A stretch of DNA of 64,000 bases from a virus. How positions within the stretch are numbered: the first letter of the stretch is position 1; every line of letters starts with the position of its first letter. A program made the position numbers and the translations under genes. Under the pieces are notes generated by a model. That model saw only the letters and a program-made list of their open reading frames with translations. It was not told the origin of the DNA and did not search any database. Shown piece after piece: positions 1 to 64,000 of the stretch. The DNA is taken from the IMG/VR virus record IMGVR_UViG_3300030103_005357, positions 1-64,000 of that record; one strand, 5' to 3'.

Positions 1-2757
1 CAATTATTAAATATTACAGACAAAAAAAATGAGCTAGAGGTTGCTCAGACATTAGGCACTCTTACACAAAAAGAACTGAGAGATGAACAGCTTAAGGTCC
101 AGCTTCAAGATATGCGCGTGAAAACCGCTAATGAAAGACTCTCTACAGTTAGTAAAGAGATAGATAAGATTGAAGGGATTAAGGGTAACCTTAAAGCTGT
201 AGAAGCTATAGAAGGAGCAATTTCAAAAGCCTCTGCGGCGACAGTAAACAATACTGATGATTTTAAAAAACTTATAGCAGATACACTTGTTGGTTTAGGA
301 AAAGAGAGAACAGAAGCGGAAAACATTGCTGACAGGTTATTAGCTGGATCAGAGAGTGCTGATGAACTCAAAGAATCTGCTCTCGAAACTGCTGACCGAC
401 TTGGTACAGCTAAAAACAATGCTTTAGATCTTGTGGGAGCTTTACAACAAGCTGCTGACGCTGCTAGCAGGGTTAAGATTTTGGATGAAGGCGGTGTTCA
501 GCTTGCAGCTGCGAAGAAACAGAATGAATTTAGGGTAAAAGAAATTGATTTACAAAATCGACTCAATGAAGCTCAAAACGAAAACAATCAACCTCTTATT
601 GATTCTCTTAACAAACAATTAAAACAGTTAGATATAGATAGGTTTAGCGACCCTGCAATAAAAGCTTTAAGAAATCAAGGCCGTGAAAATGCTGCACTAT
701 CAGCAGGAAATCAAATCTTAAGCGTATCTGGCGTAGAAAATAAAGCCGTAAAACAAGCTCTTGGACTGGTGGCTGAAGGGAAAGTTGACTTGGACTTAGG
801 AAACAGGGCAACGACAGCTAAAAGAATAGAAACCGCTCTTGGAGAATCATTGAAGGCAAGTGGTATGTCCAAAGAGGATATTGAAAAAAACTTGCTAAAA
901 GCTAATACGGCTGAGTTAATAAAGCACTTTGATTTGGTAAAACAGATTGACCAAGCTAGAAAAACTTCCCTAGAAACCTCTAAGAAGGAGCAACTTATGC
1001 AAGAGAAGTCTCTACAACAATCTAGAGATCAACTCGACATTGACACAAGAAGCGTTGAAATTAGATTGAAACGTTTGAATAATGGTATTCAAGAAAGTCG
1101 TGAGGCAGCAATGGCGCAAAAGGCGTTTGAAGCGCAACAGTTTAAGAAGATGGGACTAGGCGAAAAATCCGCTTTATCCCAAGAAGATTTTAAAACTATC
1201 CAAAATAATGAAGACTTAACTCCAGCAAGCGCTCTTGAAAAAGCTAGACTAGAAAGCAGCTTTGAAGATAGAATGAAGAAGAAGCTGGTGAAGGATGATG
1301 CAGTTATTAATTCTGATTTCTTAGATAAAATGGTTGATTCTTCTGTCCAGTTTAGAGATAACTTTGTATCAGCGTTTGCAGAAGGTATAAAAAGTGTAGA
1401 TGATCTTGAAGATGCATTGCTAAATGCGGCTGATCAGTTTTTGAAAGCCATGACCAAAAACTTTATCGATAAGTTTATGAATCAAGCTGCGAGTGAAGGT
1501 CTTGGGGGTGGAGGTTCTAAAGGTGGAGGTTCTGGGGGTGGAGGGTTTATGGGGTTTGTTAAAGGTATTGGTTCACTCTTCGGCTTCGCTGATGGAGGCA
1601 AAGTTCGCGGTGGCTCTGGTAGCCGTGATGATGTTCCAGCTATGCTAATGGGTGGAGAATTCGTCATGAATAAAAAAGCTGTTCAGCGTTATGGATCAGG
1701 ATTCATGGAAGCTATAAACTCTGGATCTGTTCGTGGTTTTGCTCGCGGAGGTCAAGTTAGAGATGAAGAGGGTATGTTTACGACCCCGGGTATGAATGGC
1801 GCTGGAGCTATTGTTGGAATGAGAGACCTTATGTCTTTTGCCACTCAAACCCCAGTAGCTATGAATAGAGATACTTTGACTAATAATGGAGCTTTTCTTG
1901 ATGCTGAAAGTGGTAGGATGACCATGTTTGGCCGAAGGAATAATCCTCAATTCCAAAAGGTTCAAGATGCAAAAAAGCAAGCTTTTTCTTTAGCGTTACA
2001 AGAAGCAGAGGCTCACAGACAAGCCAAGGAGCAAGAAGTTAAACTGGGTGACATGCTAGCAGCAGCCGTTATTAGTTCTGTTGTTAGTTTCGGGGCTACA
2101 AAACTAGGCATGAAAGCAGGACTGAGCGAAGGAATGTCGGGGCTTATAGGGTCTGGGTTAGGTAACTTTGCTGGAACTAAGATTACTGGCGCTCCTGCTT
2201 CTGGTGGGGCGTTCGGGGCTGCGGGGGCAACTGGAGATTTAATGAATATATTTTCAGGTGATGAAGATAAAGGTGGAAATTCTGAAAGTTATTTTGATGT
2301 AGGTGGTGCGGGTTCAGGAACAGGTCTGCCTTCTGATGGCCCTATGGGGTCGATGCTGCCCGGACATAATACAATGCCTCGTCGGGCGACAGGAGGCTTA
2401 ATCCCTGCTGCTGGAGGAGTTGATACGGTTCCCGCAATGCTTTCAGGTGGAGAGTTCGTAATGAACGCTGCCGCCACAAGGAACATTGGAGCAGGTAATT
2501 TACAAGCACTGAACTCTGGGGCTGGAACTGGTGATAATACAGACTTAGTTGCTAAACTTGATGAGTTAATTACTGCAACTGAGACATCTCAATCTACAGG
2601 TGATATCAACATAACAATCAATGGCCCTAATGGAGCCGAAAATCAAACAGCTGAAGACGCTACAGAAACACAAAAACAGCTGTCTGAAAAAATTAAGGTT
2701 GCCGTTAAGCAGGTGATTGCAGATGAACAAAGATTAGGAGGACAACTTAGAAGGTAA
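1..2757 (+). CDS. Tail tape measure protein, C-terminal part (5' truncated by the window)
   Basis: Frame is open from base 1. Long Ala/Glu/Lys/Gln-rich helical region; C-terminal FADGGKV..DDVPAMLMGGEFVMN and RATGGLI..DTVPAMLSGGEFVMN motifs typical of tape measure ends; tail genes follow. Confidence 0.85.
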   Translation, partial: QLLNITDKKNELEVAQTLGTLTQKELRDEQLKVQLQDMRVKTANERLSTVSKEIDKIEGIKGNLKAVEAIEGAISKASAATVNNTDDFKKLIADTLVGLGKERTEAENIADRLLAGSESADELKESALETADRLGTAKNNALDLVGALQQAADAASRVKILDEGGVQLAAAKKQNEFRVKEIDLQNRLNEAQNENNQPLIDSLNKQLKQLDIDRFSDPAIKALRNQGRENAALSAGNQILSVSGVENKAVKQALGLVAEGKVDLDLGNRATTAKRIETALGESLKASGMSKEDIEKNLLKANTAELIKHFDLVKQIDQARKTSLETSKKEQLMQEKSLQQSRDQLDIDTRSVEIRLKRLNNGIQESREAAMAQKAFEAQQFKKMGLGEKSALSQEDFKTIQNNEDLTPASALEKARLESSFEDRMKKKLVKDDAVINSDFLDKMVDSSVQFRDNFVSAFAEGIKSVDDLEDALLNAADQFLKAMTKNFIDKFMNQAASEGLGGGGSKGGGSGGGGFMGFVKGIGSLFGFADGGKVRGGSGSRDDVPAMLMGGEFVMNKKAVQRYGSGFMEAINSGSVRGFARGGQVRDEEGMFTTPGMNGAGAIVGMRDLMSFATQTPVAMNRDTLTNNGAFLDAESGRMTMFGRRNNPQFQKVQDAKKQAFSLALQEAEAHRQAKEQEVKLGDMLAAAVISSVVSFGATKLGMKAGLSEGMSGLIGSGLGNFAGTKITGAPASGGAFGAAGATGDLMNIFSGDEDKGGNSESYFDVGGAGSGTGLPSDGPMGSMLPGHNTMPRRATGGLIPAAGGVDTVPAMLSGGEFVMNAAATRNIGAGNLQALNSGAGTGDNTDLVAKLDELITATETSQSTGDINITINGPNGAENQTAEDATETQKQLSEKIKVAVKQVIADEQRLGGQLRR

Positions 2758-3572
2758 TGTTTGGATCAAGATTAAATGACGAAGTAGCTGTCGCCATAGA
2801 TGGATACGAAATTTCTGGCGTAAGCTCTATAGACTTTTCATATTCTAATAGTGCAAATATCGTTAAGCCTCTCGGCTCTAAGAAAGGGTTAACTACTGTT
2901 GGTGGGGCTACACAACAAAAAGTTTCTATTTCTTCGCATATGATATATAATGATCCACTTTTGGATTATACTGGAAATGATATATCATTAATAAATCAGC
3001 AGGGCGTTATGAGTGGCAATATTAGATATTCAGATATTGCATACAGATTTTCTGAAGGATACTTAGATTCTTATTCTGTCAATTGTGCTGTAGGCACAGT
3101 GCCAAAAGTTAACGCTTCTATTTTGGTTTATGATGAGTTTCTATCAGGTAGCGAAGTACTAAGTGATGCTGGAATACCCAGCGATATTTCTATAACATCT
3201 CAAGGATCTATAAATGTAACTTGTGATAATTCTACAACAAATAGGGTTATTGGTTTTGATTACTCTATTAAATCTAATAGGAAACCTCACTTCTCAATAG
3301 GTAGTGAAACTCCTGCTTCTGTCGAGCTTATCCTTCCTTTGGAATTTACAGCTCAGGTTCAAATTGAAGTTGATGAAGCTTTTCCAGAAAGCTCTTTTAG
3401 CTTTTTAGAAAACAGAGAAAACAAAACTGTTGTTTTTGATATCAACAGGAAAGATGGTTCGAATCTTCAAGAGTTGACGATTCCTAACGCTACGCTAGTA
3501 AGTGAATCTATATCGGCTTCTGATAATGGTTCTGCTATTTTAAATTTAAATTATATTGGTCATGGCTTCTGA
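2757..3572 (+). CDS. Tail structural protein, two tail-tube-like repeats
   Basis: Coupled to the tape measure gene; beta-rich; two similar halves (SGVSSIDFSYSN..KPLGS / RVIGFDYSIKSNR..FSIGS). Confidence 0.5.
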   Translation: MFGSRLNDEVAVAIDGYEISGVSSIDFSYSNSANIVKPLGSKKGLTTVGGATQQKVSISSHMIYNDPLLDYTGNDISLINQQGVMSGNIRYSDIAYRFSEGYLDSYSVNCAVGTVPKVNASILVYDEFLSGSEVLSDAGIPSDISITSQGSINVTCDNSTTNRVIGFDYSIKSNRKPHFSIGSETPASVELILPLEFTAQVQIEVDEAFPESSFSFLENRENKTVVFDINRKDGSNLQELTIPNATLVSESISASDNGSAILNLNYIGHGF

Positions 3573-4515
3573 TTTATTTTACAACAGAGACTCAAATATT
3601 TCTGGAGTTACAATTCGGTCTGATTATTCAGGTCTTAGTCTAACTCCTGTCTATGGTTCTAAAGCTTCTTTCAAATCTAAGAATTTTATGTATGAGGTTG
3701 ATGATTTTCAAATCAACTCCATACCTCACTCAATGAATAGTTTAGAGGTTCAGTATGATGTGCGGTATGACTTAAATGAAGCCAACACTCAAAAACTAGC
3801 TGCATTTATCGAGAGTAAAAATGGAAACCAATTGTTTGAGTTTAATATAGATAATAGTGGAATTTATAAATCCATGTCTGGAGTGTCTGACAACTATGCG
3901 ATTAATCATGTCAACAACCAGCATTATGAAGTCGCTGTTTCTTATTCTGTAGATCAAGCTCCAAATTTATTTAATTGGTCTGGGATGAATTTTGTTAATT
4001 TAGATTTCCAAAACTACGCTTTCTCTACCTCTTATAAAAAGTTTGATGTTGTTTTTACTGGCATAAGTTCCAATAATCTCAATAACTATTATTACTGTAC
4101 GGAAACTCACTCGTCCACTGTTGATAATTGCCCAACGGGAGCTAACTCGGCATGGTCTCAGAATTTCTTTTTTAAGCCTGATATTGGTTTACAGAATGAC
4201 GTTCAATTGAAAAATGAAGTCTTAGATTTTAAAAACTCTTTTAAGCAGAGAGTTAAAACAAGGGATAATAACGCTTCATTTCAACTTAAGTATGACTTCA
4301 CAGATATCAGCGACAAACAACTTAAGTGTATGCTACACTTCTTAGAGAACAAGGCTGGATACAGAAGGTTTAGACATGATATAGAATCGGTCTATAATAG
4401 ACCAAAAGTTATGTATTGCCCAGAGTGGAATCATACATGGAAGTATTTCAACGCGCACGATTTATCCGTGACGTTAGTAGAAGATGTTTTAGGTGTAATC
4501 CCAACAGGAAGTTAA
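3556..4515 (+). CDS. Distal tail protein-like (lambda gpM-like), tandem domain
   Basis: Two gpM-like halves (KLAAFIESKNGNQLFEF / KCMLHFLENKAGYRRFRH); position after the tape measure gene. Confidence 0.55.
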   Translation: MVMASDLFYNRDSNISGVTIRSDYSGLSLTPVYGSKASFKSKNFMYEVDDFQINSIPHSMNSLEVQYDVRYDLNEANTQKLAAFIESKNGNQLFEFNIDNSGIYKSMSGVSDNYAINHVNNQHYEVAVSYSVDQAPNLFNWSGMNFVNLDFQNYAFSTSYKKFDVVFTGISSNNLNNYYYCTETHSSTVDNCPTGANSAWSQNFFFKPDIGLQNDVQLKNEVLDFKNSFKQRVKTRDNNASFQLKYDFTDISDKQLKCMLHFLENKAGYRRFRHDIESVYNRPKVMYCPEWNHTWKYFNAHDLSVTLVEDVLGVIPTGS

Positions 4516-4516
4516 A

Positions 4517-5938
4517 ATGGCTAGAAATATTTTAAAGAGTAACAATTCAATTGTGATTGCTGGGCAAAGACCAGCGTTTACTACTGGTAATAGAACTGGG
4601 AGCGATATGAGTGGCGCTTATATGAGTGCTGTTCAAAGCGTAGGTGTCGGTTTTTCTCAGCAAAGGCAAAAGTCAAAGCAGGTTGGGTCTAAGGGTTTAG
4701 CTATTAACGATATAACTAGGATGCCAGATGTTGATTTGTCTATAAGTTATTACTATACCCCAGCGATGTTAAACGAAAACATGTTAGGCTTGATAAACGA
4801 CCAAACGGGGAGTAGTAAGTCTGATTTTTTTAGTGGGTACGACAATCAGGATCAGAATTTTTATATAGTTAATCATCAAGATCAAGGTTCGGATATGATC
4901 GTGAATGGAGGTTCAGAAGTAGGCAGTTTGACCACTGATGCTGAAATTATTTCTGTTGGTAACGCTTTTTTAACAAACTATTCTTTAGGTTTTTCTGTAG
5001 GTTCTCTACCTGTAGTTTCTACCTCTTACAAATGTTCGAATATAGCAATTAATCAAGGAGTTTTTCCTTCATTTCTATCTATAAGTGGGGATGTGCTTGA
5101 TGCAACTGCGAGTGCAATCTCTCTTGAGCCATTAGCTTTAGGAGGAATAACTGATGGTTCACCAGATTATAGCGTAACTACTTCAGAAGGGGTTGAGATT
5201 CAAGTTAATTACGTTACCGCTGGCCAAATATGGGAGCTAGAAGTGGATTTTGGAGGGTCTCCACCTACCGCAATCTACCAGTCAAGTGTGACTAACCAAC
5301 TCAACCCAAACGGAATCACTCTTAGTTCTACAGGTACAATTGATCTTGGAGGTGATATAGGTGAAGTTATAAGAACTAACGTTACCTTAACGAGTCCAGA
5401 CTTAAATGTAGAAAACCCCGCCATTAATCTCTCTTCTGGAAACAACAATAACGTTGGGTCTACAAACTTAGAAGATGCATTTATAAATGGGTTTGGAGAT
5501 TATACAGGTGTAAACAGGTTTGATCCACCTCTATGCTCCCCTACAAAAGTAAACTCAACTCTTCAAAATCTACAGATAGGTGGAGCGCCTATTAGTGGAG
5601 ACGCTCATTTGCAGTCGTTTTCATTCAGTATTCCAATCAATAGAGTTGATCTATTCGGCCTTGGTAGTGATTACCCTTACGGAAGAAAGGTTCAGTACCC
5701 GCTTACCTCTTCTGTGAATGTAGAATTTTTAGTTTCAGGTTTAGCGACTGGAGAGATATCTAATTTAATTATAGCTGAGTCTGGTTATGATTTTGACGTA
5801 GGTATTGTAGACACTGGTAATGATTTCACTCACACGTTTTCATTTTCTGATCTGAAGCTTGAAAGCTCTTCTTATCAGATGAACGTTAATAATCAAATGA
5901 CATACTCCTTGTCATTCAGTCACGAAATAACTAATTAA
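4517..5938 (+). CDS. Tail tube-like structural protein with central insertion
   Basis: Two repeats (VQSVGVGFSQQRQ..QVGS / LQSFSFSIPINR..GLGS) resembling the 2757 gene; tail operon context. Confidence 0.5.
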   Translation: MARNILKSNNSIVIAGQRPAFTTGNRTGSDMSGAYMSAVQSVGVGFSQQRQKSKQVGSKGLAINDITRMPDVDLSISYYYTPAMLNENMLGLINDQTGSSKSDFFSGYDNQDQNFYIVNHQDQGSDMIVNGGSEVGSLTTDAEIISVGNAFLTNYSLGFSVGSLPVVSTSYKCSNIAINQGVFPSFLSISGDVLDATASAISLEPLALGGITDGSPDYSVTTSEGVEIQVNYVTAGQIWELEVDFGGSPPTAIYQSSVTNQLNPNGITLSSTGTIDLGGDIGEVIRTNVTLTSPDLNVENPAINLSSGNNNNVGSTNLEDAFINGFGDYTGVNRFDPPLCSPTKVNSTLQNLQIGGAPISGDAHLQSFSFSIPINRVDLFGLGSDYPYGRKVQYPLTSSVNVEFLVSGLATGEISNLIIAESGYDFDVGIVDTGNDFTHTFSFSDLKLESSSYQMNVNNQMTYSLSFSHEITN

Positions 5939-6321
5939 TCATACTCAATCTTAACATTCTTACTCTCGTAAGTCTGTTTCTTCTCTGCCATGTGTCGTTG
6001 ACCATTTCTCTTGGCAGCGTAATCATCGAAGTATTTTTGTTTAACTGGATCTTTTCCTCCAGATTTTTCTGCTCGTCTTTGACTCATCTCCGCTGAGTAA
6101 TCAAGCATGTCACCTACAGTACCCTTCTTTCCTCCTGTACTGTCCGTAAACTGCCTTTGGCTAAATGGGTCAATATTGGAGTCGATAGAAGCGTTAGGGG
6201 CAAAATAGACCCGTTTCCACTCAGTCCCAAAATCATCTACATAAATATGCTCTTCATTCATAGATTGAAAAACGTCTTTATGCTCATTTGTGTCAGGATG
6301 CTTGTAGGTATATAAGGGCAT
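5935..6321 (-). CDS. FmdB-like protein with degenerate zinc ribbon
   Basis: N-terminus MPLYTYKHPDTNEH..VFQSMNE resembles the FmdB MPxYxY start but the CxxC motifs are missing. Confidence 0.5.
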   Translation of the reverse strand: MPLYTYKHPDTNEHKDVFQSMNEEHIYVDDFGTEWKRVYFAPNASIDSNIDPFSQRQFTDSTGGKKGTVGDMLDYSAEMSQRRAEKSGGKDPVKQKYFDDYAAKRNGQRHMAEKKQTYESKNVKIEYD

Positions 6322-6335
6322 GTTTTATTATAAAT

Positions 6336-6365
6336 AAAAACGGGGGCGTTTCCACCCCCGTTTTT
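6336..6365. terminator. Intrinsic terminator, possibly bidirectional
   Basis: AAAAA-CGGGGG-8 nt loop-CCCCCG-TTTTT right after the hsp20 stop. Confidence 0.8.
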
Positions 6366-6679
6366 TAATTGATTTTAATTTTACTGGGTTTTAATCTTCC
6401 TTTTTTAGGTAGGTCTATAACCAGTAATCCATTATCCATTTTACAGGTAATAGCTTCTGTGTCTACCTTCTTGAAAAGTTGGACAGAAAGATTCTTCTTT
6501 CGATCTTTAGGCTTTGTCTCAATCGTAAGCTTATCTTCGGTAGCTTCAATATCGACATCTTTCTTTGAAAAGCCAGCAAGCTCAACTTTTAACTCGAAAG
6601 AGTCCCCTTTGTCTTCAATATAGTTTTGGCTTTTAAAACTCTGGTCATTAAATAAGTCGTATAATAATGTATTAATCAT
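6365..6679 (-). CDS. Small heat shock protein (Hsp20/alpha-crystallin)
   Basis: ELAGFSKKDVDIE...KMDNGLLVIDLPK signature. Confidence 0.9.
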   Translation of the reverse strand: MINTLLYDLFNDQSFKSQNYIEDKGDSFELKVELAGFSKKDVDIEATEDKLTIETKPKDRKKNLSVQLFKKVDTEAITCKMDNGLLVIDLPKKGRLKPSKIKIN

Positions 6680-6698
6680 ACAAACCCTTTAACAAGAT

Positions 6699-7772
6699 CT
6701 ATGCCATATCGAAATCCTTGGAAATACGGGACAAAATGACATCCACAGTGTTTTTGTAAGTCAACTTGTCTGCCAACTTTTGTCCCTCTGTGTTAACTTG
6801 TCCCACTTTCTTCTCAGCTTGTTCCATCGCCTTGATCACATCATCCTCTTTCCAATCATAAAAAGTCCCTTGATTAAATGGAGACCCTTTCTTGAAAAAG
6901 ACGTTATCATAACAATCCACTTCTCCCGAAGGCTCAACCAAGATGCAATTATCTTTAGTAGCCCAATCTTTATGAGATGTGGCATTAAGAATAATGCTCC
7001 ATTTGCCGAGGCAAGTTGCATTAAAAGCAGGGAGATTCCAGCCTTCTGCTCCAGATAAACCTGTAAGATCAATATCGATTGCATTTAAAAACTCATTAAC
7101 TTCAGAATTCTTTTCTAAATGAGGCAAAAAGTTGATATTAGAATATCTCTGTCCACCTAAAACAGAATTAATAGTCTTGTCCATGTCCTCCTTTTTGTAG
7201 AAGGGGTTAGTGACCAAACAAGATAGTTGATACTTTGGATCATTCCCATACTTCTTTAACCAAGCTTGAATAATTCTAGAAGTATGCTTTCTATGTTCAA
7301 ACTTGCCCATTAAACCAAAATGGGTAATGCCACTCAGGTATTCTTTTTTTGTTTCTTTGAAGTCTTTGTCGAAACCCAATGGGCAGAATACGCCGCCAAA
7401 CAAGTCAGAAGCACAGGAAGAACTAAAGAATGTCTCGTTTTGAGATTCAGAAATTTTCTTTTCAATGTCTGTCGGCTGATTGCATTCATAAAAGCTTAAC
7501 AAATATTGTTTACAATTTTTTCTGTTCTCAGACCCATTTAAATGCCAAATTTTCAAACTTGGAATATCTTCGCTGAGATAATTGTACCTATTATTTAAAC
7601 CATCCTCGATTTTTTTAAGTAAATCGCTATCAGCGTCATACGCTTTTAGGTCAACATTACCTGCTGGCCAAATCCCAACGTCATGACCCCTATCGAAAAG
7701 CTCTCGGATAATATTAAAAGAAACATTACCGAGGCTTAACGAGTTTATAGGGGCTTCAACTAAGATCTTCAT
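6699..7772 (-). CDS. GT-B glycosyltransferase (GT4-like)
   Basis: MGKFEHRK and SGAEGWNLPAFNATCLGK (E-x7 GT4-type motif). Confidence 0.8.
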   Translation of the reverse strand: MKILVEAPINSLSLGNVSFNIIRELFDRGHDVGIWPAGNVDLKAYDADSDLLKKIEDGLNNRYNYLSEDIPSLKIWHLNGSENRKNCKQYLLSFYECNQPTDIEKKISESQNETFFSSSCASDLFGGVFCPLGFDKDFKETKKEYLSGITHFGLMGKFEHRKHTSRIIQAWLKKYGNDPKYQLSCLVTNPFYKKEDMDKTINSVLGGQRYSNINFLPHLEKNSEVNEFLNAIDIDLTGLSGAEGWNLPAFNATCLGKWSIILNATSHKDWATKDNCILVEPSGEVDCYDNVFFKKGSPFNQGTFYDWKEDDVIKAMEQAEKKVGQVNTEGQKLADKLTYKNTVDVILSRISKDFDMA

Positions 7773-8173
7773 TAAAAGGGAGGCTCATCGTCAGATCCAA
7801 ACCCAGCGTTAGCGGTAGGAGTGGCAGTATCAGACCCAGATTTAGAAGGTTGACTATCTTCTTTCTTACCAGAATTTAAGAATTGAATATTATTTCCTCT
7901 GATAAAATATTTTGATTGAGGTTTGCCAGTATCCTTGTTTTCCCAAGTGTCCATAGCAAGCTCACCAGAGAACACAAACTCACGACCTTTTGTAAGGTAT
8001 TTAGATGCGATTTCAGAGAGTTTATCCCAAACCTCAAGATCAATGAAGCATTTGGTTTTTGCGTTGCTTGGAGAGATTCCAACACGGAGGCGCGTTACCG
8101 ACTTCCCGCCATTAAGTTGACGAGTCTCTGGATCTTTTACAAGATACCCTACTGATGTAATGCTATTATACAT
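7772..8173 (-). CDS. ssb: Single-stranded DNA-binding protein
   Basis: VGYLVKDPETR OB-fold start; acidic DDEPPF tail. Confidence 0.92.
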   Translation of the reverse strand: MYNSITSVGYLVKDPETRQLNGGKSVTRLRVGISPSNAKTKCFIDLEVWDKLSEIASKYLTKGREFVFSGELAMDTWENKDTGKPQSKYFIRGNNIQFLNSGKKEDSQPSKSGSDTATPTANAGFGSDDEPPF

Positions 8174-8735
8174 AATTTTCTGATTGCTTTTTGAATTTCA
8201 ACAAACACCGATTGTGAATGTTGATTACGCCTTGAATGCTCATATCGAGTGATTTCGCTATCTTTCTCCAAGGTGTAAGCTTATTAGACACGCCATTATA
8301 TCGCATGTCAATAATTTTTTCCATTCTTTTGTCTTTTTCTTTCTGTAGAAATGATTTAAACAAAGAAAAGACCTCATTATTTTCATGCATCTCTAGGTCA
8401 CCTTTAGAATGAGGCTGCTTCAGAATATCCTCTAAAGAGCATTTTTGAAATTTCTTATTTCTGGTCAATGTGTTCAAACACTTCCATTTTGCCTCGTTAG
8501 CTAAGTATGTTGCAAATTTAGCGCCCCTTGACGAGTCATACTTCATTACCGAGTTGTATATTGTAAACTCTTTATCCTCCAGAAGAGAGTCTCTTTCGGC
8601 AGTATTTCTGCTTCCTGACATGAACTTATCCACCATATCGTGATAAATACCCGAATGTCTTTCGATTATTTCGATCAGACTGTTGCTGTCCTGATCTTCT
8701 TTAACCCTGTCTATTAATTCTTGATCTGTTTCCAT
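8166..8735 (-). CDS. Phage RNA polymerase sigma factor (sigma70 regions 2 and 4)
   Basis: KYDSSRGAKFATY region 2.3 motif; C-terminal HTH WRKIAKSLDMSIQGVINIHNR. Confidence 0.85.
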   Translation of the reverse strand: METDQELIDRVKEDQDSNSLIEIIERHSGIYHDMVDKFMSGSRNTAERDSLLEDKEFTIYNSVMKYDSSRGAKFATYLANEAKWKCLNTLTRNKKFQKCSLEDILKQPHSKGDLEMHENNEVFSLFKSFLQKEKDKRMEKIIDMRYNGVSNKLTPWRKIAKSLDMSIQGVINIHNRCLLKFKKQSENYV

Positions 8736-8874
8736 CTTTTAAAAATGCCTTATAATATATAATAATATAATATAATATAAAATAATATACGTTACCCTTT
8801 ACCTATTCGTCATACAAATCAGAAGCCTTTCTTCAAAGATTACGAATCCTCGCGGAAACAGATCGTATAACGAT

Positions 8875-8902
8875 ATTATATCGGTATTGAAAACAGTGTC
8901 AA
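8875..8902 (-). promoter_or_regulatory. Consensus sigma70 promoter for the sigma-ssb unit
   Basis: Minus strand TTGACA-N16-TATAAT; near-palindrome CGATATTATATCG (8871-8883) overlaps the -10. Confidence 0.75.
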
Positions 8903-8954
8903 CAAAAAAAAATGAAAAAATTTTAGCTAGACAAGAGACGAATATCAGTTAATA

Positions 8955-8960
8955 GTGTAA
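8955..8960 (+). promoter_or_regulatory. GTGTAA element upstream of nrdB
   Basis: 11 nt before ATG 8972; recurring motif. Confidence 0.6.
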
Positions 8961-8971
8961 CTAACGCTACT

Positions 8972-9943
8972 ATGATTTTCGAAGAGCAAATATCGAGGAA
9001 GCCTGACCATTATCCTTGGGCAGGAGAGTTTATTGAGGCAATGCATAATGGGTTCTGGACCGATAAAGAATTCAGTTTTACTTCTGATCTACAAGACTTT
9101 AATGTGGTATTAAGTGAACAAGAGAAGGAGATCATAGTTAGGACACTTTCAGCCATTGGGCAGATCGAAGTTGCTGTTAAAAAATTCTGGAGCAAGCTAG
9201 GAGATAACCTCCCCCACCCTTCTTTTAGTGATCTCGGGTTTGTCATGGCTAATGTCGAAGTTATTCACAATAACGCTTACGAGCGCCTTTTGGAAGTTCT
9301 TGGATTAGAAGAAGTTTTTGAAGAGAATCTTAAACTTGACTTTATTGAAGGCCGAGTGAACTACCTTCGGAAATATACGCATAAATTTTACAAGAATAGT
9401 AAGAAGCAATATGTTTACGCTTTAATCTTATTCACCCTTTTTGTAGAGAACGTGTCTCTGTTTTCTCAATTTTACATTATTAACCACTTTGCTCGCTTTA
9501 AGAATGTTCTTAAGGATACTGATCAACAGGTTAAGTATACTCGCAATGAGGAGAACGTTCACGCTTTAGTTGGAATGAAAATTATCAACACCATTCGAGA
9601 AGAGCATCCTGAGCTTTTTGACGGGGAGTTGGAAGAGCGTATTCTCGACGAAGCTCAACAAGCTTTTAAAGCTGAGAGTAAAATGATTGATTGGATGGTT
9701 AACGGCATTCAAGAGAAGGGTCTTAGCGCCCCCATCCTAAAAGAATTCATTAAAAATAGGATCAATGATTCTTTACAAAAAATTGGCTTTAAACAAGCTT
9801 TCGATGTTGACAAAAATCTACTGAAAGATACAATCTGGTTTGAAGAGGAGTTGCTTGGTAATAATGCCACCGACTTCTTTCATTCTCGACCAGTCGAGTA
9901 TTCAAAAAATTCACAGACGTTCAACGCAGAGGACTTGTTCTAA
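8972..9943 (+). CDS. nrdB: Ribonucleotide reductase class Ia beta subunit
   Basis: Di-iron ligands EVIHNNAY, VENVSLFSQF, RNEENVH; C-terminal DFFHSRPVEY. Confidence 0.95.
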   Translation: MIFEEQISRKPDHYPWAGEFIEAMHNGFWTDKEFSFTSDLQDFNVVLSEQEKEIIVRTLSAIGQIEVAVKKFWSKLGDNLPHPSFSDLGFVMANVEVIHNNAYERLLEVLGLEEVFEENLKLDFIEGRVNYLRKYTHKFYKNSKKQYVYALILFTLFVENVSLFSQFYIINHFARFKNVLKDTDQQVKYTRNEENVHALVGMKIINTIREEHPELFDGELEERILDEAQQAFKAESKMIDWMVNGIQEKGLSAPILKEFIKNRINDSLQKIGFKQAFDVDKNLLKDTIWFEEELLGNNATDFFHSRPVEYSKNSQTFNAEDLF

Positions 9944-11590
9944 ATGACTAATTACTATTGGCTAAATGATGACTCAAGACTATTTCTTGAGAGAGGCTAC
10001 CTAAAGAAAGGCGAAACTCCAGAGAAAAGAATTCGTGATATTGCAGAGACTGCTGAAGTATATCTCGGTATAGACGGTTTTGCTGATAAGTTTGAGGGTT
10101 ATATGAATCAGGGATTTTATTCCTTAGCTTCCCCTGTTTGGTCTAACTTTGGTCGTGATCGGGGCTTACCCATATCTTGCAATGGAGTTTATGTTCCTGA
10201 CAGAATGGATGGCATTTTAGCTAAACAGTCTGAGGTAGGCATGCAGACTAAGCATGGATCAGGGACTTCTGCTTACTTTGGTGATCTTCGTGAGCGTGGC
10301 GCATCAATTAATTCTGGTGGTGAATCATCTGGGGCAGTGCATTTTATGGAACTGTTCGATAAGGTTGCTGCTGTTGTTTCTCAAGGAAATGTCCGTCGTG
10401 GTTCCTTCGCTGCTTATCTCCCTATTGAGCATCCTGATGTAAAAGAGTTTCTCCGCATCAAGAGTGAGGGTAATGCGATTCAAGACATGTCTTTCGCTGT
10501 AACCATTACAGATGAATGGATGAAATCAATGATTGGGGGTGACTCTGACAAGCGTCAGATTTGGGCTTTAATCATCAAGAAGAGATTTGAAACTGGTTAT
10601 CCATACTTATTCTTCCAAGATACCGCCAACAATAACGCACCAGAATGTTATCAAGACAAAGACATGAAGATATATGCTTCTAATCTTTGTAATGAGATCA
10701 GCTTACCATCAAAAGAAGATGAATCTTTTGTTTGTTGTTTATCCTCTCTGAATCTAGTTAGATGGGATGACATTGTAAAGACTGACGCTGTTGAGACGTT
10801 AGTTGCGTTTCTTGATGCAGTGATGGAGGAATATATCCTAAAAACAAAGCGTATTCCATTCATGGAGTCTTCTCATAACTTTGCCAAGCGTCACAGAGCT
10901 TTAGGCATGGGAGTTCTTGGTTGGCACTCTTATCTACAAAGCAAGATGATTGGGTTTGAAAGTATGGAGGCTAAAATGCAGAATAGTTCTATTTGGAAGA
11001 CTATCCGTAACCGTGCAGATGAAGCTACATCAGAATTGGCGCGAGATTTAGGAGAGCCTATGTATTGTGAGGGGTATGGTCGTCGAAATACGACTACCCT
11101 AGCTATCGCTCCAACCACAAGTAGCTCGTTTATCTTGGGTCAGGTTTCTCCATCTATCGAACCTCTGAATGGCAATTATTTCACTAAAAATCTAGCTAAA
11201 GGAAAATTCACCTTCAAAAACCCTTACCTCAAAAAACTTCTATCTGAAAAAGGTCAGGATAATCAAGACACTTGGATGAGCATCCTTGAAACTGGTGGTT
11301 CTGTTCAGCACTTACTCTTCCTTTCGGACAAAGAAAAGGATGTATTCAAGACTTTTGGGGAAATAAGTCAAAAAGAAATTGTTATTCAAGCAGCTCAAAG
11401 GCAAAAGTATATTGACCAAGGGCAATCTCTGAATATTATGGTGGCTCCAAAAATCCCTGCAAAAGAAGTCAGTGACTTAATGATTTATGGCTGGGAGAAC
11501 GGATTGAAGGGGTTTTATTACCAGAGAAGTGCCAATCCTAGTCAAGAATTAGCAAGATCCATGATGGAATGTAAATCTTGTGAAGGTTGA
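9944..11590 (+). CDS. nrdA: Ribonucleotide reductase class Ia alpha subunit, no ATP cone
   Basis: ISC, SNLCNEI, APTTSSS, YY pair and terminal CKSCEG. Confidence 0.95.
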   Translation: MTNYYWLNDDSRLFLERGYLKKGETPEKRIRDIAETAEVYLGIDGFADKFEGYMNQGFYSLASPVWSNFGRDRGLPISCNGVYVPDRMDGILAKQSEVGMQTKHGSGTSAYFGDLRERGASINSGGESSGAVHFMELFDKVAAVVSQGNVRRGSFAAYLPIEHPDVKEFLRIKSEGNAIQDMSFAVTITDEWMKSMIGGDSDKRQIWALIIKKRFETGYPYLFFQDTANNNAPECYQDKDMKIYASNLCNEISLPSKEDESFVCCLSSLNLVRWDDIVKTDAVETLVAFLDAVMEEYILKTKRIPFMESSHNFAKRHRALGMGVLGWHSYLQSKMIGFESMEAKMQNSSIWKTIRNRADEATSELARDLGEPMYCEGYGRRNTTTLAIAPTTSSSFILGQVSPSIEPLNGNYFTKNLAKGKFTFKNPYLKKLLSEKGQDNQDTWMSILETGGSVQHLLFLSDKEKDVFKTFGEISQKEIVIQAAQRQKYIDQGQSLNIMVAPKIPAKEVSDLMIYGWENGLKGFYYQRSANPSQELARSMMECKSCEG

Positions 11591-11611
11591 TTTCATTTAT
11601 ATCTAAAATAA

Positions 11612-11617
11612 GTGTAA
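11612..11617 (+). promoter_or_regulatory. GTGTAA element
   Basis: 11 nt before ATG 11629. Confidence 0.6.
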
Positions 11618-11628
11618 AGGAAAATACA

Positions 11629-12603
11629 ATGGAGTTGGACTTTTCTAAGAAAATTAAAGAACTTTTGGAGCGATCTGAAGCTGCAAGGCGTAGTGGGCCA
11701 AAAAGTGGAGCGCAAACTCCTGCAAAACCATCAGAGCGCAAAAAAGGTTCTAGTAAGAATAAGAAGGGTTCTGCTGGAGGTAAAGGAGGTTCAATTACAT
11801 TTTCTGCAAAAGTTATTACTTCTCTTAAAAATAAAGTTAAAGAACATAACGACAAACACTCTAAAAAAGTCACCCTTGGCCAACTAAAGAAAATTTATCG
11901 TCGTGGCGCTGGCGCTTTTTCTTCCAGCCACCGCCCCGGAAAGACTAGAGGTCAGTGGGCTATGGCTCGCGTTAATATGTTCCTTAAAATGGTTAGGGGA
12001 GGTAAAGTTAAAAAGTCTTACCGTGCTGCTGATCAAGACGTAGCAAAAGGTTCTGAAGAGTATTACCTTGAAAAAGAAGGTGAAGCTTTTGTTGATTTTG
12101 CCGATATTGAGTTTGATATAGCTCACCTTGATCTAGTTATGGTTGGGGCTAATGAGTGGGAGCAAGATGATTCAACAGAAGATCTTGAGTTTTCAGAGGC
12201 TGAAAAAAAAACTTTAAATAAGCCCTTCCGACTAAAAGACGGTAAAAAGAAGTATGGGGTTTATGTCAAAAACCCAAAGACTGGTAATGTGATTATGGTC
12301 AAGTTTGGTGATCCCAACATGGAAATCAAACGTGATGACCCAGCTCGTCGTCGCAGCTTTAGAGCTAGACATAAATGCGATACCGCTAAAGATAAAACGA
12401 CTCCTCGTTATTGGAGTTGCAGGTTTTGGTCGAAAAAGCCTGTCAGCCAGATGGTTTCTAATGAAGTCCTAGCTTGGGATGAAGAAGAAGTTTATAGTGA
12501 GTGGGTTTGGGATGATGAAGGTTTCGCTGATCATCAAGATTTATTAAATGCTTTCCCTTTCTTAGAAAGTGTACGAGAAATTGTTGAAGAAGAAGAAGTT
12601 TAG
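11629..12603 (+). CDS. Modular basic/acidic phage protein of unknown function
   Basis: Start moved to ATG 11629. Contains YRRGAGAF..SHRPG..QWAMARVN and KFGDPNMEIKRDDPARRRSFRARHKC..RYWSC modules that I recall from other large viruses. Confidence 0.6.
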   Translation: MELDFSKKIKELLERSEAARRSGPKSGAQTPAKPSERKKGSSKNKKGSAGGKGGSITFSAKVITSLKNKVKEHNDKHSKKVTLGQLKKIYRRGAGAFSSSHRPGKTRGQWAMARVNMFLKMVRGGKVKKSYRAADQDVAKGSEEYYLEKEGEAFVDFADIEFDIAHLDLVMVGANEWEQDDSTEDLEFSEAEKKTLNKPFRLKDGKKKYGVYVKNPKTGNVIMVKFGDPNMEIKRDDPARRRSFRARHKCDTAKDKTTPRYWSCRFWSKKPVSQMVSNEVLAWDEEEVYSEWVWDDEGFADHQDLLNAFPFLESVREIVEEEEV

Positions 12604-12621
12604 GCTATAATCATGCATTGC

Positions 12622-13332
12622 ATGAAGCCTAGAGTATCTATAATAACTTCTATTTACAAAGCTTCTGATTTTCTGTATGATTTCCTGATTGATGCAAAAC
12701 GTCAATTTATTTTTCCAGAATCAGAAGTTTTACTTCTAGATGCTAATCCTGAAGGTTATGAGCAGGACTATGAAATTATAAAACCATTTTTAAATCTACA
12801 CCCATTTAAATATTCCAAGATTGGAGAGTGTAATGTTTATGAAGCTTGGAATAAAGGTATAGAATTGTCCTCAAGCGATATTATCTGTAATTGGAATGTA
12901 GATGACAGAAGAGAGGTAACTTCACTAAAGAAGCAAGTTCACTTTTTAGAAAATAATCCAGATTCTGATGTTTGCTATGGTACTGTTAATGTCAGTTCAG
13001 AACCTAACGAGGTTTTTGAATATTCAAACAGCACTAAAATATGGCCTTGTTTAGATGGCTCTATAGAGAACCAAATGTTAAATAATTCTCCTCATTGTTT
13101 TCCTGTATGGAGAAAATCTATACACGATAGGTTTGGTCTCTTCGACACTTCTTATTTTTCAAGTGCTGACTACGATATGTGGTTCAGAGTTTTAATTGGA
13201 GGGGGGAAGCTAAGCAAAATGGACGATATTATCGGTTTATATTACGCAAACCCGAATTCGATTTCTAGAAAAAAAGAAACACTTGAAAAGGCTGTTAACG
13301 AAGTCATGGAGATAAGACGAAAATATTCATGA
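12622..13332 (+). CDS. GT2 family glycosyltransferase
   Basis: VSIITSIY, NVYEAWNKGI, NVDD, ADYDMW. Start moved to ATG 12622 because TATAAT abuts ATG 12613. Confidence 0.85.
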   Translation: MKPRVSIITSIYKASDFLYDFLIDAKRQFIFPESEVLLLDANPEGYEQDYEIIKPFLNLHPFKYSKIGECNVYEAWNKGIELSSSDIICNWNVDDRREVTSLKKQVHFLENNPDSDVCYGTVNVSSEPNEVFEYSNSTKIWPCLDGSIENQMLNNSPHCFPVWRKSIHDRFGLFDTSYFSSADYDMWFRVLIGGGKLSKMDDIIGLYYANPNSISRKKETLEKAVNEVMEIRRKYS

Positions 13333-13988
13333 AAAAAATAATTTCTTATTCACTTTGGGGCGATAATCCTAAATATTGCGTTGGGGCTGTTAAAAATGCA
13401 GAACTCAGGAAGCGTTTTTATCCAGATTGGATATCTAGATTTTATGTTCATAAAAACGTTGATAAAACGTATGTAGATCAATTAAAATCTGTAGAAGGCA
13501 CAGAGGTTATCATAAAAACTAATAAAGCTGACTGGACTGGAATGTTTTGGAGGTTTGAAGCCATTTCTGACAATGATGTTTCTATCATGATCTGTAGGGA
13601 TACAGATAGCAGACTCTCTCTTAGGGAATCTTCAGCTGTAAAAGAGTTTGAAGAAAGCGGGATGGTTTTTCATATTATGAGAGATCACCCTTATCATAAT
13701 GCATTTGTTCTTGGTGGGATGTTTGGTGTCAAAAAAGGTTTGATAGATGATATGAAAGATTTATGTGATGATTTCTATCAAACAGATGATTACGGCACAG
13801 ATTATAAATTTTTTAACTCAATCAAAAATAGGATACCTGCATTCCTAACAATGGTTCACGATGAGTTTAGGGGTGGTCTAAATTTCCCCACAGAAAGAGT
13901 GGGGTTAGAATTTGTCGGTGAGGTTTATGATGAAAATGAAAACTATATAGAAGAACATAAAACACCCTTAATGAACTCCCTAAAATGA
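13329..13988 (+). CDS. Putative GT-A glycosyltransferase-like protein
   Basis: ISYSLWG..KY, GMFWRF, CRDTDSR (DxD), MRDHPYH..LGGMFG. Confidence 0.6.
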   Translation: MKKIISYSLWGDNPKYCVGAVKNAELRKRFYPDWISRFYVHKNVDKTYVDQLKSVEGTEVIIKTNKADWTGMFWRFEAISDNDVSIMICRDTDSRLSLRESSAVKEFEESGMVFHIMRDHPYHNAFVLGGMFGVKKGLIDDMKDLCDDFYQTDDYGTDYKFFNSIKNRIPAFLTMVHDEFRGGLNFPTERVGLEFVGEVYDENENYIEEHKTPLMNSLK

Positions 13989-14818
13989 ATAATATACTCA
14001 TTACAGGTTCTTCTGGCTATATAGGTTCTCATCTTTTAAAAAAGATACAGAGTTGTTTTTTAACTGATGTTTGCGGCTTAGATAAAGAAAACCCTGATAA
14101 GGTTTATCCCGATAAATTTTATTATGGAGACATTAGGAATGATAAGTATGTAAAATACAAAGACCCCTTTGAATGCGTTATTCATTTGGCGGCTGAAATG
14201 AGAGTTGGCGAGTCGGTAAAAGATCCTATATTATATTACGAGACCAATGTTTTGGGTACTTTAAATGTTTTAAAAAATATTAAAACTAAACATTTTATTT
14301 TCGCATCAACTGGAGCGGCAGAAGGTTTAGCTTCCCCATATGGGCTTTCTAAAAAAGCAGCAGAAGAAATAGTTATTCAATATTGCACCGAAAACAATAT
14401 TGATTATACAATATTTAGATTTTACAATGTGATTGGTTCGGATGGCATTTCTATTAAAAATCCTGATGGATTATTTTACAATCTTTTAAAATCAAAAGAC
14501 ACAGGAGTATTTACAATTTTTGGGAACGACTACGATACTGAAGATGGAACCTGCATAAGAGATTATGTTCATGTGAACGAAATCTGTGAATCGATAATTT
14601 CTGCTGTAGAAAAACCAGCTAATCAAATTGAAAATTTAGGGCATGGAAGAGGAACCTCTGTGCTAGAGATGTTTAACATTTTTAGAAAAGTGAATAATCT
14701 TAATGTGTCTTTGCAATATGGCCCTCGTAGAAAAGGCGACATTGCAATAAGTGTCTTAAAAAACAAAAGCTCATACATTAAAGATATTTATTCTATAGAA
14801 GATTTATTGACGTTATGA
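13985..14818 (+). CDS. NDP-sugar 4-epimerase (GalE-like extended SDR)
   Basis: TGSSGYIG, YGLSK, FRFYNVIG, DGTCIRDYVHV. Confidence 0.88.
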   Translation: MNNILITGSSGYIGSHLLKKIQSCFLTDVCGLDKENPDKVYPDKFYYGDIRNDKYVKYKDPFECVIHLAAEMRVGESVKDPILYYETNVLGTLNVLKNIKTKHFIFASTGAAEGLASPYGLSKKAAEEIVIQYCTENNIDYTIFRFYNVIGSDGISIKNPDGLFYNLLKSKDTGVFTIFGNDYDTEDGTCIRDYVHVNEICESIISAVEKPANQIENLGHGRGTSVLEMFNIFRKVNNLNVSLQYGPRRKGDIAISVLKNKSSYIKDIYSIEDLLTL

Positions 14819-15765
14819 AATTGTTCAATATAGATTGTCATATATCAGTAATATCTGACATAAAAAATATATTTGAATCTTTGGGTAATCAAGTAGATCA
14901 TTGGTCTTTATCTGGTCATCGTTGGGTTTTTGATTTTGATAAATGTAAATCTCCAATTATCAATGAAGCTAATTGGACGAACTTAAATCAAGAAATGGTT
15001 GATCAATTTTATGACCATCATAAAGAAGATTTAGACAGTTATGACGCTTTTATATGCGCTTACCCACCGTGTTTTTTAAAGCTGTTTGAAAAATTCAACA
15101 AACCCATAATAGTAATAGCGGCGACGAGGTACGATCACCCATTCACTAATGATCAAACAAGGCTTGACTGGCTGGAGGACTCTTTAAAGAACAATAAAAA
15201 TTTAATACTGACGGCAAATAATCAGTTTGATCAAAAATATTGTGAACATTTTTTAGGAAACAAGTGGGAGTGGATACCCAGCCTGTGCGACTATACAGAA
15301 TCCAAGTATAATCCAAAAAAACAACAATCAATATTATTTAGCAAATTCAATGCTGACTTAGGATCGAATGTGTTACACCAGTCAAGCTTAGGAAATTATT
15401 CTTGGAAAGATTTATATTCCTACAAGAGCATTATCCATATGCCCTACAATATCTCAACTATGTCTATATTTGAGCAATATCAGGCTGGAGTTCCGTTAAA
15501 TATTCCTAGTCTAAACTTTTTATTAGAACTCATAGATCAGGGTTATCCAGTGTTGACAGAGATAACATTCCCCACGAATGACCCAAAAAGAAATCGGGAA
15601 AAGTTCCTAAAAAAAGAATGGTTACAATATTCGGACTTTTATAATGGGACGGTGAAATGCAATTACCTTGACAAAAATTTTAAATTGAAATATAATGTAG
15701 CCAACACATCTAACAAAGATTCCATTTTTTCTAAATGGGAAAAAATCCTAGAGAAAATAAAATGA
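14815..15765 (+). CDS. Putative glycosyltransferase-like protein
   Basis: HMPYNISTMSIFEQYQAGVP resembles a GT-B C-terminal motif; cluster context. Confidence 0.5.
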   Translation: MKLFNIDCHISVISDIKNIFESLGNQVDHWSLSGHRWVFDFDKCKSPIINEANWTNLNQEMVDQFYDHHKEDLDSYDAFICAYPPCFLKLFEKFNKPIIVIAATRYDHPFTNDQTRLDWLEDSLKNNKNLILTANNQFDQKYCEHFLGNKWEWIPSLCDYTESKYNPKKQQSILFSKFNADLGSNVLHQSSLGNYSWKDLYSYKSIIHMPYNISTMSIFEQYQAGVPLNIPSLNFLLELIDQGYPVLTEITFPTNDPKRNREKFLKKEWLQYSDFYNGTVKCNYLDKNFKLKYNVANTSNKDSIFSKWEKILEKIK

Positions 15766-16343
15766 GTGGACAGATAAATAGAGGCAGTCAGTTAGGAGAA
15801 TTAATTTTTAATTTGGTCAAAAACAAAGATTACAAAAAGTTTCTAGAAATAGGGACTTGGAACGGCCAAGGAAGCACAAAATGTTTTATAGACGCTTTAT
15901 TGGAAAGAGACGATGATTACTCATTCACTTCTATCGAAGCAGATATTGGATTTTACGATCAAGCAGTAAATTTCCATAAAAATAATTTGTCGTCTAAAAT
16001 TAAAATTATACATGGCACTATAATCAATGATTCAGATCTAATCCAGCCAAACTCTAACGAGGAAAAGAAATGGTTAGATAACGATTTAAAAAATTATAAA
16101 AATTGCCGAAATGTATGGGGAGATATACAAACAGAATTCGATGTTGTCCTTTTGGATGGAGGAGAATTTTCTACACATCAAGAGTTTTTAAAATTAAAAG
16201 ACTCAACAAAAGTTTTCATATTAGACGATACAAAAATGGCCAAAACTAGTCAAGTATTGAAGGATTTAAGTGATGACCCTAGCTGGGCTTTAAATTGCTC
16301 TTCAAAAGATAGGAATGGTTTTGCGATCTTTACTAAAAAATGA
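15762..16343 (+). CDS. Class I SAM-dependent methyltransferase-like protein
   Basis: FLEIGTWNGQGST, FDVVLLDGGE, ILDDT; ATGA-coupled start. Confidence 0.75.
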   Translation: MSGQINRGSQLGELIFNLVKNKDYKKFLEIGTWNGQGSTKCFIDALLERDDDYSFTSIEADIGFYDQAVNFHKNNLSSKIKIIHGTIINDSDLIQPNSNEEKKWLDNDLKNYKNCRNVWGDIQTEFDVVLLDGGEFSTHQEFLKLKDSTKVFILDDTKMAKTSQVLKDLSDDPSWALNCSSKDRNGFAIFTKK

Positions 16344-17137
16344 ATACGTTACAGATAAATAAAATCTCCAAACTGCATAACGGTAAGGATATTTTTTTCT
16401 GTAAAACTGATTTTATAGAGGAAGCTTTTATTAAAATACAGAACACTAAAAATGATGTAATATTTATTTCTGGGAATAGTGATTACTGCATAGATAACAG
16501 CTTGGTCAAAAAAGCCCCCAAAAATATAAAAAAATGGTTTTGCCAAAACAGGCTTTCTGATGATGGTTTACTAGAGTCCATTCCGATAGGAATAGAGAAC
16601 GCAGTTCCATGTTCGATTGATGGTCATGGATACGTTTGGCCTCACGCAATAGAAAAGCCATCTATAATTAATCGTTTAAAAAACGAAGCTATACAAAACT
16701 GCATTAATTTGATCTATTCTAATTTTAATGTAAATACTAATCCAGCTCATAGAAATGAAATAAAACAATACATATCTAAATTAGATCACATAACTAAAGA
16801 AGAGTGTACTCTAAATTACGAGGATTTCGTAAAGGGTATATTGTCTCATGAAGCTGTCTTATGCCCTCAAGGTAATGGGGAAGGAGATAATCATAGAATA
16901 TACGAAACACTTCATTTAGGAAAAGTTCCAATAACTTTTAATAACAAACAATTCAAATACTTACATCATAAATTTCCAGTTGTATTAATTGAAAATATCA
17001 AAGAGTTGAGTGATAAATATCTCATCGAAAATAAGATACGCGAAGCTCAGAGTAAATTCGATGATAAATATTTAGATGCAAATTACTGGATTGACAAAAT
17101 AAAAAATGAAGCGCAAAAACGTAATACTACTAGGTAA
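16340..17137 (+). CDS. Exostosin-like (GT47-type) glycosyltransferase
   Basis: VLCPQGNGEGDNHRIYETLHLGKVPI. Confidence 0.65.
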   Translation: MNTLQINKISKLHNGKDIFFCKTDFIEEAFIKIQNTKNDVIFISGNSDYCIDNSLVKKAPKNIKKWFCQNRLSDDGLLESIPIGIENAVPCSIDGHGYVWPHAIEKPSIINRLKNEAIQNCINLIYSNFNVNTNPAHRNEIKQYISKLDHITKEECTLNYEDFVKGILSHEAVLCPQGNGEGDNHRIYETLHLGKVPITFNNKQFKYLHHKFPVVLIENIKELSDKYLIENKIREAQSKFDDKYLDANYWIDKIKNEAQKRNTTR

Positions 17138-17732
17138 AGGCTCTTTGGCTATAAAAATAGCAGAATGGTTTAAAAACAATCACAACTTAGTCGCTGTGAT
17201 TCCAGATATGCCAGAGCCTGATTGGTCAGACTCTCTTGTAAATTGGTGCAAGAATAATAACGTTAAGTTTATAGAATCTGGAAATCACGAAGATTTAGAT
17301 GCAGATATTACTATTGATTTGGCAATGTCTGTTTTCTATGGTAAAATTATAAAAAAATCTTTCATTTCTAGGTGTGACTCGATTATAAATCTTCATAATG
17401 CTCCTCTACCTAAATACAGAGGTGTTCGCCCAATAAACTGGGCGCTTAAAAATAAGGAAAGAGAGCATGGCGTAACTATACATAAAATTCACGAAGGTAT
17501 TGATGATGGAGATATATTAGGATTAGTTAAATACCCTATTTATCCTGAGATTGAAGAAGTGGGCGATGTGTACAAAAAAGCTTTAGATTATGGATGGCTA
17601 CTTTTCAAAGATGTAGCAACAAAGCTTGATTATTGCCTCTCGACTGCATCTCCACAATCTGAAGAATTTACCTACTATTCTAACAAGCAAAATCACCTGC
17701 TAGGTGATAGATCTAACTTCACAAGACAATGA
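17106..17732 (+). CDS. Sugar N-formyltransferase (N10-formyl-THF dependent)
   Basis: INLHNAPLPKYRG..PINWAL, GVTIH, GIDDGDI; no tRNA-binding C-domain as in Fmt. Confidence 0.85.
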   Translation: MKRKNVILLGKGSLAIKIAEWFKNNHNLVAVIPDMPEPDWSDSLVNWCKNNNVKFIESGNHEDLDADITIDLAMSVFYGKIIKKSFISRCDSIINLHNAPLPKYRGVRPINWALKNKEREHGVTIHKIHEGIDDGDILGLVKYPIYPEIEEVGDVYKKALDYGWLLFKDVATKLDYCLSTASPQSEEFTYYSNKQNHLLGDRSNFTRQ

Positions 17733-18679
17733 TAAGTGTAGATGTAGTTTGCTGGGATTCTAATCTGTATGTTCCACCGATATGGAATGACATACAAGCT
17801 CAGTCCTTAAACAATCATCCTGAATTTAGAATAAATAACATATTCACTACCGCACCTAGTCACGGACTAAATCAAACGCTTTTCAGAGAATCTCAGGCAG
17901 ACATTCTTATTTCCATATGCCCAGATCAACACCCTTTCGGTTTTTCTGTTCAAGATATTCAAAAATATAAAAAGATAGTATTTATTGAAGTCGAACCTAT
18001 TTATAATACAAATGCTATGAGCTTAGCTGCTCATAATAGATTTATATCTGAATGCAAAGGCGTTATTAGAGAGGACGATGTGATTTACTATTGCTCCAAC
18101 CTAGACAGGGATCTTAGTCAAATGCCTTGCGTGAAAAAATCTTGGCATTCAGGTTTAAACTTATTTTTTCCTGAAAAACCCGCAAGAGAAAATAAAAAAA
18201 TGCAGATAATCACCGATGCATCAGTAATTAACGCATGGAATGGTAGAAAATATTTTTTTGATAAATTCAACTCAATAGAAAATTTAACTAAAATAATGCA
18301 TGTGGAATCACCAGATTGGGGATCTACAAGTCAATTAATATCAGAATCTAAAATATATCTAATCCCCCCACACCCATTAATTATCCACTGGCTTAGGTTT
18401 TCTAGAGCTTTACATTTAGGAGCTTTACCAGTTGTTGTTAACTATGATGGATGGCTTGAGGATAAAAATATCCAAAACGCTTATGAAGATATAATTAATG
18501 AAAACGGCAAAACTTGTTTATTAACTAATTTGGGCGAATTTGACAAAACTATCGAACTACTAAGAGATGAAGACTATGTAGATTCTTTATTAGACAATAT
18601 TTATAATAAAGATTTATACGAATATAGTATCGAAAGTGTGTGGAATAATTTGTATAAACATTTAAAATCTTGTATATGA
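17729..18679 (+). CDS. Hypothetical, possibly glycosyltransferase-like
   Basis: Weak GT-B-like C-terminus (RFSRALHLGALPVV); cluster context. Confidence 0.4.
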   Translation: MISVDVVCWDSNLYVPPIWNDIQAQSLNNHPEFRINNIFTTAPSHGLNQTLFRESQADILISICPDQHPFGFSVQDIQKYKKIVFIEVEPIYNTNAMSLAAHNRFISECKGVIREDDVIYYCSNLDRDLSQMPCVKKSWHSGLNLFFPEKPARENKKMQIITDASVINAWNGRKYFFDKFNSIENLTKIMHVESPDWGSTSQLISESKIYLIPPHPLIIHWLRFSRALHLGALPVVVNYDGWLEDKNIQNAYEDIINENGKTCLLTNLGEFDKTIELLRDEDYVDSLLDNIYNKDLYEYSIESVWNNLYKHLKSCI

Positions 18680-19509
18680 AAATAGGGATTATAGGAATGG
18701 GTTACTGGGGGAAGATCATCCTTAGAAATTTAATCGAACTGGGTTACTCAGATATAATCGTCTGTGAACAAAGAGAGATAGATTGGTCATCCATAGGTTC
18801 TAAATTCCATGTTGAAAAAGATTACAAAAAATTAGAGTGTGATAAGGTCTTTGTTCTCACTCCAGCAACAACTCACTACGAGATTTGCGATCACTTCTTA
18901 TCTAAGGGCGTTGATGTTTTTTGCGAAAAACCTTTAGACCAGAATATCGATAGGTGTAAAAAACTTTTTGAGCTAGCTCGTAAGAAAAATGCGATTTTGT
19001 TTGTGGACTGGTTATTCTCTTTCAATCCTGCTGTGCATCAAATCAAGTCCCTAATAAAACAGCTTGGAAAACCAACCAATATTATAGCGAACCGAATGAA
19101 CTTTGGTCCAGAAAGATTTGATGTAAATGCTAGGTGGGATTTGGCATCTCACGATGTCTCAATCGCTTGTTTTCTTCTAGATGAAAATCCTGAAAGCGTA
19201 AAGTGGTTGGATTTTAAAAGAAACGCAAAATCCAAACAAGATGACAGTGTTGTAGGGATTTTATCTTTTGAGCAAACATGTGTTCAAATTAATGCAAGCT
19301 GGTCTTACAACATAAAAAATAGACTATATACGATTGAATTTGATGAAGGGTTTTTATATTGGGATGATTCTAACCAGTCTATCTTATTCAACTCTGAACA
19401 GATTAATGTTAGTAAGCAGTCTCCACTACACAATTCAATAAATGAATTTTTCTCTAGGAAGTCAAATGAAGAACTTACCGAAGTAATCACTAATATTTTA
19501 AATAAATGA
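18676..19509 (+). CDS. Gfo/Idh/MocA oxidoreductase (NDP-sugar 3-dehydrogenase-like)
   Basis: GIIGMGYWG, TPATTHY, FCEKP, WDLASHD. Confidence 0.9.
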   Translation: MKIGIIGMGYWGKIILRNLIELGYSDIIVCEQREIDWSSIGSKFHVEKDYKKLECDKVFVLTPATTHYEICDHFLSKGVDVFCEKPLDQNIDRCKKLFELARKKNAILFVDWLFSFNPAVHQIKSLIKQLGKPTNIIANRMNFGPERFDVNARWDLASHDVSIACFLLDENPESVKWLDFKRNAKSKQDDSVVGILSFEQTCVQINASWSYNIKNRLYTIEFDEGFLYWDDSNQSILFNSEQINVSKQSPLHNSINEFFSRKSNEELTEVITNILNK

Positions 19510-20609
19510 ACGTACAATTTAATGATTTAAAAAGCCAATGGAACTTGATTAAAAATGATTGTTTAAGTGACATAAATTCACTTTTTGAAAACTCAAATTT
19601 TATTCTTGGTAAGCAGGTTAATGAATTCGAAAAAGAATTCGCTCAGTTTATTGGTTGTAAATATGCTATTGGCGTATCAAATGGAACTGATGCCATCAAA
19701 TTAGCAGCACAATCCCTAAATTTAAAAGGTAAAAATTTATTTATAATACCATCAAACACTTTTGTAGCAACCATTTTTGGGGTCGAACAAGCTTATCCAG
19801 AGGCGACTTTTGAAATGATTGATTGTAATGAATACCATCAGTTAGATATGGATTTGCTGGAATCTAGGTTGTCTGCTGTTGGTCATGAATACGATAATGT
19901 AGTTGTTGTGCCTGTCCATCTTTATGGCTATACTGTTGACATGGATAAGCTGCAATCCATTACAAATAATTACAATTGCCTTGTTTTAGAAGACGCATCT
20001 CAATCTCATGGGGCAGAATATAAAAATCAAAAAACAGGTTCTATTGGAGATGTTTCCGCTTTCTCTTTATACCCGGGTAAAAATTTAGGTGCAGCGGGAG
20101 ATGCGGGAGTAATAACAACTAACAATTCCGACATTTATCATAAATTACTAAAATTGAGAAATCTTGGGTCATCAAAAAAATACATACATACGTTAAAAGG
20201 ATTTAATAATAGGCTTGATACTATACAAGCGATAATATTAAAACACAAATTAAAATTTTTAGATGAATGGAATCAAGCTAGAAGAGATGTCGTGAAGCTA
20301 TTTGAATCTAAGATAACTAACTCTTCGATTGTTAAACCTAAAACGCCAAAAAACTGCCTTCCAGTTCACCATATTTATCCTATTTTAACTGATGATCGAC
20401 AGGGTTTTATAAACTACTTAAACGAAAAAGGTATCCAAAGCGGAATCCACTATCCAATTATAATAAACAAAATGGAAATGTATTCAGATAAGTTCAGTTT
20501 ACATAATAACGCTTATGAGTTTAGCCAAAAAATGGTTAGTCTGCCAATACATCCATTTTTAAATGATAATCAGGTTGAATATATTTGCGATCAAATAAAT
20601 AAATATTGA
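19506..20609 (+). CDS. DegT/DnrJ/EryC1/StrS PLP sugar aminotransferase
   Basis: SNGTDA, VHLYG, EDASQSHGA, FSLYPGKNLGAAGDAG. Confidence 0.93.
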   Translation: MNVQFNDLKSQWNLIKNDCLSDINSLFENSNFILGKQVNEFEKEFAQFIGCKYAIGVSNGTDAIKLAAQSLNLKGKNLFIIPSNTFVATIFGVEQAYPEATFEMIDCNEYHQLDMDLLESRLSAVGHEYDNVVVVPVHLYGYTVDMDKLQSITNNYNCLVLEDASQSHGAEYKNQKTGSIGDVSAFSLYPGKNLGAAGDAGVITTNNSDIYHKLLKLRNLGSSKKYIHTLKGFNNRLDTIQAIILKHKLKFLDEWNQARRDVVKLFESKITNSSIVKPKTPKNCLPVHHIYPILTDDRQGFINYLNEKGIQSGIHYPIIINKMEMYSDKFSLHNNAYEFSQKMVSLPIHPFLNDNQVEYICDQINKY

Positions 20610-20644
20610 TAAACATTTCACATGAATTATAATACTCAGAAATA

Positions 20645-21760
20645 ATGAACGGTTTTGAGGAGACATACTACGGAAAAAAAATTGATCATATGGACATTCT
20701 AAATATTGAAGATGCTAAAAAATGGCTATCAGGAAGAGAATGCATTGTCGTTACTGGTGTTACTGGTCAGGATGGTAGTCATATGGTAGATTTTCTTCTT
20801 AAAAATACCGATTATATTGTTTTTGGTTGCGTTCGTCGTTTGAGTGTTTACAATCACGATAATATTTCTCACATCAAAAGTGATAGATTTAGGTTGATTA
20901 ATTTTGATCTTACTGACGCAAACCTCATCTCCAGAACAGTTGAGTCTTTAAAGCCAAAATATTTTATTAATCTTGCTGCTCAAAGTTTTGTTGGAAGCAG
21001 CTGGGATTTTGCTTTACAAACTTGGGAGACAAACTCTACTTCAGTTTTAAATATACTTGAATCTATTAGAATCCATTGTCCTTCTTGCAGATTCTATCAA
21101 GCTGGCTCCTCAGAAGAGTTTGGAGACGTTTTGCATTCTCCGCAATCAGAGTGTCACCCTTTACGCCCAAGAAGTCCATATGGAGCTTCTAAAGCCGCTG
21201 CGAGACAATTGATAAAAGTTTGGCGAGATTCTTATGATTTGTACGCTATTCAGGGTTGGTTATTCAATCACGAAGGCACTCGTCGAGGGGAAGAGTTTGT
21301 TACTCGCAAAATTACTAAGAACGTAGCTCGTATTCAAAAAGAATATGCTAGCGGAGAGTTTAAACCTCTAGAATTGGGCAACGTAGATGCCATGCGAGAT
21401 TGGAGTGACGCTGAAGATTTCGTCGAAGGTATTTGGTTAATGCTTAATCAAGAAAAACCTAAAGAATATGTTCTTTCTTCAAATGAAACTCACACTATTC
21501 GGGAGTTTGTAGAGGAAGCGTTTAATTTTGCTGGCTTTGGTTCCGAGAAGTGTCGTTGGGATGGTCATGGGGTCAATGAGAAATATTACCACGAAGATAA
21601 GATTCTAGTACAGATCAACACAGACTTTTATCGCCCCGCTGAAGTTGAGCTTCTTTTGGGGGATTCTAATTTAGCTAGAAAAGAATTAGGTTGGAAGCCA
21701 AAAACAGATTTTTTAGGTTTAGTGAGAAAAATGGTTGCACACGATATTGATCTATGCTAG
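20645..21760 (+). CDS. gmd: GDP-mannose 4,6-dehydratase
   Basis: TGVTGQDGS, NLAAQSFV, PRSPYGASK, LFNHEG, FVTRKIT, RPAEVELLLGD. Confidence 0.93.
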   Translation: MNGFEETYYGKKIDHMDILNIEDAKKWLSGRECIVVTGVTGQDGSHMVDFLLKNTDYIVFGCVRRLSVYNHDNISHIKSDRFRLINFDLTDANLISRTVESLKPKYFINLAAQSFVGSSWDFALQTWETNSTSVLNILESIRIHCPSCRFYQAGSSEEFGDVLHSPQSECHPLRPRSPYGASKAAARQLIKVWRDSYDLYAIQGWLFNHEGTRRGEEFVTRKITKNVARIQKEYASGEFKPLELGNVDAMRDWSDAEDFVEGIWLMLNQEKPKEYVLSSNETHTIREFVEEAFNFAGFGSEKCRWDGHGVNEKYYHEDKILVQINTDFYRPAEVELLLGDSNLARKELGWKPKTDFLGLVRKMVAHDIDLC

Positions 21761-21769
21761 GATAACTTT

Positions 21770-22243
21770 ATGCCAAGAGGTAAAAAGCAATGCCCTAGCT
21801 GCGAAGATTTTGTCGCAACTAGGGCTTCTTGTTGTGGTTGTGGTCATATCTTTACAAAAAAGAAAGTTGGCGAATCTAAAAAGGCAAAACCTAAGACTGG
21901 CAAACCCAAGATAAGCAAAATAGACATCTTAAAAAGGCTAGTTGAAGACCCTAAAAATAATAAAAGATTTTTTTATGCTAGGGAGATGAAGATGCTGAAT
22001 GATTTAGTGGACCTCTATTCACTTGAATTCATGAATGTGGTCAACCTCGGTAGGAGATTTGAATCCTTAGCTTACTTTAAACATTCAAAAGTTAAGGAGA
22101 AGCTTGACAGGAGGTTCAGAGAGTTTAATTATGTGACAGACAAGTCACGATACCCCGAATACAATCTAGGTGAAAAAAGCGGCGAAGATCGATTCGTCAA
22201 AAGAAAGAAGAGAACAGTAAAAGACTTTTTAGAAGAAGAATAA
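21770..22243 (+). CDS. Hypothetical basic protein with N-terminal zinc ribbon
   Basis: CPSC..CGCGH; TTGCAC-N17-TAGGAT ends 6 nt upstream. Confidence 0.55.
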   Translation: MPRGKKQCPSCEDFVATRASCCGCGHIFTKKKVGESKKAKPKTGKPKISKIDILKRLVEDPKNNKRFFYAREMKMLNDLVDLYSLEFMNVVNLGRRFESLAYFKHSKVKEKLDRRFREFNYVTDKSRYPEYNLGEKSGEDRFVKRKKRTVKDFLEEE

Positions 22244-22244
22244 T

Positions 22245-23375
22245 ATGGCTAATAAAAAAACAATAGGAACACTCGACTCCAAAAATCTAGTTGGTAATTT
22301 TTTGAAGAATAATAAAGAAGATCACTTTAACTATGAAGAGCAGGTAAACTACAGGGTATCAAGCGGATCTCTGGAGTTCGATCATCATCTTGATGGAGGC
22401 TTTGGCCCCGGGTTGCATAGGTTTGTCGGAATGAATGAAGGGGGGAAGACTTCAGCCTCTTTAGAGGTGATGAAGAACTTCTTAAAGATGCCTAAATCAA
22501 AAGGGGTTTACTTCAAAGCAGAAGGTAGACTTTCTGACGAAATGATTAAGAGGTGTGGAGTAAAGTTTGTCTTCAATCATGAAGAGTGGGAGGAAGGCAC
22601 ATGCTTTGTGTTTGAGTCTAATATTTACGAGACTGTAGTGGATTTAATGCGCCAACTGGTATCCTCAAATGACGAGAAAAATAAATATTGTTTTGTTCTA
22701 GACTCTGTTGATGGGTTAATCAAGAAAGCTGATAATGCGAAAACGTTTGAAGACGCTGTTCAAGTAGCTGGAGGAGCAAACATTGCAGCTACATTTATGA
22801 AGAAAATGTCAATAGCTCTTGGGAAAAGGGGTCATATGGCGATCTTCGTTTCTCAGGTTAGAGCAGATATTAAGCTAGACCCATACTCAAAAGCTCCCGT
22901 TCGCCAGACAACCGCGACAGGTGGCAATGCTCTACTTCACTTCGCCAACTGGATCATTGAGTTTGAGCCTCGCTTCGGTGGAGATCAGATACTACTTAAT
23001 CCATCTGTCAAAAAGATGGACCCCAAGACTAATCCAGCTATTGGACATTACGCTAAAGTCGTTGTAAAAAAATCTCCAAACGAAAAGACTAATACTCGGA
23101 TATCTTACCCGATACGTTATGGAAGAACTGGTGGTAATTCAATCTGGGTAGAGAAAGAGGTTGTTGGAACTCTTGAAGCTTGGGAGTTCATCAAAAAGGC
23201 TGGAGCTTGGATTTCGATCACAGAAGATTTTAGAGAAGTTCTTTCTGAAGGAGGCTTTTCGCTTCCTGAAAAAGTTCAGGGGGAGAATAAGTTATTTTCT
23301 TTGATTGAAGATGACTCAGCTCTCTGTCAATATTTAGTAGCATATTTTAAGAAAATGTTTAGCGGTCAAGAATGA
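22245..23375 (+). CDS. RecA/UvsX-like recombinase
   Basis: GMNEGGKTS P-loop, VLDSV, SQVR, TGGNALLHFA, IKKAGAW. Confidence 0.88.
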   Translation: MANKKTIGTLDSKNLVGNFLKNNKEDHFNYEEQVNYRVSSGSLEFDHHLDGGFGPGLHRFVGMNEGGKTSASLEVMKNFLKMPKSKGVYFKAEGRLSDEMIKRCGVKFVFNHEEWEEGTCFVFESNIYETVVDLMRQLVSSNDEKNKYCFVLDSVDGLIKKADNAKTFEDAVQVAGGANIAATFMKKMSIALGKRGHMAIFVSQVRADIKLDPYSKAPVRQTTATGGNALLHFANWIIEFEPRFGGDQILLNPSVKKMDPKTNPAIGHYAKVVVKKSPNEKTNTRISYPIRYGRTGGNSIWVEKEVVGTLEAWEFIKKAGAWISITEDFREVLSEGGFSLPEKVQGENKLFSLIEDDSALCQYLVAYFKKMFSGQE

Positions 23376-23779
23376 AATTTTACTCTACAGACGGCAAGTT
23401 AAGAAACCTCAAAAATCCCAGAAAATATCATATAGATTGGGAAGCTTCTAGTCGCAGTAAGTTTCAGAAAAGCGTTAAAGATTTCCTCTATCCATACTGG
23501 AGTAGCGATGTTGTTTTTGAAGAGTTTAAGGTTGTTGGTAGTCGATTGTCATTAGACTTTTACAATGCTAATAAAAAAATAGCTATTGAAGTTCAGGGCG
23601 CTCAACACACCAAATATGTCAAACATTTTCATAAGAACAGATTTAAGTTTTTAGACCAACTTAAAAGAGATCAAAAAAAGCTCGACTTCTGCGAGATGAA
23701 CGATATAAAACTGGTAGAGATATACCCAAATGACACTGTGGATCAGTCATTTTTTGAAAACCAAGATATTTACCTATGA
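23372..23779 (+). CDS. PD-(D/E)XK endonuclease (Vsr/DUF559-like)
   Basis: LDFY..IAIEVQGAQH..RDQKK..C..NDIKLVEI. Confidence 0.75.
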   Translation: MKFYSTDGKLRNLKNPRKYHIDWEASSRSKFQKSVKDFLYPYWSSDVVFEEFKVVGSRLSLDFYNANKKIAIEVQGAQHTKYVKHFHKNRFKFLDQLKRDQKKLDFCEMNDIKLVEIYPNDTVDQSFFENQDIYL

Positions 23780-24012
23780 GCAAAGATGAAGAAGCATTCT
23801 CAATCCCAAGTGGATTTGTGGAGAAACTGTATGAAATTTCTGGAGATTCCGATAAGCACAAGGGAGTTATTATGATTGCAGCCAATGAATCTGGCGATCC
23901 AATTATTTACACCAAATTTGATTCTATGATAACCGAATTAGGTTTAACTAAAGCTCTTAGTCAGTACCTTGATAGAATAGAAAAAGAAAACGAACAGCCT
24001 AATGATCTATAG
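23776..24012 (+). CDS. Hypothetical protein
   Basis: Coupled ORF between the nuclease and helicase genes. Confidence 0.6.
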   Translation: MSKDEEAFSIPSGFVEKLYEISGDSDKHKGVIMIAANESGDPIIYTKFDSMITELGLTKALSQYLDRIEKENEQPNDL

Positions 24013-25540
24013 CTACGAATTAGAAAAACAGCTTTTAGCTGGACTACTAAAAGACCCACCCTCCCTTATTGAGATTTCTAATTTCATTAGCCATAAGGAT
24101 TTTTATTCTGAAGCTTCTTTTTTACATGCTACCATTTTCAGGGTAATTAAACAATCTGTTGATGCGGGGGAGGAGCTAGATAATATTATTTTGGCTCAAA
24201 GGGTTAATGAAGTTGGACTCAGCTTTGAAGGAAATATCAATGCTGCTGATTACATTAAGTCTCTCGCTATGCGATCTGTTCCTTCAGGGAATTTGATTAA
24301 AACAGCAAAGGAGCTTAAGAAGTTCTCCATCAGAAGAGAGATCGTAGAGTCTTCAGAGTTGATCTCAAAGAAGATGAAGGGGATGGCTCCAGAGTCCACT
24401 TATAGAGAGATTGTCGAAACAGCCGATCAGATCTACAACTCTAAGATTAACCTGTTTGATATTGGAAGCGATATTCCTGAAAATATCTATGAAGATATGG
24501 AGCATATGATCGAGGAGCGAGGTAATAATCCAATCGAAGAGTTTGGAATGATGGGGCCGCATGATAAAGTAAATGATATTTACGGTTCTCTTTTACGCCC
24601 GGGTAATATCACCGTCATTGTCGCTCGTTCTGGAGTTGGCAAGACTCAGTTCTGTATGGATTATGCAACTAAGGTTGCGCTAAAATACGATGTTCCAGTT
24701 TTGCATTTTGATAATGGTGAAATGAGCAAAGAGGAACTGATCATGCGTCAGTGTGCGGCTCATTCTGGAGTCCCAATGCATCTTCTTGAAAGTGGCAAAT
24801 GGAGACAAGCTGGGCAGGATGTGGTGGATAAAGTTAGATCTGTATGGCCAAAAATAAGTAAATTAAAATTTTATTATTACAATGTGGGTGGGATGGATGT
24901 TGATGTAATGATTAATACTCTTAAAAGATTTTACTATTCAACTGTTGGCAGAGGAAACAAAATGGTTTTCTCTTTCGATTATATTAAAACAACTAACGAT
25001 TCTACAGGCAACAAGAATGAGTGGCAGATTGTTGGTGAGATGGTAGACAAGTTTAAGAGATGCATCCAGAAGGAAGTTCTTGAAAACGGAGATCCAGTTA
25101 TCCCAATGATCACTTCTGTTCAGTCAAACAGGAGCGGTATCACAACTAACAGAAACTCACAAAACATTATTGATGACGAAAGTATTGTATCTCTCTCTGA
25201 TCGAATCACACAGTTCTGTTCCCACATGTTCATCATTAGGCGTAAGACGGAGGATGAGATACAGTTGGAGGGCCAGCGGTTTGGCACTCATAAGATGATC
25301 AGTGTTAAGTATAGAAGTTTGGGTAGAGACATAGCTGGAGCTATTGAACCAGTCCAAGTTGAAGATTCCCTTAGAAAGAACTTTATCAATTTAGACTTCA
25401 ATAATTTTAATATTACGGAGTGTGGCGACTTGAGAGATATTGTCGCTGTACAAAATGGAAATCCACAATTAGATGACAGTATACCAGATGCACCAGCAAG
25501 GCAAAACAGAAACGACATCCCAGAACTTGGTTCCTTCTGA
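24002..25540 (+). CDS. dnaB: Replicative helicase (DnaB family)
   Basis: N-terminal DnaB domain; ARSGVGKT, NGEMS, FDYIK, QSNR. Confidence 0.9.
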   Translation: MIYSYELEKQLLAGLLKDPPSLIEISNFISHKDFYSEASFLHATIFRVIKQSVDAGEELDNIILAQRVNEVGLSFEGNINAADYIKSLAMRSVPSGNLIKTAKELKKFSIRREIVESSELISKKMKGMAPESTYREIVETADQIYNSKINLFDIGSDIPENIYEDMEHMIEERGNNPIEEFGMMGPHDKVNDIYGSLLRPGNITVIVARSGVGKTQFCMDYATKVALKYDVPVLHFDNGEMSKEELIMRQCAAHSGVPMHLLESGKWRQAGQDVVDKVRSVWPKISKLKFYYYNVGGMDVDVMINTLKRFYYSTVGRGNKMVFSFDYIKTTNDSTGNKNEWQIVGEMVDKFKRCIQKEVLENGDPVIPMITSVQSNRSGITTNRNSQNIIDDESIVSLSDRITQFCSHMFIIRRKTEDEIQLEGQRFGTHKMISVKYRSLGRDIAGAIEPVQVEDSLRKNFINLDFNNFNITECGDLRDIVAVQNGNPQLDDSIPDAPARQNRNDIPELGSF

Positions 25541-26558
25541 AGAGTTTGAGAAGGTCTTAATTTCAATAGGTTATAAACTTATCGATTGTGGTGATCACTG
25601 GAGATCGCAAGCTTTATATCGTAATGGGGACAATGCTACCGCTTTAAAAATTTATAAAAATACAGGAGTCTGGATGGACTTTGTAGAACCTAAAGGATCT
25701 TTACCTTTTGATGCTTTAGTTCGAATGACTGTGGGAGATGACCACAAGGTCTCTGAAACTTTAAAAAAAATAAAAAGCGATAAAGTTTATGTCGCCCAAA
25801 AAGTAGACAGAATAGAAATGGAACAAATTTATCCAGAAGATTGCTTAGACAAACTTTTCCCAAATTACAAGTTTTACAAAGATCGTGGGATCTCAGAGGA
25901 AACTCAAAGAGCTTTTAAAATTGGCTTGGCTGGAGTAGGCAAAATGTACCGTAGGATGGTCTTCCCCATCTACAACCAAGACAATCATATTATTGGTTTC
26001 TCTGGTCGGAAGATAGACGATCATAACGATTTTCCTAAATGGAAGCATATCGGTAAAAAGAATACTTGGGTATACCCTGCATGCATTCAGGACAATGAGT
26101 GCAGTGCAGAAATCGACCGTCGCAGTCAAGTTATCTTGGTTGAGAGTATAGGTGATGCAATGGCTTTATATGATCAAGGCGTTAAAAACGTTTTAGTTTT
26201 GTTTGGGCTTTCTGCTAGCTCTAATATTATTAATTATTTGTCTAGCAAAGTCTTAGACGATATTTACATTTCAACTAATAATGATTCTAAATCCTCACAG
26301 AATAGAGGATTGATAGCTGCGATTAAGAACTATCTGAAGCTAGCAAAGTATTTTGATTTAGATAATCTTACTATCAAACTTCCTCAAAATGGAAATGATT
26401 TTGGAGAAATGTATCAGAGTGGCTATAATATCAATAACTGGCTTAGTAGGCATATAGACCAACAAGAGCAAAAAGATTATATTAGTAATTTTGTCTCTAA
26501 GAATCCAACCTTATTCACTAAGACGGAAAGTAAAATGGCCAAAAAAATAAATGATTGA
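25473..26558 (+). CDS. DNA primase (DnaG-like, Toprim)
   Basis: RMVFPI..IIGFSGR, KWKH, LVESIGDAM, NNDS; exact start uncertain. Confidence 0.85.
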   Translation: MTVYQMHQQGKTETTSQNLVPSEEFEKVLISIGYKLIDCGDHWRSQALYRNGDNATALKIYKNTGVWMDFVEPKGSLPFDALVRMTVGDDHKVSETLKKIKSDKVYVAQKVDRIEMEQIYPEDCLDKLFPNYKFYKDRGISEETQRAFKIGLAGVGKMYRRMVFPIYNQDNHIIGFSGRKIDDHNDFPKWKHIGKKNTWVYPACIQDNECSAEIDRRSQVILVESIGDAMALYDQGVKNVLVLFGLSASSNIINYLSSKVLDDIYISTNNDSKSSQNRGLIAAIKNYLKLAKYFDLDNLTIKLPQNGNDFGEMYQSGYNINNWLSRHIDQQEQKDYISNFVSKNPTLFTKTESKMAKKIND

Positions 26559-27576
26559 ACCTAAAACAGCTTTATCCGCGAGTAGAATTAAGACTGCCCA
26601 AGGTTGTTCTTGGTTGTATTGGTGCAAGTATAAGCTGAAGCTCCCTGATACTAGCAATGACGGAGCGAAAAGGGGTTCTATCTGTCACTTAATATTTGAA
26701 CTCTTAGGAGAGAAAAAACGAAAGTCTCATTATGACAAAATCATGGAGGCTCAAGATGTTTTCGCCGTACCTTCTATTGAGCGTTTAATAATGAAGCATG
26801 CTCGTCGCGAAGAAGTTGATGACGAGGATAATATTCAATTAATCAAAGAGATGACCTTTAACGGTCTTAACTACGATTTCTTTGGTGGAGATTTAGACAA
26901 GCCTACAAAAGGACTTTCTGAGCAGGACTTCGATATTGTAAAGAACGATGGTCAGATAGCTTACAGGATCAGAGGCTTTATTGACAAACTCTTTTTGTAT
27001 AAAAAACAAAAGTTTGCTTTGATTAGAGACTTCAAGACTAGCAAGGATGTTTTCAAAGGTAAAGATCTTGAAGACAACATGCAGGATTTGATGTATAGCT
27101 TGGCTACAAAACATCTGTATCCAGAATACGAAAACAAGCAGAGCGAATTTTTATTCTTAAAATTTGAGTTAGATCCAGACGCAAAAAAAAGTGGAGTGAT
27201 GAGAATGGCTCCTTTGAGCGACGAGGATCTTTTCGGGTTTGAATTACAGTTAACCGAGATTCAAAAGTATCTTGACAGCTTCTCTGAAGATGATGCCCTA
27301 GCTAATATGGCTTCAGATCAAGGTTTTCCTTCGGATAAATCATTTAGCGGTAGACTTCTCTGTGGTTTTGCGACCCAAAAAGGAGAACTAAAAAAAGATG
27401 GAACAAAAAAGTGGCACTGTGCCATGAAGTTTGATTTCTTTTATTACGTTTTTAAAAATGCAAATGGCCAAATTGTAGGCTCCTGCTTTGAGGAGGAGTT
27501 TTCGGAGGATGCTGTTCCAGAGGGATGCACCCACGAAATTCAATATTATAAGGGTTGCCCGTCTCATTGTTCTTGA
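26551..27576 (+). CDS. Cas4/AddB/RecB-like PD-(D/E)XK exonuclease
   Basis: LSASRIKT..C, RGSICH, RGFIDKL, RDFKTS, YSLA; C-terminal cysteines suggest an Fe-S staple. Confidence 0.8.
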   Translation: MIEPKTALSASRIKTAQGCSWLYWCKYKLKLPDTSNDGAKRGSICHLIFELLGEKKRKSHYDKIMEAQDVFAVPSIERLIMKHARREEVDDEDNIQLIKEMTFNGLNYDFFGGDLDKPTKGLSEQDFDIVKNDGQIAYRIRGFIDKLFLYKKQKFALIRDFKTSKDVFKGKDLEDNMQDLMYSLATKHLYPEYENKQSEFLFLKFELDPDAKKSGVMRMAPLSDEDLFGFELQLTEIQKYLDSFSEDDALANMASDQGFPSDKSFSGRLLCGFATQKGELKKDGTKKWHCAMKFDFFYYVFKNANGQIVGSCFEEEFSEDAVPEGCTHEIQYYKGCPSHCS

Positions 27577-27600
27577 TCTTTGTTCAGAGTTGTGTAGAAT
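27573..27600 (+). promoter_or_regulatory. Sigma70-like promoter for the polymerase genes
   Basis: TTGATC-N16-TAGAAT, 9 nt before ATG 27610. Confidence 0.5.
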
Positions 27601-27609
27601 GAGGGAGTA

Positions 27610-28353
27610 ATGATCCCAGTATTTAAATCTACATACTCGTATGGCAAAAGTATCTTGACTCTCAAAGGCGAGTCAGAAGATTGTGGTTCAGACTCCCTGA
27701 TCGAAATGTGCCTTGATAATGGGATCAAGGATGTTATTCTGGTGGAGGATAACCTTACGAGTTTTATGAAGGCATTTAAAGTCTGTTTGGATAACGATTT
27801 GAATTTGTATTACGGATTGAGACTCACCTTCTGCAATGATATGAAGGAGGATTCCAAAAGCTCTAGTCATAAAAATATTATCTTCGCAAAGAATGACGAA
27901 GGTTGTAAGTTGCTAAATAAAATTTATTCTTGTGCTTTTACGGAGGGAGATGGCTGCATAGACTACGCTGCATTCAAAGAGTATTGGGACAGTTCAGCCC
28001 TATCCTTTGTGGTTCCCTTTTACGACAGTTATCTTTACGAGAATAATTTTCATCAAAAAAACTGTATCCCTAATCTAGAAGGACTAAATCCTGTTTTCTG
28101 GAGTGAAGACAACTCTCTCCCTTTCGACCACCTACTAAATGCTAAGCTTGAAGAAGCTGTAAAAAGAAAGCAATATAAGGTTGTCAAGACGAAGACCATA
28201 CTTTACAAAGAGAAGAAGGATGTCGAAGCTCTCCAAACATACAAGATTCTTTCGAATAGATCCTTTGGTAAAGAATCAACCCTTAGTAGCCCAAACTTAA
28301 GTCATTTTGGAAGCGAAGAGTTTTGTCTGGAAAGTTACCTTGAACAGTCATGA
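27610..28353 (+). CDS. Stand-alone PHP domain of DNA polymerase III alpha
   Basis: STYSYGKSIL, YGLRL, IFAKNDEGCKLLNKIYS follow the DnaE N-terminal layout; HxH ligands absent. Confidence 0.75.
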   Translation: MIPVFKSTYSYGKSILTLKGESEDCGSDSLIEMCLDNGIKDVILVEDNLTSFMKAFKVCLDNDLNLYYGLRLTFCNDMKEDSKSSSHKNIIFAKNDEGCKLLNKIYSCAFTEGDGCIDYAAFKEYWDSSALSFVVPFYDSYLYENNFHQKNCIPNLEGLNPVFWSEDNSLPFDHLLNAKLEEAVKRKQYKVVKTKTILYKEKKDVEALQTYKILSNRSFGKESTLSSPNLSHFGSEEFCLESYLEQS

Positions 28354-28982
28354 ATGATCAATTATTGAGATTTGACAAGAAGCAGAAGTATCTAGTGTTA
28401 GACACAGAAACTGAAGGCTTAAATTTGATCAAGTCAAAACCATACCAAGTGTCTTGGATTATAGCTCAAGGAGATACCATCTTAGAGAAGAATAATAGGT
28501 ATATTTGGTGGGAAGACTTAAAGATGTCTGAAGATGCAGCTAGAATTACAAGATTTGATAAAGATTTTTATAAATCACAAGCTGAAGATCCGAAAGTGGT
28601 TTGGGATGACTTCTCTAAAGAGCTTTACAATCCAGAATACAGGGTTGTTGGTCAGAATCTCTTAGGATTTGATGTGTATATGATTAATGTCTGGAGAAAG
28701 TTGATGGGCTTGGGGTCTGATCATTCTTATGTGAACAGAATTATAGATACTCTTAGTTTGGCTAGAGCTATAGCAAAAGAGGATAAGCCTGATTTTGACA
28801 ACTTCATATGTTGGCAGTACGGTTGGAACAGTTTTTTCCAACGGGGCTTGCGAACAGGGCAAGCAGCACTACTAAAAAAGTACAATATTCCTCATGATAA
28901 GAATAGATTGCATGATGCTCTTTACGATATTGAAATGAACTTCAAGATTTTCAGAAAGCAGTTATTTAATATAGAGCTATGA
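28350..28982 (+). CDS. DEDDh 3'-5' exonuclease (epsilon-like)
   Basis: LDTETEG, GQNLLGFD, IDTL, HDALYD. Confidence 0.9.
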   Translation: MNDQLLRFDKKQKYLVLDTETEGLNLIKSKPYQVSWIIAQGDTILEKNNRYIWWEDLKMSEDAARITRFDKDFYKSQAEDPKVVWDDFSKELYNPEYRVVGQNLLGFDVYMINVWRKLMGLGSDHSYVNRIIDTLSLARAIAKEDKPDFDNFICWQYGWNSFFQRGLRTGQAALLKKYNIPHDKNRLHDALYDIEMNFKIFRKQLFNIEL

Positions 28983-31519
28983 GATACAAAAATCCATTTC
29001 CAGCTGGAGTAAAGCTGCCAGAGATTGTAGTCCCAAAAGAAATTCTTGATGAATTGGGTTTAGAGGAGGGCAGTCCAAACAAAGAGATCCTATACGAGCT
29101 TTCTAGAAAAGGTTTGAGGGAGAAGGGAATTACTAAACTCTCAAACAGTAAGGAGTACTATGATCGGACGATTATGGAGCTTGAGATTTTTGAAGAGTTA
29201 GGATTTATTGATTATATCCTTCTCAACTGGGATGTACTCTACTATTGTAAAAAGCAAGATATCCCGACAGGCGCTGGTCGAGGATCTGCGGCAGGTTCAT
29301 TAGTCCTGTATCTTTTAGGTGTAACAAATATTGACCCAATTGAATATGACTTATTTTTTGAAAGATTCGTATCTAGAAGTAGAGCAAAACAAATTGAGCA
29401 TGGCGGTGAAATTTTTCTTGACGGCTCTCTTCTTGCTGACGTTGACAACGATATTTCTTATAATCGCAGGAGTGAAGTCGTTGAGTATATTGAGAAAAAA
29501 TATAAAGGGCGAACGTCCAAAATCTTAACTTTGAATACACTTAGCGGTAAGCTCTGCATGAAGGAGTGCGGTAAAATTGTATCTGAACTTAAGGAGATGG
29601 ATGTAAATCAAATTAGCGACAGTATTCCAAAGCAGTTTGGAAAGGTGGCTAAATTAAAGGTAGCTTATGAAGAGAGCGAGTCATTTAAGAAACATGCAGA
29701 CAATAATCCTAAAGCATTTAAGATAGCTAGAAAACTGGAAGGTCTAGTGAAAAATACTGGAGTGCATCCTTCAGGGATTTCTATTTGTTACTATCAACAG
29801 TCAGACATCATGCCCCTGCAAAAGACTAATGATGGATCTTTAGTTTCAGGTTACGATATGGATGATGTTGCTAGCTTGAGTGTCAAGTTTGACATTCTGG
29901 GCTTGAGGACTTTATCAGTTGTTAATGATGTTTGCGAAAGGTTAGGTCTGGATGTAAATGATATTGATCCTCACGACCCTTTGATTTATACAGCCTTGTC
30001 TGACCTGCAAAACCCTCAAGGGCTGTTTCAGATCGAAGCGGATACAAACTTCAAAGTATGCCAAAAGATTGCGCCAAGAAATCTTGAGCAACTTTCCGCT
30101 GTGGTAGCTATTGCTAGACCCGGAGCGTTAGACTTCAAAGATCGCTATGCTGAATACGCTAAGACTGGAGAGTCTCAATCAGTGCATGAGTTCTTTGATT
30201 CTGTTCTAGACTACACGGGGGGTATTCCTCTTTATCAGGAGCAATTAATGAAGATGGCTGTGAAGGTCGGGTTCAGCTTAGACGATTCAGAACAGCTTCG
30301 TCGTATTGTCGGCAAGAAGAAGATTGATCAAATGCCAGCGTGGAAGGCTAAGATTAGCGAGAAGGTTAGCCAGCTTGAAAATCCAGATCCTGTTATAGCT
30401 GATGTTCTGTGGAAGGTAGCTGAAGACTCAGCAAACTACTCATTCAACAAATCCCACTCAATTAGTTATGCGTATTTGGCAGCTATTACAGTTTATTTAA
30501 AATTTAAATATCCAAAAGAATTCTTTTTAAGTCTTTTGAGGTTCGCTAAGTTTGAGCCAAATAGCCATGAAGAAATAGCAAAGATATCTCAGGAGTTAGC
30601 TAATTTTGATATTACGCTTCTACCGCCAGATCTCAACAAATCAGATATTGACTTCAAGATTGAGGGTAAGGACATCAGATATGGTCTTAATTCAATCAAG
30701 GGCGTTTCTGAGAAGGTTTTGATTAATCTTCTAGATTTCAGAGAGGGTTCTTTTGCAAACAAGTATGAGGTGTTTGTGGTAGCGAAGCAGGTTGGTCTTA
30801 ATATCGGTGTATTATCTAGTCTAATTCAAGCTGGTCTTTTGGAATCTTTTGTTGATGGCAATCGTTCCGATTTAGTTTTGGAGGCTCAAGTTTTTAATGC
30901 CTTAACAGATAGAGAGAAAAGGAACTTCATAGCGTTAGGCGAGAACTATAATTACAATATAATAGACTCGATTAATGATGTCATAACTAATGAAATGGTT
31001 GCAGATGACAACAAAAAGATTTTCAGAGATACCAGAATCAATACTCTAAAGAAAAAGTGGGAGCCTTACAAGGAGATTTGCAGACTCAATAAACACTCTA
31101 TTAAGTATGCGAACTGGTATTTCGAAACTAAGCTTTTGGGTTACAGTTACTCTTATAGCATCAGGGATATATTTAAGCACCCTGAAGATTACCAATGCTC
31201 TGAATCCGTGAAGATGGCGGGTGACAGATCTGAAGTGAGATGTGTTGGCGTATTAGCTGACATAACTAAGAGAACAAGCAGAAACGGCAATAAATACGCT
31301 AGGTTAGAACTTCATGACGAAAAAGGCGCAATTAATGCGTTATTTATGGATAGTAATAGAGAATCACGCTTGACAGATTACCTTGATGCTGGTAATAAAT
31401 TGCCCAAGAAAGACGATGTGGTCATACTTACGGGGAGTAAGGGTGATGACATAATATTTGCCAACACAATAAATACTTTAAAAGATAAGATTTATATGAA
31501 GCTTTCTCAGGTAAAATAA
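28979..31519 (+). CDS. dnaE: DNA polymerase III alpha catalytic core (no PHP domain)
   Basis: GRGSAAGS, FERF, ADVDND, GVHPSG, KFDILGL, YQEQLM, YSFNKSH, C-terminal OB fold. Confidence 0.93.
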   Translation: MRYKNPFPAGVKLPEIVVPKEILDELGLEEGSPNKEILYELSRKGLREKGITKLSNSKEYYDRTIMELEIFEELGFIDYILLNWDVLYYCKKQDIPTGAGRGSAAGSLVLYLLGVTNIDPIEYDLFFERFVSRSRAKQIEHGGEIFLDGSLLADVDNDISYNRRSEVVEYIEKKYKGRTSKILTLNTLSGKLCMKECGKIVSELKEMDVNQISDSIPKQFGKVAKLKVAYEESESFKKHADNNPKAFKIARKLEGLVKNTGVHPSGISICYYQQSDIMPLQKTNDGSLVSGYDMDDVASLSVKFDILGLRTLSVVNDVCERLGLDVNDIDPHDPLIYTALSDLQNPQGLFQIEADTNFKVCQKIAPRNLEQLSAVVAIARPGALDFKDRYAEYAKTGESQSVHEFFDSVLDYTGGIPLYQEQLMKMAVKVGFSLDDSEQLRRIVGKKKIDQMPAWKAKISEKVSQLENPDPVIADVLWKVAEDSANYSFNKSHSISYAYLAAITVYLKFKYPKEFFLSLLRFAKFEPNSHEEIAKISQELANFDITLLPPDLNKSDIDFKIEGKDIRYGLNSIKGVSEKVLINLLDFREGSFANKYEVFVVAKQVGLNIGVLSSLIQAGLLESFVDGNRSDLVLEAQVFNALTDREKRNFIALGENYNYNIIDSINDVITNEMVADDNKKIFRDTRINTLKKKWEPYKEICRLNKHSIKYANWYFETKLLGYSYSYSIRDIFKHPEDYQCSESVKMAGDRSEVRCVGVLADITKRTSRNGNKYARLELHDEKGAINALFMDSNRESRLTDYLDAGNKLPKKDDVVILTGSKGDDIIFANTINTLKDKIYMKLSQVK

Positions 31520-31531
31520 GCGTAACTATAT

Positions 31532-33949
31532 ATGATGTCTCTAACCGATTACAATCTGACTCCAAAAGCAAAAAAAGCTATAAAGGACGCTAAATTTTTC
31601 GCTAAATCAAATGACCATGCTCTAATTAGGATACCTCACTTATTCTACGGTTGCTTATGCAACCTTTCTGATAGAGTTCGACTTTTGCTTGAGAGCAGGG
31701 GTATTGAATACTCATCTAAAGAATATATAAAAGATTTTAAAAGTTTTTGCATTAACAATGAAGGCTACTTCTCAAGATCCAAAAACGAAAATGCTTGGCA
31801 TTCTGAACTCAATGATGTTATATCTGATGCCAAGTCATTCGCTGACGATAATGAGGACTTTTTTATTGGAGTAGATCACATACTGTACTGCATTTTATCT
31901 TCTCAATTCTGTAAGGCTATAGAATCAGATTCCTGCGATGTTTTGAGCATGTCTGAGGTTCTCCTTGAATTGATTATAGATGCTAATTTAGCAATCCCTA
32001 AATCGGAAGTTTTTTCTCTTGAATCTAAGCCTTCAGAAGAGTTTTTAGACTTACTCAAGACATCTATGGGGAATGAGCCTTCTGGATTCTTATCTGAGTA
32101 CTGCGTGAATCTTAATGATCAAGCTAAGCAAGAAAATCAAGTCCCTATAACCTCAAGAGATGAGGAGATAGATAGTTTGATTGAGATTTTGTCAAAAAAG
32201 AATAAAAGTAATGCTGTATTACTGGGAGATTCGGGAGTTGGTAAAACAGCAATTGCTGAAGGGCTAGCTCAAAAAATAGTTAGGGATGAAGTTCCAGCCC
32301 ATATCAGCTTGTGTACCGTATACAGCGTTGATATGGCATCTATGGTAGCTGGCACTCAATACAGAGGTCAGTTTGAGGAGAGATTCAAAGGCTTACTGAA
32401 AGATGTCGAATCTCACCCTGAAGTAATCTTATTTATTGATGAAATTCATACCTTGATGGGCGCTGGTAACTCCAGCGAGAACGGTATAGACGCTTCAAAT
32501 ATGCTCAAACCTGCTCTTGCCAGAGGGGACGTTAAATGCATAGGGGCTACAACCTTCAAAGAGTACGAAAAGTCTTTTGGGAAAGACCCCGCTCTTAAAA
32601 GAAGGTTCGATAAGGTCGAGGTAAAAGAGCCAACAAAAGACCAAACGCATCTTATGATTAATAATAGTATTTCATACTATGAAAATTTTCATAGAGTTAA
32701 ATACTCAAGAAAAAACATTCAAGATATATTAGATCTTAGCGAAATCTATTTATCGAATAAGAAGTTTCCTGAGAAAGCTTTTGATATTATCGACCAAGTT
32801 GGAGCTAAAGCAAAAATCGATCAGGACTACCCCACTGAAGGCTTGGTTAATATTAGAGAAAGGTTTTCTACAAAGGGCAAAGATTCAGACACTGAGGAAG
32901 AATCAGGAAGATTAATTAAAGAATACATTAAAGATTTAGTCTCTTATATAGATAAAGAAGACAAGAAAAGAAAAGTTTCAAGGAATCATATTCTTGAGGT
33001 TTTCGAAAAAAAGACGGGCATACCTAAAAAAATAATTGGAGAAAGTAACAAATCTTTTTCTAATTTTAAAAAGAAGATGCGGTCAGAAATATTTGGGCAA
33101 GAGGAAGCTTTAGATAGAATTTACAACATCCTCTCTTCTGTAAAGGTGGGACTAAACGATCCAAATAAACCTTTGGCTAACTTCCTATTTGTCGGCCCAA
33201 CTAGCGTTGGCAAGACATTTACAGCCAAGAATATTTCCAAACACTTTTTTGGTAACAAGAATTCATTCCTTCAAATCAATATGAGTGAATACCAAGATAA
33301 GACTGGCATCTCTAAATTGCTTGGAGCAAATGCTGGCTATGTTGGCCATGAAGATGGGGGAATCCTAAGTGAATTTGTTATAGATAATCCAAACTCTGTT
33401 ATTTTGTTTGATGAGATTGAGAAGTGTGATCCCAAAATTCTAGATCTACTCCTGCATCTACTCGACGAAGGTTACATCTCAGACAGCTTCAATAGACGTA
33501 TTGACTTCTCAAAATGCATTATTGTGATGACAACAAACATTGGCCACAAAGAAGCCACAAAAAACACAATGGGGTTTATGTCTGAAAATAATGAGCAGGA
33601 TTCTTATAAAGAAAGTTTGAGTAAATATCTACGACCAGAGCTAATAGCTAGAATACAAAATACCTTAATCTTCAATACGCTAAATGATGAGATTATGGCG
33701 AATATTGTGGGTGTAGAAATAAAAAAGATTAAAAATCGTTTATCTGACAAAGGCATTAATCTTTCTGTTCCCAAGGCAATCCAGAAGTTTCTAGTTGAGG
33801 AAATTAAAGCTAAAAAACTAAATGCTAGGAACATAAAAGCTCTAGTTGTGAAGCTAATTCAGTTTCCATTAGCCTCATTTATGATGGATGAAGAAAAAAA
33901 TAAGAAATTATCACTAAAAATTGTTGACAAAACCATCAAAGTTTACTAA
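31532..33949 (+). CDS. ClpA/ClpC-like Hsp100 AAA+ ATPase
   Basis: Clp N-domain; GDSGVGKT and FIDEIH; GPTSVGKT and FDEIEK; MGF loop. Confidence 0.9.
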   Translation: MMSLTDYNLTPKAKKAIKDAKFFAKSNDHALIRIPHLFYGCLCNLSDRVRLLLESRGIEYSSKEYIKDFKSFCINNEGYFSRSKNENAWHSELNDVISDAKSFADDNEDFFIGVDHILYCILSSQFCKAIESDSCDVLSMSEVLLELIIDANLAIPKSEVFSLESKPSEEFLDLLKTSMGNEPSGFLSEYCVNLNDQAKQENQVPITSRDEEIDSLIEILSKKNKSNAVLLGDSGVGKTAIAEGLAQKIVRDEVPAHISLCTVYSVDMASMVAGTQYRGQFEERFKGLLKDVESHPEVILFIDEIHTLMGAGNSSENGIDASNMLKPALARGDVKCIGATTFKEYEKSFGKDPALKRRFDKVEVKEPTKDQTHLMINNSISYYENFHRVKYSRKNIQDILDLSEIYLSNKKFPEKAFDIIDQVGAKAKIDQDYPTEGLVNIRERFSTKGKDSDTEEESGRLIKEYIKDLVSYIDKEDKKRKVSRNHILEVFEKKTGIPKKIIGESNKSFSNFKKKMRSEIFGQEEALDRIYNILSSVKVGLNDPNKPLANFLFVGPTSVGKTFTAKNISKHFFGNKNSFLQINMSEYQDKTGISKLLGANAGYVGHEDGGILSEFVIDNPNSVILFDEIEKCDPKILDLLLHLLDEGYISDSFNRRIDFSKCIIVMTTNIGHKEATKNTMGFMSENNEQDSYKESLSKYLRPELIARIQNTLIFNTLNDEIMANIVGVEIKKIKNRLSDKGINLSVPKAIQKFLVEEIKAKKLNARNIKALVVKLIQFPLASFMMDEEKNKKLSLKIVDKTIKVY

Positions 33950-33952
33950 TAT
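33924..33952 (+). promoter_or_regulatory. Sigma70-like promoter, probably leaderless transcript
   Basis: TTGACA-N17-TAATAT, 6 nt before ATG 33959. Confidence 0.6.
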
Positions 33953-33958
33953 ACAAAT

Positions 33959-34174
33959 ATGAGTAAGTCAGTTCTAAAAGCTATTCGTAATTCAAAAGGC
34001 CGTTTTTTCGGTCTTTACACCAAGCAGGGCGAATCTCTTAACGCTCAGCTTCAGTCTGAAACAGATCAAACAATTGTGATCTATGATCGCAATTTTAATC
34101 GTACCCGCCGTTTAGCGAAGACCAGTATCGCTGGAGTTCGTTCAGATTCTCGCACCTTTGGTCGAGTTCGTTAA
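33959..34174 (+). CDS. Small basic hypothetical protein
   Basis: Has its own promoter and terminator. Confidence 0.65.
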   Translation: MSKSVLKAIRNSKGRFFGLYTKQGESLNAQLQSETDQTIVIYDRNFNRTRRLAKTSIAGVRSDSRTFGRVR

Positions 34175-34212
34175 TTTTAATAGGTAATATTGGGTTGTAG
34201 CCATAACGCAAG

Positions 34213-34241
34213 ACCCGTCCCTTTAAAAGGGGCGGGTTTTT
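34213..34241 (+). terminator. Intrinsic terminator
   Basis: ACCCGTCCCTTT/AAAGGGGCGGGT hairpin followed by a T run. Confidence 0.75.
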
Positions 34242-34254
34242 GTTATAATACATT

Positions 34255-35325
34255 GTGAAAAGCGATTTTATATTTAAGGATAGGTTATACACCTTGCCAT
34301 CTAGCGGTAGGGTAACAGGCGCTGAGACTAAAATAATTAAAAAAATTATATCTTTCTCTAAATGTAATATTAAAATAGATAATCTTTTATTGGTATGTGT
34401 TGAAGAAGATTATGATTTCTACCATATATACAGTGGATCTAATATATTTGATTTAAAATTATCATTAGACCATGAAAGTGAAAAATTTAATAGAGAGATA
34501 AAAAATACAAAGCTTTGCAAGTCTAAGTCTGTTCCAAAATATGTGGATAGTGGAGTGGTTAAAGTGGGAGATAAAATATCATATTTAATTTGCGAATCCA
34601 ATAGATCAGAATCTTTATTTGATTATGGGAGATCTCACCTATCATCTAATTTAGATTTATTTGCTGATTTCTATTGTGACTTTGCTTCAAACAGCAATTA
34701 TAAATTACTGTACAAAACCCTACTATCCGACTTAATGAAAGAAGCGGATATTAATTCTGTTTTCGACCTAGACCAAAAGTCTTATATACAGAATAATTCT
34801 GATTACGATAAATGCGAAACTATAATTAATGAATTAATATCGGATATCTCAAGCAGATTAAACGTTTTGCCTAAAATTTACACAGGTAATATAATCGGGG
34901 ATTTCGATAAAAACTCAGTCTTTACTGAGGGGAATAATTTTTCATTCAAAGATCTTAGGTATGGATGCAAGGGTCATGTGTATTCTGACATAGCTAACAT
35001 TACTTTATATTACGGATTTAGTAAGCCTGTAGAAAAAACTCTTCTACAGAAAATTACTCAAAAAATGTCTTTAACTGCTGACAATAACCTATACAATCAA
35101 TTTTATGAATTGGAGTTAAGGAGGAAAGCTCTTCATTACCTTCTTCAATATCTCAAAGAGGTGTATATTTATGAATCCTCTAGGATTGAAGTGATTATCA
35201 ATCTAATTGATTCTTTCGCTCAAAGTTTTGACAGGATCTGTAAGATACCAATAATCAGAGATAACAGGGAGTTTATTGTAAGTAATATCGCGGAGCCAAT
35301 AATAGAATCTGACACTAAAGATTAA
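34255..35325 (+). CDS. Degenerate APH/choline-kinase-fold protein
   Basis: IGDFDKNSV..FKDLRYG..G..SDIA has the spacing of HGDxxxxN..IDxE..G..DLA; GTG start after TATAAT. Confidence 0.45.
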   Translation: MKSDFIFKDRLYTLPSSGRVTGAETKIIKKIISFSKCNIKIDNLLLVCVEEDYDFYHIYSGSNIFDLKLSLDHESEKFNREIKNTKLCKSKSVPKYVDSGVVKVGDKISYLICESNRSESLFDYGRSHLSSNLDLFADFYCDFASNSNYKLLYKTLLSDLMKEADINSVFDLDQKSYIQNNSDYDKCETIINELISDISSRLNVLPKIYTGNIIGDFDKNSVFTEGNNFSFKDLRYGCKGHVYSDIANITLYYGFSKPVEKTLLQKITQKMSLTADNNLYNQFYELELRRKALHYLLQYLKEVYIYESSRIEVIINLIDSFAQSFDRICKIPIIRDNREFIVSNIAEPIIESDTKD

Positions 35326-35361
35326 TTATTGAATTGTGAGTCATTTTATATATCATCGTTT

Positions 35362-35847
35362 ATGATTGTTCAGCTTTACAAACCTAACCCCAGAAATACT
35401 GGTTGCGCTTTTAGTTGCGATATTGGTAGCGCCAACCAGAAAGGCGAACCTTGTGTTTATGTCAGGGCAGTTAGGCAGTTTTCTTGGGATGACAAAAAGA
35501 AGACTGGTTCTTTCTCTCAAAATTCGAAAAACCCAGAGGCTTCGATTTCAATTAAATTAAACGAGGTCGAAATTGGAGGTTTGATTCACGCTATTGAAAA
35601 AAATACCGAGTTCAAAGCTTACCATTCTTACGAGGATAACAAGACTCAAATCTCATTTAAACCGTGGGAGAGAAATGGACGACCAAACGCTTTTTCTTTT
35701 GGTATTATTAGAAATTCTACAAACAAGTTTGGTATAGGGGTAGAAATGTCAGAGGCTTACTGTTTGCTTGAATTTTTCAAGTTCGCACTGCAAGAGCTTT
35801 ACGCTTACCGTTTGACTAAAAACGAAGAAATTAAATCACGACAGTGA
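35362..35847 (+). CDS. Whirly/PC4-fold ssDNA-binding protein (putative)
   Basis: Colinear match by eye to plant Whirly motifs; ATG 35362 follows TTGAAT-N16-TATCAT. Confidence 0.55.
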   Translation: MIVQLYKPNPRNTGCAFSCDIGSANQKGEPCVYVRAVRQFSWDDKKKTGSFSQNSKNPEASISIKLNEVEIGGLIHAIEKNTEFKAYHSYEDNKTQISFKPWERNGRPNAFSFGIIRNSTNKFGIGVEMSEAYCLLEFFKFALQELYAYRLTKNEEIKSRQ

Positions 35848-37733
35848 AAAAAAAAGTTTTAATTCACTCTAATTCCTGCAAAGCCTTTACGGGGTTTGGC
35901 AAGAATAAGAAGAATATCATGCGTTACCTATATAATACAGGTAAGTATGAGTTGATTGAGTTGGCTAATGGGTTGGAGTGGTCCAACCCCCTACTATCTT
36001 TAATGCCTTGGAAAGCTGTGGGAGCTTTGCCCCCCAGACAATCCTTACAGGGTATGAATCAAGATATGCAAAGAGCGGAAGGTTATGGTCTATCTGCTGT
36101 TGACCGCGCTGTAAAAGAATTTAAGCCCGATGTTTATATCGGCATAGAGGATATTTGGGCTTTTAAAGATTACCATCATAAGCCTTGGTGGAATAAGATC
36201 AACTGTATGATCTGGACTACCTTAGATAGTTTGCCAATTCTTCCTCAAGCTATAGAATACGCGCCAAAAACAAAAAACTATTATGTCTGGGCTAGCTTTG
36301 CAGAAAAAGCAATGAGTCAACTCGGATACGACCATGTAAAGACTCTCCGAGGCTCTCTAGAGTATGATAATTTTGTTCGCCTGTCAGATGAAGATCGTTT
36401 AAAACTAAGAGAGCGTCATGGCTTGTCTGATGAGTTTATTATAGGTTTTGTATTCAGAAACCAACTCCGCAAGTCAGTACCAAACTTACTTGAAGGGTTC
36501 AAAGCATTTAAGAAAAATAATCCAGATTCAAAAGCTAAACTATTACTACATACTCATTGGGTAGAAGGTTGGGATATCAGCAAGCTTATCGCTGAGAAAG
36601 GTTTAGACTTTTCAGACATTTTAACAACTTATGTTTGCTATAAATGCAATACTTATACAGTTAAGCCTTACGAAGGGCAAGAAAAAGGCTGCAAAAACTG
36701 TGGTTCCGAGAAGTCTGTAAATACAACTAACACTCGCAAAGGTGTGGATGAAAAACAGTTGAATGAAATTTACAATCTTATGGATTTATATTGCCACCCG
36801 TTCACAAGCGGGGGTCAAGAAATCCCTATTCAAGAAGCTAAACTTACTGAGCTTGTAACTTTAGTTACTGATTATTCATGCGGGGAGGATAATTGTACTA
36901 AAGAAAGCGGTGGCATTCCACTCGATTGGAGCGAGTACAGGGAACCCGGGACTCAATTTATTAAAGCGTCAACTTGCCCAACATCAATCAGCCGTGAGAT
37001 AGAGAATGCTTACAAAATGTCCCCCTCACAAAAAAGTGAGATGGGTAAGATGGCTCGACAGTGGACTATTGAAAACTTCTCGACTGAGGTTATTGGCAAA
37101 CAATTAGAAGAGATAATCGACAACATGCCAGATGTTGATTACGACTACGATTCTAAATTAAGAGATTACGACCCAGAGTACGAAATTGGAAAACATACTG
37201 ATTTAACAGAGTTCTTAGTGGATATCTACAAAAACATATTAGATGAGGACGTAGACGCAAACTCTTCAGGCGTAAAGCATTGGACAGATAAGATGAAATC
37301 TGGGACTAAAGCAGAGGAAATTATACAACATTTTAGAAATGTAGCTCAGCAGCAAATACAAAAAAGTCAAATCCCATCCTTACAGGACTTGCTTGGCGAT
37401 GAAGATAAAGGCTCTAGAATTGCTATAGTAATTCCACAGTCTGAAGTCGATGTCTTACTGGTTAATTCACTAATGAAGAGGTTCAAAAAACAGTATTCTG
37501 ACTACAATATTTATGTATTCACTAACCCAGAATATTTCGATCTAATTGAGGATAGCCCTTATGTACACAAAGTTCTTAGGTATTCGAAAGAGATGGAGAA
37601 TACCTTTGTCCTAGAAGGCGCTGGGCAATCAGAAGGTTTATTTAGTGCAGCTTTTTATCCTCATGCAACAACCCAAAAATCCGTATGCTTTACGCATAAA
37701 GGAATCACTAAACACGAATTCTCTTTTATATAA
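35844..37733 (+). CDS. Multidomain GT4-like glycosyltransferase with Cys-rich insert and extra C-terminal domain
   Basis: TGFG, FRNQLRK, CYKC..CKNC insert, TSGGQEIPIQEA; C-terminus resembles a GT9 N-terminal domain. Confidence 0.75.
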   Translation: MKKKVLIHSNSCKAFTGFGKNKKNIMRYLYNTGKYELIELANGLEWSNPLLSLMPWKAVGALPPRQSLQGMNQDMQRAEGYGLSAVDRAVKEFKPDVYIGIEDIWAFKDYHHKPWWNKINCMIWTTLDSLPILPQAIEYAPKTKNYYVWASFAEKAMSQLGYDHVKTLRGSLEYDNFVRLSDEDRLKLRERHGLSDEFIIGFVFRNQLRKSVPNLLEGFKAFKKNNPDSKAKLLLHTHWVEGWDISKLIAEKGLDFSDILTTYVCYKCNTYTVKPYEGQEKGCKNCGSEKSVNTTNTRKGVDEKQLNEIYNLMDLYCHPFTSGGQEIPIQEAKLTELVTLVTDYSCGEDNCTKESGGIPLDWSEYREPGTQFIKASTCPTSISREIENAYKMSPSQKSEMGKMARQWTIENFSTEVIGKQLEEIIDNMPDVDYDYDSKLRDYDPEYEIGKHTDLTEFLVDIYKNILDEDVDANSSGVKHWTDKMKSGTKAEEIIQHFRNVAQQQIQKSQIPSLQDLLGDEDKGSRIAIVIPQSEVDVLLVNSLMKRFKKQYSDYNIYVFTNPEYFDLIEDSPYVHKVLRYSKEMENTFVLEGAGQSEGLFSAAFYPHATTQKSVCFTHKGITKHEFSFI

Positions 37734-38872
37734 TGTCCCACTTACTACACGAATATGCAAAGAGTTTAGGGGTTAAAGTTTCTAAACCCGATCTTCAACA
37801 ACACTTCTTCCCCTGTTTGGATAAAAAGTATATTTTGTTTTATAACCGCGAGCGGCAAGCCTCTAAAATATACAAACACTACTCTACAATATTTCAGTTA
37901 CTGAGAGAGACTCTAGATGATCATGGCATAAAAATTTATCAAATTGGTGGTGAAAATGCAATCGCGGGAGTAAACAGACATTTAAGTTGCAGTTTAAAAA
38001 ACGAAGCTTATATCGTCGCCAAGAGTATGTTGTATTTGGGTCCAGATAGCCACTTATCCCAATACGCAAGTAGTCAAGATGTTAAAACTATAACATTACA
38101 TGGCAATAATTATGCTAGCAGCACCAAGCCATTTTGGGGTAGTTTCAAAAATAAAGCTTGTTTAGAGCCTGATTGGAATTCTAACCCATGTTTTTCGGCT
38201 GAAGACCCCCAAAGACAGATTGATTCAATTAAACCAGAGGAAGTTTGCAAAAAAATATTAGAATTTTGCGGCTTGGGTCATTTAAAATTTAATTTTAAAA
38301 CAATTAATATTGGTGATTCTTATGATCAAAAAATTGTTGAGGTAGTCCCCACGGCAATAACTAAAGGTTTGCCCAAAAGTTTTTTTATTCGTATCGATTA
38401 TGGCGTAGAGGAAGAGGCTCTTTTATATTACTGCGCTAATCATGAAGTTATATTGGTTACAGACCAGTTACCACAAATTAGTATGCTCATGCAGTTTCGT
38501 GAGAATGTAAAAAGAATCCTTTATATTGTTCAAGATAAGAACGATACAATCCCTGAAGAGTACTTTGAATACCTTAAAAAGTTAGGGATAGACTTTATTC
38601 TACTTTCAGACAAAGAGGACGAGTTACCCTTCTTAAGAAATAAATACTTTGAAACCCAAGTCCACCCTCAGTATGATCAAAAGGAGCCTATTGCTTGTTC
38701 TGATAATGCAAAATTTTTAACTAATAAAAAAATCATTGAGGGAGATAAGGTCTACATGAGTTACGCTCATTACAAAAAAGGACTTGACTCTTGTGATAAA
38801 GTATTGGATACTCCTGAATACTGGGAAGAGTCCAAACACTTCTATATTTATGAGCAAGAAAAAAGTAGCTAA
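37733..38872 (+). CDS. GT9 (heptosyltransferase-like) domain protein
   Basis: IYQIGG, YLGPDSHLSQYA..ITLHG, IKPEEV. Confidence 0.6.
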   Translation: MSHLLHEYAKSLGVKVSKPDLQQHFFPCLDKKYILFYNRERQASKIYKHYSTIFQLLRETLDDHGIKIYQIGGENAIAGVNRHLSCSLKNEAYIVAKSMLYLGPDSHLSQYASSQDVKTITLHGNNYASSTKPFWGSFKNKACLEPDWNSNPCFSAEDPQRQIDSIKPEEVCKKILEFCGLGHLKFNFKTINIGDSYDQKIVEVVPTAITKGLPKSFFIRIDYGVEEEALLYYCANHEVILVTDQLPQISMLMQFRENVKRILYIVQDKNDTIPEEYFEYLKKLGIDFILLSDKEDELPFLRNKYFETQVHPQYDQKEPIACSDNAKFLTNKKIIEGDKVYMSYAHYKKGLDSCDKVLDTPEYWEESKHFYIYEQEKSS

Positions 38873-39632
38873 GAAAGCCACCAAGAAAAAACTATTCGGA
38901 CCCGATCTTTACAAGAGGGATGAGCATGGTCTCCTAGAGAATGTTGATTACGTCTTTAATGAAGATGGTTCGGTAAATTGGCGAGCTATGATTAAACCTG
39001 AGTTTCTTTACCCAAATCGGGATTGGTTTAATTATAGGAACAAGCCTGTACCAGACTCTTCTGAAGGTTTAGCTGACAATCAGTTACTCATCATGCTTGG
39101 GGGTATTAAAGAACTAGCTCGACTTAGGGGTTTTGAGAATGTGTCATTTGAGATTGATAATGTATCTGAGAGTTACGTTGTCGCTTCTTGCGAAATCCTT
39201 TGGTCTCCTAATTATGAGAGCGGAAAAGAGCGGGTTGGTTATCAAGACGTAGCTAACGCTACACTAGATAATACAGATTCATTTGCTTCAAAATTTTTGG
39301 AGACGATAGCTTGCAACAGAGCTTTCGTACGTTGCGTTCGCAACTTTTTGAATATCCATATTGTAGGCGCAGATGAGATTGATAAGTCCAAAGGCGCTAA
39401 TAATAGCATCTCTGTGGAGTCTGTGGAGGCAGCGGCTACTACACCTATTGGCCTTTTACAAAAAACTTTACTGTCTAAAAAGGGCGTATCCTCATTTGAA
39501 GATTTTATTGAAATGTTGAAGGTGTTTTGGAAGAACGAAACTTATAAAAATGAGGACGTTGCAAAATGGAAGTCTTGGAAAGATATCCCAAGTAAAGAGA
39601 TTCGTAAGCTCATTGGGCTTTTACACAAATGA
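38850..39632 (+). CDS. Putative single-strand annealing protein (Rad52/Sak-like)
   Basis: GGIKELA..G, ETIACNRAFVRCVRNFLNI..ADEI resembles the SSAP core; start moved to ATG 38850. Confidence 0.5.
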   Translation: MSKKKVAKKATKKKLFGPDLYKRDEHGLLENVDYVFNEDGSVNWRAMIKPEFLYPNRDWFNYRNKPVPDSSEGLADNQLLIMLGGIKELARLRGFENVSFEIDNVSESYVVASCEILWSPNYESGKERVGYQDVANATLDNTDSFASKFLETIACNRAFVRCVRNFLNIHIVGADEIDKSKGANNSISVESVEAAATTPIGLLQKTLLSKKGVSSFEDFIEMLKVFWKNETYKNEDVAKWKSWKDIPSKEIRKLIGLLHK

Positions 39633-40090
39633 TTAAAAGAATAGTTAGTGCAGAGCAGTTTAAAAAAGCTGCTGACGATATTTCTGAATATTTAAACCTA
39701 GAGGCGGAAGGTAACAACTATCATTATCTTCTCCCAAATGGAGTTGAATCGATGAAGAAAGCTTTTGCCCATGATAAGATGTTGGTTTTCAATGTATTTA
39801 TGTGGGCTAACCTAAATGATTCAGGTAAATATGATGCAACTATAATCTTTCTAAAGGAGAGAAGCCCAAGGCATGGGTTAGAAATATTCTCAGAATACGT
39901 CTGGCTTTCGAGTAACCCTCATGCTGGCTATAAACTATTAATTACAGCGATAAAATACGCTAGAGATAATGGTTTTGAACATATACAAATGGGTTGCTCT
40001 GAAAAATCCCCAAACAAAGACAAAGTAAAAAGCCTTTATAGAAGGCTTGGATTCATCAAAGATTCAGAAAGTTACATAGCAAAATTATGA
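39629..40090 (+). CDS. GNAT-fold acetyltransferase-like protein
   Basis: GYKLL..AIKYARDNG, SLYRRLGF. Confidence 0.6.
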   Translation: MIKRIVSAEQFKKAADDISEYLNLEAEGNNYHYLLPNGVESMKKAFAHDKMLVFNVFMWANLNDSGKYDATIIFLKERSPRHGLEIFSEYVWLSSNPHAGYKLLITAIKYARDNGFEHIQMGCSEKSPNKDKVKSLYRRLGFIKDSESYIAKL

Positions 40091-40248
40091 GCGGAAAAAC
40101 TTGCAAAAAAATAAGAAAAGCACTATCATTAATCAATGAAGACCCGACATCAAGAAGGAACTACAGAAGATTCAAGCGCCAGTACCAACGTGTCTCATCT
40201 AAACATAAATCAGACTTCATTAAAGCAACAGAGGGACTCTTCCAGTGA
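40087..40248 (+). CDS. Small basic protein (53 aa, below the ORF track cutoff)
   Basis: ATGA-coupled to the GNAT gene; MSGKTCKKIRKAL...EGLFQ. Confidence 0.6.
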   Translation: MSGKTCKKIRKALSLINEDPTSRRNYRRFKRQYQRVSSKHKSDFIKATEGLFQ

Positions 40249-40444
40249 ATGGTCTAGACTGAAGGCTGGAGGCTGTTGGATTAAAAACAGCAAAAAAGGT
40301 GAGACTTATTTATCTGGCTCTGCCACCCTCAGTGAAGAATCTTTAAAAAAGATTGCTGAAAATGGCGGGAAGTTAAATTTTCACATCTATAAGAACGCTT
40401 ACCAAGAGGGTAATCAGCCCACTTATAACTTCTACATACTTTGA
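40136..40444 (+). CDS. DUF736-like small protein, start uncertain
   Basis: GGCWIKNSKKGETYLSG..IYKN..GNQPTY. Confidence 0.5.
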   Translation: MKTRHQEGTTEDSSASTNVSHLNINQTSLKQQRDSSSEWSRLKAGGCWIKNSKKGETYLSGSATLSEESLKKIAENGGKLNFHIYKNAYQEGNQPTYNFYIL

Positions 40445-40746
40445 TTCTTATCCCTGAGTCTTTGGTTCTCCTCTCTCAAGAATTTGATTTCGACTTTCAA
40501 TTCTGTGACTTGGACGGTCAGTTCACTTATTTGAACTCTCATAGCTTCTTTTTCTTCAGAAGAGCTGATAAGCAGGGCTTCTAGCTTGCTTACTCTATCA
40601 ATTAGGTTACTAAGCAGAACTCCCTCTGTTTGGTAGTCTAATTCTTTTATCTGATGTTCGGCTTTTAGCCTCTTACCCATGTAATTCCACAAAGCTCCTC
40701 CGAATAATGCTGATACTACGGATGAGATAATTGTCCAATGATCCAT
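40432..40746 (-). CDS. Membrane-anchored coiled-coil protein (holin-like candidate)
   Basis: N-terminal hydrophobic helix and heptad repeats; GTGTAA 8 nt upstream. Confidence 0.55.
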   Translation of the reverse strand: MDHWTIISSVVSALFGGALWNYMGKRLKAEHQIKELDYQTEGVLLSNLIDRVSKLEALLISSSEEKEAMRVQISELTVQVTELKVEIKFLREENQRLRDKNQSM

Positions 40747-40754
40747 AGATTTAA

Positions 40755-40812
40755 TTACACAATTTATTTTAATTAATATTAAAATATTTCAAAAAATTTG
40801 ATTTAGGTGTAA
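40755..40812. promoter_or_regulatory. Back-to-back GTGTAA elements
   Basis: TTACAC 40755-40760 (minus gene) and GTGTAA 40807-40812 (plus gene) in a divergent gap. Confidence 0.7.
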
Positions 40813-40822
40813 TTAAAATCAA

Positions 40823-41569
40823 ATGGGGGAAACAGATAAAAATCTTGAAGAAGCTACATCTTTGGCTTTAAAATACTGCAACCCAGATGATAGCGAAATC
40901 ATCTCTGATCTTGACAGACATTTGCGAGAGGCAGCTTGGACACTACTCGAAAGAATTAATAATTTAGAGAGTCAAGAATGTGTTTGTGAGGGGTGTGCAT
41001 CTAAGGCCGCAGAAGAGGTAGAAGAAGTTGAATCTACCCCTGAAGAGCAGGAAGAAAACCCAGAAGTAGAAGGTGAATCTTCAGATGATTCTAACCTGCA
41101 AAAGCTTATAGAAACAGATAAAAATAATAAGAGGCTAACAAAAAAATCCAAAAACGTTGCAGTGGGGGCTGGAATTATAGCTGCTACAACTCAAAAAATG
41201 GCAGCAATGGGAACTGCTGGAGTAATGACGATTGCAAGCGGGACATATTTCCAAGCCAAAGCAGCGAAAACGGAAGGTATAGAGATAGCTGTTGTTACAG
41301 AGCAAGAATATGGAGCATTTTCCAAATTCAATAGGTTTACTGAGTCAGTTTTAGGCATTTCGACCTTCGAAGGCATTAGAGAATACGCTGAAAAAGGCTA
41401 TGGCGACATTAAAGGTTCTAACCCTTCTTCTGAGGAGAGCGAAGAAAAAGATGAGCTTGCTGAAGATGAGAGAATAAAAAGAGACAAGGAATTACTTGAA
41501 GCAAGGGAGGATCTCAAAATTAATTCCAATGAGCCTCCTACTGATCCTCCCAAACTATCTGATTATTAA
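40823..41569 (+). CDS. Acidic protein with Ala/Gly-rich hydrophobic segment
   Basis: VAVGAGIIAATTQKMAAMGTAGVMTIASG between acidic regions. Confidence 0.55.
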   Translation: MGETDKNLEEATSLALKYCNPDDSEIISDLDRHLREAAWTLLERINNLESQECVCEGCASKAAEEVEEVESTPEEQEENPEVEGESSDDSNLQKLIETDKNNKRLTKKSKNVAVGAGIIAATTQKMAAMGTAGVMTIASGTYFQAKAAKTEGIEIAVVTEQEYGAFSKFNRFTESVLGISTFEGIREYAEKGYGDIKGSNPSSEESEEKDELAEDERIKRDKELLEAREDLKINSNEPPTDPPKLSDY

Positions 41570-41571
41570 TC

Positions 41572-41766
41572 ATGGAAGAAATATTCGACAAAATTTTAGC
41601 GCCCTATATGTCCTCGCTGCCTGAATTTGTAATCGCGGTAATGGGCATAGTCGGGACACTTGCGTTTTTCGCGCCAGAAGATAGCAAGTTAAGTAGATTG
41701 CTTAACAAAATCACTGGAAGATTGTCAAAATTTAAAGACTACTTACTTAAAAAACTTAAAAAATGA
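41572..41766 (+). CDS. Small membrane protein (holin-like candidate)
   Basis: One hydrophobic helix and a basic tail. Confidence 0.5.
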   Translation: MEEIFDKILAPYMSSLPEFVIAVMGIVGTLAFFAPEDSKLSRLLNKITGRLSKFKDYLLKKLKK

Positions 41767-42497
41767 AAAAATTAATACCCCTGCTATTACCAATATTTGT
41801 TATATCCTGCTTTTGTAAAGCAGCTATTGTCACCTTTACAGGTGGGACAGCAGACTTAGAATCAGGTGGCACTATCATCACAACTACAACTTCTCAAAAT
41901 TATGGGGTCATTAGCTATCAAGAACAATCTGTTATCCTTGAATATGTTTCACCCACCGAAGATTGGAGTTTTCAGACTGTAGGTGATTATTATGATGTGG
42001 GGAATGATGTCATTCACGGTCATTGGACCGCAATCTCTGCTATAGAGATATCTCTTCAAAATAACAACCCTTTCGATTTACAGTATTTTCAAATAACTTC
42101 GAATACTTCTGTTGGTGGGCAACCAGCTACAAATGAAGAAAATATAGGTATTCAAGGCTACTTAAATGGTTCTTCTGTTACGGAGATATACGCTTTACCC
42201 AGCGTAGATTGGGGTGCAGCAAGCACTAGAGATGTTTTCCTGCCCAGCTCTTTTGATAACGTCGATAAAGTAGTTATCTTTGATAGGGGTGTATCAGGAA
42301 CTCACACTGGAAATTCAAGCTGTCCTGAGTGCGGTAATTCAGGTTTCTGTTTTGGGATGGATAATTTTGTGTTTGATGAAGCTGTTCCCAATTCTCTTGT
42401 TCAAGGTAATGGGACTACATTACCAGTAGTCCCAGAAGCTAATTCTTTACTTTTTTTAACTTTATCTTTGCTACCTCTACTCAGAAGGAGGCGCTAA
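41763..42497 (+). CDS. PEP-CTERM-type exported protein
   Basis: Signal peptide MKKLIPLLLPIFVISCFCKAA; C-terminus VPEANSLLFLTLSLLPLLRRRR. Confidence 0.85.
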   Translation: MKKLIPLLLPIFVISCFCKAAIVTFTGGTADLESGGTIITTTTSQNYGVISYQEQSVILEYVSPTEDWSFQTVGDYYDVGNDVIHGHWTAISAIEISLQNNNPFDLQYFQITSNTSVGGQPATNEENIGIQGYLNGSSVTEIYALPSVDWGAASTRDVFLPSSFDNVDKVVIFDRGVSGTHTGNSSCPECGNSGFCFGMDNFVFDEAVPNSLVQGNGTTLPVVPEANSLLFLTLSLLPLLRRRR

Positions 42498-42749
42498 TTA
42501 TTGATTGTAAAGTTCTCGCTCTAACTTCCTATAACGAGCGTCTGAATGCCAAACTTCGTTAGTTTGGGGAGTGTAAACCCCTTCCTCAGTCTGAATCGGC
42601 TGACCCGCCTTGAGCTTCAAGGAAGACGGCTGATATATGTTTAAACTGCTTGTTTTCGGTGAGGAGCTGCCCCCGCAAGAAGTCAGCACGATCATTGGAC
42701 TCATTGTCGCCAATAGCGCGTAGCCTTTCAATTTCTTCGATAAATTCAT
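42498..42749 (-). CDS. Lipoprotein, possible o-spanin (Rz1-like)
   Basis: MNLSKKLKGYALLATMSPMIVLTS-C lipobox followed by a G/S linker; starts inside the upstream gene in another frame. Confidence 0.55.
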   Translation of the reverse strand: MNLSKKLKGYALLATMSPMIVLTSCGGSSSPKTSSLNIYQPSSLKLKAGQPIQTEEGVYTPQTNEVWHSDARYRKLERELYNQ

Positions 42750-42852
42750 TTTTCTGTTTATTATGCTTTTCTGTGATTTCAAAAAACGCAAGTTTGTTCC
42801 TCAAGGCGAGATACAACTCAATGCTTTTTAAGATAGATTTGACCAGAGACAT
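42586..42852 (-). CDS. Helical protein, possible i-spanin (Rz-like)
   Basis: Overlaps the lipoprotein gene; N-terminal helix only weakly hydrophobic. Confidence 0.4.
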   Translation of the reverse strand: MSLVKSILKSIELYLALRNKLAFFEITEKHNKQKNEFIEEIERLRAIGDNESNDRADFLRGQLLTENKQFKHISAVFLEAQGGSADSD

Positions 42853-43025
42853 TACTTTGTTTGTTTTTTACTGTTAAAAATCTCTTTTTCCCCATCATCT
42901 TCTACAACTTTTACTGAGCCAGAGACATATTTGGCACAATTAATTGCTTCATCCTTTAAAAGGTAAGAGTGATGATATTTTTTTCTTTTATCGTATACAC
43001 GATATTTTACTAATTCTTGATTCAT
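42852..43025 (-). CDS. Small hypothetical protein (57 aa)
   Basis: MNQELVKYRVYDKRKK..; TAATG-coupled at both ends. Confidence 0.6.
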   Translation of the reverse strand: MNQELVKYRVYDKRKKYHHSYLLKDEAINCAKYVSGSVKVVEDDGEKEIFNSKKQTK

Positions 43026-43720
43026 TATGGTTTGAATTCTAAAGTTATATTCGCTACAAATGTTTTATCGTCAGAGATCATTCCTTCAATTAGACACTTA
43101 CCTTCTCGCAAGGAAACGCGCTTTCCGTCAAAAAGATACTTCTGTTCATCAATACTGATTTGAGTAACACAAACATTTTTACCTGATTCAACGTTGATTA
43201 TATCATAATCTACAATTTTGTCTTGCAGATGTTTGCTGAGATCATTTGTGCCTACTACTTTAAGCTGTTTTTTCATCTTTTCTGTATTATACCATAGGAC
43301 AGTTTGGTCCTTATTATTTAATATTATAGCTCTTTTATCGTATCTATCTATCCATTTTTTATAAAAATCTACTTTAAATGTCCTTCTAATCTCTGACTTA
43401 AAGTATTTTCCATTTTTTTGTCGGACATGATCTAATATTCCATGAAAAGCTTTTATTTTGGTTGAATTTGAGCCGCGCCTATTACTAAATAAAAACTGTA
43501 TATGATTATAATTTTCACGTTCTTTTAAAAAAACGTAACAAATATCGTCGCAGTAGTAAATCTCACAATCGCTACAGAACTCGTTAAAGTACCTTTTAGC
43601 TGCTGCTACCCTCATAGTTCTAGATCCAGAACAAAAAAAGTTATAAGGCTTAGATCTCAAACAGAAATCGAGAAAGTCATCCCAAGCCTCTTCTTTGTGG
43701 ATTAATTGTTTAATTATCAT
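43025..43720 (-). CDS. Hypothetical protein
   Basis: 231 aa ORF heading the leftward unit. Confidence 0.6.
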   Translation of the reverse strand: MIIKQLIHKEEAWDDFLDFCLRSKPYNFFCSGSRTMRVAAAKRYFNEFCSDCEIYYCDDICYVFLKERENYNHIQFLFSNRRGSNSTKIKAFHGILDHVRQKNGKYFKSEIRRTFKVDFYKKWIDRYDKRAIILNNKDQTVLWYNTEKMKKQLKVVGTNDLSKHLQDKIVDYDIINVESGKNVCVTQISIDEQKYLFDGKRVSLREGKCLIEGMISDDKTFVANITLEFKP

Positions 43721-43760
43721 TTCTACAGGTTATAATAGTAGAAAAGGTGTAATATTAAAC

Positions 43761-45821
43761 ATGGCGGTTGAAGGAAAAAATGAAGTAGCAAGAAGTCTAT
43801 TGGATTTGCAGCCAACTGCAATTCTAGAACTGTATAAACTGTTTCCAGATACGGTGGATTCACCCTCTACCTTCTTGAGTTTTCATGGGGGTTCCATTTT
43901 CGGTGAAAATGTAATTTGGCAAGGTGTACAATACATGCCGATCCCTGTAGAAGCTGGGGGTTTCGGGGTGTTTGGAGATGGAACTTTGCCAAGACCTAAA
44001 ATTAAAGTTGGCAACAATAACAAGATTGTTAGCTATTTTTTAGCTAAATATAAAGATTTTAAAAACGCCCAATTATTTAGAAAAAAAGTTTTTGTAAAAC
44101 ATTTAGATGATGTGAATTTTGAGGGGGCTAACCCTTTTGGATTAGCAAACTCTGATTCTGAAATTTCAGAAGAGAAGTATTACATAGGTCAGAAAACACA
44201 AGAAAACAAATCTTTTGTTGAGTTTGAATTAAATTTACCCTTAGATCTAGATAACTTCGATGTTAATCATAGGACTGTAAATGCCAAATATTGTTATTGG
44301 CAGTATAGGGGGTTAGGATGTCAGTATAAAGGTTTACCAGTAGAGAGGGAAGATGGATCGGCTTTCACTGACACCAATAATAACTTTATAACCTTAAATA
44401 CTAACGAAGAATTTAATTTCGAAAATCGATTTTATCAACACGATTCTGTTTATTCTGTTGGTGAATCCGTTTTTATTGAAGATAAATCAATTATTTTGAG
44501 TACAAATGAACTTGATGAACCTATATTCCATAGAACTTGGTATGTATGCTCACAAGATAATTCAGGGCAGCATCCAGAAGGCAACCCCTCATTTTGGCAG
44601 AAAGATGGTTGTACCAAAAAGATAGAGGCTTGTCAAAAGCGTTTTTCTAGTAAAAGTTTAGTAAAAAAATTCATTGGAGATGAAGAGGCGACATCTGATT
44701 ATTTAAATTTACACAAAACAGGTGCAGCTTCATTTGCTACGATTGATGCGAATGCGACAGGAGCTTTTACTGGAGACTTTTGGACTTTATCAATGTGGGT
44801 TCGCGGAGAAGAACAACACTTTACACAGGGATATATAGACGACAGCCACAATATTCATTTCAATGCTATAACATACACGCTCAAGTGGCGCAACCCCGTT
44901 GTTTTTGCGACTCATGAATTACCGAGAACAGAACAAGTTGGCGATGGTGAGTTTGATGAGGGTAATGAGTTCAAGCCAAATCAAAATGGCACGTTTGGCG
45001 ATGCTAATAGTTTAGTCAGAGCGAACTTACACTTTTCAAGCCGCATAGGTGAAGATCAAGGTGTTTACTTAGATTTAGCCACGCCTACAGAAGATGGGAC
45101 AAAAAACAAATTAACTCAAGTCCCAAGTAAAATAGCATCTAAAGATAAGTTCCATTGCCTTGTTTTTAGAAAAGAGTTTGATTCGACAAACAATAAATCA
45201 ACAATAGATATTCTAGTCAATCCTCAAAAAAACCAATATGGGCATACTGTTTACTCCAACAAATCAAGAATAAATATTGATAACGGTACGGCTGGAGTTG
45301 ATCTTATTTCGTTATTCTCTGACAAAACAGGCGAGTTGGATGACTCGATTTGTTTTGGGGGCGATATAGCCCAAGCTTGCCTTTGGTCAGGCAGACTTAA
45401 TGACGATGAAGTTTGTCACATAGGGTCTACAAATTCAGTATCAGATTTAGAAGTGTTTTTAACTGATGATGGTTTACAAAAAGCGACTCGTAATTACTGC
45501 GATTATCTCCCTCTAAGATACAATGAGGCGACTGGTTACTTATCCCCTCTTACAGGTTCGGATAGGCTTTGTTTTTGGTATGATATGCAGACAGGGTTAA
45601 GCTCTAGTAAGCTTATTCTTATAGACGAGTCTCATAATAATCACGATATGACGGGTTTTGGAACGACAGGAGAATTTGAAAAACGTACGATAGAATATAA
45701 AAAAGGTGAATTTATAGAGTTCGTTCCCAACCAAAACGCTCAATTTAAACTTCCCTTCGGGGGGTTCCCCGGAACAGATGGATTCGATTATAGATCTCAA
45801 GGATCTCAAAACAATATATAA
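43761..45821 (+). CDS. Minor tail protein L (lambda gpL-like) with lectin-like insertion
   Basis: WQGVQYMPIP..GF..LPRPKI, CYWQYRG..C, DGCTK..AC..RF, LPFGGFPG; LamG-like insert (WTLSMWVR..LWSGRL); GTGTAA at 43747-43752. Confidence 0.88.
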   Translation: MAVEGKNEVARSLLDLQPTAILELYKLFPDTVDSPSTFLSFHGGSIFGENVIWQGVQYMPIPVEAGGFGVFGDGTLPRPKIKVGNNNKIVSYFLAKYKDFKNAQLFRKKVFVKHLDDVNFEGANPFGLANSDSEISEEKYYIGQKTQENKSFVEFELNLPLDLDNFDVNHRTVNAKYCYWQYRGLGCQYKGLPVEREDGSAFTDTNNNFITLNTNEEFNFENRFYQHDSVYSVGESVFIEDKSIILSTNELDEPIFHRTWYVCSQDNSGQHPEGNPSFWQKDGCTKKIEACQKRFSSKSLVKKFIGDEEATSDYLNLHKTGAASFATIDANATGAFTGDFWTLSMWVRGEEQHFTQGYIDDSHNIHFNAITYTLKWRNPVVFATHELPRTEQVGDGEFDEGNEFKPNQNGTFGDANSLVRANLHFSSRIGEDQGVYLDLATPTEDGTKNKLTQVPSKIASKDKFHCLVFRKEFDSTNNKSTIDILVNPQKNQYGHTVYSNKSRINIDNGTAGVDLISLFSDKTGELDDSICFGGDIAQACLWSGRLNDDEVCHIGSTNSVSDLEVFLTDDGLQKATRNYCDYLPLRYNEATGYLSPLTGSDRLCFWYDMQTGLSSSKLILIDESHNNHDMTGFGTTGEFEKRTIEYKKGEFIEFVPNQNAQFKLPFGGFPGTDGFDYRSQGSQNNI

Positions 45822-45823
45822 AT

Positions 45824-46213
45824 ATGAAAGATGCTTTACAAGTGATAGTTGATGAGTCGGAATCTAACCCTTTTATAGAAATATGTGGTTTTTTAGGGTT
45901 CGATAGAAAAAAAGAGACTTATGTAGTCCAGAATGAAAAAAATATATCCCAAGACCCTTCAGAGTATTTCATGATTGATCCTCTTAATTATTTAATTTTT
46001 AAAGAGAAGTATGATTTATTAGCGGTTTACCATAGCCACATCAATGCAGATGCTGAACCATCAGAGTTTGACGTAAAAATGTCAAATAATTGCTGCATAC
46101 CATTTTTAATATATAGTATTGAAACTAAAAAATTCAATCTTTTTGAGCCGCAAAATCTAGAAACAGATGTAAATATATATAATAGGTTTAAGGAGGATTA
46201 TGACAATTATTAG
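45824..46213 (+). CDS. Tail assembly protein K-like, JAB/MPN domain only
   Basis: EICG, YHSH..PSEFD; no NlpC/P60 domain. Confidence 0.85.
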   Translation: MKDALQVIVDESESNPFIEICGFLGFDRKKETYVVQNEKNISQDPSEYFMIDPLNYLIFKEKYDLLAVYHSHINADAEPSEFDVKMSNNCCIPFLIYSIETKKFNLFEPQNLETDVNIYNRFKEDYDNY

Positions 46214-46787
46214 ATTACATGGGATTTTAGCTCAAAAGTACGGCGAGGCGTTCGAAATGGACATTGGTAAGTCTAGAGATGTTATTAGAGCTATTGACGC
46301 TAATAGGGATGGTTTTAGAAAAACTATAGTAGATTTACAAAAAGAAGGTTTCTCATACGAAATTTTAGTTAATAAAAAAAGACTTAATAAAAATGAGTTT
46401 TTAAATAGTAAAAAACCACAAGAGATAGATCTTGTGCCGTTTATTGTTGGGTCTGGTATCCACTTATTAGTAGCTGTAACTGTAGCAGTGGTTTCAGCTG
46501 CAATCCAGTATGCTTTAATGGACCCCGGCACTATTGATGGGGGATCAATGACTGTAGGTAAAGATAGCGGTTCGATGATGTTTGCCACTAGCCAAATTAA
46601 TCTTACCGCTCAAGGCTCCCCTCTTCCTATTGGTTACGGTAGGTTAAAAGTTGGGTCAAGCGTGGTTCAAGCTTCAGTTAAGTCGCTTCCACAGACGGCG
46701 GATTCTTTTGAGAGTATGACTAATAACCCTTTTGAAACCACCTACGATGAAGGCTTTGACATTTTTGACTCAAAACGGAAATCATGA
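46200..46787 (+). CDS. Tail assembly protein I-like
   Basis: IRLHGIL..YG, QGSPLPIGYGRLKVGS. Confidence 0.88.
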   Translation: MTIIRLHGILAQKYGEAFEMDIGKSRDVIRAIDANRDGFRKTIVDLQKEGFSYEILVNKKRLNKNEFLNSKKPQEIDLVPFIVGSGIHLLVAVTVAVVSAAIQYALMDPGTIDGGSMTVGKDSGSMMFATSQINLTAQGSPLPIGYGRLKVGSSVVQASVKSLPQTADSFESMTNNPFETTYDEGFDIFDSKRKS

Positions 46788-49700
46788 ATCATTTATCTAG
46801 AAAGAAAAAACTCTACGGGGCAGGTTCGAAAAAGCCTAAAGTAAAACCTGCTGTCCTGCTTCCCCCTAAAATAGGAGAGTATCAATTCGAATCTTCTTTC
46901 AGTTATGTTGAAACTTTAGATTTAATATCGGATGGGCCAATTGAGGGTTTAGTAAATAATAAAGGGAGCCTTTTGTTTAAAAACGAGCAGTCTAAAGGTG
47001 TTTATCTTAATGAGACTCCAGTTTCTACATCCGAAGGCACAGAAGAAGAGCCTGAACATGAGCGATCCCTAAAAAATGATACTTCCGTTTCCAAAGATAT
47101 ACAAACTTTTGCGAACTTAATATCAGGAAAATCTCTAATTGCTCATGTTACACATGTAGAAACCGATAACGTTGGCCCGTTTGGTGTAGGCGCACACAAG
47201 CAGTATTTCTTAACATTAAGAGATTTGGTTGTAGGGGAGCGAACGCCGATTCTTTTTGGCTTTGACGCAAATTTTTTTCCTGATGCGGATGGTGATGGAA
47301 TTCCTGAGTTGTTCACCGAGCTAACTAAAAGTTTTAGCTTAACCACCAGATCATATGTGTATATTACGGACATAAATGATAGAAAGGAAAACTACTTTGC
47401 GATATTCATGAACAAGAATACAATAAATAATTCTGATTTATTTGTATGTTTGTCTAAGTTTGACTATAAAAAGTTTAGGGATCGCAGTAATCCATTTGAG
47501 AAGAATGACGGACTCCTTCGTTGCGCTAATGAGATTATTAAAAAGAAGTTCAATCTCACTGGAGTAGCCCTTAACATGCTTAAGCAGGAGCCTCCAGCAG
47601 CGCACATATTAACTCAGATTTTAGAAGCTTACGATAGTTATGGCCCGACTTCTGACGGGGGTGAACCCTCAAACCCTTTTATGAGAAAGCTTATAATGCA
47701 TAAACTACAAAAGGTGTTTTCAAATCTTTCTGTAGGAAAGGGCGAAGTTTTTAAAATAGATGAGGTAGCAAGCGGTGAGATCTCAGCTAAAGAATTGATT
47801 CGTGATCTTTTGGAGGTGATATGGAGAGTTGGTTACATGATTATGTATATTCCAGATAGGGATATATTACATGGTATAGGAGAGGCTCAATTCACAGACC
47901 CAAGGGAGGTTTCTCTTATACCTACCGAGGCTGACGGCAAATATTCACCGATGTATGGCCGAAGAGAATACAATGATTTGTTGATTCCGATCTGTGATGC
48001 AGATGGAAAACTCGAACAAAACGCTGATATATTAGGAGCCGCATTTATAATTGTCAGGCTTCCGTGGAGGGGGGCAAGTGTAAACCCATACTCAATTGAA
48101 CCAGCTACTTTCGATGTTGATGGGTTATCAACACTAAAAAAGATTACAAAGTTAACGGTGGCTCAAGTACGACAAAACGCTGATATTAGTAATTTTAGAT
48201 ATAATTATAATAATGTTTTAATTGAATCTAGAAACGGGGAAGAGTATCAAGAACCATTTAGATTTTTTAATAAAATTTATATTGATAAAACTATAAACAA
48301 GGCGATTTATGGGCCTTATAGATCGTTTGGTCAAGTTCAAAGGGTAGATGGTTCATTTTTCACCAAATCCACTTTAGCGATACGTGGGCCAAGTTCAATA
48401 GGTTTTAATGAGGGTGAGATGGGGCCAGACCCTGATCCGGGAGAAAAACCATTTCGAGGTAATGACGGGCTTCCTATCGGGGAAGGCAGTAATGATAATG
48501 CGCGTCTAACTAACGCAGATTATAATTCATGGAGCGAGGATGGAAATTCATTCGGTCTAGATGAGGCGGAGTCGCCATCAGTTTATTACGTCAATAACCC
48601 AAATGTCTCTGAAGTTTTTGTTACATTAAAAGTGGATGCTCTTCGTGATACAGCAGAAGGACTCTTAAGGGGTGGAGATCCTGAAAGCAATGATTCGTTT
48701 AAGGCTGGAGACAAATTGCCAGCTATTTTGAACATTCAGATTGAAGTGGGTAAAGTTACCTCCGAAGGATTACAGAAACCAACATTAACAAAAAATTATA
48801 GGATTGCAGCCCTTATAGAAGGAACAACCCTTATTGATATAGGTAACCCAGATAACACAAACAGACCCAATGAAACTAAATCCGTTTCTGAACTTAGTGG
48901 CGGCGTACCAAAAAGTTCTCCTCTTGATAACGTTTTCGGGCCGCAGCTTGAATTTAAGGGCGGCGCTGACTTAGCTACGCCATTCCCACTGCCAAGAGTC
49001 AATGACTACTCATTAAACAATTCTTACTCTTCCCCAGAAAAACGGTATGTTAAAGTAAGAAAGTTGTCAACGGAGACGTTTTCAGTCTTAATATCTAAGG
49101 ATGTAGCGGTTCAAAAAGTAACGGAGATTATTCCTGTTAATTTAACTTATCCATTTTCCGCTATTATAGGGACAAAGATTGATTCCAAAAGCTTTGGTCG
49201 CTTACCATCAAGATCTTTCGATGCTAGATTAAAATTAATTCAAATTCCATCAAACTATCACCCAACTGAAGAATTCCACAGAAGAAAAGATAAAAGGTAT
49301 TATGATACTACGTCTGAATTCGAAAATGCTTCAAAAGAAAAGAAATCCATATATCAAGGAGACTGGAATGGGGCATTTAAAATTGGTTGGACTGACAATC
49401 CAGCTTGGATTCTATACGATCTTCTGACGAATACTCGATACGGTTTAGGCAGATATTTAGAGGAGAATGACATTAATAAATGGGAACTTTACAAGATTGG
49501 CAGATTCTGTGATGCTGTAGATTCAAATGGCGACTTTGAAGGAGTCCCAGATGGCAGGGGAGGTTTAGAGCCTAGATACTCTTGTAATATAATGCTCAAC
49601 AGTAATGAAAAAGTTTTTGATTCTATACAGCTCATATCAAAATTATTTAGGGGGCAAACTTTCTTTAGAGCTTCAGAAGTCTCATTCGTTGATGAAAGAA

Positions 49701-51310
49701 TAAAATCTCCCATAGCTACATTTAGCAATAATAATGTAAAAGATGGGGCATTTAATTACTCAAACCTAAGAAGGGATCAACAATTCAACACCGCCGAGGT
49801 CTCCTATTTAGATAGATTTGAAAACTTCACTCCGAAAGTTGAAGTTGTTGAGGATGAGGAGGATATTAGAAGCAGGGGTGTATTTAAAAACAGGATCGAT
49901 GGTTTGGGTGTGACATCTAGGGCTATGGCTAGAAGAATTGGCCAACATTTAATTTACAGGACCATTAAAGAAAATCAAAGGGTAGCATTCATTTCTGGTT
50001 TAGAAGCTTTACTGTGTCAGCCCGGGGATCTTATTATTGTTGACGACGACTTAAAAAACGAAAAATCTAACTTCGGTAAGGTTCTTAGTGTTGATGCAGC
50101 TAATCAATATATTCAATTAAGTGGTCCATTTTTTTCTGACTCTATGACTGGGATATTAACCGTATATAACCCCACGGGAGAAAACTCAATCGAACATCTG
50201 GGCGATATCGCTCAAACAAAAAGAGCCAGAACAGATACTTTTACTATTACTAGTTCGCCAGCACCCTCCTTTAATATTTACACTGGATTATATAATTTTT
50301 CAGGGTACACAGATGGTTATACAGATACTAATATTGAATCATTAAGACTGTTTTCTGAGTATGCTTTGTATACAGGTACTGGAGACAACATGTTATACTT
50401 TGGCACAGGTTATACAGGTTGGACATTTGCAACAGGTCTTGAAGAAGTACATAGGTCTTTTGTAGCTAAATCAACAGGTGTTCAGAATCTGGATCAATTA
50501 AATACTGGATTTATTTCGTCTTATAATAATGGTGTGCCTGACAAAAGAGGAGGAACAGATATTGATATTTCAGGCTTATTGAGTGGCGATCTTAACGAGT
50601 TAAATACTAGGGGTATCCTAGAGTCAGAAATAGCTCAAAATTCACAACCTCATATTACAACTTTTAATGTTACAACAGCTGGCGTTGGTGATGGATTCGG
50701 CTTTGCGAGCGGGGTAGATAATCCTGAAGTTTTGCCGTTTATCAAGTTGGGTAGCCCATATAGATTTGATTTAAAAGATGGGGATAACACCTTATATAAG
50801 ATTGACTCGATTAAAGAAAATAATCCTAACGAATATTTAGTATCTGCGGCTAAGTTTGATACTGGTAAGTTTTCATTAATTGAAAACAGTATATCTTTGG
50901 ATAGGAAAGAAAATACATACGACTTTAATGTAGCAACTCAGATTGGTGACACAATTTTCAAGAACTTGAGTGCGCCATCAGGTTTATCTCTTATTACTGG
51001 TGAAGGCACAGAAACATCCTCTTTCTTTATAAGTGGCGATTGGTCTGGGTCAGCAGAAGATGAAAGTTATGAAGTGGTTCTAAGTCGCCCTAATGGTGGG
51101 AGAGTCTCAGTTAATGTGCCAGACAAAAACGTTAAGTTTGATAATTTATTTTCTATAGGAAACTACGCTTTAAGTGTAAAGGCTATTGGGAATTCTGTAG
51201 GATCGACAAAAACCTCAGATTCGGAGTTCTCAACCGAAAGCATATTCGTCCTTCACCAAGAGCTAGAAGAATTCGACAGATCTTTTATAACAAATATAAC
51301 ATTTAAATAA
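46784..51310 (+). CDS. Tail tip / host specificity protein J-like
   Basis: DLISDGPIEGL, WTDNPAWILYDLLTNTRYGLG, EPRYSCN, terminal FN3-like domain. Confidence 0.9.
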   Translation: MNHLSRKKKLYGAGSKKPKVKPAVLLPPKIGEYQFESSFSYVETLDLISDGPIEGLVNNKGSLLFKNEQSKGVYLNETPVSTSEGTEEEPEHERSLKNDTSVSKDIQTFANLISGKSLIAHVTHVETDNVGPFGVGAHKQYFLTLRDLVVGERTPILFGFDANFFPDADGDGIPELFTELTKSFSLTTRSYVYITDINDRKENYFAIFMNKNTINNSDLFVCLSKFDYKKFRDRSNPFEKNDGLLRCANEIIKKKFNLTGVALNMLKQEPPAAHILTQILEAYDSYGPTSDGGEPSNPFMRKLIMHKLQKVFSNLSVGKGEVFKIDEVASGEISAKELIRDLLEVIWRVGYMIMYIPDRDILHGIGEAQFTDPREVSLIPTEADGKYSPMYGRREYNDLLIPICDADGKLEQNADILGAAFIIVRLPWRGASVNPYSIEPATFDVDGLSTLKKITKLTVAQVRQNADISNFRYNYNNVLIESRNGEEYQEPFRFFNKIYIDKTINKAIYGPYRSFGQVQRVDGSFFTKSTLAIRGPSSIGFNEGEMGPDPDPGEKPFRGNDGLPIGEGSNDNARLTNADYNSWSEDGNSFGLDEAESPSVYYVNNPNVSEVFVTLKVDALRDTAEGLLRGGDPESNDSFKAGDKLPAILNIQIEVGKVTSEGLQKPTLTKNYRIAALIEGTTLIDIGNPDNTNRPNETKSVSELSGGVPKSSPLDNVFGPQLEFKGGADLATPFPLPRVNDYSLNNSYSSPEKRYVKVRKLSTETFSVLISKDVAVQKVTEIIPVNLTYPFSAIIGTKIDSKSFGRLPSRSFDARLKLIQIPSNYHPTEEFHRRKDKRYYDTTSEFENASKEKKSIYQGDWNGAFKIGWTDNPAWILYDLLTNTRYGLGRYLEENDINKWELYKIGRFCDAVDSNGDFEGVPDGRGGLEPRYSCNIMLNSNEKVFDSIQLISKLFRGQTFFRASEVSFVDERIKSPIATFSNNNVKDGAFNYSNLRRDQQFNTAEVSYLDRFENFTPKVEVVEDEEDIRSRGVFKNRIDGLGVTSRAMARRIGQHLIYRTIKENQRVAFISGLEALLCQPGDLIIVDDDLKNEKSNFGKVLSVDAANQYIQLSGPFFSDSMTGILTVYNPTGENSIEHLGDIAQTKRARTDTFTITSSPAPSFNIYTGLYNFSGYTDGYTDTNIESLRLFSEYALYTGTGDNMLYFGTGYTGWTFATGLEEVHRSFVAKSTGVQNLDQLNTGFISSYNNGVPDKRGGTDIDISGLLSGDLNELNTRGILESEIAQNSQPHITTFNVTTAGVGDGFGFASGVDNPEVLPFIKLGSPYRFDLKDGDNTLYKIDSIKENNPNEYLVSAAKFDTGKFSLIENSISLDRKENTYDFNVATQIGDTIFKNLSAPSGLSLITGEGTETSSFFISGDWSGSAEDESYEVVLSRPNGGRVSVNVPDKNVKFDNLFSIGNYALSVKAIGNSVGSTKTSDSEFSTESIFVLHQELEEFDRSFITNITFK

Positions 51311-53866
51311 ATGCCTTTATACGAATTTCAGCCATCTTTTACTGTCGATCAAACGGATTTGAGTTTAACATCTACAGGTAGCGGAGTACACCTTAACAAA
51401 GCTGTTACTGTCAATTTAGGCATCTTGGATAGGGTTAGTGGAGTTGTAGAGAGCAATACAGACTTGTTATCAAACTCTTATATTAATAATATTAATGTAG
51501 ATATTCTTAACATTGATGGGACTGTCAAGCATCAAAATTTCCTTACTGATTACAAGTCTAATCTATTTACTATAACAGAGTATGATAATATCAATGTCTT
51601 TGGCCAATACACCAAGGATTTTGGCATAAGAGCTACTGTTTTGGAAAGTTCTCAGACTCACACCTCTGAATTTTATCTTTATGGTAATACTCTTGAATTT
51701 AGTGGTATAACAATTAGAGATTCAACAGGTACGACCTCTCATACTGGATCTCAAAGCAGTAAGACGGCTGTAAATGCGACTGGTCAGACTGGGATTTTAA
51801 CTAGTACTATCACATTCAATAATGATAAACTTTACACATCTTTTGACAAAGTAGACATTTACAGTTCTACTGGATCGGATGCGTTCGTTAATCAGAGCGG
51901 CCTCACCCCAGTTTTTTCGCGTAACTTAAATAACGCGCCTATTCAATCATTTAATATTCCAGAGGGTATATTACCTCCCGATACTGGTATATATCTCCAC
52001 TTTGTTCCCTATAGTCAGGTTGGCCAAGGTGAAGCTTGGACCGTTGGTCCATACACTTTTAAAAATAACCCTGTAGCTTCTAACCCTTTTGTCACCGAAG
52101 TCACCAGCGGTGACATTACAGGAGCTTTGGGCTTCACACCCTTAAGTGGTGTTTCGAGTTCCGTTAGAACGGTCACCGCTGGCGGCAATACCCTTGACTC
52201 TAGTGAGACGTTAGCGTTTACGGCGGGTTCGAATATGCAAATTACGGAATCTGCTGGTGCGGTCACCATTGCGGTAGACGGTTCCTCTCAATTACCCACT
52301 GCAACGATCCCTAACCTTGCAGCTTCGAAAATCACCTCTGGAACCCTAGCTGACGCTCGCATCCCAAGCCTCGCGGCTTCGAAGATTACCTCTGGAACCC
52401 TAGCTGACGCTAGAATTTCTCAGGGTAGCGTCACGCAACACCAAGCCGCGCTGTCTATTACTGAATCGCAGATTAGCGATCTTGGGTCATACATTACGTC
52501 AGTAAGAACGGTAACCGCTGGCGGCAATACCCTTGGCGCGGGTGAGACGTTAGCGTTTACAGCGGGTTCGAATGTGCAAATTACAGAGTCTGCTGGTGCG
52601 GTTAGCATTGCGTCAGTCTCCAGTCTAAACGCAGGTCGTTTATTAGTTGGTAACTCCAGTAATGAGGCCGCAGTGGATGATACTGTTTATATTGATACTA
52701 CTAATGGTAGGGCTGGTATAAATACAAGCAGTCCAGACTATCTTTTAGATATAGGAGGCGATACAGCTAGCGCTAATAACACAATCAGAATGGTTCAAGC
52801 TAATAATGGAACCGCTATAAGAATAGGCGCTGGAGGAGGTAGTAATGATGTAAACCTTTTGAGGGTTGATGGAGACACTAGCACTAACAAGGGAGAGAGT
52901 GACTCTAGTAATTACGGGTTCTCTCTAAGATACAAAGGTTCAGGCTCAGGAGCTAATAACGCTTTATCATTTTTTGCTGATAATTCAAATGCTGGTTCTC
53001 AAATTGAAGCTCTTACTATTTTAAATGATGGTAAAGTGGGTATAAATACAGCGAGTCCATCTCATCCGCTAGATGTTAATGGTACACTTAGGTCTGTTGG
53101 AAACGCGACCTTCGATGCAAATGTTAATGCGGGTGGAGTCATAACTACTGGCGGAAATACAGAAGCCGAAGTAAAGAGTTGGCTACATGCAGGGAGACAG
53201 TGGTCATTCTCAGGTCTACCATTCTTTAACAAAACTTCAGGATCTACAGCTCAAAGACTAGATGGGGCATTTATGGCAGATCTCAATACAGGATCTGCTG
53301 CTAGTAGACGAGCGCAAGCAGTATTTGGAGCAGGATTCAACGATATATCTGGTTATAGTGGAGCTGGTACTGATTATAGTAGAGCTATAGGAGCATCTAT
53401 TAAAGTTGGGTTCTTCATTTCTGGTCAGAATTCTGCTAGCGTTATATTTGCGGTTGGTTTAGCTTCTACTTCAGGTGTTTTTGCTGATGCTGATCCAATT
53501 TCTAATTATGGATTTGGTGTAGAGTTTAGAAGAGGTTCTGGCAGCACAACTGAATGGAGGGTATTCGCGCACGATGGAACATCATTCTCTGCTTCCACTT
53601 TTACTAGTACTGGTATCACACATTCCGTTGATCCTCGTACTATTGCTATCTACAGCGATGGAGCTGGCAACATTACAGCTTACACAGCGATGTATGGATC
53701 TACAAGTTATACAACAGCAACAACAACAGGAGGTCCAACAGCAACTTCTGGCACAAGCACATCAACCAATATGCTTGGTCTTCGATGCAACACTAACGCT
53801 AGCAGTTATGTAAGTGGCGCTCATGCAAAAGCTAGAGCAATGGCTGTTAACTTATTTGCAGAATAA
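51311..53866 (+). CDS. Tail fibre / receptor-binding protein
   Basis: Ser/Thr/Gly-rich; GRAGINTSSP and GKVGINTASP fibre repeats; follows J. Confidence 0.8.
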   Translation: MPLYEFQPSFTVDQTDLSLTSTGSGVHLNKAVTVNLGILDRVSGVVESNTDLLSNSYINNINVDILNIDGTVKHQNFLTDYKSNLFTITEYDNINVFGQYTKDFGIRATVLESSQTHTSEFYLYGNTLEFSGITIRDSTGTTSHTGSQSSKTAVNATGQTGILTSTITFNNDKLYTSFDKVDIYSSTGSDAFVNQSGLTPVFSRNLNNAPIQSFNIPEGILPPDTGIYLHFVPYSQVGQGEAWTVGPYTFKNNPVASNPFVTEVTSGDITGALGFTPLSGVSSSVRTVTAGGNTLDSSETLAFTAGSNMQITESAGAVTIAVDGSSQLPTATIPNLAASKITSGTLADARIPSLAASKITSGTLADARISQGSVTQHQAALSITESQISDLGSYITSVRTVTAGGNTLGAGETLAFTAGSNVQITESAGAVSIASVSSLNAGRLLVGNSSNEAAVDDTVYIDTTNGRAGINTSSPDYLLDIGGDTASANNTIRMVQANNGTAIRIGAGGGSNDVNLLRVDGDTSTNKGESDSSNYGFSLRYKGSGSGANNALSFFADNSNAGSQIEALTILNDGKVGINTASPSHPLDVNGTLRSVGNATFDANVNAGGVITTGGNTEAEVKSWLHAGRQWSFSGLPFFNKTSGSTAQRLDGAFMADLNTGSAASRRAQAVFGAGFNDISGYSGAGTDYSRAIGASIKVGFFISGQNSASVIFAVGLASTSGVFADADPISNYGFGVEFRRGSGSTTEWRVFAHDGTSFSASTFTSTGITHSVDPRTIAIYSDGAGNITAYTAMYGSTSYTTATTTGGPTATSGTSTSTNMLGLRCNTNASSYVSGAHAKARAMAVNLFAE
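52160..52612 (+). repeat. 114 bp direct repeats (52160-52273, 52499-52612) flanking two 54 bp tandem repeats (52307-52414)
   Basis: SVRTVTAGGNTL..ITESAGAV twice and IPxLAASKITSGTLADAR twice. Confidence 0.9.
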
Positions 53867-53872
53867 TTAAAA

Positions 53873-54250
53873 ATGAATATTAACAATAAAACCCAATTAC
53901 AATCAGACCTTAACTGTATTCAAGCAGGTATAGATAAAAGCGAAGAAGCAGTGGGGATAGCTATTGATCGCTTGAATCAAGCTCATAAACAGTTTTGGTC
54001 TTTCCCCGATGATCGTCTAGAAGCGGTATTGCAGCAATTATACGATGACAACTCTCTTAATGATTTATTCGTTAATCATAGTGGCTATGCTGTTGATTTG
54101 AATTCTCTAGCTGAGAACCATACTGATATAGTTAAAAGAGCAAGGGTAGGCGCAAATAGAGAGTTTACTATTAGTAATGATATTGTTACGCTGACTCCAG
54201 AACCTGTTGATCCATTACCTCCTGAACCCACTGGCTCACCAGATGTTTAA
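53873..54250 (+). CDS. Hypothetical, possible fibre-associated protein
   Basis: Directly after the fibre gene; Pro-rich end. Confidence 0.5.
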   Translation: MNINNKTQLQSDLNCIQAGIDKSEEAVGIAIDRLNQAHKQFWSFPDDRLEAVLQQLYDDNSLNDLFVNHSGYAVDLNSLAENHTDIVKRARVGANREFTISNDIVTLTPEPVDPLPPEPTGSPDV

Positions 54251-54293
54251 AAACCGTTGAAAATTTTGTTGGTATCAATATTATTAAATAACA

Positions 54294-54488
54294 ATGAACG
54301 AAATTAAAATCTCTCTACAGGAAAATGAAGCTAACGTACTTGTGCAACTTATTGATGTAGCAATCAAGGCCCAAGGTCTTCAAGTTGCTGAAGCGGGATC
54401 ATTTCTCGCTACTAAAATTGAAGAACAAATGAAAGAGCAAACTGCCCCACAAGAAGAAGTAGTAGGGGCAGAAAAGCAAGCTCAATAA
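54294..54488 (+). CDS. Small hypothetical protein
   Basis: 64 aa helical ORF. Confidence 0.6.
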   Translation: MNEIKISLQENEANVLVQLIDVAIKAQGLQVAEAGSFLATKIEEQMKEQTAPQEEVVGAEKQAQ

Positions 54489-54552
54489 ATTCTTTTCAAA
54501 AAACATTGACAGCCCCACCATAGATCGTTATGGTTGGGCTGTTACGTTAAAT

Positions 54553-54855
54553 ATGAGTCAAGAAATCGTAAATATCTCAGTCAATAAATCCGACATATTC
54601 AATTATGTTGTGGGTAAAGCTTCTTATGATCCAATCGAGAAGTGTATCGATCCAACTCTATACGAAACGTATTCTGATTTTATCTTGCGTCATGATGGAG
54701 ATCAGCAGGAATACATCTACCAAGATAGAGATTATGAACTGTTCTACAAGGAGATGAGTAAACTAAAAAAACTATCCAAAGGTATGAGCGGAGGCGAAAT
54801 CATTCGTATTTGTGAAGAATTAGAAGAGATGGCCCCTAAAACAATCAGCTTATAA
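54553..54855 (+). CDS. Hypothetical protein
   Basis: ORF after TTGACA-N17-TATGGT. Confidence 0.6.
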   Translation: MSQEIVNISVNKSDIFNYVVGKASYDPIEKCIDPTLYETYSDFILRHDGDQQEYIYQDRDYELFYKEMSKLKKLSKGMSGGEIIRICEELEEMAPKTISL

Positions 54856-54858
54856 GAC

Positions 54859-55248
54859 ATGCTACAAAGACAAGAATTTATGGAATACGAAGAAATATGT
54901 GAATTAGTGATTGAGTGGGGGGAGAGTAAAGGAATTTTTGATTCATCTACTCCACTTCGCCAACTAGACAAGACGCAAGAAGAGCTTGATGAAACAAGAG
55001 CAGCTTTAAAAAAGCTAAATAATCTTGATCGTCAGCCTGAACTTATGGAAGTTCTTGGAATGCCTACTTCAAATAAAGAGGATATTCTTGCAGAAGTTAA
55101 AGATGGCATTGGTGACATGTTAGTGACTATTGTTTTACTAGCAGAAATGGTAGGTATGGATAGTACAGATTGTTTGCAAGCGGCTTATGATGTAATTAAA
55201 AGCCGCACTGGTAAGATGATAGATGGGCAATTTGTTAAAGATAATTAA
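54859..55248 (+). CDS. MazG-like NTP pyrophosphohydrolase
   Basis: KTQEELDE..DGIGDMLV..AYDVIKSRTGKM. Confidence 0.85.
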   Translation: MLQRQEFMEYEEICELVIEWGESKGIFDSSTPLRQLDKTQEELDETRAALKKLNNLDRQPELMEVLGMPTSNKEDILAEVKDGIGDMLVTIVLLAEMVGMDSTDCLQAAYDVIKSRTGKMIDGQFVKDN

Positions 55249-55270
55249 AAAACATTTAAATTAATTTAAA

Positions 55271-55402
55271 ATGAGAAAAGCAGTAGTTTTTGAGAAAAAA
55301 AAGAGGATCAAGAGGAAAGGTATTCATGCTAAAAGCAAGACATCCACCACTAAAACATCCACAAATTATAAAAAACCTTATAGAGGCCAAGGAAAAATTT
55401 GA
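55271..55402 (+). CDS. Very basic 43 aa peptide ending KKPYRGQGKI
   Basis: Fills the gap between two genes; below the ORF track cutoff. Confidence 0.65.
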   Translation: MRKAVVFEKKKRIKRKGIHAKSKTSTTKTSTNYKKPYRGQGKI

Positions 55403-55432
55403 TTTTTGGCGGTTTTAGGTGTAATATAATAT

Positions 55433-55627
55433 ATGGACGCTATTATTTCTCTTGTCGAGGGCGAAGCTTGGTTTAATTGGGTTACCGCTGTTATTGCAGC
55501 AGCATCAATTATCGCCGCTGCCAGCCCAACTCCAAAAAAAGGTTCTTGGTTATCTAAAGTTTATTCCGTTATCGATTTTCTAGCTGTAAATGTCGGAAAA
55601 GCTAAGGATAAATCTGAAGATAAGTAA
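55433..55627 (+). CDS. Small membrane protein (holin-like candidate)
   Basis: VTAVIAAASIIAAASPTP..DFLAVNVGKAK; GTGTAA at 55419-55424. Confidence 0.6.
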   Translation: MDAIISLVEGEAWFNWVTAVIAAASIIAAASPTPKKGSWLSKVYSVIDFLAVNVGKAKDKSEDK

Positions 55628-55655
55628 TACTTTTTAGTATATTAAAACCTTAATC

Positions 55656-55693
55656 TCCCTCACTCTGAATATTCGGGGTGAGGGAATTTTTTT
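55656..55693 (+). terminator. Intrinsic terminator
   Basis: TCCCTCACTCTGAA/TTCGGGGTGAGGGA hairpin plus T tract. Confidence 0.75.
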
Positions 55694-55762
55694 GCCAAAA
55701 CCTTTTCACCAAGGGCAAATATTCTCTTGACAATCTAGAGGTAAATAGTGTAATACATACAC

Positions 55763-56014
55763 ATGAAGATTACAGGTAAGCAGGAAGTCGAAATTGAGAT
55801 TTCCCAAGGCCAAAGACACTTGATTGCTCTTGATTATATTTCAGAGGTATTTGATTGGGACTCAGACTACTTTATTGAGGATGGTTGGGTAATTAAGCGT
55901 GATATAGCTCACACCTCACACTCATTTGAGATTAAGAATAAAGTGAGGGAAGCGAGCAAGCGCGATCAATGTCTGTATGACATCTTCAAAACTTTGAAAA
56001 GACAAGCTTTTTAA
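55763..56014 (+). CDS. Hypothetical protein
   Basis: Preceded by both TTGACA (55727) and GTGTAA (55748). Confidence 0.6.
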   Translation: MKITGKQEVEIEISQGQRHLIALDYISEVFDWDSDYFIEDGWVIKRDIAHTSHSFEIKNKVREASKRDQCLYDIFKTLKRQAF

Positions 56015-56256
56015 CCGTTAAATGAGGAACCGTCCCCAGTGTAACGTAAACCAGCATCAAAGGGGGAAATATAGAGAGACTCGTTTTGATTTAAATCTCT
56101 GATCTTCTTATTGAATTCTCTGGAAATATGATCATCCAATTCCCTATGAGGCATGTTACCGCTGTAAAAGGTAAGGATTTCCGATCTATAATTAGTCCAA
56201 GCCTCTGAAGAGCTAGAGAAGTCTACATGTATTCTTGATTGAGTTAATCGTGGCAT
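56011..56256 (-). CDS. Hypothetical protein
   Basis: 81 aa ORF downstream of 56260..56793. Confidence 0.55.
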   Translation of the reverse strand: MPRLTQSRIHVDFSSSSEAWTNYRSEILTFYSGNMPHRELDDHISREFNKKIRDLNQNESLYISPFDAGLRYTGDGSSFNG

Positions 56257-56259
56257 TTC

Positions 56260-56793
56260 TTATTCTCCTTTAGCCCTTTTAATTTGGTCTGCGGTGGGCG
56301 CACCTTTGTCGCCTTTCTTTCTCATTTTCTCACCAGAACCACTCTTGATCCGCTCTTTCTTTTTTCTGATGTTTTCCCACAAGCTGCTATCAGACTTCTC
56401 CTTCTCCTTCTCTTTTTCCTTCTCCTTTAAGATCTCGTCATGGCGCTTCATGAACGTTTTATGATCTGGTCCAGCCATATATAAAGTCTTACCATCTTTT
56501 GTTTTGTGAGGGTGGATACCCTTAAGACCTAACTTCTTAGCGTCCTTCAGAGCCTCCTCTTTTGTTTCAAAGTAGTGCTGCATTACATTAGGCGCTGCGC
56601 TAGAGAAAAACAAAATCTTATCTTCGTCCCCAAGAACTACGGAAGCTTTACTTTCAGCATCTTGGAATTGAGAAGAGCAAACAGCAATCCTTTGCTTGAT
56701 ATCTTTGAACTCGTCCTTGGCTGCAATATCAACCATACAGCGGCTCATAAATTTAGATTTTTTTTCTCCGTTTTTAGGTGTTGGTAAAGGCAT
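56260..56793 (-). CDS. Modular basic phage protein
   Basis: MPLPTPKNGEKKSKFMSRCM and LWENIRKKKERIKSGSGEKMRKKG..GAPT modules; GTGTAA 8 nt upstream. Confidence 0.65.
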   Translation of the reverse strand: MPLPTPKNGEKKSKFMSRCMVDIAAKDEFKDIKQRIAVCSSQFQDAESKASVVLGDEDKILFFSSAAPNVMQHYFETKEEALKDAKKLGLKGIHPHKTKDGKTLYMAGPDHKTFMKRHDEILKEKEKEKEKEKSDSSLWENIRKKKERIKSGSGEKMRKKGDKGAPTADQIKRAKGE

Positions 56794-56817
56794 ACTAATT
56801 GTTACACCTAAAATGTG

Positions 56818-57117
56818 TTATTTTTTCACTTTTTTTAAGTGCGTGTTTTCAAGAACCCAAGGAATCACAAGATTCTCAACACACCTCACATAAGCTTCTT
56901 CGTCGTTTATTTCCATGAAGGCTAAACCTGTCATCTCAAAAATCATGTGAGTTGCTTCATGAACCAAGGTCCACCAGTGCTGTTCTGGATCTGTTAGGCA
57001 TTTTTTATTCAATTTAATTACCTTATCATCCATCAAACATTCTCCCCAATCTTCCATTTCCTCGTAAATAATTTTAATCTTCTTGCTGAGAATGTTTACG
57101 GAAGAAAGCCTCTTCAT
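56818..57117 (-). CDS. Minimal HExxH zincin-like protein
   Basis: TLVHEATHMIF..EE; GTGTAA 8 nt upstream. Confidence 0.65.
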   Translation of the reverse strand: MKRLSSVNILSKKIKIIYEEMEDWGECLMDDKVIKLNKKCLTDPEQHWWTLVHEATHMIFEMTGLAFMEINDEEAYVRCVENLVIPWVLENTHLKKVKK

Positions 57118-57138
57118 ACCTATGATTACACTTAATTC

Positions 57139-57166
57139 TTGACATTTTTGAGTATTTAATTAAAAT
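57139..57166 (+). promoter_or_regulatory. Sigma70-like promoter, probably leaderless transcript
   Basis: TTGACA-N16-TAAAAT, 6 nt before ATG 57173. Confidence 0.65.
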
Positions 57167-57172
57167 AAAAAT

Positions 57173-57397
57173 ATGAGCCTACAAGAGGAATTGGATTTAA
57201 TTAAGAAAGCTAAAGTATCCGTAGCGGAGATAGACCTAAAAAAACGAAAGGTTTTCGATGATTTAATTAAAAAAATTGAACCTTCTGGCAGATTAGAAAG
57301 CACAATGTGGGATTATGTGATGGCTGGAATAAACTGTTACGAATACGATCTAGAAACTCTGCTAAAAAATAGGCGAAAAAATCTTGACCCTGAGTAG
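57173..57397 (+). CDS. Hypothetical protein
   Basis: 74 aa ORF with its own promoter. Confidence 0.6.
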   Translation: MSLQEELDLIKKAKVSVAEIDLKKRKVFDDLIKKIEPSGRLESTMWDYVMAGINCYEYDLETLLKNRRKNLDPE

Positions 57398-57420
57398 CCA
57401 TCCATTATACTCACGGAGTT

Positions 57421-57918
57421 ATGAATATATTCTGTTTAGACAAAGATCCAGAAATTGCCGCTCGCCAGCATTGTGACAAACACTGTGTCAAGATGATTCT
57501 TGAATGCAATCAACTTCTCTGCACGACATTTTGGATGCAGGGTCTTGAAGCTCCATACAAGAAGACTCACTACAATCACCCATCTGCGATTTGGGCTAGA
57601 GAGTCTCGCGGAAACTTCGAATGGCTTGTTCAACACGCCGCCGCCTTACTTAACGAATATACTAAGAGATATGGCAAACGCCATAAAAGCACAGATACTT
57701 TTATTTGGATTCTGGAGAACAAGCACCGCTTACACTTTGATAAGCAAGAGCAAACAGAATTCGCTATAGCTATTTCTCAAGACCAAAGGTGCAGAAAACT
57801 TCCAAACTTTGACGAACTCCCTGTAGTCGAAAAGTATCGCGAGTATTATAATCACGACAAATCTTACATGGCTAAATGGCAATACAGCGAAACACCAAAG
57901 TGGTATACCGTAAAATAA
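57421..57918 (+). CDS. Pyrimidine-dimer DNA glycosylase (DenV/endonuclease V)-like protein
   Basis: MNIFCLD..A..HCDKHCVKMILE..QLLCT, HYNHPSAIW, YREYY. Confidence 0.75.
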   Translation: MNIFCLDKDPEIAARQHCDKHCVKMILECNQLLCTTFWMQGLEAPYKKTHYNHPSAIWARESRGNFEWLVQHAAALLNEYTKRYGKRHKSTDTFIWILENKHRLHFDKQEQTEFAIAISQDQRCRKLPNFDELPVVEKYREYYNHDKSYMAKWQYSETPKWYTVK

Positions 57919-58021
57919 AAAAAATAATATCTGGAGCCACATTTTTTTCTTTAGTTACTGGATACGCTATTGGAATTTGGGTTTCAATTTTGCTGATTTG
58001 TATAAAAGAATACTTTAATTT

Positions 58022-58792
58022 ATGAGATTATCTGATAATGCTAAAGTAGCTTTTCTAAATCTCAGTTTAGATTCCTTCAATCAGAAGCGGATTTGGAAAA
58101 AATTCTTTGATGATGGAGATGAAGAAACCTTCAACCTTTATATCCACTCTAAAAATAAAAAGTGTTCTGTATTCAAAGACTACTTCATTAAGAATACTGT
58201 CCCTACAAAGTGGGGGCAGTTCTCTCTGGTGGAGGCTACTGTAGAGCTAATGAAATCTGCGTTATCAGACGAACAGAATGAATACTTTACACTGATTAGT
58301 GATTCTCACTTACCTTTGTACAGCCTAAATGAGACTGTAGATTCTATAAAGCAAAGATATGACATCTTAACATTCACAAAACACTTTAGTTTTCATACCA
58401 AAGTGAAGAGTCAAAAGATTTTTAAAGAGGGGATCAAAGGCTACGATTTTGGTGAGTATAATGCTGTTTGCCAGTTTTTTGTCTGTCGAAGAAGAGATGT
58501 TGAAATATTTATTGAGACTTTTGAACATTGGTCTCAGTTCTTTGTGAAAGAAAAAGTTGTATTCGCTGATGAGTTTTATTTTTGGGGAGTAGCGAAGCAG
58601 TTGGAGATGGATTTTAAGATGGGTCAAGCAACAACTTATTCTGATTGGAGCTTTAGGAAATTACCTGATGGTAAATTGGAGCGAAACCCAAAAGCTTTCA
58701 TTACATTCAATAAGGCTATGCTTGAAAGCTACAGAAACCAAGGCTTCTTGTATGCTAGGAAAGTAATGCCAAGCACTTTAATAACATTTTGA
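58022..58792 (+). CDS. Core-2/I-branching (GT14-like) glycosyltransferase
   Basis: KVAFL..W..FF..LYIH, TKWGQFSLVEA..LM..AL, LISDSHLPL, ADEFYF, YARK. Confidence 0.8.
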   Translation: MRLSDNAKVAFLNLSLDSFNQKRIWKKFFDDGDEETFNLYIHSKNKKCSVFKDYFIKNTVPTKWGQFSLVEATVELMKSALSDEQNEYFTLISDSHLPLYSLNETVDSIKQRYDILTFTKHFSFHTKVKSQKIFKEGIKGYDFGEYNAVCQFFVCRRRDVEIFIETFEHWSQFFVKEKVVFADEFYFWGVAKQLEMDFKMGQATTYSDWSFRKLPDGKLERNPKAFITFNKAMLESYRNQGFLYARKVMPSTLITF

Positions 58793-58801
58793 TTTAAAAA
58801 C

Positions 58802-59419
58802 ATGAAAAATACAGTAGAATTACTTGGGTATTATGGATCTGATGAGGTCATCGCTTGTAGCGCATGGACTTCAACAAGTAGAGAGTTAGATGAAAAGAAA
58901 AGAGAGAGAATTCCGAAGCTCATCGACATGCTTTGGAGTAACGGACATGAGACACCCTTTGAGAAGGGCAGCGTACACTTTCTTGTTGATTGTGATATTG
59001 CCAGTCATATACATTTGCTTAAACATAGGATTTCTTCGCTCAATGCTGAATCGGCTCGCTACAAAGAGCTTAAAGAAAATAAAATGTTTATTCCTGAAGA
59101 TTGGCCAGCATTTTGGCAGAGGGTCTTAGAAGAGTATACCGAAGACGGAAATAGGCTTTACCATAAATGTATTGCTGATCTTGAGCCAGAGTTAGGTCGC
59201 AAACGAGCAAAAGAATCCGCACGGTTCTTTAAGACTTACAATAGTCGCATTCAAGCAGACGTTCAATTCAACATGAGAAGCTTTGCTAACTTCCTAAAAC
59301 TTAGGAATAGCGAACACGCTCAAAAAGAAATAAGAGAAATTGCTCAAAAAATGCTTGACTTGGTTGAGAATATCGAAGAAAATCCGTTCAGACATACCTT
59401 AAATAGTTGGGGTTATTAA
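58802..59419 (+). CDS. thyX: Flavin-dependent thymidylate synthase
   Basis: GHETPFE, LKHRISSLNAESARY, LRNSEHAQKEIR. Confidence 0.92.
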   Translation: MKNTVELLGYYGSDEVIACSAWTSTSRELDEKKRERIPKLIDMLWSNGHETPFEKGSVHFLVDCDIASHIHLLKHRISSLNAESARYKELKENKMFIPEDWPAFWQRVLEEYTEDGNRLYHKCIADLEPELGRKRAKESARFFKTYNSRIQADVQFNMRSFANFLKLRNSEHAQKEIREIAQKMLDLVENIEENPFRHTLNSWGY

Positions 59420-59422
59420 ATT

Positions 59423-59656
59423 ATGCAAATTAAAAAAATTGAACTTCGCTCTCTTCAGCAAGTTCGCACTTACGAGTTGGAGGACGGAGATATCATTGAT
59501 AACTTTGGTTCTATAGAAAGATTCCAGAAGATCCTTGATGATTCCGAACAACCTACAGAGGAGGAAAATGAAATGTTATCTAACATTCTGAGCGATTGTC
59601 CAATAGAGGAAGACAATATTATGGGTGATATTGAAGAGTCGTTTTTTGAATATTAA
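59423..59656 (+). CDS. Acidic hypothetical protein
   Basis: 77 aa, D/E-rich. Confidence 0.55.
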   Translation: MQIKKIELRSLQQVRTYELEDGDIIDNFGSIERFQKILDDSEQPTEEENEMLSNILSDCPIEEDNIMGDIEESFFEY

Positions 59657-59665
59657 AGATTAAAA

Positions 59666-59743
59666 ATGGATACTGAAGCGCTCGCTTTATTAATCGCACT
59701 TATTGCAATGTTAGTATTGCTCATTCAATGTTTTGATGGCTAA
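59666..59743 (+). CDS. Possible 25 aa membrane peptide
   Basis: MDTEALALLIALIAMLVLLIQCFDG fills the intergenic gap. Confidence 0.4.
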   Translation: MDTEALALLIALIAMLVLLIQCFDG

Positions 59744-60458
59744 AAATTCGTATATGAATGATCTTATCAATCTTTTCCGTCAGGAAACTCAGCGGCCCAT
59801 TCTATTTTATAGAATACCAAAAAATGCCAGCACAAGCATTTATAATCATATTGGTCATTTTAATATCGTTAAGCAGTATTACAAAAAGGTATTTGATAAC
59901 GCTGATCAAGAAGTTTATTACAATTGGTTCTGCCCTTCTCACAGTACGCCTGAAGAGTTGTGTGAAACAATTGAGGAGAAAATGGGAAATTGCATAAGAT
60001 TTTGTGTCATTAGAAACCCTTGGGATAGAATGGTTTCCTCTTTTAACCAAAATAGAAAGATTCAAAGTTGGAAATTAACTGGTCACAAACCTAATATGAG
60101 CTTCAAAGAGTTCTGTTCGTTGATCCATGAAAACAAAAATAATAAGAAGTTTCTAGGTTCTAGACCCCAGATCGAATGGGCTTGTGGTAAATACCCTCCT
60201 CATGAAATATTAAGGTTTGAAAACCTAAAATCTGATTTCGCTGCAATGGTTGAGAAATACAAATTAAAAGGATTCTCTAAAGAGTTGCCTCATCAGAATA
60301 AAACCGATCACCCTCATTTTTCTGAATGTTACGACTCAGAATCAAAAGAAATGATTGAGGATGTATTTTTGCAAGATATTAAAAAGTTTAATTATTCTTT
60401 CCCAGAAGATTCTGATTTTTCAAATCCCAAGGGATCAGAAGGTTTTTTAAGAATATAA
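59733..60458 (+). CDS. Carbohydrate sulfotransferase (Sulfotransfer_2 family)
   Basis: PAPS-binding motifs RIPKNASTS and RNPWDRMVSSF; RFENL, DIKKFNY. Exact start uncertain. Confidence 0.85.
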   Translation: MMAKNSYMNDLINLFRQETQRPILFYRIPKNASTSIYNHIGHFNIVKQYYKKVFDNADQEVYYNWFCPSHSTPEELCETIEEKMGNCIRFCVIRNPWDRMVSSFNQNRKIQSWKLTGHKPNMSFKEFCSLIHENKNNKKFLGSRPQIEWACGKYPPHEILRFENLKSDFAAMVEKYKLKGFSKELPHQNKTDHPHFSECYDSESKEMIEDVFLQDIKKFNYSFPEDSDFSNPKGSEGFLRI

Positions 60459-60468
60459 CATAAGATTA

Positions 60469-60651
60469 ATGAAGATAAAGAAAAAGAAATTAATTAAATA
60501 CCTCAAAGAATGGGCCAAGGCCAGCGCGAGAGACGCTGAAGTTTACAGCGAGGACGGCGATTACGCACGGGCTTACGAGGCCATTATTATTGCGGATTTC
60601 ATGAAGGACGATCTCATTAAGGGTATTGATTATGATTTCAATAATGAGTAA
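60469..60651 (+). CDS. Hypothetical protein
   Basis: 60 aa ORF in gene run. Confidence 0.55.
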   Translation: MKIKKKKLIKYLKEWAKASARDAEVYSEDGDYARAYEAIIIADFMKDDLIKGIDYDFNNE

Positions 60652-60654
60652 TAC

Positions 60655-60903
60655 ATGATGAATAAAAAATTAATAAAAATGGATGGCTACGATGACTGTA
60701 TTGTCGGGGTAGTAGAGAGGGCTGGTCAAGAACCGATTCTCTGTTACGACAAAGAAGAAGTGCTTCACAAGCTAGAATCCCAAGGCATGAATAGAGACGA
60801 GGCAGAAGAGTTTTTTTATTTTAATCAAATAGGAACGTGGATGGGTGACTCTACACCATGTTTTTTATCAAAAGAGCTTGACAAAGACGAGCTTCTATCT
60901 TAG
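60655..60903 (+). CDS. Conserved-looking phage hypothetical protein
   Basis: DGYDDCIVG..EAEEFFYFNQIG.WMG..TP. Confidence 0.65.
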   Translation: MMNKKLIKMDGYDDCIVGVVERAGQEPILCYDKEEVLHKLESQGMNRDEAEEFFYFNQIGTWMGDSTPCFLSKELDKDELLS

Positions 60904-60928
60904 AGTACTGAAATCAAAGAAAGAAAAA

Positions 60929-61348
60929 ATGAAAACACAATTATTCTTAGCTGTATCACTAACGCTTTGTGCGCTTGCCACTTGGACTTCCTTTAAGACT
61001 CCTGAAGTTAAAACGGTAATTCAAGAGGAGATTATTTATCCAGAAAAAGTTGAGGCTTGCGTGTCTCTCACCAAGTTTCAACTGGAGAAAATGCTTAGTC
61101 ATTTTAATGAAGACGATCACCCTTCCGAAATGAAGCGTTTTAAAAGTTTGGTTAAGAAAGATGTGAATGGTTGGAGAATCTCTTCAACTCATTTAGCTAA
61201 AGGCGCAGATGATTATCCACTTCCAGACGGTGATTTCCTAGTTGTTGATGCCTCGTTTATTGATTATCATGGGAATTTCAAAGATTGTATCACCTACGCT
61301 CACAGCTATCAAGATAATCACGAATATATTGTGGTATCAGTCAAGTAA
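60929..61348 (+). CDS. Exported or membrane-anchored hypothetical protein
   Basis: Start moved to MKTQLFLAVSLTLCALA; TTGACA-N17-TAGAGT upstream. Confidence 0.55.
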   Translation: MKTQLFLAVSLTLCALATWTSFKTPEVKTVIQEEIIYPEKVEACVSLTKFQLEKMLSHFNEDDHPSEMKRFKSLVKKDVNGWRISSTHLAKGADDYPLPDGDFLVVDASFIDYHGNFKDCITYAHSYQDNHEYIVVSVK

Positions 61349-61353
61349 ATTTA

Positions 61354-61436
61354 GGCTCTGTGGCGGAATTGGTAGACGCTGCGGATTTAAAATCCGTTGA
61401 TCCTAGATCGTGAGGGTTCGATCCCCTCCAGAGCTA
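61354..61436 (+). tRNA. tRNA-Leu(TAA), CCA not encoded
   Basis: Cloverleaf with GCGGA-TTTAAAA-TCCGT anticodon arm, long variable arm, TTCGATC T-loop. Confidence 0.92.
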
Positions 61437-61451
61437 TTATCACTTTATTGT

Positions 61452-61673
61452 ATGGAGAATCTTAAAAGAGAGTCTGGTAAGTGGGTCGTAACCTTTGGCA
61501 AATATAAAAATTGTTGTTTAAAAAAAGTTCCCACCCATTACCTTGAATGGGTTCTTAAAAATTTTAAAGATTTATCTATTAAGGAATTGAATGTTATTAG
61601 AGGGACCGTTTCAGGTAGGAAAGGACAAATTAAAAAGCACAAAAAAAATAAGACCCGTTCGTCTAATGGTTAG
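61452..61673 (+). CDS. Small FGKY-motif protein (DUF3820-like)
   Basis: VTFGKYKN..L..VPTHYLEWV; start moved to ATG 61452. Confidence 0.6.
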   Translation: MENLKRESGKWVVTFGKYKNCCLKKVPTHYLEWVLKNFKDLSIKELNVIRGTVSGRKGQIKKHKKNKTRSSNG

Positions 61674-61726
61674 GACTCCAGATTTTCATTCTGGCAATAG
61701 GGGTTCGATCCCCCTACGGGTTGCCA
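61652..61726 (+). tRNA. tRNA-Glu(TTC)
   Basis: GACCCGT/ACGGGTT acceptor, CCAGA-TTTTCAT-TCTGG anticodon arm, encoded CCA. Confidence 0.93.
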
Positions 61727-61748
61727 ACTTTAAAAAAACTAATAAAAA

Positions 61749-62111
61749 ATGAGACTAAGTAAAGCATTATTTACACTTGTAGCCTTAGTAATTTTAATAA
61801 CACCAGCAATAGGGGAGACAAAATATACTTCAATAATGACTGGAGTATCAGTTGGCAAAGGTAGAGTTCATATCTGGGAGGTATTGACAAAAACATTTAA
61901 GGCATCTCAAATCCGTATCAAAAAAGGAGAAGAGCGTAAGCCTGTTAGATGGGCTACAATTCCGAGCTATGTGACCGTAACGTTTACATCTAAAGATAAG
62001 ACGATTACAAGAACGAAAGTAGATAAAGCACTCAACATACTGAATTTTTCAGGTACTCCATACCTTGTATGGACGGTAAAGAAAGAAGAGCAAAAAATTA
62101 ATAAAAAATAA
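61749..62111 (+). CDS. Exported basic protein
   Basis: Signal peptide MRLSKALFTLVALVILITPAIG. Confidence 0.55.
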   Translation: MRLSKALFTLVALVILITPAIGETKYTSIMTGVSVGKGRVHIWEVLTKTFKASQIRIKKGEERKPVRWATIPSYVTVTFTSKDKTITRTKVDKALNILNFSGTPYLVWTVKKEEQKINKK

Positions 62112-62112
62112 T

Positions 62113-62316
62113 ATGAATGCACATTTAAAAGCAATTAAGAAAAAGCACGAAGCTCTTGGAGATATCGCCAGAGCAGATCTAGAAACCTATTTGAATAATC
62201 AAGTAGCTATCGGAGAACATCCTGATCTGGGCGTAGAAATCGAAAAGAAAGTAGAAACTATCGCTCATCATAATGAAGTAGTTGAAACAATTAATGATCT
62301 TATTTCAGGTCATTAA
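62113..62316 (+). CDS. Conserved-looking small phage protein
   Basis: YLNNQVAIGEHPD motif. Confidence 0.65.
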   Translation: MNAHLKAIKKKHEALGDIARADLETYLNNQVAIGEHPDLGVEIEKKVETIAHHNEVVETINDLISGH

Positions 62317-62325
62317 TATATTTAA

Positions 62326-62401
62326 GCGCTTGTAGCTCAGTGGTTAGAGCAGGGGTCTCATAAACCCTTGGCCGTGAGTTCAAATCTCACCGAGCGCACC
62401 A
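62326..62401 (+). tRNA. tRNA with CAT anticodon (Ile2 or elongator Met)
   Basis: 76 nt cloverleaf with CCA; paired G1-C72 argues against an initiator. Confidence 0.9.
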
Positions 62402-62442
62402 TTTTTAATTAGATAAATTTATATACGAAGGTATAATCAATT

Positions 62443-63552
62443 ATGAAACCTGTTTCTCTTCACTGCTCTAAACAAATTGATGACCTTCTAGATGAATCTA
62501 TGACTATGGAGGCTAACGGCAAGGTGTTCGCCTCTCAAGATCATGCAGGCCCCGCTTACGTTAGGAACCCTGACTTATGGTGTAGAGATCTAGATATTAC
62601 ATGTGTGTCTCCTTGGAATAGTAGTGGTGATCATAAGAAAGCGGGAACACTAGTGACCCCAAGGCATATCATAGGTGCAGCACACTACGAGTATTCTGTG
62701 GGGACAGTGGTTAGGTTTGTAGAGAAAAACGGTTCAGTGCATGAACGAACTGTAACAGGAAAAGCTCGCCATCCCGAATGTAGACGTTACTTTCCAGACT
62801 TAACAATATATACTTTAGACAGCGACCTCCCCTCTACGATAAAACCTTGTTCTGTAATGCCTAGTAATTACAGTGAATATTTAGATAACTTTAGCAGGAT
62901 ACCTAGCCTTGGTCTTGATCAAGAAGAGAAAGCTCTCATAATAGATTGGCGAGCTGGAGGTAGGATGCAGACACCCGCAGATCCGAAAAGGCTTATTTTT
63001 CATGAGAATAAAATCAGTGGTGATAGCGGGAATCCTGCATTTTTAATATTCAAAGGTGAGCCTGTTCTTATAACTGTTTGGACATTTGGTGGTGCAGGGG
63101 CTGGGACTGCTGTAGCAGATCATATTTCAGATATTAATGGTATGATTGCTACCGCTGACACACGGGCAGGTGTATCGACAAACTATACAGTTACTGAAGC
63201 GGATTTTTCAACATACGATAACAAAGTCTTCGATGCTAAAAAACTTTTTTCTCAATTCGTTGCTGCACTTCGTAAGTTAAGACCTCGGTGGTTTAAGAAA
63301 AGTCCCGAAACCAGCGCCGAAACCAGTGCCGAAACCAGCGCCGAAACCAGTGCCGAAACGAGTGCTGAATATAGTAGCTCTGAGCCACCTTGGGATACGA
63401 GTGCTGAATGCACTTCTAGTGCGGAATGCACTAGCGCGGAATGCACTCATCCCGAATGCACTAGCGCAGACCAAGCATCTCATTCTTTCCATGTGCAAAA
63501 CTGGAATGAGACGAGTGCAGAATACACTAGCGCCGAGACCAGTGCCGAATAA
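62443..63552 (+). CDS. Trypsin-like serine protease with C-terminal TSAE repeats
   Basis: GTLVTPRHIIGAAH, PDL, GDSGNP catalytic triad motifs. Confidence 0.8.
   Translation: MKPVSLHCSKQIDDLLDESMTMEANGKVFASQDHAGPAYVRNPDLWCRDLDITCVSPWNSSGDHKKAGTLVTPRHIIGAAHYEYSVGTVVRFVEKNGSVHERTVTGKARHPECRRYFPDLTIYTLDSDLPSTIKPCSVMPSNYSEYLDNFSRIPSLGLDQEEKALIIDWRAGGRMQTPADPKRLIFHENKISGDSGNPAFLIFKGEPVLITVWTFGGAGAGTAVADHISDINGMIATADTRAGVSTNYTVTEADFSTYDNKVFDAKKLFSQFVAALRKLRPRWFKKSPETSAETSAETSAETSAETSAEYSSSEPPWDTSAECTSSAECTSAECTHPECTSADQASHSFHVQNWNETSAEYTSAETSAE
63307..63549 (+). repeat. Coding minisatellite (12 bp GAAACCAGYGCC x5, then degenerate units)
   Basis: Encodes 10 TSAE copies and 4 ECT units. Confidence 0.9.
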
Positions 63553-63609
63553 AGGTAATATAAAATTATTTTAAATAATAAAAATAGTAGTAATTAATCT
63601 TTTAACTAC

Positions 63610-64000
63610 ATGGAAAGTAAAATCAACACTAATACAATTAATACATTTGCAATAATTCTATCTTGTGAAAAATATAAAGACAAAAAACTCTCCCAAGATA
63701 CCACTAGGCTTGGGGATCATATGTACTTCATAGGGAATCCTCAATTATCTTCCCCTATGATTGAAGGTGATGTTGTCTATTTACCTTGCCCAGACAATTA
63801 TGAGAGCTTACCTATTAAAACTTTAATGGCTGTTAAGTGGGCTTTTGAAAATAAAGATTTTGACTTATTGATAAAAACAGATGATGATGTTTACTTCTTA
63901 GATGGTTTTGATGAAATCGTTAATGAGGCATCTGTCCATGATTATTCTGGTTTTCTGAGAAGTGGTGGTTATATGTCTAATTGGCACTTTGGTAAATGCG
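63610..64000 (+). CDS. GT31-like galactosyltransferase (3' truncated)
   Basis: Translated by hand: DNYESLPIKTLMAVKWAFENKDFDLLIKTDDDVY; open to the window end. Confidence 0.8.
   Translation, partial: MESKINTNTINTFAIILSCEKYKDKKLSQDTTRLGDHMYFIGNPQLSSPMIEGDVVYLPCPDNYESLPIKTLMAVKWAFENKDFDLLIKTDDDVYFLDGFDEIVNEASVHDYSGFLRSGGYMSNWHFGKC

Follow-up and report, generated by a model that had tools for sequence, protein, structure and literature searches.

Phage sigma factors that read one-element promoters of their own are known from a few laboratory phages (T4, SPO1, phiEco32). T4 gp55 is a sigma-like factor for the -10-only late promoter TATAAATA, which precedes many single late genes as well as free-standing homing-endonuclease genes. 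It lacks sigma4 and requires gp33 and the gp45 clamp, and the T4 late mRNAs have SD leaders. Short distances between promoter and start codon are familiar from the leaderless-mRNA promoters of Mycobacterium and Deinococcus, in which the -10 hexamer lies 5-7 nt before the start codon, and such promoters reportedly also serve the middle/late genes of Thermus phage P23-45. In phiEco32, gp36 is a small phage sigma, an early product of the host sigma70 holoenzyme, which uses a single short element and no -35 box (PMC12276001, PMC4331800). This element has been given as AATGTA centred at -11.5 (PMC12276001), and the promoter consensus as TAATGTATA (PMC4331800); the element listed beside it for phage 7-11 is TGATGT.

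We analysed a 64,000-nt stretch of DNA from an uncultured marine phage (IMG/VR record IMGVR_UViG_3300030103_005357, positions 1 to 64,000; hereafter the window). In this phage and in hundreds of distant relatives, the hexamer GTGTAA is placed 8-11 bases before selected start codons, where it most likely acts as a one-element promoter for a phage-encoded sigma. The same sigma/one-element logic would thus operate in a large and widespread set of uncultured marine and aquatic phages, with a sigma family invisible to Pfam and an unusually strict promoter. The likeness to phiEco32 includes the TGTA core common to AATGTA and GTGTAA and, provided that the 9th nucleotide after the motif is the transcription start, the centring at -11.5. 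The two differ in the motif sequence, and GTGTAA is held to a distance of 8-11 nt from the start codon, with leaderless messages predicted.

A divergent sigma-like protein and its promoter

The gene at 8166..8735 (- strand), present once in the window and in one copy per genome, encodes P0001, a divergent 189-aa protein of the sigma-70 superfamily with sigma2 and sigma4, as judged from fold and profile matches. A Pfam search returned no family at E<=0.01, and the curated thresholds of the family HMMs (Pfam Sigma70_r2/r4, NCBIfam) are not reached. Below threshold, NCBIfam models match at 5e-8 (SigK), 4e-7 (FliA/WhiG) and 1e-5 (sigma70-ECF), the SigK and ECF matches being near full-length and that of FliA/WhiG covering region 2. 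The best PDB sequence-profile match is to WhiG (E=0.02), and the protein matches the sigma factor family phrog_351. P0001 is modelled by AF2 as a sigma2+sigma4 factor with a pLDDT of 84, residues 1-96 being helical with pLDDT above 90, and the top Foldseek matches of this model in the PDB are exclusively sigma factors (probability 1.00). The sigma2 fold contains a region 2.3/2.4-like motif, and the conserved block KF(S/A)TYLAN..KWKCLN resembles FSTYATWWIRQ. Residues 97-186 align to the RpoD C-terminal and RpoS models and contain the sigma4 helix-turn-helix (helices 136-185 modelled, with the conserved helix LSIQGxINIHN).

With its sigma2+sigma4 architecture and length of ~190 aa, P0001 is similar to ECF (group 4) sigma factors, and its best structural matches include SigE, SigH, SigW and AlgU. 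The -10 element of E. coli sigmaE (GTCAAA) is also loosely like GTGTAA. However, P0001 scores 25.0 bits against a TIGR02937 cut-off of 42.9, no anti-sigma partner was identified for it, and the bipartite AAC/CGT promoter of ECF factors is not seen, no AAC-type -35 being present at 115 non-redundant GTGTAA sites. The analogue proposed in the first-pass annotation was T4 gp55; phiEco32 gp36 is closer, because P0001, unlike gp55, retains a conserved sigma4-like helix-turn-helix domain. Homology to either was not detected with hhalign (probability 0.3% for gp55; probability 0.3%, E=0.21 for the P0001 family and gp36). The family comprises >1100 clusters at 50% identity and was found only in uncultured aquatic phages; with P0001, P0189 and P0124 as queries, tblastn detected nothing relevant among 50,697 phage records. 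It is a previously unnamed family, with neither a Pfam model nor a cultured representative.

The sigma gene is preceded by a host-type promoter, TTGACA-N16-TATAAT with an upstream T-run, at 8875..8902 on the - strand, ~140 nt before the ATG. As already proposed for this DNA, the promoter is perfect, matching the consensus at 12/12 positions (read from 8902 to 8875). Promoter and T-run are kept in relatives whose sigma is 72-96% identical, with a varying inter-hexamer spacer. Host RNA polymerase with its housekeeping sigma would transcribe 8166-8735 from this promoter.

GTGTAA sites in the window

Nine sites had been listed before, and their coordinates proved correct, with spacers to the ATG of 11, 11, 10, 8, 8 and 9 nt on the + strand and 8, 8 and 8 nt on the - strand; the ORFs opened by these ATGs encode 64-686 aa. 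The site at 8955..8960 (+) lies 11 nt 5' of ATG 8972 (RNR small subunit), and its GTGTAA is unchanged in 27 relatives, the most distant being L032 with 47% sigma identity, while the flanks have diverged. ATG 8972 opens the first gene of a long + strand array. The next site, at 11612..11617 (+), follows the RNR large subunit gene, 11 nt 5' of ATG 11629; it is kept in all relatives, with a spacer of 9 in L032 and L033. A divergent pair is formed by 40755..40760 (-), 8 nt 5' of ATG 40746, and 40807..40812 (+), 46 nt away and 10 nt 5' of ATG 40823. The site at 43747..43752 (+) lies 8 nt 5' of ATG 43761, which opens a tail-tip module L-K-I-J with a Pfam Phage_tail_L match. The remaining four are found at 55419..55424 (+), 8 nt 5' of ATG 55433; 55748..55753 (+), 9 nt 5' of ATG 55763 and preceded by a strong terminator (55656-55685); 56802..56807 (-), 8 nt 5' of ATG 56793 of a DUF3721 protein, with GTGTAT instead in some orthologues; and 57126..57131 (-), 8 nt 5' of ATG 57117. 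The last of these is back-to-back with a promoter of the form TTGACA-N16-TAAAAT-N6-ATG at 57139-57175 (+). Across ten orthologous sites, GTGTAA is invariant and the flanks diverge.

Three further candidates differ in quality. GCGTAA at 31520..31525 (+), which precedes a ClpB-like AAA+ gene by 6 nt (ATG 31532) or 9 nt (ATG 31535), had been noted as a variant site and is real: the orthologues in L046 and L047 carry TAGTGTAA, with an exact GTGTAA 8 nt before the ATG. GTGTAG at 27592..27597 (+), 12 nt 5' of ATG 27610, is a weak candidate variant, since single-mismatch variants besides GTGTAT are near background. GTGTAA at 4493..4498 (+), put forward earlier as a site 18 nt before ATG 4517, was rejected as a promoter; it lies within the coding end of gene 3556-4515 (..DVLGVIPTGS*) and is probably kept merely as protein sequence (peptide ..LGVIPTG..), because L032, the most distant relative, lacks the motif.

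Sigma70-like boxes adjoin some of the sites. A conserved TATAAT lies 10 nt further upstream of the 43747 site, and a conserved TTGACA ends 15 nt upstream of that at 55748. At two sites, those of the genes at 8972 and 43761, a -35 or -10 of sigma70 type is conserved shortly 5' of the motif, and transcripts could begin before the motif there. Such boxes would also suit an operator of a phage repressor or activator overlapping ordinary host-type promoters, as would the 55-57 kb region, in which four sites accompany genes for an ImmA/IrrE-like peptidase fragment and a DNA-binding protein. We regard an operator as very improbable: GTGTAA is a non-palindromic 6-mer of strict orientation and ATG distance with no partner half-site, genes for structural proteins, replication and homing endonucleases carry it throughout the genome, and most sites have no conserved sigma70-type -10 or -35 nearby.

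Position, strictness and predicted start site

The total number of GTGTAA copies in the window is barely above chance (35, compared to 25.8 +/- 4.3 in shuffles), and ~25 of the copies lie inside genes, roughly the chance number; the six bases alone are therefore insufficient for full specificity. Positional enrichment, the check on which the proposed regulon had been made to depend, is borne out: among all hexamers at -25..-1 of 79 ORF starts, GTGTAA ranks first with 8 occurrences vs 0.43 expected (p=2e-8). In a pooled set of 2023 unique ATG starts, GTGTAA occurs 171 times at spacers 8-11 vs 1.6 expected, a 107-fold enrichment, and its single-base variants are all at background except GTGTAT (15-fold). 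This strictness fits protein-DNA recognition and not RNA pairing. The earlier impression that overlap-coupled genes lack the motif also holds, 0/7 motif genes in the window being coupled vs 46/72 others (Fisher p=0.0015), and 12% vs 57% in all loci (p=9e-40). Geometry accounts for part of this avoidance, since the motif requires a space of 14 nt or more.

The element stands alone, in agreement with the -10-only reading given before. Across 115 non-redundant sites, the sequence 5' of GTGTAA has no -35 box and no conserved position, which extends to a 76-nt divergent gap and to sites directly after terminators, and the downstream half of the sigma70 -10 hexamer (T-7) is not conserved in this alignment. 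The distance from motif to ATG is 7 nt in 6 cases, 8 in 84, 9 in 47, 10 in 31, 11 in 51 and 12 in 11, with a hard lower bound at 8. In the same genomes, exact TATAAT peaks 5-6 nt before ATGs, as in leaderless-mRNA promoters, which places GTGTAA ~2 nt farther from the ATG than a -10 hexamer. GTGTAA is like those promoters in its short, fixed spacing to the start codon and in the absence of an SD; it differs in being a second, phage-specific class with another element and probably a phage sigma. In the spacer-11 class, a pyrimidine is found at +8 after the motif in 14/20 sites and a purine at +9 in 15/20, which fits a start site there and hence a motif at -14..-9. Together with an excess of T at -1 of the ATG, this pair and the minimum spacer of 8 agree indirectly with mRNAs that are leaderless or have leaders of 1-3 nt. 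With transcription starting at about the 9th nucleotide after GTGTAA, the motif would be centred at -11.5, and, as the start codon follows the motif by 8-11 nt, the 5' end of the mRNA would be the A of AUG or lie 1-3 nt before it. Such messages would be translated as leaderless in a host that seldom uses Shine-Dalgarno sites.

The same distance is within the range of ribosome-binding sites, and GTGTAA might instead act in RNA, 8-11 nt before the AUG of transcripts starting further upstream, either as a signal for translation initiation or ribosome binding or as a processing or binding site for a phage RNA-binding protein. The rare use of Shine-Dalgarno sites by the host would be compatible with this, as would AGGTG, which resembles part of an SD, at four window sites. 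In addition, for ~48% of motif genes the site is in a same-strand gap of just 11-40 nt that contains no terminator, which counts against a promoter and also fits an RNA-level signal. Nevertheless, we consider action in RNA quite unlikely. The motif is found on just ~9% of genes and avoids coupled ones, mismatch and wobble variants are not tolerated as they would be in RNA-RNA pairing, and the conserved core is GTGTAA and not AGGTG, many sites reading TAGTGTAA or TTGTGTAA. The 16S 3' tail is not known to contain the complement UUACAC. The upstream promoter that would be required has no conserved candidate, and some sites adjoin strong terminators (e.g. 71527 in G001, a distant phage described below). 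Orthologues with spacers of 14-25 nt exist, two of them, at 18 nt, with an AGGAA box of their own. The base just before the ATG (-1) is T more often in the spacer-8 class than elsewhere (65% vs 36%, p=2e-6), and the TAA of the motif is the stop codon of the upstream gene in only 4/157 cases.

The probable reader of the element across distant phages

Among upstream hexamers, GTGTAA ranks first in the window and in three independent distant groups that share only a P0001 homologue (28-39% identity). In the complete 147-kb phage G001, whose sigma is 39% identical, it occurs 21 times vs 0.94 expected, and in loci of two further sigma subfamilies (28-39% identity) 108 times vs 3.2 and 48 vs 1.8; in MAG-binned contigs it ranks third (6 vs 0.4). 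The enrichment is absent from the T4 and P-SSP7 controls, the upstream signal in T4 being GAGGA. The link between sigma and motif thus comes from co-occurrence across distant phages, among motif-rich loci that were all retrieved via the sigma gene or belong to the same phage groups.

From these data we infer P0001 as the reader of GTGTAA, as well as the start site and the temporal order. In the mechanism that we favour, and consider probable, the phage sigma is expressed through host sigma70 and in turn recognises the GTGTAA promoters, from which leaderless or near-leaderless mRNAs arise. GTGTAA, occasionally GTGTAT, would be the one-element -10-type promoter of a middle/late class of phage genes, to which the phage sigma brings core polymerase, a -35 box being unnecessary. 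The high conservation of the sigma4 helix-turn-helix, in the absence of a -35 box, stands against this.

The element could also be a promoter for another factor, namely a host alternative sigma, host sigma70 redirected by a phage co-factor or an undetected phage polymerase, with P0001 controlling a different gene set. The co-occurrence leaves room for this, since the motif is identical over sigma identities from 28% to 100% and does not covary with sigma divergence, and TTGACA and TATAAT near the genes at 55763 and 43761 could be read in the same sense. We nonetheless find such a reader rather unlikely. In the window, in G001 and in the two further subfamilies, there is no second enriched motif that could be the target of P0001, and the missing T-7 half speaks against sigma70. 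GTGTAA is constant across phages of 28 to 40% GC, which probably have different hosts, and this suits a phage-borne reader. In G001, multisubunit RNAP (beta/beta') domains were not found while positive controls matched; the search for a T7-like RNAP was empty, as was its control.

Under the favoured assignment to P0001, a broader and more tentative proposal, to which we would give somewhat less than an even chance, is that the unnamed sigma family and an invariant GTGTAA at -14..-9 constitute a pan-lineage middle/late system, obligatorily leaderless and with a sigma4 that does not serve a -35 box. It would be common to many aquatic phages that are abundant and uncultured, with genome sizes of 60-180 kb and 28-40% GC. 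If this is true, GTGTAA by itself would show where transcription starts, which start codons are the true ones and to which temporal class a gene belongs in metagenomic phage contigs, as a sequence-only marker of transcription units and of the middle/late class. The pair would offer a compact orthogonal sigma/promoter system and a natural case of how a sigma with intact sigma4 works without a -35 box, and would show the use of leaderless translation throughout a phage regulon. As with T4 late promoters, the single -10-only element stands before individual genes, and four free-standing homing-endonuclease genes of G001 carry GTGTAA.

GTGTAA at gene starts in the window and in related phages

With 35 copies in the window, compared to 25.8 +/- 4.3 in dinucleotide shuffles, GTGTAA is unremarkable in number; what stands out is where it lies. 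Nine of them (8955, 11612, 40807, 43747, 55419 and 55748 on the + strand; 40755, 56802 and 57126 on the - strand) are followed 8-11 nt later by an ATG opening an ORF of 64-686 aa, and the coordinates and spacers listed for them in the first-pass annotation are all exact. In a scan of all hexamers within 25 nt before 79 window ORF starts, which were chosen mechanically, GTGTAA came first, with 8 occurrences for 0.43 expected (p=2e-8), so that positional enrichment is confirmed. A Shine-Dalgarno sequence is lacking in most window genes, where the region before the start codon is just A/T-rich. The motif had been described as absent before overlap-coupled genes, and this holds (0/7, compared to 46/72 of the others in the window, p=0.0015), although geometry explains part of the avoidance, since the motif takes up space. 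The GCGTAA variant noted at 31520 is a real site, with exact GTGTAA in its orthologues. The site proposed at 4493 was rejected, as it belongs to the coding end of the preceding gene and is gone in the most distant relative.

Using P0001, the 189-aa product of window gene 8166..8735 (-), as query, we retrieved 36 IMG/VR loci (39-96% identity), and two other window proteins gave 63 further loci. GTGTAA is unchanged at ten orthologous gene starts amid flanks that have freely diverged on both sides, which is the phylogenetic footprint expected of a functional element; GTGTAT replaces it in some orthologues of one site. In G001, a complete phage of 146,905 bp with direct terminal repeats, whose sigma homologue is 39% identical to P0001 and whose layout is otherwise unrelated to that of the window phage, the top upstream hexamer is again GTGTAA (21 versus 0.94 expected, p=2e-21). 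It also comes first by a wide margin in the locus sets of two distant family members, P0189 (29% identity to P0001, contigs of 28-32% GC; 108 versus 3.2) and P0124 (39% identity; 48 versus 1.8), while P0200, from a third sigma subfamily, retrieved no loci as query. On contigs binned into metagenome-assembled genomes (MAGs), the motif ranks third (6 versus 0.4 expected). A method artefact was rejected as the source of this signal: under the same treatment, T4 and P-SSP7 give Shine-Dalgarno hexamers rather than GTGTAA (0 versus 0.42 and 1 versus 0.37, respectively).

A profile search (E<1e-3) sized the P0001 family at 1125 clusters at 50% identity. In marine metagenomes, clustering at 90% identity leaves over 600 clusters, none of them with a Pfam domain. 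No relative of this sigma was detected in cultured phages among 50,697 GenBank records, and our literature search found no paper tying GTGTAA to a phage promoter.

Anatomy of the element and predicted start site

In a pooled set of 2023 unique ATG starts, GTGTAA is enriched 107-fold at spacers of 8-11 nt (171 versus 1.6) and GTGTAT 15-fold, with the remaining 17 single-base variants at background, so that essentially none of the six positions is free to vary. Such strictness would be typical of a protein reading DNA, unlike RNA-RNA pairing, and makes an RNA-level signal an improbable reading of the motif. Two further readings were rejected on their own grounds: for a Shine-Dalgarno sequence (AGGTG), the GG is not conserved, and for a termination/re-initiation device, the TAA of the motif is the upstream stop codon in only 4/157 cases. 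Among 115 non-redundant sites nothing is conserved beyond the hexamer, which is accompanied by a G/C-poor stretch at -6..-2 and followed directly by T in 61%. No -35 box was found upstream in sets of 9, 26 or 115 sites. The sigma70 extended -10 reading (TG + TAAYNN) was discarded, its register being off by one and the downstream hexamer positions not conserved.

The spacer between the motif and the ATG has a hard lower edge (7 nt, 6 sites; 8 nt, 84; 9 nt, 47; 10 nt, 31; 11 nt, 51; 12 nt, 11). These genomes also show a peak of exact TATAAT at 5-6 nt before ATGs, the apparent signature of leaderless genes with ordinary -10 boxes. From these two distributions, the end of GTGTAA is about 2 nt farther from the ATG than that of a -10 hexamer. 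In the spacer-8 class, T stands just before the ATG in 65% of cases, compared to 36% in other genes (p=2e-6), and the spacer-11 class has a pyrimidine at +8 in 14/20 and a purine at +9 in 15/20. Counting from the end of the motif, both patterns would agree with a transcription start at nucleotide 9, given the common preference for pyrimidine(-1)/purine(+1); with this predicted start, GTGTAA spans -14..-9. The mRNA would have the A of the AUG as its first base (spacer 8) or a leader of 1-3 nt, and the hard edge would arise because any start codon nearer than 8 nt would be lost from the transcript.

Before tRNA genes, GTGTAA occurs in 0/41 unique upstream regions, an uninformative count. A GTGTAAY cluster at 51.6-52.5 kb of G001 was rejected as tRNA D-arms; this phage has at least 18 tRNA genes (L102, a retrieved contig, 11534-17465; genome 51.5-57.5 kb), several with the D-arm GTGTAAYGGYAGCAC, which yields false GTGTAA matches.

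The predicted phage sigma factor and the candidate cascade

P0001 has no Pfam match. Its alignments to SigK and ECF models, spanning most of the protein, and to FliA/WhiG, confined to region 2, are all below threshold; it also matches phrog_351. The AlphaFold2 model (24 homologues, mean pLDDT 84) comprises two helical domains and a disordered linker, and a Foldseek search of the PDB with it has sigma factors throughout its top ranks (SigH, SigD, sigma32, SigB, SigA, SigE and WhiG; probability 1.00), in agreement with the original sigma call. The gene is single-copy in the window and in G001. Its promoter, TTGACA-N16-TATAAT at 8902..8875 (-), is as perfect as first described (12/12, with an upstream T-run) and is kept in relatives with 72-96% identical sigma, the length between the hexamers varying; in more distant phages, the sigma gene lies within an operon. 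The predicted mRNA leader of about 140 nt (8736-8875, -) contains a conserved small hairpin, ACCGTTATACGGT, then, directly ahead of the ATG, 40-50 nt of TATAA/TATTA repeats. Relatives have comparable TATAAT-like repeat arrays, and the region may be a regulatory leader or stacked -10 boxes.

The best-supported model is the cascade proposed in the first-pass annotation, in which host sigma70 would transcribe the phage sigma gene and the phage sigma would read GTGTAA as a -10-only promoter, giving leaderless or near-leaderless mRNAs. Motif and sigma are linked by co-occurrence, in a set of relatives that includes no sigma-less control. Sigma/motif covariation gave no signal, GTGTAA being identical in the loci of two distant sigma subfamilies, and the conserved sigma4 helix of P0001 is without a visible DNA target. 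That another reader uses the same promoter seems unlikely. As for another polymerase, multisubunit beta/beta' domains were not found in G001; a search there for a T7-like RNA polymerase returned no match, but its positive control was likewise without signal. An operator bound by a regulator is a very remote alternative to the promoter reading.

T4 gp55 had been put forward as an analogue, but it lacks sigma4, and phiEco32 gp36 is closer. The middle/late promoters of gp36 have just one element, AATGTA, whose centre is at -11.5 (PMC12276001); the consensus is TAATGTATA (PMC4331800). They have the TGTA core in common with GTGTAA, and the position is the same if the start site predicted above is correct. 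Profile comparison detected no specific homology of P0001 to gp36 or gp55; P0001 would therefore represent a separate family working similarly.

Genes behind the motif and other features of the window

Some GTGTAA sites come straight after strong terminators, as at G001 71527 (in order, a hairpin of -23 kcal, TTTTT, CC, GTGTAA, 9 nt and ATG), and others occupy short divergent gaps, such as window 40747-40822 with two copies back to back. Free-standing homing endonucleases need their own expression signals, and they account for 4/10 motif genes examined in G001: HNH and GIY-YIG genes at 2408-3019, 17618-18655, 26522-27397 and 62039-62725, each with its own GTGTAA at a spacer of 8-11 nt. Other motif genes of this phage include those for the tape measure protein and PhoH. 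In the window, they comprise a ribonucleotide reductase/replication array, a ClpB-like gene, a lambda-like tail-tip module L-K-I-J and several small genes.

At 57126-57175, GTGTAA (-) and a TTGACA-N16-TAAAAT-N6-ATG promoter (+) are arranged back to back with 7 nt between them. This looks like the point where the GTGTAA class meets a host-type region of small genes and tRNAs at 57-64 kb, which is probably early. Conserved sigma70-like boxes just upstream of the motif at the genes starting at 8972 and 43761 may be overlapping early promoters, or transcripts there may include the motif. Strong GC-rich terminator hairpins at 6336-6365 (..CCCCCGTTTTTATTTATAATAAAACATG) and ~34225-34254 (..GGGCGGGTTTTTGTTATAATACATTGTG) are immediately followed by TATAAT, with a start codon 5 nt on; in both, terminator, host-type promoter and putative leaderless start would form one compact unit.

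Among 12 MAG contigs with sigma homologues (L193-L204, GTDB), 6 are binned to Flavobacteriia or other Bacteroidota, including Flavobacteriaceae, Crocinitomicaceae and Flavobacterium, and others to Verrucomicrobiota, Bacteriovoracaceae, Cellvibrionales, Neomarinimicrobiota and even one Asgard archaeon. They are probably mis-binned phage contigs and a weak host hint, MAG binning being unreliable for phage contigs. Consensus TTGACA/TATAAT promoters speak against a Bacteroidota host.

A lower-GC block (32-35%) at 11629-22243 carries sugar-nucleotide and glycosyl-transfer genes (cytidylyltransferase-like, aminotransferase, nucleotide-sugar epimerase), and more glycosyltransferases lie at 6699-7772, 35844-37733 and 37733-38872; together they may serve DNA or surface glycan modification. 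A DnaE-type (Pol III alpha-like) polymerase is apparently split into ORFs 27610-28353 and 28979-31519, with another gene between. The latter ORF contains a full extended copy of the motif, TTTTAGGTGTAAC, at 29313-29325, followed by no in-frame start and, 21 nt later, by an out-of-frame 60-aa ORF; this copy may be an internal promoter or due to chance. After the polymerase ORFs comes an 805-aa ClpB/ClpA-like double-AAA+ protein (31532-33949), unusual for a phage.
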